From assembly GCF_004010195.1 (NCBI RefSeq), contig NC_057718.1, forward strand, positions 39,949,910 through 39,993,192: 43,283 bases of DNA, read 5' to 3'. The notes under the pieces were generated by a model, which worked only from the letters and a program-made list of their open reading frames with translations, was not told the origin of the DNA and made no database searches. The translations under genes were made by a program, and so were the position numbers. Within the stretch, counting starts at the first letter, position 1. Each line of letters starts with the position of its first letter. Shown one piece after another: positions 1-43,283 of this stretch. This DNA comes from Chiloscyllium plagiosum (Eukaryota).

Positions 1-246
1 CCTACTGTGAATCCTCTTGCAAGGATGCCTGCCTTGAAGAAGTTTTCCTCCTCTCTCTACAAGAATCTCAGGGAGTCTCTCTCTCATTGCAACTCCCAGT
101 CCCCACCCCCACCCTCCTCTAGCTTATCTCTCCATGCTTCAGGCTCTCTGCCTTTATTCCTGATGAAGGGCTTTTGCCCGAAACGTCGATTTTGCCTGTC
201 TTCGGATGCTGCCTGAATTGCTGTGCTCTTCCAGCACCACTGATCC
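1..246 (+). mobile_element. Penelope-like element terminal repeat (pLTR) fragment, family A, running off the window start
   Basis: Bases ~99-246 are a near-identical reverse complement of part of 43058-43283 and share the cctgatgaagggcttttgcccgaaacgtcgat...ccagcaccac unit with six other copies. Bases 1-98 resemble the sequence that follows the pLTR in shark Penelope elements (from recall). Confidence 0.7.
156..191 (+). ncRNA. Minimal type I hammerhead ribozyme motif (family A), core intact
   Basis: CTGATGA 160-166, extra A 167, stem II GGGC(168-171)/GCCC(176-179) with TTTT loop, GAAA 180-183, palindromic ACGT 183-186, predicted cleavage after GTC (187). Stem I is weak (attc/gatt). Confidence 0.6.
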
Positions 247-702
247 TATATCAGAGGGTTGATGAAGGTGAAACACATTGGATATAAATGAAGCAAATGG
301 GGACAGCTACATAACAAGAGAAAGAAACCTGAACACGTGAGCCTTTGTAAGATATATATTCATCTGAATAAAAAAGGTATAAATTTTTTAAAATGCAAGC
401 TGGTACATATTGTTGCTATACTATTTACATTACATAGGAAACAGTAAAGCAGCACAAACTGTTCCTCAATTCGAGTCAGAGTCATTAAGTCAGAGTCATA
501 AAATTATACAGCACGGAAACAGACCCTTCCGTCCAACTCGTCCATGCCAACCAGGTTTTCTAAACTGTACTAGCCCCATTTGCCTGCATTTGGTCCATAT
601 CCCTCTAAACCTTTCCTATCCATGAACCTGTCCAAATGTCTTTTGAATGTTGTAACTGTACTCACCTCTACCACTGCCTCTGGCAGGTTGTTCCATATTT
701 GT

Positions 703-827
703 GGTAAAAACAATGACTGCAGATGCTGGAAACCAGTTTCTGGATTAGTGGTGCTGGAAGAGCACAGCAGTTCAGGCAGCATCCAAGGAGATTCGAAATC
801 GACGTTTTGGGCAAAAGCCCTTCATCA
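703..827 (-). mobile_element. Short Penelope pLTR insertion, family A1; hammerhead GAAA mutated to AAAA
   Basis: ggtaaaaacaatgactgcagatgctgg...gggcaaaagcccttcatca matches 43058-43182. It interrupts the host CR1, with no TSD and a few host bases lost. Confidence 0.8.
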
Positions 828-925
828 CTGTGCGAGAAAGTTGTCCTTCAGGTCCCTATTACACCTTACCCCATGCCTTCTACTTTTGAGATCCCCAACC
901 CGAGAGAAAAGATCTTGGTATTCAC

Positions 926-1166
926 AGTTAAAAATCACACAACAACCAGGTTATAGTCCAACAGGTCTATTTGGAAGCACTAGCTTTCGGAGTGCTGCTC
1001 CTTCATCAGGTGGTTCATCATTTTCTGCATATTTAAATATATACAACCACCTAATGAAGGAGCAGTGCTCCGAAAGTTAGTGCTTCCAAATAAACCTGTT
1101 GGACTATAACCTGGTGTTGTGTGATTTTTAACTTTGTACACCCCAGTCCAACACCAGCATCTCCAA
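926..1166. mobile_element. Inverted pair of Penelope pLTR fragments, family B, inserted in CR1 with ~14 bp TSD
   Basis: Arm 926-1015 is the reverse complement of 1045-1133. The same sequence forms the end of the RT/GIY-YIG element at 21401. Flanks are atcttggtattcac (912-925) and atcttggctattcac (1167-1181). Confidence 0.85.
975..1015 (-). ncRNA. Minimal type I hammerhead ribozyme motif (family B), core intact
   Basis: Minus strand reads aaccac-CTGATGA-a-ggag-cagca-ctcc-GAA-AGCT-A-gtgctt. Stem I is cac/gtg (extendable aa/tt past one C.C mismatch), stem II ggag/ctcc, helix III the palindrome AGCT, with predicted cleavage after CTA. Confidence 0.7.
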
Positions 1167-4100
1167 ATCTTGGCTATTCACCACATCTATGTCTGTCATG
1201 ATTTTACAAACCTCTGTAAGATCACCCCTCAGTCTCCTGTGTCTCAGGGAGAAAGGTCCCAGCCTATCCAGCCTCTCATTGTAATTCAAACCCTCCAATC
1301 TCCTTAACATCCTTGTAAATCTTTTTCGCACCCTTTCCAGTTTAATACGTCCTTCCGATAGCAGGGTGAGCAGAATTATATCAATACCATAAATGTAGCT
1401 TCACCAATGTCTTGTACAGCCGTAACATGACATATCAACTCCTATACTCAATTCCTGCTTTCCAATTTTTAAAATGGGAAGGCAATATTTTCTAGATGTC
1501 TTGGTTCTTATTTATACTGCTCACTGTGGAATTGGGTATATGGATAGAAAGGACTCAGGGTTCATCCCAAATCTGTGGAAATGTAAACTGGGGCAAAATG
1601 ACAACTGGCTTTCACATTACTCAGAGTCAGAACAAAATGGTCAGAACCCTTATGCTAGTGGATCTCCAGTTGCTCCTGCAGGAAGGTGTGCCTAACCATT
1701 TTTCATAATACCTTTTATGGGCAACAATTTGCACATACAATCCTACTTTAAGTAAAACCATATGGATAATGTGCCAGAGGGTAGTTGCCATATATAAAAA
1801 AAGCTGGCTAAGCATGTCTCTGTATTTTCAGATACTGGTAATGTGGGAAGCACAAGTGCGGGCAGGGGAGGTGGTTATTGATGGGATCAATGCAGGGTGT
1901 GGAATAAATAAAGGCGAGACCAAACAGAATGTGAAATTATTACAATTGTTCAAAATGCACGTATGCGAATTGTTCAATATTAACTTTTGGACAGAAAACT
2001 CATTTGCTATTCACCTCTAAAGGAAGACAGACAGAAACAGAATTGAAGACACATTTCATTTCAGCATTGAAATGTAAATGACGCACTGTTGAATAAGAGG
2101 TAATAGGACACACCAGATGGCGAGTTGAGAACAAATTTGAACACAATGCTTAAAAATGCAGATGATTCTCTGAACTAATTTATAGGGAGTAGCTGTTTTG
2201 CTGAGACACTGAAAGTCCTTGGTCGTTCAGTGTTTCTCTTAAAAGCCAACTGCTGAATAAAAAATCAAAAAGCAGGGGAACTCATAACTTTAAAAATGAT
2301 TGCTGTTGAAGCGATTGACAGTCAGGAAGAGGTATTCCAATGAATGAATGGGAATAAAACTCATTCTGGTAAACTGCAGTTAGATATAAGATTTGAATTA
2401 AGGTGAAACAACTTGATGAGGATTAATAAAGTCATCTGCCATCTAAGAAGTGAAATAGGTAACTGGCCTCTTTAAAACATTAAGGTGCATCGCAGTTGTA
2501 GAAGTGTATTCTGTAAATCATCTATGTGATTTGTTTTCTTAGAAACTATGCTTTTCAACTCTGATAAAATTACTTACATTTTGAAGTAGATGTTTTCTGA
2601 ATGTATAAATATTTTAAGATTCATTTCAACTTGATGTGAGCAAGTATACCTCAGTAAGCTGAAGAGGACATAAATTCAATTAAAAACATTGGTCATCTTG
2701 AATGATATACTTAGTTTTTTGTCTCTTATTTTAAACTATTGTAGAATTCTTTGTCTGCAAAATTATTGTTGGTGAGATGAGGAATACTTCACACACTTGT
2801 ATGGAGTTCCTTTGGCTGTCATTTAAATGCAGGCATGACCCCATTTTGTATAAACGGGGTAACATCAGTTTTAAAATACCAAATAAAGGAATGAGAAATG
2901 AATGTGTTCAACACAACTCTGTTAACATTACCGATGGGTTGTCCTCACAAGCATCAACAACATGCTGGATTCTTCCTGTTGTCTTGGTTGGATTGGGGGT
3001 GGGTCAGAAAGGCTATAAAATGCCACAGGAGGACAGGAAGTGAAATGCTCAATACTTTTCTTCTGCCAAAGTATTTCACTGATGGAGAGGAAGTTCCCTG
3101 CTTTCTCCATCCCCAATGCTAACAGGGTCACTGAAGTGTTGGATTAAGGTTCTCCTCCAACCTTTGCTGGTATTTCATCAGTCACAGGTGACCCTTATGC
3201 CAGGTGGCAAGAAAGGCTAGTAAACCGGGCAGCATACCTTTAGCTCAGGACTGCAACTCTCTCCATCAGAGGCACTGTAGCCTAAAGAGGGACCCCCACA
3301 TATCAATGTCTATCCCATCGAAATCATGGTCTTGCCCTCTCCAACCCCTCTGCCCTTTCCTTGGGCCCTGCCTGACAGGTCTGATGACTACTGACCCTAC
3401 TTCATTGTGAAAGTGGTGTTCATTGCTGCGTCGTCTGAGTTGGGTTCAGTCGACACTGCTCCTAGTGACACTGCTAGGACTGAAGAGCTGCCAGCCCTCA
3501 ACTGTATGAAATACCCCTCCCATTCACCAAAATCATCACATATTAAACCCAATGAAACCAGGACACTCTCCTGCCAATGGATTTGAAGGTGACAGGGTCA
3601 CAAAATCCATCTGCAGCCTACTCACGTGTCTGAAGCATTACCAGAGGGTACAAACACTCACCACAACCTCTTGGGATTATTGATGGAAACTTAAGGGCCT
3701 CATTCCACCTCTGCAGGTAACGGAGACAGGAACACCAGGCTATGCACGAAGCCTGGCAGCTTTAGTTGGGCAGGTTGGTGTTGGGCAAAGATATTGGGAC
3801 CTGCTTTGAAGACACCTTGGTCCCATTGGAGCCGTGACCTCCTCCCCATTGCCAGAAATGACACCCCTCACCCACCCTGACACCCTTAACACTTAACTGG
3901 TACCTTCCCACCTCACACTTTATCCACCTGATAACCCATCCACCTGGCATCCTACTTAGCTGGCACCCTACTCACTTGGCATGGTGATACCCTGACCTCA
4001 GTTACCTCACACACTTAGCCTTTCACAGGAGCTATTAAAGAGGCTTTCTGTGTTTCTAGGCAATTAAGTCACATGGCCTACATTGACCCAAGTATTTTGC

Positions 4101-5809
4101 ACTACGAGGGCACAGTGGATTGAAAATATGCTCGACATTTCCATTCAGGCTGAGAGTGGAACGCCCTGCCAGACATATGGGGCCCTTTCTTAAAATAGAA
4201 AAGTAGGAGCCGAGTGTCAATCTGTTTATGATTGCCACTCCTTGGAAAAACCAATCGAATATTTTAACTCACATTCGAGGGAGTCAACTGATGGCCATCT
4301 GTCTATGGAGCCTGCAAGATTTAGTGAAAATCTTTTGGTAGCAAGGTACAACAATCCAATTAATTTATGAAGATTCCTTCCCATGCTGTTTGGTATAACA
4401 CTAGTAGATAATTGAATTTGCCTCAGCAAAGGAGAGTAAGGATAATTGTAGAGTCATAGAATCATGGAGATATACAGCATGGAAACCCGTCCATGCCGAC
4501 GAGATATTCCAACCCAATCTAGTCCCTCCTGCCAGCACCTGACCCATACCCCTCCAAACCCTTCCTATTTATATTCCCATCCAAATGCCTTTTAAATGTT
4601 GCAGTTGTACCAGCCTCAACCACATCCTCTGGCAGCTTATTCCATGCTCTGTGTGAAAAAGTTGCACCTTAAGTCTCTCTTATATCTTTCCCCTCTCACC
4701 CTAAACCTATGCCCTCTAGTTCTGGATGTCCCAACCCCAAGGAAAAGACTTTGTCTATTTATCCTATCCATGCCCCTCATGATTTTGTAAACCTCTATAA
4801 GGTCATCCCCCTCAACCTCCAATGCTCTAGGGATAACAGCCCCAGCCTGTTCAGCCTCTCCCTATAGCTCAAATCCTCCAACCCTGGCAGCATCCTTGTA
4901 AATCTTTTCTGAACCATTTCAAGTTTCACAACATCTTTCTGATAGGAAGGAGACCAGAATTGCATGCAATATTCCAACAGTGGCCTAACCAATGTCCTGT
5001 ACAGCCACAACATGACCTTACAACTCCTGTACTCAGTACTCTGACCAATAAAAGAAAGCATACCAAACACCTTCTTCACTATCCTAGCTACCTGCAACTC
5101 CACTTTCAAGGATCTATGAACCTGCACTCCAAGGTCTCTTTGTTCAGCAACACTCCCTAGGACTTGACCATCAAGTGTATAAGTCCTGTTAAGAGTTGCT
5201 TTCCCAAAATACAGCACCTTGCATTTATCTGAATTAAATTCCATCTGCCACTTCTCAGCCCATTGGCCCATCTGATCAAGATTCTGTTGTAATCTGAGGT
5301 AACCCTCTTCGCTGTCCACTACACCTCCAATTTTTGTGTCATCTGCAAACTGACTAACTGTACCTCTTATGCTTGCATCCAAATCATTTATGTAAATGAC
5401 AAAAAATAGTGGACCCAGAACCGATCCTTGTGGCACTCCACTGGTCACAGGCCTCCAGTCTGAAAACAACCCTCCACCACCACCCTCAGTCTTCTACCTT
5501 TGAGCCAGTTCTGTATCCAAATGGCTAGTTCTCCCTGTATTCCATGAGATCTAACCTTGCTAATCAGTCTCCCATGGGGAACCTTGTTGAACGCTTTACT
5601 GAAGTCCAAATAGATCACATCTACTGCTCTGCCCTCATCAAATCTCTTTGTTACTTCTTCAAAAAACTCAATCAAGTTTGTGAGACATAATTTCCCAACG
5701 TACAAAGCCATGTTGACTATCCCTAATCAGTTCTTGCCTTTCCAAATACATGTACATCCTGTCCCTCAGGATTCCCTCCAACAACTTGCCCACCACCGAA
5801 ATTAGGCTC

Positions 5810-5891
5810 ACCGGTCTATAGTTCCCTGGCTTGTCCTTACCACCCTTTTTACCGGTCTATAGTTCCCTGGCTTGTCCTTACCACCCTTTTT
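5810..5891. repeat. Perfect 41-bp tandem duplication inside CR1 ORF2
   Basis: accggtctatagttccctggcttgtccttaccacccttttt occurs at 5810-5850 and 5851-5891. It is single-copy in the sister element near 35083-35123. Confidence 0.95.
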
Positions 5892-6420
5892 AAACAGTGG
5901 TACCACGTTAGGCAACCTCCAGTCTTCCGGCACCTCACCTGTGACTATCGATGATGCAAATATCTCACAAGAGGCCCAGCACTCACTTCTCTAGATTCCC
6001 ACAGAGTTCTTGGGTACACCTGATCAAGTACTGGGGATTTATCCACCTGTATGTGTTTCAAGACATCCAGCACTTCCTCCTCTGTAATCTGGACATTTTG
6101 CAAGATGTCGCCATCTATTTCCCCACAGCCTATATCCTCCATATCCTTTTCCACAGTAAACACTGATGCAAAATACTTGTTTAGTATCTCCCCCATTTTC
6201 AGCGCTCCACACAAAGGCCACCTTGCTGATCTTTGAGGGGCCCTATTCTCTCCCGAGATACCCTTTTATCCTTAATGTATTTGTAAAAACTCTTGGATTC
6301 TCCTTAATTCTATTTGCCAAAGCTATCTCATGTCCCATTTTTTCCCTCCTAAATATACTCCTACTTCCTTTATACTGTTCGAAGGATTCCCTCAATCTAT
6401 CCTGTTTATACCTTACATAT

Positions 6421-6699
6421 TTTGATTTGATTCCTACAGTGTGGAAACAGGCCCTTTGGCCCAAACCGACACTCTGAAGAGTAGCCCACCCAGACCCATT
6501 TCCCTCTGACTAATTGACTTAACACTATGGCCAATTCACCTGACCTGCGCATCTTTGGACTGTGGGAGGAAACCAGAGTACCCACGCAGACAAAGGGAGA
6601 ATGTGCAAACTCCACACAGACAGTCACCGAGGTTGGAATTGAACCGGGGACCCTGGTGCTATGAGGCAGCAGTGCTAACCATTGAGCCACTGTGCCGCC
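6421..6699 (-). mobile_element. HE1/V-SINE-type tRNA-derived SINE inserted in CR1 ORF2
   Basis: Minus strand ggcggcacagtggctcaatggttagc (box A)...ggttcaattcc (box B), followed by the V-SINE-like core and a CR1-like 3' tail ending in aatca repeats. Similar to 32864-33178. Confidence 0.9.
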
Positions 6700-7699
6700 A
6701 ATGCTGCCTTCTTTTTCTAAACCAAATCCTCAATTTCTTTAGTCATCCAGCATTCCCTATACCTACCAGCCTTTCCTTTCACCCGAACAGGAATATACAT
6801 TCTCTGGATTTTTGTATCTCATTTCTGAAGGCTTCCCATTTTCCAGCCGTCCCTTTGCCTGCGAACATCTCTCCCCAATCAGCTTTTGAACGTTCTTGTC
6901 TAATACTGTCAAAATTAGCCTTCTCCAATTTAGGACTTCAACTTTTAGATCTGGTCTATCCTTTTCCATCACTATTTTAAATCTAATGGAATTATGGTCA
7001 CTGGCCTCAAAGTGCTCCCCCACTGACAACTCAGTCACCTGCTCTGCCTTATTTCCCAAGAGTAGGTCAAGTTTCTCTAGTAGGTACATCCACATACTGA
7101 ATCAGAAAATTGTCTTGTATACACTTAACAAATTCCTCTCCATCTAAACCCTTAACACTATGGCAGTCCCAGTCGATGTTTAAAATCCCCTACCATAACC
7201 ACCCTATTATTCTTACAGATAGCTGAGATCTCCTTACAAGTTTGTTTCTTAGTTTCCCTCTGACCATTAAGGGGTCTATAATACAATCCCAATAAGGCTA
7301 TCGTCCCTTTCGTATTTCTCAGTTCCACCCAAATATCTTTCCTGGATGTATTTCCAGGAATATCCTCCCTCAGTACAGCTGTAGTGCTATCCCTTATCAA
7401 AAATGCCACTCCCCCTCCTCTCTTGGCCCCCATTCTATCCTTCCTGCAGCATTTGTATTCTGGAACATTAAGCTGCCAGTCCTATCCATTCCTAAGCCAT
7501 GTTTCTGTAATTGTTCTGATATCCCAGTCCCATGTTCCTAACCATGCCCTGAGCTCATCTGCCTTCCCTTTAGGCCCCTTGTATTGAAATAAATGCAGTT
7601 TAATTTATTAGTCCTACCTTGTCCCTGCCTGCCCTGAATGTTTGACTCACTTCTGTTCTCAACTGTACCAGTCTCAGATTGATCTCTTTCCTCACTATC

Positions 7700-8704
7700 T
7701 CCCTGTGTCCCACCCCCCCACCTTCCTAGTTTAAATCCTCCTGAGCAGCTCAAAGCAAATTTCCCTGCCAGTATATTAGTCCCCTTCCAATTTAGGTGCA
7801 ATCTATCCTTCTTGTACAGGTCACTCCTCCCCCAGAAGAGATTCCAATGATCCAAAAATGTGAATCCTTCTCCCATACACCAGCTCCTCAGCCATGCATT
7901 CATCTGCTCTATCCTCCTGTTCCTGCCCTCACTAGCTCGTTGCACCGGGAATAATCCAGATATTACTACTCTCGAGGACCTCCTTTTTAAATTTCTGCCT
8001 AACTTTTTGCAATCTCCCTTCAGAATCTCAACCTTTCCCCTTCCTATATCATTGGTTCCAATGTGGACAATGACCTCTTGCTGGCCCTTCTCCCCCTTGA
8101 GAACATTCTGCACCCTCTCTGAGACATCCTTGATCCTGCCACCAGGGAAGCAACACATCATTCTGATTTTTTGCTGCTGGCCACAGAAACATCTGTCTGT
8201 ACCTCGGACTCGAGAATCCCCTAACACAATTGATCTCTTGGAACCCTACATAGCCCTCGTTGCATTAGAGCCAGTCTCAATACCAGAAACTTAGCTGTTT
8301 GTGCTATGTTCCTCTGAGAATCCATCACCCCCTACATTTTCCAAAACAGCATACTTGTTTGAAATGAGTATAGCCACAGAACACACATGCATTAGGTGCC
8401 TACCTCTCTTACCTTTCCTGGAGTTAACCCATCTATGTGACTGTATCTGAGACTTTCCCCCCTTCCTATAACTGTCATCCATCACATAGTGTTGCTGTTG
8501 CAAATTCCTCATTGATTCTAACTGTCTCTCCAACTGATCTATTCGATCTGATAAGATTTGCAACCAATAACATTTACTGCAGATATAATCCGCAGTAACC
8601 CTTAAACTCTCTTTAAACTCCCACATCTGACAAGAAGCAGATATCACTCTACTAAAGGCCATTTTTGCTTCTTCACAATCTACAGACCCAGAAAATAACC
8701 CCAT
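7700..8704 (-). pseudogene. CR1 ORF1: N-terminal zinc-finger/leucine-zipper region plus SGNH/GDSL esterase domain
   Basis: SASCQMW...YICSKCYWLQILSDRIDQLERQL, then LGDS, HIGTND and DRLHL blocks. The ORFs 8291-8704 and 7538-8227 are in frame and separated by one stop codon. Confidence 0.85.
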
Positions 8705-9399
8705 CTTATTCCTCTACAAAACACTGCCTCAGGTTAGCCTAACAGTTATGGCTTATATTTTAAGTTTAATCAAGAGACATATCTCAAAAAACATATAATC
8801 AAGAAAGAACCCACTCTATTCACTACTGCAGACTTTCTGTGGGCCATTTAAAACAATTAACTTATTTGATTCTGTGCTGTGAACTTCACCCAACAGTTCC
8901 TCCAAGATCAGTTGTGAATTTCACTGTTTGTCAATTTTTCCAGATGCACTCCGATGTCCAGCGATATATGAATTCAAACTGCAAACGCAGTACTGTGCAT
9001 GTTCACTCTGGTGTCAGTTTCTTTCTCTGTCTCTCTCCTGCACTGAACTCACCATGTGTTTCCTTTGTCTGTTCTTCTCCCTTTAAAACTGCTGTTGTTT
9101 TGACTTTTTTTTCCAAAGTTTCAAAGCAATGCAACAACATATAAACCAGTAATTGCTGCTCCTGGAATTCGAGGAAATCACCTCCAGCACTAAAATACCT
9201 CAAAAAAGGAGCAGCTGTTACAACCAGAAATTTTTGTATTCTGGCTTGTTATTCTAATTTCAAATCCAGAGTCATGACTTGTCTATGGATCACACCAAGG
9301 TTCAAACTTGAAGTGTGAAATTTGATAGACTCTATCCCCTTGACAATATCATAATACCAGAGAATGTAAAACCTCCATAAAGTGAACTCTTTCATATAT

Positions 9400-10520
9400 G
9401 GGAAGGTGGAGGCATGGTAATAATGTCACTGGACTAGTGATCTGAAGCCCCAGGTTAATTTTGAGGATATCTGTTTGAATTTCATCATGGCAGAATTTGA
9501 ATTCCATAAAATCTTGAATTAAAACAATCTAATAGTGACCATCATATTATTGTAGATTGTCATGAAAATCAATCTGATTCATTACTGCCTTTAGAGAAAG
9601 CAAACCACTCAATTATATTCCACTAATAAGTCTAAACAAAGAAATGAAACCACCCTGCATCAATCTGGGCACCAGAAATAAAAATGGCACAGACAGCTCA
9701 GCCAACCCTGCAAAGTGCCAAAATCACAGGGAACTGTCCCACTGAATTGTCAAACAACATCCCGATGATCAAACCCATGGCACTGTATTTTACAAATGTC
9801 ATGGATCCTACCATCACCATCCTTGGGAATATCCTGCCAACTAGCAGGTAATGAAGGGCCATGCAATGACCATCTCCAACAAGAGAGAATTTAGCCATTA
9901 TTCTTTGATATTCAGTGGCATTATCATTGCTGAATACTCTACTATCAACATTCTGGGCATGACCATTGACAAGACCATTGACAAGAAAATGAACTGGCTC
10001 AAATAAATACTATGGTTATAAGAGCAGATCGCAGGTTAGGAATTCTGCAGCAGTTTACTTATCTCCAGGCTCCCAAAGCCTGTCTACCATCTACAAGATA
10101 TCAGGAGTGTAATACCCTCCAATTGCCTAGATGAGGGCAGCTCCAGCACCACAAAACTCAACTCTACACAGGACAAAGCAATCTACTTGATTGGACTCCA
10201 TCCATAACCTTCAACATTCAATCCCTTCATCACTGATGCACTATGGGTAACAATGTATACCATCTACAAGATGTATGACAGCAGCACACCCAAGTTCCTT
10301 TGGCAGCATCTTCCAAACATTCAACCTCTACCACCTCAAAGGACAAGGCAGAAGATGTTTGAGAACACTATCCCTGTAAGTTCTCCTCTAAGTTCACATA
10401 CCATCCTGACTTGGAACTTCATTATAGCTGAATCAAAAGCCTGGAACTCCCACACCACAACAACCACAGCATTTCAAGAAGGCAGCTCTCCCCCAACTTC
10501 TTGAGAGCAATTTGGGATGA
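9400..10520 (+). mobile_element. Decayed chimeric/internally deleted retroelement: tRNA-like head + APE N-terminus + RT C-terminus of a second CR1-group (Crack/L2-like) LINE family
   Basis: Box-B-like gtttgaatttc at 9473-9483. VKQHPD (9749) and TITILGNIL (9810) are APE-like. AMTISNKRE (9863), INILGMTID (9944) and SQSLSTIYK (10071) are RT C-terminal. The 3' part is shared with 11835-12980. Confidence 0.6.
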
Positions 10521-10789
10521 ATCTAGGTAAGTATTATTCATTATTGCTTTGTTCAGATGTTGAAATATGTCACCATCTGAGTATTCTGTCGAGAATAATG
10601 AGAAATGTTGATAAAAATATGATGGAATTCATAAACAAACATTTGTCTGGTGTGAAACAAACACTGAATTATTTATTTACTGATGAATTGAATATGTAGT
10701 AGCAAGCCCTAGAAGCTTGGTGTTACTGAGTGAACAGTTGTGGATGCAAAATACCACATAAATATTTTGGAATTTCAGAATTCTTTTAG

Positions 10790-11430
10790 ACCACAATATG
10801 AGTTTCCGTCTCCATCACCTCTCTATCCCCAAAACTACATTCTTCTACTGTCACACCATTGCCTGGTTCTACCCCGTATCTGCTGCTGAAATGACTTACC
10901 TGTGGACTCAACTATTCCTATGCTTTCCTAGTCAGTCTCATTCTTTTCCCTCCATGAAATGAAATTTGTCCAAACCTCCACATCTTAATCAACATGAATG
11001 CCCTATTTACCCAGCACTGACTCACATGGACACTCTATCCACCAGAGTCTCAAACATCACATTTTCATCTTGTTGTCAACTACAAGACCATAACCTCGGG
11101 AAAAGTTTTCCTAAATCAATCATTCTTGCTCTCCAACACTCCCTTGCTTTCTCTGCAGCCCATTTAGGAGAAAGTGAGGACTGCAGATGCTGGGGATCAG
11201 AGTCGAGAGTGTGGTGCTGGAAAAGCACAGCAGGTCAGGCAGCATCCGAGGAGCAGGAGAATCGACGTTTCGGACATAACCCATTCATCAGCCCATTTAG
11301 GATACTATTTCTTTTAATAACCCTCCATAAACCCTTCTTTGGCATGATGCAAACTTTTACTGGTATTATTCTCCTGTGCAACACCTGGAAGTCTTTATAG
11401 AATGTATTAAAATGCATGTTGTTGTTGTCA
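10790..11430 (+). mobile_element. Highly decayed L2-type LINE 3' fragment, interrupted by a pLTR insertion
   Basis: Degenerate similarity to L2 ORF2 C-terminal DNA (tctgctgctgaaa, actattcctatgct) and an L2-like tail ctcctgtg...aaatgcatgttgttgttg. Recognised by eye. Confidence 0.5.
11170..11288 (-). mobile_element. Short Penelope pLTR insertion, family A2, with 14-bp TSD
   Basis: gaaagtgaggactgcagatgctgg...atcgacgtttcgg...ttcatcag, flanked by cagcccatttagga at 11156-11169 and 11289-11302. The hammerhead core is present but stem II is degraded. Confidence 0.85.
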
Positions 11431-11834
11431 GTATCTTGGTTTGTCCACAGAACATTTGCATGTTACTACTGTAACCTGAAAGCAATTGCTATACCAGAGT
11501 AATGGTAGACTGCACATTATAGACACAGACCATGAAAACTTGGTAATTCCAGAAATGGCAGGAATATAGTATGCAAAAGTTTAAGTTAATTATTCAAATC
11601 CACTGAGATTAGACATGAAATGATTGCTAACATCAAAAGATGGATAATAGCAGCAGGCATAGAACATTCTGCTCCTCAAGCCTGCTGTGCCCCTCCTTGT
11701 TATCATTACTAATGTCCTGCCTTCCTAAACTTGCTCTTTGAAGTTCAGTTTGGGTTCTGCTTGGGCCAACAGCTCCAGATCGCAGTACCACTTTTTTTTC
11801 AAACATTGACAAAAGAATTGAATCAACATGGGAA

Positions 11835-12980
11835 GTGAATATGGGGTCAAGAGGTCCTGGCAAAACTCAAATTCAAAAGGCATCAGAGGGAAACACTCTT
11901 TATAGGCCCCTATTAGCACAGAGGAAGATGGATATGGTAGTTAAGATCAGCTATCTTAGTTCCAAGATATCACTGCAGGAGTTCCTCAGGTTGGGTCATA
12001 GTCCGTCATTTTCAGTTGCTTCATCAATGACTTCCCTGCCAAAAAAAGGCAGAAGTCAGGATATTAATGATTGCAGTGTTCAGTACTAACCATAACCCCT
12101 CAGATATTTAAGCCGTCTGTGTTCATTTCCAGCTTGACCATGACAACATTAGGACTAGTGTTGTTAAGTGATGTTTGCTGTCATAAGTACCAGCAATGAC
12201 CATTTCCATTAATAGAGCATCTAACCATTCAACAATATTATAATTACTAAATCCTCTACCATCAACATCCTGGGTATTACCATTGTTCACAAATGCAAAT
12301 AGACCAGCCACATAAACTCTATGGATACAAAAAAAGGATAGAGACTGGGAAATCTAAATTGAGTAAATCCCTTCATTCCCCAAAGTCTGTCCATCATCTG
12401 AAAGGCACAAATGAGGAGTGTGATAGAATACTGCCCGCTTGCCTGGATACATACAGGAGCTAGGGCTTGAAAAGCTTGCGGTTTCAAATAAACCTGTTGG
12501 ACTATAACCCAGTTTCGTGTGATTTTTGACTTTGTCAACATTCAAGAAATTCAATAGAATTCAAGGCAGGGCAGCTTGCTTGGTTGACAGCATCGGTCAC
12601 TTTAAGTATTCCCTGTCTTCACAGCAATATGTATAAGATTGACTGCAATAACTCACAAAAGCACTTTCAAAAGCAGATTTCAAATCCTCGCCCTAGAAAG
12701 ATGAGGGCAGCAGACACATGGGAAGACCACCACTTGGAACTGTCTGTCAAGTCACTAACCATCTGGACTTTGAATTCTACTGTCATTTGTAAACTGTCAT
12801 TGGGTCAAGATCTTGGAACTCTCTCCCTAACAGCTGCCTGGATGTACCTACACCACATGAATGACAGACATTCAAAAAGGCAGCTCACTAACACCTTTGC
12901 AAAAGAAATCAGTACAGGGTAATGTAAATAAATGCCGTACTTGCCTAAGATTTTTACATGTTTTGATAGACATAAAGAAA
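11835..12980 (+). mobile_element. Decayed CR1-group (Crack/L2-like) LINE RT-to-3' fragment, same family as 9400-10520
   Basis: AGVPQ (11975) and CFINDF (12017). It shares gcaatgaccat, atcaacatcctggg, ccccaaagtctgtccatcatct and aaggcagctc with the 9860-10500 segment. Confidence 0.7.
12455..12536 (+). mobile_element. Short Penelope pLTR fragment, family B variant, degraded
   Basis: aaataaacctgttggactataac...gtgtgatttttgactttgt matches 1088-1137 and interrupts the host LINE. Confidence 0.75.
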
Positions 12981-13077
12981 ATTGACTAAAAGTTGTAGGG
13001 GTTTTAAAATATAAATATTTATTAATGAAGCTTCAGATATTAAGACTCCATTTGCTTCCAGTTAGAAATGATTGATG

Positions 13078-15477
13078 GGTTTTTGCATCAGTATTTACTG
13101 TGGAGAAGGATATAGAAGCTGGACAACTTGGGGAAATAATGAGTGATATCTTGGAAAGTATCCATATTGCAGAAGAAGAAGTGGTCACTGTCTTACAAAA
13201 CCTAAAGGTGGATAAATCCCCGACACCTGATCATGTGTATCCCAGAATTTGTTGGAAGCTGGAGAGGAAATTGCTGGGCCCCTTGCTGAGATATTTGTAT
13301 CATCAATAGCTACAGGTGAGGTGCTGGAAGCCTGGAGGTTGGCTAATGTGTTGCCAATATTTAAGAAAGGTTGTAAGAAAAACTAAGGAACTATAGACTG
13401 GAAAGCCTGATGTCGGTGGTGGGTAAATTGTTGGAGGGGATTCCAAGGGATAGGATTTACATGCATTTGAAAAGGAAGGGCTGATTAAGCAAAGTCAACA
13501 TATCTTTGTGCATGGGAAATCATATCTCACTAACTTGACTGAATTGTTTGAAGAAGTGACAAAGAAGATTGTTAAAGGCACAGTGGTAGACACTGTCTAT
13601 GTGGACTTCAGTAACGTATTTGTCAAGATTCCACAGAGTAGACTGATTAGCAGGTTAGATCATATGGAATTCGGGGGAGCTAGTCAATTGAATACAAAAT
13701 TGGCTTGAAGGTGGGAGACAGAAAGTGACAGCGCACAGATGTTTTTTGGTCTGGAAGCTTGTGCTGCAAGAATCAGTGCTCAGACTGTACCTTTTCATCA
13801 TTGATATAAATGATTTGGATGTGAATAGGAGAAATGGTTAGTAAGTTTGCAGATGACACCAAAATTGATGGTATATTGGACAGTGAAGATGGTTATCTCA
13901 GAGTACAATGGGATATAGGTCAGATGGGCCAATGGGCCGAGGAATGGCAGGTGGAGTTTAATTTGGATAAATGTGAGGCATTGCATTTTGGTGAGGCAAA
14001 TCAGGACAGGACTTCTACACTTAATGATAGGGCTCTGAGGATGTGTTGCTAAACAAAGGGACCTAAGGGTGCAGGTACGTGGTTCCCTGAACGTGGAGTC
14101 GTGGGTGGCTGTGGTGAAGAAGACGTTTGGTACACTTGCCTTTATTGGCGAGTGCATTGAGAATGGAAGTAGGGATGTCATGTTGCAGCTGTACAGGACA
14201 TGGGTTAGACCACTTTTAGAATACTGCACACAAGTTTGGTCTCCCTGTCATAGGAAAGATAGAAAAGAATAGAAAGCAACTTATTGTCCCGTGTATTTTT
14301 ACAAAAAAAGTGAAACGTTTTATACATTGTCATACCATTGTGCCTAAATTAATGACAGAAGTCGTAAATAAGGAGAAAAAAATGTAAAAGTTTGTTATAA
14401 TTCAATTAACATCTCCTGGGTTTAGGTTAAGCTGGAAAACTGGGCTGAAAGTGCCACACAGGGCTAGGGTGAGACAGGACCTGCAGGCTGGGACTCAACC
14501 TCCATGCTTGGTCATTGGAAAAGCTGCCTCTGAAGTAAAGCAGAGACCTTCATGCCAAGATGAGACCTCCATGCCAGAATGAGGCCTTCACCAGGGCTGC
14601 TCCGTTGGAATGCCTGGAAGCTGCTGAGGACGACCTCCACGACGGATGAGACCTCCGTGCCAGGACAAGAATGCCACTCCAGGTGGACAGCTTTCCCTCC
14701 TGGACAAGGCCACCACACTGGGAGACCGCTGCACCAGGAGACCGTCCCACCAGGCACCAGGCTTATACCACCATTCTGGGGCATTGGAAGCCACCTCATC
14801 ACTGGGCCTGGGTTGGGAGAAGACGTTTTCCATGAAAGTCATTAAAAGGTAACATAATAAATAGAAACATTAAAATAATGCATAGAAAGAAGAAAAAAGT
14901 AAAGCAGATGGAATAGATGAGCTCCTGGGCTGAAGAGTCCACACGTTGCGATGCTACTCCGCCACCACCTTGATTAAAAAAAAGTTGTAAAACTTGAATG
15001 AGTTCAGAAAAGATTTACAAACCTGTTGCTGGGATTGGAGGGGTTAGAGCTATAGGGAAAAGCTAAATAGGTTGAGACTTTCTTCTCTGAGGTGTTGGAG
15101 CCTGAGGGGTGACCTTATAAAGGTTTATAAATTCCTGAGGAGCATGGATAGAGAAAATAGACAAGGTATTTTCCCCAGGGTAGGGGAATCCAAAACTAGA
15201 CAGCATAGGTTTAGGGTGAGAGAGGAAATATTTAAAAGGGACCTAAGGGGCAACTTTTTCATGCAGAGGATGATGCGTGTATGGAATGAGCTGCCAGAGG
15301 AAGTGGTGGAGGCCGGTATAAGTACAACATTTAAAAGGCATTTGGATGGGTATATGAATAGGAAGGGATAATGACCAAATGCTGACAAATGTGACTTGAT
15401 CAGCTTAGGATAACTGGTTGGCATGGACAAAGTGGACTGATGGTTTGTTTTCATGCTGTATATCTCTACGACTCTTT
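13078..15477 (+). mobile_element. 5'-truncated CR1/HER1-type LINE split by a ~720-bp insertion
   Basis: Motifs KVDKSPTPDHVYPR, VDTVYVDFS, SKFADDTKI, VRPLLEYC and VWNELPEEVVEAG. The host sequence aggaaagat|gttgtaaaacttga rejoins across 14261-14983. Confidence 0.9.
14261..14983 (-). mobile_element. Unclassified non-autonomous element with internal degenerate ~19-bp repeats and a tacacgggacaataa 3' tail
   Basis: It cleanly interrupts the CR1. Internal units read gagacc(t/c)(t/c)catgcca..at around 14543-14585 and 14648. The tail motif is shared with 26355-26417 and 33375-33432. Confidence 0.6.
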
Positions 15478-16387
15478 GTGACAGGCACCTGCTGGCATTT
15501 TAATCTGGAGATTGTGTTAGTAAAAGAGAAAGTACAACTTTCCCAGTGTTAGCTAAAAAAAAGTTTAAAAAAACTTGGAAATTAAGGCTTTGTTAAAGAA
15601 TGTTACCTGTTAAAAATGTAAATATGTGCCTTCTCCTGATCATCCATATCTCAGCGAAAAGGACACTGTAAATAAGATATGATGACATTGACATTGCTAG
15701 TCGGAGATGGTGAATGATGACTGTGAGTGAAAGGCCATTAGGAATCCTAAGCAAAACAAAAAGCTCAGCTGGCTGAGAAGAGAGAAAACAGAGTCCAGTG
15801 AACCGTGCACCTTCTCAGCCCCACTGTCACACTTTGCAGCAGGTTTGGCAGAGCCTGCCACACTGGAATGGGGCTCCTGAACCATCCCAGAATGTACAAC
15901 CATGGCACAAAAACCATCGTCTTTTCAAATGGAACATTGCCACAGATGTTGCTGCTGTATTAATTGCAAGTCAGCCTGAGCCTGTGTGTGTTTTAATCAA
16001 TTCATACATTTTTTTCTTTATCTTCTGCCTGTGGCACTCGATTTAAATCAGCTGTTTGCTTTGAATGTTTTTGACAGTGGATGTGATTTATCAGATCAAG
16101 TTCATTAGCATGAGTCTATCAGGCCGGTGGAATAAGTGTTCCGTGATGGAAAGCCACTTAGCAGACACCCTTATTTAGAGTAAAACAATGGCTTATTATA
16201 GCTCTCCTGCTCTGATATACCAGTTAGGAAATTATAAGTCAGTTCCATTGGGGTAGCAGTTAGAATGTGGAGTAAATACAGCAGAAGTTGCAGAGGAAAT
16301 TGCAAGTCAGAAATGTCAATTTTTTATTGAAAGGAACAGAGTGGGCATCATTAAAGTATAATGTTGGGACTCGGAGGACAAGGATGA

Positions 16388-16510
16388 CATAAGACCGTAA
16401 GATGTAGGAAGACAAGTAGGCCATTCAGCCCATCAGGATGCTCTTCTATTCAATATGATCATGACTGATCTGATCATCCTCAAATCCACTTTCCTGCCTT
16501 TTCCTTATAA
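16388..16510 (-). mobile_element. CR1 3' tail fragment (cataaga-tailed subfamily)
   Basis: cataagaccgtaagatgtagg...ggccattcagcccatc...gatcatgactgatct, similar to 26417-26520 and 31149-31230. Confidence 0.7.
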
Positions 16511-16514
16511 TCAA

Positions 16515-16950
16515 TTGTAGACAAAGTTCAGTATACTAGAGAGGAGGGAGGGTGGAAATGGGCTGTTGGTTCTGAGGTTGAAAGGAACAAGAAGGTTCTC
16601 AGGATGAGGGCTGTGCATGGGGAAGCGGGTTACCTTCAGACCAGGAAGAGGCCGTTGCTGATGGTGTCCTTCAGGTATGTACAGTGAGTAGTATGGCTTT
16701 GTGCCAGTGAGGGGTAACACTGGATGGTCAAAACTTGGTCAGGTAAATAGCAGCCTTTTAAAAATGCTGCTAGGGACACCAACCTTTTGATGGATATCCG
16801 TTGAGCTGTGACTTGTTCTGGGAGCAGTGTGTGGTAAGCTGGGGATAGAGTCAGGTGCAACAGACACCCCAGGGATGGGATAGTTTGTTAATGAGCCCAG
16901 TTTTGAAAGGTATATCTAGAGATCCCACTAGGCGTCTCAGTGCGAACTCC
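16515..16950 (-). mobile_element. Possible highly decayed L2-type APE endonuclease fragment
   Basis: The minus peptide YSLYIP...ENLLVPFNLRTNS...SLLSSILN loosely resembles the L2 'lYRPP...llilGDFNlhln' region. Weak. Confidence 0.3.
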
Positions 16951-17984
16951 TCAGCAAAATTCGATGCAACTGACACTGAGCCAAAGAAATGTAAGCTTCA
17001 GCCCTCGCAGACTTGATGTGCTAAATGGCCTCTTTTTGCATGGTAGGGATTTGGTGATTTTGTGGAGAAAAGAGCCGAATTAAGGGGGTGAGGTGAGAAA
17101 GTTTGTCCTTGATATGAAGGCAGTAGTTGGCATCAAGGAAAGCTCACCAAAGTCGAAGGTGACAGTCTTGGCTTCATATTTAAAAATTTAAAAAAATAGT
17201 AATTTTCACTAGGATATTGGAAGTACACGTTGATGAAAAAATCATCTTAAGAGATCATACTGAATGCCTAAATATCAAGTGAGACTAATGAGTTTATTAT
17301 TAATAATTTTATATTATTAATATTATTAATAATTTGACATGATACATAAGAGGGGTCATTGGTCTGAGATTCAAAAGACTATGGTTTCAAGCCCATTCCA
17401 GAGATTAGGCTGACATTTGATGTGACCTGAGTGTCAGTTAATCTGTAATCTTTTGCATAAGTGTAAAGTATACGGCTGGCTTTGCACACATAACTAGACG
17501 GATCACTAACTGAATTAAGCACAATGGGGAGCCTCTACTTTTGTTAATTGCGTCTGCTTACAGGACTTAGAGGAGGCTTAAAAATATTTTTTATTAGCTG
17601 CAAAAGGACACAAGTGGTGCATTTTGAAAGCTTCTTTTTATTTAAATTAAGTACAGTACATCAATGTAAATAGATCTGTGTAGTTTTTCTAAAGTCATTT
17701 CCAGTTAATTAAATCACATTACTTACAGACAGTGGGCTGGGCACTGATTAAAACACTTGTTTTTTCGTGATAAATCTATTTCCAGAAGTACTAATTAAAC
17801 TGTACCAAATTACCACACTTTCACTTATCATGGAATGCTTCGCAAGCTGTTGGCCATTTGCATTAGCTCACAGAAACTTTCATGTTTGGTGAAATGCAAA
17901 TGTGGACAAGTGGAAAGTTCAGCAACAACAAACTTCTTAAAATTGTCATAACTTTGAGTGCAAATTGAGGCTGGAAAGCCAGTT

Positions 17985-18160
17985 ACACCCAAACATTTGA
18001 TACAGATTATCTGTTCATTAACTTCACATATATTTGTTGAAGCCTGCTGTACACAAACTGGTTGCGGTCTTGCAAGCATTACAGTGGCTATAGTCATTGA
18101 GTAGAAATCCCTTTGTGGCATTTTTGAAGTTGTGAATGGTTCTTTATAAATGATTCTTTA
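17985..18160 (+). mobile_element. Decayed DeuSINE (SacSINE1/AmnSINE-like) central-to-3' fragment
   Basis: acagattatctgttcatt...gctgtacacaaactggttgc...cattacagtggcta...gtgaatggttctttataaatg resembles the recalled Deu domain plus an L2-like tail. Matched by eye. Confidence 0.45.
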
Positions 18161-20250
18161 CATTGTTGTGTGAAGTGACAAATATGTTATTCTTTTCTAC
18201 ACTGAAACTTAAAACAATTCTGTAGCTTCTAACATGATATTTCATAATATACTTATGGGTTACAGAGGAAATCACTCCAGAAATTGCATTTATTTACTGT
18301 TTTTATCATAATTGATTAATATATCCCACAGTAATAATAAATCAATATAATATTCATGTATTATATTGCCAATGCAGTATTATAAATAATTTAACTCTGA
18401 ATACTTGTATTTGCTCTAGTTTATATAGCAAGCTGTTAAGGGGCTGCAATGAAAATACCTTCTAGCAGCATAGTTCTTGTAATATGATGTTGTACCTTAC
18501 AAGTCAATTGTCATATCCAGCATTAATCCCCTTTATGCTTTACCACAAGGCCTCCACCTGACAAAGTAGCTGAGAATGCTGTTGCACAATGATAAGAAAT
18601 ATTTGAGGTCATGTTTTCTTGAAGAAGCATTTCCTCAGAGTTCATTCGTGGATGTAATTCACTGCCAAATATTTGACAAAATAACTGAGAAAACCGAACC
18701 TATATTTAAGTCACATGAATGAAAACAATCTTTAGGTTGATTGCAAAATTCCGAGTGGTAAATACTGGAGATAAGATTGTTTTCAATAGGTATATAACTG
18801 CATACATTTTGTGTTAGTATGTTAACTCTTAAACATGGCCTGTGTACATTTAAGTTTTAAATTGTTCCCAAGCAAATTATTTGGTTTTGGCTTGGAGTGC
18901 TGGGGGACAAATTTACATTTCATGAAACAGATTGAAAAACGTAATCTTTTGCAAAAATGTTCTCTATTCCCAGAACCATGTTTAAATGAATATTGCTTTA
19001 TTAGCTCTGATTTTCAGTTGCAAGGTTTCTATATTTGACATTTCGATGTAACATCCTGCATTATTCCATCATGTACGTCCTATAGAAATGACAGAACAGG
19101 AAAATCAAGTTATTTGGCATTGAGCATGCTACAGTATCACCAGGAAAATATTTTTAACCTGCAGCTTGCCAGTATTTGGCTATCAACTTTCTGAAATGGA
19201 AATGGCCGTTTCTGTTCTGTATTTCAATCGTTTCTTTCATTTCTTTTAAACTTTAAAATAGATTCAATTAAAACTTCCTTAGTGGCATTAAATTTATTAA
19301 CCAGTGAACCACTGCTAAATAATGTGAGCAATTTGGTTAATTATCTTAACCATTGAGAAATTGTCATTGACCCTCAATAAATAATGCAAATCAGATAACT
19401 CAGGCATTGCAAAGTTTTTGCATCTATCAGCTTAACAAAAAAAAGTGATTTTAATTTCATCATGAAAGTTAATAGAACATAAATATTTGTCAAACACGCT
19501 TTTTATAATAAAAGGGCAGGTGAAAAATCTAGAAAAAGTAAGATTGCGCGCAAGTATTTTTGTAAACTTGCAGTGCGGGAAATATTATTTTCAATTTGTA
19601 TAGTATTTGTCTTTTGTTACTTCTTAATTGCTTGGGGCTCAAACTGCATTTGAATGAAAGTACAGGAGTGTGACTTCCTTTCAGAATATCAGAGTCACTT
19701 TGAATTGGCTCCTAAAAGATGCAGCAGCTATAGACAAGAAAAGCACTACCCTTCAGACATTGTTTTCCTTTTGGCCCTATTATAATTGCATGACGTCTTG
19801 CCAAACTTTGGTTAAAGGTATAATTTATGAATGATTTTTAAAAAATCAAAAGTAACTGCAAATGTTTGAAATCCAAAACAGAAAATTTTCATTCTGGGCA
19901 ATTGTGTTTGCATCTCTAAAGGGAAGTATAATTCAATGATTCGGGGTGATTTTTCATCAGAATTCAGGTAATTGCAATGAGAGTAAGTGAGATGGCACTC
20001 CATAGAGTATATACCTCCATCCCACTCTATCTGTCTACATTATTACAATAATAGAAGTTTTCCTTGAGGCTTTTCTCTGCCTGGTTGATGCACAGTAACT
20101 ACAAAGCTGATTAAGACCTTTCAATCACTGAGAGGTCTTCAGGCCAATCCATAACCAACAACCTACTCATAAAGCTCTAATCACATCAAAGATAGCTCCT
20201 ACAACAGACAATCCACAACATTCAAACGTAATTATTATCATTCTCAACGG

Positions 20251-20690
20251 TGTTATGGACCAGATGAAAGCCCTCAAAACATGTCAAGGAGATAGCCGAG
20301 AACCTAATGTTTTCTTATTTTAAAGACAAGTGCCAGGCATTGTGAGCCCGGATGCAATTCGATTGGTCAAACTGTCAGGCTTGAAGCAAAACATCCTTTA
20401 TTCATACACTATATTTAAATACAGACAAAATAGGAGAAAAAATTTGGCTTAACCATAACTCTAATGAAATACTTAAAGTTATAAGGTACTCATTAACTAT
20501 TCAAATATTGTAAAATCCCATAATCACACCTTTGGCAAAGGCAAGTGCAGTAGCATAGATTGTCTCACATGGAATTTTAGCAGCAGGAAGAAAACTCAAG
20601 CTTTTAGCTGTAGCAAACAGAGAAAGATATAGCAGCTTTCACAACTCCAGCAGCTAAATTCTAAAAGAGAAACTAAATTCTGTTTTCCTT
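20251..20690. mobile_element. Probable partial solo LTR
   Basis: It begins TGTTATGG and has a CCAAT-like attgg and a tttatt (minus-strand polyA signal). It resembles recalled shark LTR repeats. No matching CA end or TSD was found. Confidence 0.35.
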
Positions 20691-20994
20691 CCAATGTTTT
20701 CAAATCTTAAAACAAGATCCAGGACCCGAATCTCATTCTTTGTCTTTGTAAATAAAAGCTAATTACTTGTTCCGTCAATTGTTCTCTATCAGTGTACCAA
20801 GTGCCATTGAAATTTATCCATTAGTGTTTGAGATTTGTTGCTTACAGACAATTGTGACAGTAAACAGGGATGAAAACATTACCAATCCCTACCTTTACGC
20901 TTTCTCTCTCTTGAATTTAGTTATTTCCAGTTAGTCAATCTAAGAACACTCAACTTCTACCTAAAAGACAATATGATGAAAATATGAGAGAGAA

Positions 20995-21118
20995 AAGTAA
21001 ATGCAGAGATATAAGGGGATATAAGGAATAAAACTACGTAATATGTTGTTTTGAAGGACAATGCAGACTAGAATGGCCAGATGACCTTTCTCTGTTTTGT
21101 ATTTTTTGATGACTTTGT
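20995..21118 (+). mobile_element. Decayed CR1 3' tail
   Basis: gcagactagaatggccagatgaccttttctctgttttgtatt resembles the CR1 3'UTR stem-loop region of other copies. Confidence 0.45.
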
Positions 21119-21550
21119 AAGCTGACTTTTAATGTTTTGACCCACTCACAAATGGGAGGTTGGCAACACATTGAGAAAATTGGAGGTTTGATCAGTGATT
21201 TGTCAAGGGCTTTTTAAGTCAGCTAAAGGAACAGCACCCACTTCCTGTTGTCTCAACCTTGTGGAATTGTGTTCAAATAATGTATAAAATTGGTGAGTGG
21301 TGAAAATAGCCTCTTTATTCAACAAAAGCAGTACCACAAGTTTGAGGCAACAATAGAATCCTGAAATACAGTTCTTACAATGGCCTCTTTATACACAGTT
21401 AACAATCACACAACACCAGGTTATAGTGCAACAGGTTTATTTGGAAGCACTAGCTTCATCAGGTGGTTGTGAAGCAGAATGATAAGTCACAGAATTTATA
21501 GCAACAGGATTGCAGTGTCATGGAATGCAATATTAACCAAAGTTAGCTTA

Positions 21551-22041
21551 AACTGGAGCGTGTCTAGTGGAAATTCACACAGATGATCCCTGGAATAGTA
21601 GGCCTAACATACGATGAACAGCTGAGGATTGTATTCATTAGCATTTAGAAGGTTGAGGGGAGATCTAATAGAAACTTACAAGATAATACATAGCTTAGAA
21701 AGGGTGGACGCTGTGAAGTTGTTTCCGTTAGGCAGGGAGACTAGGACCCGTGAGCACTGCCTTAGAATTAGAGGGGGTCAATTTTGAAAGGAAATGAGGA
21801 GACATTTCTTCAGCCAGAGAGTGGTGGGCCTGTGGAATTCACTGCCACGAAGCGCAGTGGAAGCTGGGACATTAAATGTCTTCAAGGCAGAGATTGATAA
21901 ATTCTTGATCTTGCAAGGAAATAAGGGCTATGGGGACAGTGTGGATAAATAGAGTTGAAATGCCCATCAGCCATGATTAAAGGGCAGAGTGGACTCAAAG
22001 GGCCAAATGGCCTTACTTCCACTCCTATGTCTTATGGTCTT
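21551..22041 (+). mobile_element. CR1 3' fragment inserted into the Penelope element
   Basis: tttagaaggttgaggggagatctaatagaaacttacaag (FRRLRGDLIETYK), ttcttcagccagagagtggtgggcctgtggaattcactgcca, and tail ctcctatgtcttatggtctt. Confidence 0.9.
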
Positions 22042-22298
22042 AATTATCAAATCTTTCATCTTTTATAATAATGATATTAGTTTTGTTTCCTTCATATGTA
22101 AATCCCAAGATAGCTTTAACAATAGGTGCCATGTCATCTCAGATAATGCATTGAAGGTGTGATGTTAAAGTTTGTCTGTGTCCCAATGTTGGGTCAGACT
22201 GATTCTATTTCTAAAATACACAATCTCACATGGATTTATGTAGTTTTGAGCAAAATAAAATGTAATTCTGCAAGTACAAATTCACCCCACAATCTTAC

Positions 22299-22560
22299 AT
22301 GTGTATGCGTGCAGTGAGTGTGTGCATGTGGGTGCCTGTGTGTGTGGGAGCGTGAGTGTCTGTGAGAGAGTGTGTGTATGTGTATGTTTGTGAGTGTAGT
22401 GGGGTATAAGTCTGTGAGGGGGTGTGTGTCTGGGTGCGAGTGTGGAGTGTGTCTGTGTGAATGTATGAGAGAGAGCTTGTGTATGACAGAGGGTCCTCAT
22501 GAATGTATGGGTCTGTAGGAATGTGTGTGTGTGTGTGTGTATATGAGGGAGTGTATAGTG
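22299..22560. repeat. Degenerate (TG)n/(TGAG)n microsatellite within the Penelope 3' region
   Basis: TG-rich run with a pure (tg)9 stretch near 22523-22541. Confidence 0.9.
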
Positions 22561-22568
22561 CAGTGGGG

Positions 22569-23664
22569 TCACCTGCAGTGTGACATGAACCCAAAGTCAC
22601 AGTTGAGGCCATCCCCATGGGTACTGAACTTAGCTATCAGCCTCTGCATGGCCACTTTGCGTTGTTGCCTGTCCCGAAATTCACCTTGGTGGATGGTCAC
22701 CCAAAGGCCAAATGTCCCAGACCACTGAAGTATACTCCAAAAGGGAGGGAACACTCCTGGCTGGTGATTGTTGTCCAGTGTTCATTCATCCGTTGCCGTA
22801 GCCTCTGCTCAGTCTCGCCAATGTACCATGCCTCAGCACTTCCTTGCCTACAATTTATGAGATAGATAACATTGGCCGAGTCACATGGGTATCTGACACG
22901 TACGTGGTGGGTGGTATCCCCACGTGTAATAGTGATATTCATGTTGACACGCTGACACGTCTTGCAGCGTCTACCATGACAGAGTTGTATGGTATTGTCC
23001 TGAAAGCTGCAAACAATGATCTGTTTGAGGTTTGGTGTTTGTTTAAAGGCGAGAAGTGGAGGCGTTGGGAAAGCCTTGGCGAGGTGTTCATCTTCATCGA
23101 TAATGTGTTGCAGGCTGTGAAGAACATGGCACAGTTTCTCGGCTCCCGGGAAGTACTGAACAATGAAGGATACCTGATTGGTTACAGCTCATGTCTGTCT
23201 CCTGAAGACATCATTACGGTTTCTCGCTACAGTTTGTCGGTACTGGTAGTCAATGAGTTGAGCATCGAACCCCACTCTTATGAGTACATCCTTGAGTACT
23301 TCCAAGTATCCATCATGTTCCTCCTTATCTAAACAGATCTCGTGTGTTTGTGTAGGGCTTGTCCATCAGGATTGGCTGTTTAATATGCGTAGAGTGGTAG
23401 CTAGAGAAGTGTAGCATCATGAGGCTGTCCATGGGTTTGCGGCAGAGTGAGGTGCTGAGGTGTCTATCCTTGATGGAGATGCATGCGTCCAAGAATGAGA
23501 CAAATACTAAAGAGTAGTCCATAGTGAGTTTGATGGCGGGATGAAACTCGTTGATATCACTGTGTAATTGTTTCAGTGACTCCTTGCCGTGGGCCCAGAG
23601 GAAGAAAATATCATCAATATATCTGGTGTATAGTGTTGGTTGGAGGTCCTGTGTAAAGAAGTTC
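22569..23664 (-). pseudogene. Penelope RT/GIY-YIG ORF remnant
   Basis: The YIDD catalytic motif and VIY...YIG motif lie in different frames with stops and frameshifts. Confidence 0.9.
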
Positions 23665-24379
23665 TTATACAAAGTTCTAACATCTAATAAAAGTTCATCA
23701 TTATGAAGTTACATTGTTTTATCTATAGTACACAAAGGTTTGAGGAAACAGGAGATGGCCTAAACATTTGTTAAATGCTACCTGTTACTCCTGACAGGAT
23801 TAATTAAGAGGTCTGTCTGGTCTGCTTGTATAATTAAGAGATGTTAGTTCTTTTGTCTTTAAGTTAGTAAACGTTAGTTAAAATACTAGGTCTATATGCT
23901 TTAAGTAAGTTAGAAATTGTACCTGTATTAATAAAAGAATGAAGGATATTAAACTGATTGCTGCGGCTGGTTGTGAGATGGTTTACTATTTGCTGGCATG
24001 AGTTTCATTCATTCATGCAATTTCACATATGCACTGTTTTGTCAGTTAAGGGGATAGTGGCTCTGTTAAAAGGTATTCAATAAATACATAAACTGTTTGG
24101 TGTTTTGTAATCTATTCATGTCCAAGAGACAGTTAGTAAGGGCTGATTAATATTACACTATAATGCTTCATGGAGACTTGATGGGGATGGTATTGTTTAT
24201 AATATTGACATTTATTCAGAGGCAGCTTTCGAACTAGAAATAGGCCTGATAAGGGTTAAAGGTACGAAGAAGTAGTAGTCAGTTGAAAGGGATGTTTTCA
24301 TTTTAGTCTATACTGTATTAGTAAAATATACTACAAAACCATGATTTTATGAATGAATGAATGAAAGAAACCATGTTAT

Positions 24380-24884
24380 AGTAAGGAGTAATGAATGAAT
24401 CAAATGAGAATGTGGTGTTATTAAATATAGGCACATGAGAGTGGGTTAGTAAAGAGCTATGAATGAGTAAATGTAAAGTGCTTGTGAGTGGGTTAGCAAA
24501 GAAACCTAAAATACAATATCTCACAACCTATTAAAATGAGTTGGGCCTGTTGTGATGATGATCCATATCACAACTGTCTCACTCACAGCTCTCTTCTTTC
24601 TCTATTTGAAAGAAAAGAGACAATAGAGCACCAGGAAAGGACAGAGAACTTGGTGGCCTACCAGTGATATCAAACATACTGGTTGTGGAGGAGCAGGAGA
24701 TAGAGATATGCCTAGGATGACCATTGGCAATTATGATGTTTCCTAGCTACTTACTTCTCCAGTGAGGGGCAAGAGATCATAAAGCCACAGTCACATTGAT
24801 TTAATGTGGCAGAGTTCTCCAGTGGTTGGTACCATTGCTTTTCTTAATACCTATATATGTTCGTGATTAAGAACTAAGCTTACA
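24380..24884. mobile_element. Possible solo LTR
   Basis: Ends agtaag...cttaca (imperfect TGTAAG/CTTACA), about 500 bp long. No TSD identified. Confidence 0.25.
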
Positions 24885-24897
24885 GGACATAATTTTA

Positions 24898-24943
24898 AAA
24901 ACCTGTTGGACTATAACCTAGTGTTATGTGATTTTTAACTTTG
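24898..24943 (+). mobile_element. Very short Penelope pLTR fragment, family B
   Basis: aaacctgttggactataacctagtgttatgtgatttttaactttg matches 1092-1136. Confidence 0.8.
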
Positions 24944-25038
24944 CTGTTGACATTAAACTTGGGAAATATTATTAAATGCAAGTGACATGGTGATAAATCC
25001 CAAGAAAACATAAGATAGTCTGATAGAATGGGAAGGCA

Positions 25039-25160
25039 AAAGTGAGGACTGCAGATGCTGGAAATCAGAGTCTAGATTAGAGTGGTGCTGGAAAAGCACA
25101 GCTGTTAGGCAGCATGCAAGGAGCAGGAAAATCGACGTTTCGGGCAAAAGCCCTTCATCA
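25039..25160 (-). mobile_element. Short Penelope pLTR insertion, family A2, with 8-bp TSD
   Basis: aaagtgaggactgcagatgctgg...gggcaaaagcccttcatca, flanked by ggaaggca at 25031-25038 and 25161-25168. Confidence 0.85.
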
Positions 25161-25164
25161 GGAA
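25130..25164 (-). ncRNA. Minimal hammerhead ribozyme motif (family A), core intact
   Basis: Minus strand reads ttc-CTGATGA-a-gggc-tttt-gccc-GAA-ACGT-C-gatt, an identical core to 160-190. Confidence 0.6.
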
Positions 25165-25204
25165 GGCATTTGATAGATGAAATTTAATGCAGGAAAGTGT
25201 GAAG

Positions 25205-26289
25205 TGTCATGCCGCATTGAGGTGGTGCACTGGAAATCAAGCTCTGCTGTTCCTGGATTCATCTCAAAAGTTATCGATTTTATCAAAGAGGGCAAAATTC
25301 TCCAATTCACAGAAAGCATTGGCCAGGTTTCTGTATTTAACAAGGATGGCTATTAATTACGTGTAAATAGATTCTAGCTACAAGTAAACAATGATCAACC
25401 ATTGACATAAAAGTCTATTAGTGTCAACTCTATCGTCCTTATAAAACTCGTCTGACACAAACAGACAAAAAAATTGGTGTTATGAGTAGAGGGGAAAACT
25501 GAGAAGGCAGATCAATGGTCATGTCCATAGGGTTTGCTGAATGATCCATTTGTCTTGCCAGGGCTTTTACTCCTCAATTTCTCTTTTCCAGGTACCTTCA
25601 TTTCCTTGCAAGAGGCACAGAGCAACTGGTTCACCATCTATAAAGTCTCTGTCTTATTGATTAAAAGCAACAGCTTATGGCAACTAGTCAGGGGAAATTA
25701 TTGGCTCTCTTCAGACTTGAGATAATTTTTACTACTTAGAGAGAGACACCATCTCTCTTTTCTGGAAGTCTGAAGACTTTTAACCCTTTTGTTCATTTCT
25801 TCAAGCTGGTCAGATGCCTGGAAGCCAATCATATGTTGGCAGACAGAACGACACTGTCACTGACAACTGGTCACCACTCCACAGACCAATCAGCTCATGA
25901 TTGCTAGCTCAATCTCCCTTTGTACACATACCCTGGCTGCAGTCCACCTTCAGTAACTCCCTCCCCTGCTTCAATAAGCAGCATGTAAATAGACTCATAG
26001 TGAGTACTGGTAAATTGTTTTTAAAAATGGGAGCAACCCTTCCAAAAACCTTGTTTTTTCAACTAAATCAACTGCGCAATAAGGATAATCTTTTGGGGAA
26101 AAACATGCTTGGAAATACTACGGGTAAAATACCAAATTGCCATTTGGTTTGCCCACCAGAGCAAGGGCATGTGCAAGGTTGTCTTGGTGGCTTTCTGCTA
26201 GAATTTCATTCTCCCAACATAGCATATTGTGCAACATACATTTCCTTTTTGAAGGAAATCAGTGACCTTCTTGTGAAGCCTCTGTGACA
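25205..26289. mobile_element. Probable solo LTR (~1085 bp)
   Basis: Inverted termini TGTCA (25205)...TGACA (26289), and it appears to truncate a CR1-like fragment at 25170-25204. No TSD was seen. Confidence 0.35.
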
Positions 26290-26416
26290 AATTATGTCAG
26301 AACATAACATGAGGCTTTACAGTGATGGATGTAAGAGTTCGGGAGTATGATTATACTATACAAGACTTTACACTGTGTTTTGTAACAAAATACACGTGAC
26401 AGTAAATAAACAAATC

Positions 26417-26873
26417 AGTAGGAGCAGGAGTAGGCCATCTAGCCCCTCGAGCCTGCTCTGCCATTCAATAGGTTTATTGCTGTCCTTTTCGTGGACTCAG
26501 CGCCACTTATCTGCCCATTCGCCATAATCCTTAATTCTTTATTGTTCAAAAATTCAAATATCTTTGCCTTAAAAACATTCAATGAGATAGCCTCAACTGC
26601 TTCACTGGGCAGGGAATTCCATAGATTCACAACCCTTTGAGTAGAAAAGTTCCTCCTCAACTCAGTCCTAAATTTCCTTCCCCTTTTTTGAGGCTGTGCC
26701 ACTAGTTCTAGTTGCACCCGTCAGTGGAAACAACCTTTCTGCTTCTATTTATCTATTCTCTTCATTATTTTACATGTTTCTATAAGATCTCCCTCATTCT
26801 TCTAAATTCTAGTGCTAGTCTACTCAATCTCTCTTCATAAGCCAAACCTCTCAATTCCGGAACCAACCTAGTG
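26417..26873 (-). mobile_element. CR1 3' fragment
   Basis: Minus peptide FRTELRRNFSTQRVVNLWNSLPSEAVEAISLNVFKAKI. Confidence 0.9.
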
Positions 26874-28119
26874 CAGAACATTTGTACTGCAGAACAAACA
26901 CTACATTTCTCATTCTTCTAACAGGGCTATATTGGAACAGATCACTGGTTTCCTTAAGATGAGGTTTCAATGGCAGGATTACTCCAGTGGAGTCCTGTCA
27001 AATAGCCAAGACAGAATATGAAAGCTCATTGTGGTATACTGTAACTTTCATAATTGGTGCTAAGAACCTTCCACCACTGGTAGCCCTTCAATGTTTCAGA
27101 GTGGCTGTAAATTGAAAAGATACTCTGAAATGCTTGAGCATGCTCGAGAAAGTGAGAGGCAGTGTTTTGTCCAGCTTTCCTTCAAGCTATGAAGGAAAAC
27201 ATAAATGGACATACAGACCGCTCATTGTACCTTTACCAGCATTGAATAGCAGTGCACTCCCTTGAAAAGCTGATCAATAGAATTAATCCATTCCCTCAGA
27301 GATTTGTGCAATCATCACTGATCTTGTATTCAACTCACAAGGTGGATGGAAGAATAAATGATCTGTTCAGGATTGGCCTGGCATAATCCTTGCATATTGC
27401 TTTTCGCTTCAGTGTTGCTCTCATCAAAGTGCAATATCTTGGCTGCAGTCAACAGTGTCATGATTCAATGATCCCTAATATCTGAGGCTATCTGCAGTCA
27501 AGGACTCAGTTGTGAAAGATGAGCAATGCTTGACTGTTACATCTTCCTTCATCCTTGGGATGTCTGAAGAGTTTGCTCATCTCTCACATGGATGCAATTT
27601 AACCAGGTACAAAGACACAAAAATAAATATTTTAAGAGTGTAAGTGCATTTGTATTTACAAAAATGTATGATAATTTATGTGGGTCCTCAGTAAGTGTTT
27701 TCCGTCCTTTCCCTCTCACTGTGCCTTGGTACAGTCTGGATTTACACAACCTGAATGGTGGAAGCCTCACCTATGGTTGCCCTGTTGGTCTGGATGGTTG
27801 TTTCACTTCCTAACAATACACAACATTGTCTATCACTATCCAGAGCAGCTAAACATATACACAAGAAATTACAAAGCCATTCTGAGAGTACAGTTCTCAT
27901 TAGAAACACAAAAATATGATAGCAATGCATAACTGGCAACATAAAGAGGATACTGATTGAATCATTTGGTGACCACTTGAAACTGCAAAAAGAAATGTTA
28001 AAAAATTCTCACTATGTTTGATCAATAAAACAAAGTACATTGCACTATGTATGTAAAAAGATCCTGTTTGCGAATAAATCAAGTCAAAATAACTAAAGTC
28101 AAGGAATGCTGAGCGCAAT

Positions 28120-28320
28120 ATAACAACATTAACAAGAATGAAAACGTGCTTTTATATATTGTCTTCAAGGTAATGAAGCATCCTTTATATAATAAGACAA
28201 AGACCCATTCCAAACAAAGGAAGACGTTTGAGGAGGAGTGAACAAAACTTTGTCAGAGGGCCTTACAGTAAGTGGGAGGAGTTTCTTGAAGGTACTGACT
28301 TGCACTTGGATATGCTTCTA
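28120..28320 (-). mobile_element. Decayed L2-type 3' tail
   Basis: aacaac...tgcttttatata...gaggaggagtgaacaaaactttgtc resembles the reverse complement of an L2 tail. Weak. Confidence 0.3.
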
Positions 28321-30142
28321 GTGTCAGGGAAGCCAGTACCCTAAACCATTTCACTCAAAGGCCAGTCTCCACAGGTAAATGTAGCCAGTGAGTATTGGTG
28401 AAGTGTTTAATAATCACAATCATACACTTGCGTTGCTTTCCAGCAGGAGTCAAATAATAATGATCAAAAATGCAATACTGAATAATTACCTTTTTTGCAC
28501 ATTAATGGCACTAGCATCAATTGAAGTGCACAGGAAGAACAACTAATTCAATTGAAGCCAAATCTTTATGGATCCAGGTTGTTTATTTAGCCTTGAGGCA
28601 ATAGGATAAATGTGATACAATAAGTTGCCATTATTATACTGGAGACAAGTGCACTGGTGGCTAACAGGTAATGGAAAATGCAAAGAAACTCTAAGGTGAA
28701 ATGATGGATGTCTTATAGAGTGTTCACTGCAGTGATTCTGCCAATGCCCACACTGCTTATAAAAAAAACCTACTGTGGGTTATGACATAATCTGAACAGC
28801 TTGTTTAAACTGATCCCTTGAAAGGAAGTTATTGAGAATCAGATTGACATTAAATGTTTTCAAATAGGCCTACATCAATTTCAAGACAATGGAGAGTTGC
28901 TTTGCCAAGAATAACAGTGGGTGTGACCTCAGAATGTGGGAAAGAAGAGAACACAAAAGGTGACTGATGCTGAATTAAATCAAAAGCATAGTTAGCTCTG
29001 TTTTAAATACTGGAATATTTGAATTAAATCAACTATTATGGGATTGATTTTCTTACAAGTAGAAACATTTCCATTAAAAGGACTGAAGTGTCCAGGTGGT
29101 GTCCAGGCATGATTGGCATTTTAAAATTTTTAAAAAATTCTTGTTTACATATTGCTTGATTTCCCACTGTGTGCTTTTACACAGTTGCAAACTCTCATAC
29201 AAATGGGAATAATATTAACATTTATCACCAGGAAAATAATGGATGAATGAATAGAATGAGACTTTGGAACAGTGCTTATAAAGTTCTTTTATAAACAGGC
29301 TGCATGAGGTCAGAATTCCTCTGCATGGGTGAGGCTGCTGAGAAAAGACTGCATATCCCTTCAAAATTTTCCACACCTCAATGATTCTGTTTTGAATAAT
29401 GAGAACAGCACACCAGATTTGGTGATTTAAATCTCTAGTTCACCTCTCTCTGGTGGGAATGTATGTGTGTGTGCATGTGTGTGTAAATTACTGTGTGAGC
29501 TAACCATACCGTGAAAGAAGAAAATGAAAAGATTCACTCAATCATGTATTGCTCAAAAAATGTTGCTAAATGCTGTACATTGTTCAACAAATGTATTTTG
29601 AAAATCAATACAGTACATTGTGCACTTTATAAAAACATTCAATATTGAGGCACTTCCTGGAATTTAAATACTATCAGAAAATAAATGCATAAACTTATCA
29701 CAATTGAAGTCTCCAAAATCCAAATTAAAATTCTATTGCATATTAAAAGCAAAGATAATTTAATTTATTACCGAGATGTGCTTCTTTTGTCTAATTAGGT
29801 AAACTAGTGTTATGTAGGCCCAGATCATATTTTGCTTTGCAATCATTGGACAGCTTTGATATTTGACGAAACACTTAGCAGCAGGAGCAGTCAATTCAAC
29901 CAATCGAGCCTCCTCTGCCTTTCAATACGATCATGGCTGATCGCATTTTGGCCTCAAATCCATTTCATGGTGGCTCTCCATAACCTTTCAACCCAATACT
30001 GATCAAAAACCTGTCTATCTCAAATTTACTCAATGTCCCAGCATTCACCACATTCTAAGGTAATGAATTCCATAGATTCACGACCCTTTGGGGGAAGTAA
30101 TTTCTCCTCATGTCTGTTTTAACTGGGTTATCAGTTATCTTA

Positions 30143-30239
30143 GGTAAAAACAATGACTGCAGATGCTGGAAACCAGATTCTGGATCAATGGTGCTGGAAG
30201 AGCACAGCAATTCAGGCAGCATCGAGGAGCTTCAGCAAA
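30143..30239 (-). mobile_element. Short Penelope pLTR insertion, family A1, with perfect 13-bp TSD
   Basis: ggtaaaaacaatgactgc...cagcaaa, flanked by atcagttatctta at 30130-30142 and 30240-30252. Confidence 0.88.
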
Positions 30240-30931
30240 ATCAGTTATCTTAAAACAGTGACATCTTGTCTAGATTGCACCACACGAGGAAACATCTTTT
30301 CTACATCTAATTTGTCAAGCCCTTTAGCGTCAATTAGATCACCTCTCATTCTTCTAAACTCCAGAGAGTATAGGGCAAAACTGGTCAAACTTTCTTCATA
30401 AGACAAATCCCTCATCTCTGGTATCAATTTAGTGAATCTCCTTTGTCGTGCCTCCAATAAAACTATATCCCTCCTCAAGTATTTTTACAAAATTGCACGC
30501 AATTCTCCAGATGCAGTTTCACTAATGCCTTGAACAATTGTGGCAACACTTTCTTATTTTTACACTCTTTTCCTTCAGCAATAAATGCCTCATTCCATTT
30601 GCCTTCCTTGTTACCTGCTGTGCTTCCATACTAGTTTTCTGTGATTCATGCATGAGAACATCCAGATCCCTCTACACCAAAGCACTCTGAACTTTCTCTC
30701 CATTTCGATAATAAATTGCCTTTCAGTTCCTCCAGTCAAAATGGACAACCTCACATTTATTCATGTTAAACAATATCTGCCTAATTTTCATCCACCCACC
30801 TAATGTATCCATATCCAAATGTAAACTTCTCATTTTTCAATTCATGTGGTACCTAGCTACGTACACCTTGCTAACCAGAAAAAGACCCATTTAACTTGAC
30901 TCTCTGATTTCTGTTGGTCAGCCAATCCTTT

Positions 30932-31365
30932 GGGGTGGCACAGTGGCTCAGTGGTTAGCACTAATGCCTCACAGCACCAGGGACCTGGGTTCAATTCCTG
31001 CCTTGAGCAACTGACTGCTTGGAGTCTGCATGTTCTTCCTGTGTCTGTGTGGGTTTCCTCCCACAATCCAACAATGTGCAGGTAAAATGCTAAATTGCCC
31101 ATAATGTTAGGGGTAAATATAGGATAGGGGAATGTGTCTGGGTGGGTTAAGACCATAAGACCATAAGACATAGGAGTGGAAGTAAGGCCATTCGGCCCAT
31201 CGAGTCCACTCCGCCATTCAATCATGGCTGAAAATGCTAAATTGCCCATAATGTTAGGGGTAAATATAGGGTAGGGGAATGTGTCTGGGTGGGTTGCTCT
31301 TCAGAGGGTCAGTGTGGACTAGTTGGGCCACAGGGCTTGTTTCCATACTGTAGGGAATCTAATCT
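30932..31365 (+). mobile_element. HE1/V-SINE-type SINE with a nested CR1 tail
   Basis: ggtggcacagtggctcagtggttagc (box A), ggttcaattcc (box B) and tail gtttccatactgtagggaatctaatct. Confidence 0.9.
31149..31230 (-). mobile_element. 82-bp CR1 3' tail flanked by a 65-bp duplication
   Basis: It is the reverse complement of the tail at ~21968-22041. Flanks 31084-31148 and 31231-31295 differ by one base. Confidence 0.9.
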
Positions 31366-32016
31366 TTATCCAAGCTAATAAATTACCCCAATCTCATGTG
31401 ATCTTACCTTGTGTATGAGCCTTTTTGCAGAGTCTTATCAAATGTCATGTGAGAGTTCAGATATACTATGTTATCACCTTAATCCACCATTATTCACCTT
31501 GCTTATATAAAGTCGATGTATAACAATTTGACATATCCTGTTAAAGCTGAGATATCTGGCGATGCTGGCAAAATATTAGAACCCAATATGAAGATTTTGA
31601 AAGGTATAAGAGAATTGTGTGAAACAGTCAGATGCAATTTACAATTTTAGCATAACTGGCATTTTACAAACATACATGTAGATTTAAGTTTGGATTTTTG
31701 TGGAGTCAAGAACACTCCACAGGTGCTCAGAAATGGTGATAATAACAAATTACGGAAAACATGCCCCTATGGCTGACAGATCCAACATTGACAGGTAGGG
31801 GAAAAGAGGCTGGCTGATGATCACAGATGGGGGAATGCCAAACTCCATTTTGACTATTGCGAAGGCCATATCCCATAGTGTGGAAATTCTGCATTTAAGA
31901 AGTAGATGTAAATATTTGTATTGTGTAAAAAGAACTGTTTGACTGTTGTCATCTAAAGTTATTTAATTCTTGGCTCATTTGAAATAAAACAAAAAGGGGC
32001 TTCAATTGCCATTATG

Positions 32017-32137
32017 TTTTTTTTTCGTGATCAACCTGTTCAGATATGTTATGACACACCCCTGAAGCAGGTGGGACTTAAACCAGAGCCTCCCAGTCCA
32101 GGGGTAGGGACACTACCACAGCATGACAAGAGGGCCC
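32017..32137 (-). mobile_element. Short tRNA-derived SINE (~120 bp) with oligo-A end
   Basis: Minus strand ...gtggtagtgtccctacc...ggtttaagtccc (box-B-like)...gaacaggttgatcacgaaaaaaaa. Confidence 0.6.
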
Positions 32138-32344
32138 TTGCTGGTGTGTTTGCTGTTATCTATTCAAACAATTTCAGTAGTTGTTTGCTGATACTTCCTG
32201 AAGAGCTTTTGATGAATGATTAGCTTATTTCCAAAAGCCTCAATTACTTCAGGGGATTCAGAGTTCACAGATTTATTGGCAGTTTAAGGAGCTTATTAAA
32301 GAATTAAGTGCCTTTAATATGGAGTATGAATAAAGGTTTGGTTC

Positions 32345-32650
32345 GTAAACAGGCCCAGGCAGTGGGCCATGGAGGGGGTCGTTAGGGCCGATTGCCTGCC
32401 CCTCTTCCGCAGTTATGTCAGAGCCCGGGCGTCTCTGGAGTAGGAGCATGCGGTGTCAACCAACACCCTTGAGCTGCTCAGGGAGAGGTGGGCACTGCAG
32501 GAATGGAGTGTATTATTTCCCCCTCCAACTGTATTTTGATTAAATCCCTGCCCTCTCCCTCACTGTTTGATCACGCAACATTGCCCTTTGGATGTTTCCT
32601 TTCTTCATGATGGTGGAAATTGAATAAAGATTTGTACACCTTGTGCAATA
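32345..32650 (+). mobile_element. Tx1/L1-clade LINE 3' fragment (ORF2 C-terminus + 3'UTR)
   Basis: From 32351 it translates RPRQWAMEGVVRADCLPLFRSYVRARASLE*EHAVSTNTLELLRERWA, a recalled Tx1-type C-terminus. AATAAA lies near 32623. Confidence 0.55.
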
Positions 32651-32719
32651 GTTTTCTTCCACCCCACTATCGCCGCTCCCCACCACCAACTATCAATTTC
32701 TTAACCTACCCAACCAGAC

Positions 32720-33432
32720 CTGGAGAATGGAGGCAAGATGAAGGGAGACAAGTTGTGGCTGGAGACTGGGTAAGAGCACAGTGGGTGGGCTGAGTCCCAG
32801 AGTGGCAGCAGAGCAAGTCCTGGACAGAGACCAGCGTGTGGAAGCAGCATGGCCTCATATTCTTTTAGATTTAGATTACATTACAGTGTGGAAACAGGCC
32901 CTTCGGCCCAACAAGTCCACACCAACCCGCCGAAGCGAAACCCACCCATACCCCTACATTTACCCCTTACCTAACACTATGGGCAATTTAGTATGGCCAA
33001 TTCACCTAACCTGCACATCTTTGGACTGTGGGAGGAAACCGGAGCACCCGGAGGAAACCCACGCAGACACGGGGAGAACGTGCAAACTCCACACAGTCGG
33101 TCGCCTGAGTCGGGAATTGAACCCGGATCTCTGGCACTGCGAGGCAGCAGTGCTAACCACTGTGCCACCGTGCCGCCCACAACTGGCAGGCACAGTCTCA
33201 AGTTGGAAAAGGACTGTAACTTGAGTACTTTAAAGACACATCTAATCTCATTCTGGACCTTTAAACTCTGTGTTCCCGTGCTAATCTATTTGTTTTTACT
33301 ATTTAAATTCTGTGACAACACTTAAAGTATCTGTACCTAGGTACTCTGTACCTAAGATGGTGCCAAGAGGCAATATTACAAACTTTTCACTGCACTCATT
33401 CAAATGCACATGGCAGTAAAGGCTATTCTAGT
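32720..33432 (+). mobile_element. Unclassified non-autonomous element, host of the HE1 SINE
   Basis: The 3' end ctgtacctaagatggtgcc...ttttcactgcactc...cacatggcagtaaaggctattcta resembles the tail motif at 14283-14330 and 26355-26417. The 5' boundary is uncertain. Confidence 0.4.
32864..33178 (-). mobile_element. Young full-length HE1/V-SINE-type SINE
   Basis: Minus strand gggcggcacggtggcacagtggttagc...gggttcaattcc. CpGs are retained and the tail ends in aatcta repeats. Confidence 0.93.
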
Positions 33433-33610
33433 CTATATGCATTTGAATATTTTAAAAAGGCTTTGAATGAACTTTCATGAATAGGAGCTTTTCAAGTTTT
33501 TAAGTCTATATAATTACATTTTTAGGTATATAAATCTTCTATTAATCTTCTCATGCATCCTGAGGTCAGCTCACAGAGGATACTGGAGGGATTTGGCATG
33601 GTTCAGCGTT

Positions 33611-36070
33611 AGAGTCATAGAGTCATAGAATAGAGTACAGCATGGAAATGGACCCTTCGGTCCAACTCGTCCATGCTGATCAGATATCCCAACCCAATCG
33701 AGTCCCAACTGCCAGCACCTGGCCCATATTCCTTCAAACCTTTCCTATTCATATACCCATCCAGAAATGTTACAATTGTACTAGCCTCCACCACTTCCTC
33801 TGGCAGCTCATTCCATACATGTACCACCGTCTGCGTGATAAAGTTGCCCCTTAGGTCTCTTTTCTATCTTTCCCCTCTCACACTAAACTTATGCTCTCTA
33901 GTTCTGGACTCCCCCACCCCAACGAAGAGACTTTGTCTATTTATCCTATCCATACCCTTCATGATTTTATAAACCTCTATAAGGTCACTCCTGACCCTCT
34001 GATGCTCCAGGGAAAACAGCCCGATCCTATTAAGCCTCTCCATATAACTCAAATCCTCCAATTCTGGCAACATCCTTGAAAATCTTTTTTGAACCCTTTC
34101 AAGTTTCATAACATCCTTCCGATAGGAAGGAGACTAGAATTGCACACAATATTGCACACAGTGGCCTAACCAATGTCCTGTACAGCTGCAACATGACCTC
34201 CCAACTCCTGTACTCTGTACTCTGACCAATGAAGAAAAGCATACCAAACACCTTCTTTACTATCTTATCTACCTGCACTCCAAGGTCTCTTTGTTCAGCA
34301 ACACTATCTAGGATCTTACCATGAAATGTTTAAGTCCTGCTAAGATTTGCTTTCCCAAAATGCAGCACCTCACATTTATATAAATTAAACTTCATCTGCC
34401 ACTCCTCAACCCATTGGCCCATCTGATCAAGATCCCATTGTAATCTGAGGTAACCTTCTTTGCTGTCCACTACACCTCCAATTTTGGTGTCATCTGCACA
34501 CTTACAAACTACACCTCTTATGCTCACATCCAAATCATTTATATAAATGACGAAAAGTAACGGACTAAGCACCGATCCTTGTTGCACTCCACTGGTCACA
34601 GGTCTCCAGTCTGAAAAATTACCCTCCAACACCCTCTCTCTGTCTTCTACCTTTGAGCCAGTTCTGTATCCAAATGGCTAGTTCTCCCTGTATTCCATGA
34701 AATCTAACCTTCCTAACCAGTCTCCCAAGGGGAACCTTGTTGAATGCCTTACTGAAGTCCATATAAATTGGGCTTTTGACCGAAACAATGATTTTCCTGC
34801 TCCTCGGATGCTGCCTGACCTGCAGTGCTTTTCCAGCACCACTCTAATCTAGACTCTGGTTTCCAGCATCTGCAGATGTCACTTTTGCCTCCATGTAAAT
34901 TACATCTACCACTCTGCCCTCATCAATCCTTTTTGTTCTCTCTTCAAAAAACTCAAGAGATATGATTTCCCATGCACAAAGCCATGTTGACTACCCCTAA
35001 TCAGTCCTTGCCTTTCCAAATACATGTACATCCTGTTCCTCAGAATTTCCTCCAACAACTTGCCCACCACAGACGTCAGGCTCACTGGTCTATAGTTCCC
35101 TGGCTTGTCTTTACCACCTTTCTTAAATACTGGCACCACATTAGCCAACTTCCAGTCTTCCAGCACCTCATCTGTGACTATCAATGATACAAATATCTCA
35201 GCAAAGGGCCCAGTAATCACTTCCCTAGCTTCCCACAGATTTCTAGGATACACCTGATCAGGTCCTGGGGATTTATCCACCTTTACCCGTTTCAAGGCAT
35301 CCAGCACTTCCTCCTCTGTAATCTGGACATTTTTCAAGATGTCACCATCTATTCCCCTACATTCTATATCTTCCATGTTCTTTTCCACAGTAAATACTGA
35401 TGCAAAATACTCTTTTAGTATCTGCCTTATCTCCTGTGGCTCCACACAAAGGCTGCCTTGCTGATCTTTGAGGGGCCCTATTCTCTCCCTAGTTATCCTT
35501 TTAACCTTAATGTATTTGTAGAAATCCTTTGGATTCTCCTTAACTCTATTTGCCAAAGCTATCTCATGTCCCCTTTTTGCCCTCTTGATTTCTCTCTTTA
35601 GTATACTCCTACTGCCTTTATACTCTTCCAAGGATTCATTCAATCTGTCTTGTCTATACCTGACATATGCTTCCTTCTTTTTCTCAACCAAACCGTCTAT
35701 TTCTTTAGTCATCCAGCATTCCCTACACCTACCACCTTTCCTTTCACCCTAACAGGAATATACTGACTCTGGTCTCTCGTTATCTAATTTCTGAAGGCTT
35801 CCATTTTCCAGCCATCCCTTTACCTGTGAACATCTGCCCCCAATCAGCTTTTGAAAGTACTTGCCTAATGCCATCAAAATTAGCCTTCCTCCAATTTAGA
35901 ACTTCAACTTTTAGATCTGGTCTATCCTTTTCCATCACTACTTAAAAACTAATAGAATTATGGTTGCGGGCCCCAAAGTCCTCCCCCACTGACATCTCAG
36001 TCATCTGCCCTGCCTTATTTCCCAAGAGTGGATCAAGTTTTGTACCTTCTCTAGCAGTTACATCCACATA
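33611..36070 (-). mobile_element. 5'-truncated CR1/HER1-type LINE, same subfamily as 4451-9233
   Basis: 268-aa ORF with KSPGPD and PGNYRPVSLTSVVGKLLE, plus SGVQQGSVLSPLLFVIYINDL, CADDTK and an (agagtcat)n tail. Colinear with 4451-7095. Confidence 0.93.
34770..34889 (+). mobile_element. Short Penelope pLTR insertion, family A2, with 12-bp TSD (1 mismatch)
   Basis: gggcttttgaccgaaac...gcatctgcag...cacttttgcc, flanked by tccatataaatt (34758-34769) and tccatgtaaatt (34890-34901). Confidence 0.85.
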
Positions 36071-36504
36071 AAGAGTAAAAACATTCATGTGAAATTATAT
36101 GGGATATGTGTGAACATAAGTTGTCATGGATGTTTAAAGAGTCATGGGTGGGGAGTATGAGTTGGCATGTATGTACAAAAGGCCATTGTCTTGGTGGCAT
36201 GGTGTGTTTAAGGCACCATGGGTGTTGGTGAGCCATTGAAGGGATCTGAAGATTGTGGACTCGAGGGCCTGACATCTTATAACATGAACAGGATAAAGTC
36301 CTGGAGAACGGAGAACTGAGGCAGGCCTTCTTAACATCTTGTCTTGGTGCACCCACTCTTGTGGCCACCTTTGCTCTGCTCTGAGGACCATGGCTAGCTC
36401 TATTCCATATCCGCACCCTGGTGTGAGGATCACAAAATTTGGGTGCTTTTTCTCTGCAACAGGTCCAGCAAGCTAGGAAATCTCCTAACTCGAGCCACTT
36501 ATTT

Positions 36505-36933
36505 GACTGGAGCCTAGAAGGTTGAAGGGTTTATAAAATCATGAGGTGCTTGGATAAAGTGAATAACAGGGGTCTTTTTTCTAGTGTGGGGAGATCAAAA
36601 TGGGGGGGGGGCATATTTTAATGGTGAAAAGAGAAAGTTTAAAAAAGGACATGGGAGGCAATTTGTTTTACATAGAGACAAGTTTGTGTGTGAAATGAAC
36701 TGCCCGAGGAAGTTTGGATGTAGGTACAGTTTCAACATGTAAAATATATTGGATATAAGTAAAGGTATAAGTATATTTATATATAAGTATATAGATATAA
36801 GTACATGAATAGGTAAGGTTTGGGCCAAACGCAGGCACATGAGAGTTGTTTAGATTGGGAACATGGTCAGTATGGATTAGTTGGCCTGAAGGGTCTGTTT
36901 CATGCTGCATAACTCTATTACTCTATGATTCTA
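36505..36933 (+). mobile_element. Decayed CR1 3' fragment
   Basis: ggtttataaaatcatgagg, aatgaactgcccgaggaagt, gaagggtctgtttcatgctg and a ctctatgattcta tail. Confidence 0.85.
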
Positions 36934-39177
36934 CTGACCTCAGTATATTCTCAAACAGTAGTATTTGTACTCCATTATAAAAATTACACAGATATGGGAC
37001 CAGATCTTTGAGTGAGTGGCAATCTCTCTCGGATTGAAAGAAGAGAATCCTGTCTTTCTGAGAGGAGATTTTGTGCAGGTCTGCCTCAGAAATGCAGAGC
37101 CATACTTCCACTTAGATAGTTGTTTCAGACAGTACAGCTGTCAGAAGGAGGTAAACCATACTCCTTTTCACAGTGGTCAGCTGCTGTGGTCTAAAATGTA
37201 AAGATCCAGAAACACAGACAGCCACTTTGACAACTGCTGTCAAGGCGTAACGACACAAGGATAAAGAGTGTTTGATCTTAGAGCCTGTCAGTTCACAGGT
37301 TGAGTTCCCGAGAGGGGTCTGGTCAGACACTGTGGGTATCAGTGATTTGGGAGGTCTGTGTCAAGTCTGTCTGATGGTTGTTGGATCAAGGTCTGGGGGT
37401 TTGTGAGTGAAATAAGTACAGTCAGTTGAATAGTTACTCAGCAGTTAGATTTAGATTATGTATTTAATAGTCTTAACTTTTCCTCAGTAATTGTTTTGCT
37501 TAATTTGATCAGAACTATCTGAACTCTCGGATTTGTATGGAGATTGTTTGATAAGGTTCCAGATATAATGGAATTGTCCAATGGAAAATTCAATTTCTCA
37601 GGCAATTCCTTTTGTGAATGCTACAATGGGGATTCCACAAGGTCCCCTTGCACATATGTATGATTTATATCTGCATAACAATTACCTGGCCAGTGAAAAA
37701 TCTGCTCCATGATGTCTACAATTCCCAAATGAAATAAAAATTTTCATAGGATTCATTAGTATTTGTAAGAAATAAGCAATAGAGATTGAATGAACTGAAA
37801 TTTATTGTAAGGCATAGCCTGGGAAAATCGGAGCACAGCCAGCAGGACTTGATGAGCCTTTCACTGAGGAGGTTTCAATGATTAACAATCTCTGCAAATT
37901 CCCCTGCATTAGCAGCATTTGGTGACATTGACAGCAGCTATTGACTTCTCTGCTGCTCCACCTTTCATTACACAATACAAAATAGGAATGGATCAATCAG
38001 CTAGTGGTGTTCCATTGCACACAACAGCTAAAAACAATGCCTTTTTCGTGACTATGAGTTATTAAATCTAGCTTATTTGTTGAATTGCTATGGGTATTGG
38101 ATGTTATCATGTTAGGATTAAGTGGAAAGTCAGAATTTATACAAATATTTTACGTGTGGAGCACATGTGCCCAAGCACATTGCAATGGATTGAACGTGCT
38201 GCTGAATTACCCACGCCAATAACTGTTCATAGTGCTTAATTAAGTTACTAATTTAAACGTTACTTCACTTTATTTTGTCTAACTTTAGGGTTTTAGGACT
38301 CTTATTCACCATGATGATATCAAACAGGGACTAATGATCTTTAAAATCTCACCAACTAGTTAAAAAGCTTTGGACTTTAGGATCGAGAGAAAAACCATTA
38401 AAAATGAGCTGAGACACTTTAAAATGGTTGCCAAAGTCACCTAACCCCAAAGTAGCCAAGCTCATAGGAACATGCAAGTAATGTCGAATGACTGGGATTA
38501 ATTACCACACCCAGAAAAGGCTGTTAAAAAAAATAATTATCTTTACATTAAAATTCATCTGGAATGTCTTGCTCGAAGTGGGGATGAGACAACTCAGTTA
38601 TAGCTATTGCTGAAACAAAGACTTAAATCTCAAACTCATTGTACAAAGGAGAGGATTGAAATGCATCTCCACAAATACATCAAAGGATAACAAGGAGAAT
38701 TCTGACAATGGTCTATAAAATCTCTGTATTTTGTTGTCCATTGTGGGCAAATGGCTAGCAAACACTTAAACCCATCACAGTGTCAAGAAACATTAAGAAA
38801 TGCAATATTCTGAACATTGGTATAAAGTCTGTCATAGACAGACAAAGAATATCATGAAAACACACATTGGGTTTCAAGGGATATTCCATGAGCATTTTGA
38901 TCAGATAATTGAAGAAAGGCTGCCATCTACATACTGACTAACTATATTGATGATAAATCCTGGCCATGAGCAATCTTAACCATGTCATTGGCCACCAGAA
39001 ATTGATCACAGTAATCTCAATGAAGCAGAAGTGATCACAGTATCATCTGAAGGTCACAATTCATCAAGACAATCCAAGATTTCAGAGACTATACAAGGGG
39101 AAGGTGCTGATTTCCTCTCACCTTGAACTGTAAGTATTCACCAACATATTCTTGAATATACTGGAGTGGAAGGGTGG

Positions 39178-39425
39178 GGGTTGGTTAATTTGGATGGCTG
39201 GTTTTGTGATGCAGCATGACATTCAGTTCAATTCCCACACTAGTTGAGGTTCCCTGAAGGATTCTCCTCAACCTACTCCCTCGCCTGAGGTGTGATGACC
39301 CTCAGGTTAAACCACCCCCTGATGCCTCTGTCTCTCTTTCTCTCTCTCTCTATCTCTCTCTCTCTATCTATCTAACAAGAGAGCAGCCCAAGGTCGTCTG
39401 GAACTATGGCAAATTTGCTTAACTT
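39178..39425 (+). mobile_element. Decayed tRNA-derived SINE of a further family, with internal (TC)n/(TCTA)n expansion
   Basis: Box-B-like gttcaattccc near 39226, hairpin cctgagg...cctcagg, and microsatellite 39326-39373. Confidence 0.5.
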
Positions 39426-39969
39426 TTACTGAAATATAATACTGGCTTTCTTCATTGATGTGTGGGGAGGTGGCTGGTAAACAAGGTGTCAGTAATCATA
39501 TTGCACTTACAATCTCCAGCTGTATTTGCAGAACAAAACTTGTGCTGCATCCATAAGGTTCACTATGTAGAAAGTCCATGGACAGGCATTCCTTAGCCCT
39601 CCATGTCGAATCCTCCATGTCCTATTGTATGGAAGACTGTGCTACACTGTCATTTGTGTGTGGCATGAATGCTGACTGCTTGCATTACTAAGAACCCCAG
39701 TTGTTTCAGATTTTACCCACATTGGTCACAGCTCCAATGACCCTATGGATCCAGCCACATCTGTGGTCATCATTATTGTGGTCATGGCACAACAGAGGCC
39801 CAGAGAGATGGAGGAGAAACAAATGCACTAGCAAGCCCAGCATCAGCAGTAATGTTCCGTGCCTGATGAACAGCCTCTACCTAAAGAAATTTCTGCAGAA
39901 GGTGCCGTCAGGATGTGAAGAAGGTAGAGGTGGCCCAGAATGTATCATTCTCAATGTCACCTCCTTTGG

Positions 39970-40818
39970 ATGAGCAAGGTGCATTGCTGCCAGATACTGA
40001 GGATGTGCCAGGACACTGACACAAAGCTGTGCCATCTGCTTGAGAAGGACTTATGAACCGAACCAGTGGGTGGACCTTCTATCCTGGTGGCCATCAAGGT
40101 GACATCTGAATGAAATTTTTATGCAACTGCTTGCTTTCAAGGATCCACTGGGGACCTACAATCCTCGATGCTTCAAGGCGAATTACTAATGTTATTTGTG
40201 TCAGATCACACTGTTCCACCTTATTTCTTATGACAAGGTCATAAGAAAATGTTCATGTGCAGTGAATGTACAGGTCATCTGAGATCAATGGTACCACATC
40301 TTAGAGGTCTGTGGCATGTACCAGAAAGCTGCCATTTGCCTAGATTCTTGATAGCTTTCAAATTCTTGCACAGTTTCAAGGGCTGAATGCTTTTCAGGAA
40401 TGGCCACTAGAAATTAAGTGCTATCCTCTGCAACTATGGCTGATGACTCCATTACACAACCCCTTGTGTGGCCCTGAGTAGATTCATAACAATCCAATCT
40501 TCCATCAGCTTCATCATGAGTCAGAGGATAGACCACCTGAAAATGAAGTTCTAATATCTGGGTCAGCCTGAGGGGGGTGCTTGCAGTACATTCTAGATAG
40601 AACATGAAACATAATCCACGAAAGCTGTGCCCTACAGAACTGGAGCAGGGAAAGAGAGCATGTGATGGGTACAGGAGAGCCTGGAGAGTGGCAGCTATCT
40701 GCTGAGGATGAACATGAGGACGTTGAACAGCAGGAGCATCATCTTCTTCAAGCCAGACTGGTGCAGCACTGAATGCAACAAGCCAAACTGCACCTAATTG
40801 TAAACTGCTTTGACTAGC
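39970..40818 (+). pseudogene. Decayed PIF/Harbinger (HARBI1-like) DDE transposase
   Basis: Manual translation gives LRMCQDTDTKLCHLLEKDL, VAIKVTSE*NFYATACFQGSTGDL, YPLQLWLMTP (40422), LKMKF*YL (40537), CALQNW (40626) and an acidic tail, colinear with Harbinger transposase motifs. Confidence 0.75.
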
Positions 40819-41111
40819 TTTGATTTGGGTGAGGTAATCGGCCTGTGAGATAGTTACATAATTGAGTCAGAATGGCACCAAGAATCTTTGAGATAAGGAA
40901 AAGCTTATCTGGTGACTGCTTTCAGTTTGGTTGAGATTCAGTTTGCTGTGACTGACCGAAGCAATGCATCCAGAACCATCCAGAGCCAGCAAATAAAAAA
41001 AAACCATCTTTCTCCATTCTCTTTTACTGAGTGAAAGGATAAAAAAAAGGCAATTTGAAAGCCAGAATGTTCATGCAAGAAGAGACCTAGGTTCACCTGA
41101 TCAACTATCAT

Positions 41112-41275
41112 GGCGGATTGGCTGTGCTAAATTGCCCATAATGTCCAGGGGTGGGAAATGCAGAGTTACAGGGATAGGGTAGAGGGGTGGGTCTGGGGAG
41201 ATGCTCTTTGGAGGGTCGGTGTGGACTCAATGGGCCAAATGGCCTGCATCCACACTATAGGAAATCATACAATTC
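41112..41275 (+). mobile_element. HE1/V-SINE 3' half, decayed
   Basis: tgctaaattgcccataatgt...gggtcggtgtggactcaatgggccaaatggcctg matches 31088-31345. Confidence 0.8.
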
Positions 41276-43057
41276 ATACAAATCAAATAATGAACATCTC
41301 CCTTCAGGCAACATTGCTGAAATCAAAAAGCTATAAAAATTAATTCTCCACCTTGTGATCTGGACTTTTGATCAACAGAAATTTATTTTCCTTCTCTATA
41401 TTTTTCAATTTACAATATTTGTGTCAAACCATCTGTCTTCTGTGTAACATATTTGTGCAGCGTGAGTGTGTAGTTGGTATTTTAAGGAGGTACCCTTTAA
41501 GTCATATAGTTGTAAATTATTGTTCTTTCTCTCTCGCTCCCTCTCTCTCCCATTTGTTAAAGAATAAGTGCGATTACAATACATCAAGTTATTTTTGTGT
41601 TAATGACGAAACCTGGTGTGAATTGTTTTTATTCTGTCAGGTAATTTGATCATTTTGGTGGTGTCTTTACACTTTTGGTATGGTTTGGGGAATAGTGGGT
41701 CTTGGTCATCACTGCCTTTCTCCCAGTTAAGCCATAACACTGTGGCCCAGATCCCAGATGATCCAGGCAGCATTGGGTACTTCTGCTGCTAATGAGTGCT
41801 GGATATTGTGAGTGTGATGTTATAGGGGCATCATACACATATATGATGAAATGAGCTGCAGAGAACTTTGTGAGATAATCCGCAAGACGAAACGCTCCAA
41901 AATTGATACTTGGCCAACTTTTTGGTGAAATTCAGTCCATATATTCTTTTATCTTTCTCTATAGTGTGTGTATGTGTGTCCCATTATGTTTTCCTCAGAT
42001 ATAACAGTGCATACATTTACTCTTTCTTTGACTCAAACAAAGTTTGTTGACTTGCTCCTTGGTGCTCACAATAAAAATTGTTAATTACATTTTAAACGGG
42101 GAGAGGAACAACCTGGAGCAAAAAAGAAGTAAACATTTGTTATGACAAACTAAGGTGGTTAAATAGTGGATGGTCAGGTTATCCCATTCTCACTTTCTCA
42201 CATCATGGTGAATTGCCCCACCGTCGTTTCACTGTTTGATAATTGCAATTCTTTTAATTGTAAAATAAAGGTATAAATTAATTTACTAAAATAGAAACCA
42301 TTATTATTGTACAGGTCTTTCTGTATAGACCCATCAATTCAATTGACTTTTATACTTTCATATCTTCATTTCTTATTTAATTTTTGTTTTCAGTGGATCT
42401 TTTGGATGCTGCTCCGTCAAACCTATTTTGGGTACCATTAAGTTGGTGCTGTTTAACAAGTTGGAATGAAATCTCCACAACAATTCGTATTTAATTATAT
42501 ATAAAGGTGTATCATTTTCAACATTGGCCCAGGATGTGAGCAAAACTGATAACTCACAATGATACAGTGGGACCTAAATCTTTTCAGCCAATGCAGAGTA
42601 GATCAATAATCAATACAATTTTTGAACAGTGTAGCCAAAGAGCAAAATACAAATCAGAGGAAATGTGCACTCTGATCAGTCCACATCTTGCATATAATAT
42701 TGAATGTTTTCAGTAAGGAATAATGGAAATCATCAATTTATTTGGAAGCAGCAATGAAGCACACAATGCTGATTTTCTTCTGTCTTAAATCTGAGTTATG
42801 AGAATCACTAAGAGACACTTGATATTTTAAGTCTACGAAGGAGATTTTGTAGAATTATGTAAAATGGTATGGAAAAGGTCAATCCACGACAATACTTGAA
42901 AGTAAACTAGAGCAGTACAGCCAAAGAGCACTACAAATAAAGATCAACAGGCTTTTGTTATGTATAATTGTCAAGCTTTATGGCAGAAGGGTGAGAAAAA
43001 AACAGCATAGGCACCTGTCAGCATGATCTAATAGAATAGGCCTTTCAGAGTGAATGA

Positions 43058-43283
43058 GGTAAAAACAATGACTGCAGATGCTGGAAACCAGATTCTGGAT
43101 TAGTGGTGCTGGAAGAGCACAGCAGTTCAGGCAGCTTCCAAGGAGCTTCGAAATCGACGTTTTGGGCAAAAACCCTTCATCAGGAATAAAGGCAGTGAGT
43201 CTGGAGCGTGGAGAGATAAGCTAGAGGAGGGTGGGGGTGGGGAGAAAGTAGCATAGAGTACAATGGGTGAGTGGGGGAGGGGA
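43058..43283 (-). mobile_element. Penelope pLTR copy, family A1, running off the window end
   Basis: It matches 703-827 and the reverse complement of 99-246. The hammerhead GAAA is mutated to AAAA. Confidence 0.85.

Follow-up and report, generated by a model that had tools for sequence, protein, structure and literature searches.

The short hammerhead-carrying repeats dispersed in the genome of Chiloscyllium plagiosum are probably abortive 'strong-stop' insertions of Penelope-like elements, products of reverse transcription that would have run off a capped RNA start lying before the hammerhead. This reading is built on a window of 43,283 nt (contig NC_057718.1, positions 39,949,910 to 39,993,192) and on a genome sample of 1.4 Mb made up of evenly spaced stretches. 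In the mechanism that we propose, transcription of the element would begin from an initiator-like A within the pLTR, and the RNA would retain the portion of the hammerhead that precedes the cleavage site. The enzyme would make nicks in the two target strands, about 14 nt from each other, and prime one cDNA per internal start site, with reverse transcription beginning about 95 or 130 nt from the RNA 5' end. Each cDNA would reach the cap and then add a C; the product would become a single stub when joined to the target and a head-to-head pair when joined to the other cDNA. Longer copies would come from RNA extending further upstream (tandem read-through) or from a template jump. The hammerhead would mark the neighbourhood of the 5' end without cutting there. 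Penelope-like elements are the sister group of telomerase reverse transcriptases, and the copies described here address the origin of their pLTRs, tails and inversions as well as the role of their hammerhead. In retroviruses, minus-strand strong-stop DNA is a short first cDNA that ends at the RNA 5' end; the Penelope product would differ in being primed on target DNA rather than by a tRNA.

Positions are given on a scale mapped on natural long copies, in which C3 of the hammerhead core is 0 and cleavage falls at +27/28; arms at risk are those that reach the hammerhead. There are two fixed 3' ends, about +90 (short tail) and +126 (long tail), which lie 36 nt apart. The 5' ends pile up within a few nucleotides: in the 1.4-Mb sample, 97 of the 151 family-A arms at risk (5.4% per nt) and 22 of 42 family-B arms (4.4% per nt) stop at -9..+2. 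Outside this peak the family-A bins have stop rates of 0.2-0.7% per nt, except for 1.4% per nt at +3..+10; the peak rate is about ten times that elsewhere. The peak is retained after strict de-duplication (80 of 131 family-A and 22 of 41 family-B arms), a treatment that is too severe in that junction types which recur are collapsed into one; the counts made without it (97 of 151) still include about four true duplicates. It centres on an initiator-like A, at -4 in family A and -8 in family B, at the 5' edge of stem I and about 32 nt before the cleavage site, with individual ends ragged over -5..+2. The peak follows the CA initiator motif, which is 4 nt further out in family B, and not a constant distance from the core. 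The cleavage site has no peak in the same sample, with 12 of 193 arms in +24..+33 (0.62% per nt) and six family-A and no family-B arms in +26..+30. TSDs support the ends, being found for 26 of 125 single arms versus 8 of 375 flank-swapped controls. An alignment artefact caused by divergent upstream sequence was considered and dismissed, since both the TSDs and 40 fetched junctions speak against it. The smooth 5' distribution expected of random truncation was not obtained, as the first-pass annotation of the window had anticipated.

A second line of evidence is the nucleotide that precedes the start. Matches in which the A is not preceded by the element's own C were tallied by eye among the first 100 listed, which belong to a single chromosome and to young subfamilies with intact CpGs. 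The first 100 of 9,899 genome matches to family A2b gave G57/A29/T14 (26% G expected, p 4e-11), and the first 100 of 3,293 matches to family B gave G67/T23/A10 (26% expected, p 8e-18). Control sites gave G36/A64 at the cleavage site (1,068 matches) and G8/A12/T80 at an internal site (585 matches), in both cases among the matches listed. None of 37 long copies has a G at -5, and none of 40 fetched G-start copies runs on into upstream element sequence. The evenly spaced sample shows a weak G signal (8 of 32 short family-A copies). Among 20 fetched family-A G-start copies judged by eye, only about eight carry a clearly untemplated G, because in the other 12 the G also belongs to the TSD or the partner arm. 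The extra G points to a copied mRNA cap. In the available text on full-length L1 insertions, an extra G marks cap copying (PMC11702581), and the accessible parts of two Penelope papers place an internal promoter in the pLTR (PMC2377424, PMC8557442). Together with a peak about 32 nt upstream of cleavage and none at it, the extra G favours a capped start over the 'ribozyme-delimited' unit that had been suggested.

All ten copies listed earlier are present in the window (Table 1). The nearly fixed 3' end reported for them is borne out, with six family-A copies finishing at the long tail and copy 1-246 at +87, and four TSDs given as 8-14 bp were seen in the sequence as 14, 8, 13 and 12 bp, the 12-bp one having a single mismatch. 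The five internal family-A copies do begin at or near the core, at +1, 0, -3, +28 and +8, as had been described; the genome-wide peak is sharper and lies at the 5' edge of stem I. Intervals 926-1015 and 1043-1166, previously counted as two units, proved to be one head-to-head insertion within a 14-15 bp TSD.

Table 1. Hammerhead-related copies in the window (strand relative to the window; 5' and 3' ends on the hammerhead scale)
Position	Strand	Feature	Remarks
1..99	+	Element body normally after the long tail (5' UTR/ORF start)	Matches L235, L236 and L290; 1-246 is an internally deleted family-A partial tandem whose upstream part falls in an assembly gap
100..246	+	Family-A 3' UTR and pLTR, -57/-60 to short tail (+87)	
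156..191	+	Predicted minimal type-I hammerhead (descriptor match)	Core from 160, predicted cleavage after 187; initiator-like A at 156 is the putative transcript start
703..827	-	Family-A1 short copy, +1 to long tail	Lies in a LINE fragment and has a mutated core; no TSD reaching 8 bp visible at copy ends
912..1181	.	One family-B head-to-head insertion	TSD 912-925 / 1167-1181; short-tail arm 926-1015 (-), 27-nt spacer, long-tail arm 1043-1170 (+)
11166..11291	-	Family-A2 short copy, 0 to long tail	14-bp TSD overlaps both ends
12455..12536	+	Old family-B short-tail copy	Begins near stem II
21390..21500	-	Longer family-B copy, to about -73	Stem II deleted; absent from earlier list
24899..24943	+	Family-B copy truncated at +43 (past core), short tail	Absent from earlier list
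25033..25164	-	Family-A short copy, -3 to long tail	8-bp TSD; intact minimal hammerhead
30143..30242	-	Family-A1 short copy, +28 (cleavage site) to long tail	13-bp TSD, sharing a 3-nt overlap with the 5' start
34770..34890	+	Family-A short copy, +8 (stem II) to long tail	Within LINE; 12-bp TSD with one mismatch
43058..43283	-	Long family-A1 copy, extending from the long tail to -100 or further	Cut by assembly gap

The presence of minimal hammerheads was confirmed, with 87 descriptor matches in the 1.4-Mb sample versus none in a shuffled copy. Stem II differs in sequence between families A and B while its pairing is kept. An Rfam scan found no family matching these hammerheads or the short unit, the one match being a chance hit to mir-968 on an inverted pair.

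Identical ends are found on the short copies and on family-A long copies bearing an RT/GIY-YIG ORF, in line with the earlier suggestion of mobilisation by Penelope RT/GIY-YIG. The 441-aa frame of one long copy (L177) matches GIY-YIG (PF01541, E 8.8e-5) above the cut-off and RVT_1 (E 0.0044) below it, with a YIDD motif present; another (L235) is a partial tandem with a gap in its ORF that carries the same ends. In the translations, a C-X4-C-X2-C linker precedes GIY-YIG and matches the Neptune-clade CX2-5CxxC trait; linkers of this type are common to Neptune and Nematis according to the available part of PMC8557442. The predicted order of RT then C-terminal GIY-YIG in one ORF, together with the partial tandem, 77 inverted pairs, optional tail and minimal hammerhead in the pLTR, qualifies family A as an EN+ Penelope-like element, Neptune-like in its translated features. 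Family B has the hammerhead, both tails and inverted pairs, and its longest sampled copies are about 640 nt. No complete gap-free full-length copy was recovered among the sampled copies. As far as the accessible portions of PMC8557442 and PMC3846280 go, elements of the Neptune/Nematis type share with those described here the C-terminal GIY-YIG with CX4CxxC linker and the minimal-hammerhead pLTR, as well as heavy 5' truncation, partial tandems, an inverted 5' pLTR, a 30-40 nt tail at one end and TSDs. The main product here differs from what those portions describe, being a stub of 95-130 nt that has an extra G and whose 5' ends form a sharp peak.

With 101 short copies to 36 long ones, the question arises whether the short copies form a lineage of their own. 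They could be a self-propagating, SINE-like unit, transcribed from an internal Pol II promoter and recopied in trans by the Penelope enzyme. Since the unit contains the proposed capped start as well as both RT start sites, the cap G would fit this model too, and short copies are mutual nearest neighbours beyond chance, with a concordance of 0.72 versus 0.61 that none of 300 shuffles reached; a pure by-product does not need such clustering, which counts against abortive stubs. Nevertheless, long copies occur in all five subfamily groups, each of which mixes both kinds, and the nearest-long distance (0.062) is close to the nearest-short (0.056). For one core haplotype, the element's upstream C is present in 25,745 matches and absent from 9,899, and replacement of that C by G breaks the initiator. 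Short copies also stop at the start site and do not include the body that follows the tail, whereas the anole element requires downstream RNA, to +172 of its ORF (PMC11167929). The whole short unit aligns to the pLTR of long copies, with no head derived from Pol III RNA. We therefore regard the SINE-like model as unlikely; of the independent unit proposed earlier, the concordance gives weak support at most, and the mixed groups and missing body speak against it.

The arrangement of the two 3' ends bears on how the abortive insertions would be primed. About half of the arms sit in head-to-head pairs within one TSD, and exactly one long tail is present in 74 of 77 such pairs; a TSD of 8 or more is found in 58 of the 77, mostly of 11-17 nt. 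Many junctions use 1-3 nt of microhomology, and the stem II complement is repeatedly found joined to -3. Arm-to-arm similarity in 21 pairs (same subfamily group in 19) is compatible with one RNA or two. A splice acceptor at the long tail was also considered and dropped, since only a T is conserved after the A2 end and A1 runs on into the body. Self-priming, or fold-back, has been proposed for rotifer Penelope elements in the available text of PMC3846280, and could generate such pairs, perhaps with an antisense template. Short palindromes or microhomologies are frequent at the junctions, and in 20 of 64 untied pairs the long-tail arm reaches further 5'. In the other 44, however, the short-tail arm extends further 5' (p 0.004); it contains sequence missing from the long arm and so cannot have been copied from that arm by fold-back, and conversely the long arm has a tail missing from the short one. 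Both arms can carry the extra G, as they do in one pair (L335), a finding that speaks for sense, capped templates. Fold-back is accordingly a doubtful explanation, and priming of one cDNA at each site is preferred.

Two known systems resemble this arrangement. The purified enzyme of the green anole Poseidon element PAc initiates reverse transcription at two internal sites and extends both strands, independently of hammerhead cleavage (PMC11167929); as is proposed here, the two sites are separated by the tail and the substrate is uncleaved RNA. The differences are that no dependence of the start site on the strand was seen in vitro, versus exactly one long tail in 74 of 77 pairs here, and that the PAc ORF starts inside the hammerhead core and not after the tail (PMC11167929). 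In L1 twin priming, as described in the accessible part of PMC11702581, a second primer on the other target strand yields an inversion in a discrete TSD, and cap run-off adds a G. The L1 arms are adjacent, nearly non-overlapping parts of the RNA, whereas both arms here are the same 5' segment from two fixed sites.

A structural or repair hot spot at stem I, acting through RT stalling, exonuclease trimming or microhomology without any transcript start, could also concentrate 5' ends. The family-A peak coincides with the 5' arm and edge of stem I, a point against abortive stubs, and the raggedness of the ends and the microhomology junctions, including the recurrent joins to -3, would suit it. 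An RT entering the stem from its 3' side would, however, be expected to stall near +28..+31; the family-B peak is 5 nt beyond stem I, and other junctions show no G excess, which makes the hot spot improbable. Definition of the 5' end by hammerhead cleavage or a circular RNA, as in the circular-RNA model of PMC4209133, is largely refuted and very improbable even though the hammerheads are intact and conserved and one window copy begins at +28: that position has no peak, the cleavage site has 1,068 purine-preceded matches versus about 8,500 at -4 (the patterns differ), the actual peak is on the uncleaved side with a cap-like G, and no head-to-tail array was seen in the window or, by eye, among 16 same-strand neighbours within 400 nt in the 1.4 Mb. 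Non-LTR retrozymes are likewise small, non-coding and pLTR-related with a type-I hammerhead, and dispersed monomers have been reported; they occur as tandem arrays with units of 150-450 bp, and processing between the ribozymes yields circular RNA (PMC7229834; bioRxiv 10.64898/2026.07.22.740005). The copies here are instead dispersed single or inverted stubs whose ends (5' -4/-8, 3' +90/+126) lie away from the cleavage site. On the abortive-stub reading, dispersed hammerhead 'monomers' in vertebrate genomes need not be retrozymes or SINEs but can be failed Penelope products.

Inverted pLTRs, tails and two start sites are already published, and the available portions of the Neptune/Nematis papers attribute the inversion and tail to self-priming or endonuclease resolution (PMC8557442, PMC3846280). 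Among the openly accessible papers searched, there was no report of a cap-G 5' peak, priming asymmetry, twin priming or strong-stop DNA for Penelope-like elements. A large natural insertion set is likely to record where the capped RNA starts, the two sites of priming and the arm that is completed first, and would supply exact, testable coordinates for the Penelope-like cycle. More tentatively, and as a possibility that we rate low, this replication may be that of an LTR element in miniature: a dimeric enzyme would prime two strong-stop cDNAs near the capped 5' end, full-length copies would arise by strand transfer to the hammerhead-cleaved RNA 3' end, and the 31 nt from start to cleavage would act as the terminal repeat (R). 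Hundreds of thousands of stubs and head-to-head pairs would then be failed transfers, and pLTRs, tails, inversions and ribozyme would be explained together.

Poly(A) single-cell reads are uninformative either way because 92% of them continue into other sequence and no start or end stands out; in these reads and contigs, the repeat and its head-to-head joints occur inside other transcripts.

The short hammerhead-carrying repeats of families A and B, which match the ends of Penelope-like elements (PLEs), form a genuine, non-random feature that belongs to a known class. They are probably abortive Penelope-like insertions terminated at the cap, and we judge half of them to be twin-primed. A 1.4-Mb sample of the same genome, taken as 140 pieces of 10 kb at even spacing and including 52 kb of N, contained 273 family-A and 72 family-B arms, an arm being one copy mapped on a scale with the hammerhead core C3 at 0; at about 200 and 53 arms per Mb, extrapolation gives several hundred thousand genome-wide. 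Exclusion of 44 family-A arms (19 for low score, 15 for N, 8 at an edge, 2 for low identity) and 8 family-B arms (7 for low score, 1 for N) left 229 and 64. Of these, rates were tabulated for the 205 A and 61 B arms whose 3' end was intact and whose 5' end lay at or before +60.

In family A, 97 of the 151 arms that reach +2 terminate in -9 to +2 (5.35% per nt); the remaining bins hold 0.2–0.7% per nt, except +3 to +10 at 1.4%. In family B, 22 of 42 arms terminate in the 5'-peak bin, and strict de-duplication leaves 80/131 and 22/41. The 5' ends thus do not follow the smooth distribution that the first-pass annotation had named as refuting its unit, but the peak lies on the uncleaved side of the hammerhead; this position and the cleavage-site bin (12/193 family-A arms, 0.62% per nt) speak against the ribozyme setting the 5' end. 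Among 111 single family-A arms, 27 begin at -4 to -2 and 33 reach past -60 with a smooth spread. TSDs of at least 8 adjoin the mapped ends of 26/125 single arms versus 8/375 swapped controls.

The A of a pyrimidine-CA motif, which we take to be initiator-like, lies at -4 in family A and -8 in family B. Whole-genome patterns rejecting the element's own C before this A gave 9,899 matches for A2b, a family-A subfamily, and 3,293 for B (25,745 A2b matches carry the C). By eye tally, G preceded the A in 57 (A2b) and 67 (B) of the first 100 matches listed for each, with 26% expected; the first 100 listed for the cleavage-site (G36/A64) and internal-site (G8/A12/T80) controls had no G excess. G preceded the family-A start position in 0/37 long copies, and 0/40 fetched G-start copies continued into upstream element sequence. 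In the evenly spaced sample, whose copies are older and mixed, the G excess was weak (8/32). In several copies, including those at L315 and L318, the TSD terminates right before the G. The G was common to the target or partner arm in 12/20 family-A G-start copies, as expected if an unpaired C on the cDNA chooses its partner. Published work describes an extra G in full-length L1 insertions as a sign of cap copying (PMC11702581) and an internal promoter in the Penelope terminal repeat, or pLTR (PMC2377424, PMC8557442). From sequence, we infer a capped transcript start at the 5' peak.

Parent-element tracing covered family A. Upstream of long copies lie a GIY-YIG domain, a CX4CxxC linker and RT motifs. 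Because RT-bearing copies close with the same tail, and because in L235, a partial tandem spanning about 3.7 kb including a gap, the tail runs on into an ORF, the short copy would correspond to a putative 5' UTR of a Neptune-like element. The partial tandems at the window start, L296 and L207 are internally deleted (tail, 100–190 nt body, jump to 3' UTR, pLTR). Their junctions all differ, and they may be true non-autonomous derivatives or products of template jumps. Additional related families (L031, L039, L076, L115 and others) likewise form head-to-head pairs; one has a CTTTGA variant replacing the CTGAnGA core.

The 3' ends of sampled arms form two clusters 36 nt apart (about +85 to +97, short tail; +122 to +128, long tail). 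This is the already known optional tail, which has been equated with two internal RT start sites (PMC11167929). A rare third 3' end occurs at L290 (minus strand, around 1150–1600), where the sense arm of a head-to-head pair within a 15-bp TSD stops about 130 nt beyond the long tail.

An opposite-strand partner lies immediately upstream of 126/273 A and 57/72 B arms. The 77 reciprocal pairs comprise 64 long + short, 10 long + other, 1 long + long and 2 short + short; a TSD of at least 8 is present in 58 of the 77. The short-tail arm extends further 5' in 44 pairs and the long in 20, with 6 ties; within family A, short arms get as far as the start-site zone in 37/49 pairs and long arms in 20/49. 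In those 44 pairs neither arm was copied from the other, and therefore two cDNAs would have been primed, one per target strand. If one RNA served both arms, the trailing long-site cDNA would more often end early. Inverted pLTRs with a tail on one end only are already described, with self-priming or endonuclease resolution proposed as their origin (PMC3846280, PMC8557442). At L317 and L012 a family-A tail is fused to family-B tail sequence, L317 being a single insertion with an A arm on one side and a B tail in inverted orientation on the other; such joins suggest two different RNAs in one event, or one family inserted into the other.

The proposal that short copies form a SINE-like unit is at most weakly supported: their nearest neighbour is short at 0.72 versus 0.61 ± 0.05 by chance (0/300 shuffles), but all five subfamily groups mix short and long copies, and the closest long and closest short copies lie at similar distances. 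Retrozymes form tandem arrays that undergo processing between ribozymes (PMC7229834; 10.64898/2026.07.22.740005), whereas no such array occurs in the window or among close same-strand neighbours of the 1.4-Mb sample. The phenomenon is known in outline, thousands of minimal hammerheads, single and opposite-strand, having been reported as truncated PLEs (PMC4209133); a search of open-access literature found no report of the cap-G peak or the arm asymmetry for PLEs. By descriptor, the minimal hammerhead in these copies is real (87 matches in 1.4 Mb versus 0 in shuffled sequence).

All copies listed in the first-pass annotation were recovered at their window coordinates, as were the TSDs on four of the five internal family-A copies; two family-B copies taken for separate units are instead a single insertion. 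Mapped on natural long copies (C3 = 0, cleavage predicted after +27), the 5' ends of the five internal family-A copies lie at +1, 0, -3, +28 and +8.

Features located in the window
Feature	Coordinates	Arrangement	Basis
Family-B head-to-head insertion	926-1015 + 1043-1166	opposite-oriented arms, one TSD	
Family-A partial tandem with internal deletion	1-246		sequence mapping
Family-A copy meeting assembly gap	43058-43283		sequence mapping
A further long interspersed repeat, several diverged copies	492-1450, 4449-7096, 13081-15478, 33610-36070		
Penelope insertions	703, 926-1166, 34770	nested in that diverged repeat	

Long copies are under-counted because assembly gaps interrupt many of them, at similar places. 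Such gaps also bound the window at both sides (L233, L234), with a Penelope copy at each.

Follow-up and report, generated by a model that had tools for sequence, protein, structure and literature searches.

The window, i.e., the whole stretch of 43,283 nucleotides of Chiloscyllium plagiosum contig NC_057718.1 that was analyzed, is repeat-rich animal DNA and carries near its left end a motif (975..1015, minus strand) that, as judged from its sequence, is a genuine minimal type-I hammerhead of the kind known from Penelope-like elements (PLEs). The letters from 1015 to 975 on the minus strand are exactly those given in the original prediction. The motif belongs to copy B1 of one of two hammerhead families in the window (A and B), and its parts are:

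975..1015, minus strand, minimal type-I hammerhead of B1, with intact core, helix II, AGCU palindrome and A17
1015-1010, minus strand, 5' strand of helix I
1003..1009, minus strand, core C3-A9
1002, minus strand, extra A between positions 9 and 10.1
989..1001, minus strand, helix II (4 bp in B1, 5 bp in the family majority)
988-986, minus strand, G12-A14
985-982, minus strand, AGCU palindrome of helix III
981, minus strand, A17, with the predicted cut between 981 and 980

B1 has by sequence the CUGANGA ... GAAA ... UH core of the minimal hammerheads (min-HHRs) of PLEs, together with their G10.1-C11.1 pair (G1001-C989) and their extra nucleotide (A1002). Its helix I is short, as in the published consensus (3 bp), and consists of 3 bp, a C-C mismatch and 2–3 bp more. 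It is not a canonical type-I hammerhead, which would have stable helices I and III, loop–loop contacts and an Rfam match; no Rfam hammerhead family was matched in the window at E values up to 1. An Rfam match to mir-968, at E 0.12 and with a score of 29 bits (cut-off 88), corresponds to the fold-back of B1 on the neighboring copy B2 and was rejected. A descriptor requiring the core, an NUH site, pairing of 15.2 with 16.2, and minimum lengths of 4 bp for helix II and 2 bp for helix I matched three times in the window (A1 at 160, plus strand; B1 at 1009, minus strand; A25 at 25161, minus strand) and not once in 300 dinucleotide shuffles.

B1 is accompanied by a second copy of the same family, and the pair is organized as follows:

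912..925, plus strand, left target-site duplication (TSD)
926..1015, minus strand, B1, inverted 5' arm of a PLE-end insertion
1016..1044, spacer of 29 nt, AT-rich and foreign to the family, with an internal 12-nt palindrome; family depth is near 0 from 1021
1045..1166, plus strand, B2, direct arm, with G5>A, a broken palindrome (AGUU), AAUAAA and a longer 3' tail
1167..1181, plus strand, right TSD, 14 of 15 bases shared, one indel

B1 (minus strand) and B2 (plus strand) are inverted, separated by 29 nt, and start at the same helix I base or within 2 nt of it. The insertion site lies in a LINE-like repeat, three paralogues of which in the window carry the site once. The flanking duplication and the single site in the three paralogues indicated that B1 and B2 form a single insertion whose 5' arm is inverted, an arrangement already described for PLEs (PMC8557442); pairs of min-HHRs on opposite strands have been described as well (PMC4209133). 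Among the sequencing matches from a second individual or from organism B (see below), no piece spanning the B1 junctions was found. The first 1.2 kb of the window holds three insertions bearing hammerheads, two of them within one LINE-like repeat, and family-A copies lie at 700-827 and 100-246, both less than 1 kb from B1. Long related LINE-like copies, 75–90% alike and with RT fragments, occur at 4484-8245, 13081-15452 and 33636-36040; we take them to be of CR1 type.

The window contains five copies of family B and seven of family A, and the motif is intact in one and two of them, respectively. Other copies referred to below are:

153..194, plus strand, A1, family-A hammerhead with intact core, ACGU and a 2-bp helix I
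12455..12535, plus strand, B4, family-B copy in decay that retains AGCU and AAUAAA but has lost the 5' half of its core
21390..21470, minus strand, B3, terminal repeat at the 3' end of a PLE remnant, helix II deleted, AAUAAA kept
24899..24943, plus strand, B5, 3' fragment without hammerhead
25127..25168, minus strand, A25, family-A hammerhead for comparison

TSDs searched for by script were clear for B1+B2 and for family-A copies A11, A30 and A34, and unconvincing for A1, A2, A25, B3, B4 and B5. The family-A copy at 30140-30236 (minus strand) has a TSD of 12–13 bp and a 5' end close to the predicted cut site, this being a single case. Two family-A stubs of about 125 bp, at 11166-11291 (minus strand) and 34770-34891 (plus strand), show clear TSDs of 14–16 and 11–12 bp and begin at C3 and at helix II, respectively. 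Pattern scans of metagenome, viral and genome contig collections yielded no further copies.

Conservation across the family was analyzed by comparing region 860-1044, at 80% likeness, with four sequencing runs from three species (organisms A, B and C). These were DNA contig runs of organism A (25,200 matches) and organism B (25,818 matches), about 85% of each run being covered, contigs of organism C (4,248 matches), and unassembled reads from one single-cell poly(A) library of organism A (2,685 matches, about 2% covered). Variant shares are depth-weighted contig counts and not copy counts. No alternative letter reached 5% in any of the four runs at C3-A9, A13, A14, A15.1, C16.2 and U16.1, with local clipping near 1015 possibly masking changes at the first core letters. 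The palindrome is retained without a loop, alternatives being at most 5.4% at 15.2 and none being listed at 16.2. G occupies 993 in 71–79% of the depth, which gives a helix II of 5 bp in the family majority, and the loop positions are variable. Loss of the core from the family consensus, which the original prediction had named as fatal to it, was looked for in all four runs, and the majority of the family keeps the whole core. In the contig runs, G12>A amounted to 13.7–19.7%, C11.1>U to 18.8–24.9% and the CpG change in the loop to 16.5–24.7%. Since the share of G12>A is similar to that of the loop CpG, the catalytic G is lost from inserted copies at a rate close to that of a neutral CpG; selection would thus act on the motif in the master elements only, the majority keeping G12.

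Several variants (A17>U, A17>G, C1.4>A, a 2-nt insertion in helix I and other outer helix I letters) reached shares in RNA several times those in DNA contigs. The enrichment in RNA of subfamily variants at 977-981 and 1011-1013 indicated that the expressed copies are a non-random sample. Survival from cleavage and editing were both rejected as explanations of A17>G (5–6% in RNA versus 0.2% in DNA), since both orientations show it. At 953, A>G (plus strand) was present in 47 of 352 antisense-derived and 3 of 297 sense-derived reads, which could come from one locus or from A-to-I editing.

Pairs of the two families were scored copy by copy; an alignment made with MAFFT from 7 of the 12 copies was off by one column after helix II and was not used. 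Four pairs are swapped on both sides between A and B (helix I 1.2/2.2, helix II 10.3 and 10.4, and helix III 15.2/16.2), and a U-U is additionally replaced by G-C. It had been claimed that the stems differ but still pair, and the four two-sided swaps bear this out; the claim is weaker for helix I, which has only 3 bp and a C-C mismatch in B, and just 2 bp followed by a U-U mismatch in both intact family-A copies. The exchange of ACGU for AGCU was confirmed, 15.2/16.2 changing on both sides and NUH being kept in the descriptor matches. To call this covariation the best evidence of function was, however, an overstatement. The contrast between A and B is one independent comparison, chosen because both families fit the pattern, and is therefore not a covariation statistic, and AGCU is already present in published PLE hammerheads: the loop-less AGCU form occurs, counted by eye, in 5 of the 56 rows of the PLE hammerhead alignment (PMC4209133 Fig. 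S3). The palindrome and the many divergent families per genome are among the main arguments of that paper (PMC4209133), and swapped palindromes in divergent minimal hammerhead families are an already published hallmark of PLEs. Within family B, loose ends of the matches and the 2-nt insertion reveal subfamilies with different outer helix I letters; since per-position tables carry no linkage, we claim no compensatory change there.

The candidate parent element of family B lies further into the window:

22569..23708, minus strand, broken, 5'-truncated PLE ORF, with the C-terminal part of RT, a linker and a GIY-YIG nuclease

The ORF contains YIDD at 23621 and a CX4CxxC linker at 22981-22955, which falls within the CX2-5CxxC linker that, between RT and GIY-YIG, marks the Neptune and Nematis types (PMC8557442). 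Its assignment to Neptune rather than Nematis is based on host range and not on an RT tree. Its GIY-YIG nuclease was recognized by Pfam with an E value of 0.002, below the curated cut-off, and the 127-aa RT piece gave no Pfam match; the best-matching proteins belong to sharks, carpet sharks among them (73% identity, E 3e-71). tblastn with six of the 27 protein relatives matched the window at ORF 22569-23708 only, so no PLE parent of family A was recovered in the window. Shark gene models (NOXP20-like, GPR139-like and PPP1R12A-like) contain pieces of the PLE ORF, through exonisation or as an annotation artefact.

The original prediction had the family-B repeat ending this RT/GIY-YIG element near 21401, and had tied the motif to Penelope through it. 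The terminal repeat is indeed the same, and B3 lies about 1.1 kb past the ORF stop (22569), with another repeat interrupting the 3' UTR; but B3 is not an intact hammerhead, a 17-nt deletion having taken all of helix II and part of the core. The tie to Penelope was nevertheless borne out by the RNA. Loose ends behind 1011-1015, found in 1,321 poly(A)-library reads and falling into three classes, have a consensus like the 3' UTR of the element, and the consensus behind 1015 agrees, at 22 of 28 positions aligned by eye, with what lies upstream of B3. It is thus this upstream sequence of the family, and not an intact ribozyme at 21.4 kb, that together with B3 places family B in the terminal repeat of an element with RT and GIY-YIG. 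The repeat inserted into the 3' UTR is at 21550-22050 (65% like 26419-26814), and a (CA)n-like tract is at 22315-22552.

Beyond the predicted cut site, family B carries the features of a polyadenylation site:

966..971, minus strand, place of the polyadenylation signal (AAUAAA in the family), 9 nt past the cut site
951..955, minus strand, family poly(A) site, 26–30 nt after the cut site, marked by poly(T) loose ends
926..950, minus strand, GU/U-rich stretch past the poly(A) site, probably resembling a downstream element

The A at 967 makes up 97–99% of DNA and sense-RNA depth, and the sole common change of the hexamer, at its second base, gives AUUAAA in 28–51% of the depth. AUUAAA is the usual second polyadenylation signal. 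AAUAAA is present in B2, B3 and B4, B1 alone having AAUAGA. Among the loose ends listed, poly(T) was found in 785 reads before 951 and in 318 before 954 (1,103 of 2,685 reads), and across 951 the depth fell six-fold in sense-derived reads (1477 to 234) and from 379 to 282 in antisense-derived ones. The poly(A) reads cross the cut site without a drop in depth. These results showed that family RNAs are polyadenylated 11–15 nt past the hexamer and 26–30 nt past the cut site, with the hammerhead uncut. That these ends are artefactual, produced by oligo-dT priming on genomic A-tracts by 3'-truncated copies at a few expressed loci, seems unlikely to us. The data come from a single-cell library (n=1) whose reads are untraceable to loci, with 483 more loose-end rows beyond those listed. 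However, the sequence beyond 951 is GU-rich rather than A-rich, which argues against internal priming; the ends follow a canonical hexamer at 11–15 nt, its sole common variant being AUUAAA; the loss of depth is confined to sense RNA; the reads contain many copy-specific variants and up to 243 start places; and a poly(T) class is absent among the loose ends listed for the three contig runs.

No A(A/U)UAAA was found up to 61 nt after the cut in the six family-A copies checked (6/6). In the published PLE alignment, AAUAAA or AUUAAA lies within about 15 nt of the cut in 11 of 56 rows, against about 1–3 expected in a rough count by eye over related rows, which hints that this layout of hammerhead and poly(A) signal is wider than sharks. 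Neither a poly(A) site beside PLE hammerheads nor shark hammerheads were found in the parts of the literature covered, key earlier studies being ones that could mention either. What appears to be new is that the family poly(A) site lies some 27 nt past the predicted cut, a novelty that is not proven, the hammerhead itself being of the published kind. In shark genes, cryptic poly(A) sites may moreover arise in large numbers from copies of this family.

With regard to cleavage, no RNA ends piled up at 981/980 in the poly(A) library. This library would lose a 27-nt product; the missing ends thus say little about paired hammerheads and fit weak monomer activity. Intact cores were not depleted in poly(A) RNA, G12>A being 15.7% in sense reads, 11.7% in antisense reads and 18.7–19.7% in DNA contigs. 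Nearest-neighbor folding of B1 predicted −16.9 kcal/mol for the active dimer, compared with −18.8 for a pair of monomers and −24.1 for the lowest-energy dimer; an unfavored active dimer would fit a need for protein, yet lends no support to it. PLE min-HHRs are described as inactive as monomers and weak as dimers (PMC4209133), and dimer cleavage was reported by Lunse et al. (via review PMC6765202). In the anole PLE, cleavage with protein help has been shown and is abolished in core mutants (PMC11167929); Frangieh et al. found it dispensable for insertion in vitro and saw no RNA-seq ends at the cut site (PMC11167929). One of nine frog retrozyme dimers was cleaved.

Based on these data, we consider it most likely that the motif at 975-1015 represents the minimal hammerhead in the pseudo-LTR (pLTR) of a very abundant Neptune-type PLE family, kept for dimer cleavage of precursor RNA. 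Following the literature, the motif would be kept in active master elements for processing of the precursor. Two copies on one precursor (the 5' and 3' pLTR, or a tandem) would pair through AGCU into a double hammerhead that, probably with the help of an element protein, would cut after A17, whereas a lone copy could not close helix III and hence would not be cut efficiently. Since the signal and the tail are positioned after the cut site, a cut in the 3' copy would strip both. It is also possible, if doubtful, that in this Neptune family the hammerhead fills the place of an LTR-like 'R' region, between the common copy start, just upstream of helix I, and the used poly(A) site. This proposal draws on the poly(A) site, on the 5 of 12 window copies that start within 8 nt of C3 (B1, B2, A2, A11 and A25) and on the end of B2, 55–60 nt past the poly(A) site. 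The full-length transcript would then have exactly two hammerheads, one per end, as the partners needed by the palindrome, and a double cut would strip cap and tail and convert the message into a unit-length or circular template. Since insertions end 50–85 nt past the poly(A) site, reverse transcription could not begin at the polyadenylated 3' end; it might start in the 5' repeat, running off to leave short stubs headed by a hammerhead, as in B1/B2, or else on RNA that is circular or has been read through.

The strongest competing explanation, which we regard as rather unlikely, is that the fold persists because it binds protein or marks transcription starts or 3' ends, or else as a passenger, with cleavage being irrelevant to transposition. 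It would agree with the unaffected in vitro insertion of HHR mutants (PMC11167929), with Naiads, which thrive without canonical HHRs, and with the HHR parasitism that has been proposed (PMC8557442), with the poly(A) RNAs being uncut across the site, and with a predicted energy minimum other than the active dimer. Against it, most members of both families retain the catalytic letters, an NUH site and the palindrome, even with C11.1-G12 being a mutable CpG, and core mutants of the anole element lose cleavage (PMC11167929). The RNA reads offer a concrete handle on the role of PLE ribozymes, and the many genomic copies, with about 19% natural G12>A dead variants, would allow an in vivo cleavage test without cloning.

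Selection for cleavage in master elements has to be kept apart from activity of B1 itself. The genomic copy could be regarded as a working ribozyme under selection, e.g., exapted in a host transcript, because it has the sole intact core among the five family-B copies of the window; this we find scarcely credible. Some intact cores are expected by chance, most copies keeping any single core letter, and B1 has private changes at 993 (a CpG decay that reduces helix II to 4 bp), at 967 (AAUAGA) and as an extra T near 944. It differs from its twin arm B2 by five substitutions and one indel over 90 nt, only 2 of the 2,685 RNA reads are at least 99% like it, and no RNA source was listed for 700-3000. 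RNA across both arms is predicted to form a single long hairpin (−169.8 kcal/mol, z −19), within which the hammerhead would be hidden. B1 is decaying without selection, its poly(A) signal lost and its hammerhead predicted to be sequestered in the fold-back, and is almost certainly inert. Nearly as improbable is that family B is a non-LTR retrozyme, i.e., a non-autonomous tandem hammerhead repeat, and not the end of an autonomous PLE. Short, non-coding copies do predominate, and retrozymes, which are described as deriving from PLE pLTRs, are present in one chondrichthyan genome. However, among the 11 tandem-repeat rows of the window there is no head-to-tail array with hammerhead units, B1 and B2 are inverted, the motif is minimal rather than canonical, and the same repeat terminates the RT/GIY-YIG element.

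Among known systems, the pLTR hammerhead of family B is closest to the PLE min-HHRs of Cervera and de la Peña (2014; PMC4209133). They share the CUGANGA core, the extra base after position 9, G10.1-C11.1, the short helix I, the absence of loop III and the palindromic 15.2-16.2, as well as solo dispersal, opposite-strand pairs and several divergent families per genome; no published sequence trait of the min-HHRs is missing. The row of the turtle Chrysemys in that study has, like family B, AGCU and an AAUAAA soon after the cut site; family B differs from these min-HHRs in having a C-C mismatch in place of the fourth pair of helix I. Word searches of that source returned no shark in its main text or supplement and no mention of a polyadenylation signal. 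A Neptune-like element of the shrimp Marsupenaeus (PMC4209133 Fig. S3) has the A17 and the helix I 3' strand of family B with a fully paired 5' strand, maybe by chance.

The element itself resembles the Neptune and Nematis EN+ PLEs (Craig et al., 2021; PMC8557442) in its RT, CX2-5CxxC linker and C-terminal GIY-YIG, and in an HHR-bearing pLTR, 5' truncation, inverted 5' copy and optional tail; unlike them, the window element is a broken 3' part only. PAc, a Poseidon element of the green anole (Frangieh et al., 2024; PMC11167929), likewise has a pLTR hammerhead, no RNA-seq ends at the cut and insertions that end downstream of the hammerhead, but it belongs to another clade and its ORF begins in helix II; a word search of that article found no discussion of a poly(A) site for PAc. 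The order of stop codon, cut site and poly(A) signal is the same in the mammalian Clec2 3' UTR hammerhead, in which a cut would remove the tail (PMC6765202). The Clec2 ribozyme, however, is discontinuous, has been domesticated by the host and is active as a monomer, whereas family B has the minimal dimer-type motif of a mobile element. Finally, animal non-LTR retrozymes (PMC7229834; bioRxiv 10.64898/2026.07.22.740005) share the type-I hammerhead and are also short, non-coding repeats related to PLE pLTRs, but they form tandem arrays with mostly canonical hammerheads, in contrast to the dispersed minimal motifs with TSDs described here.
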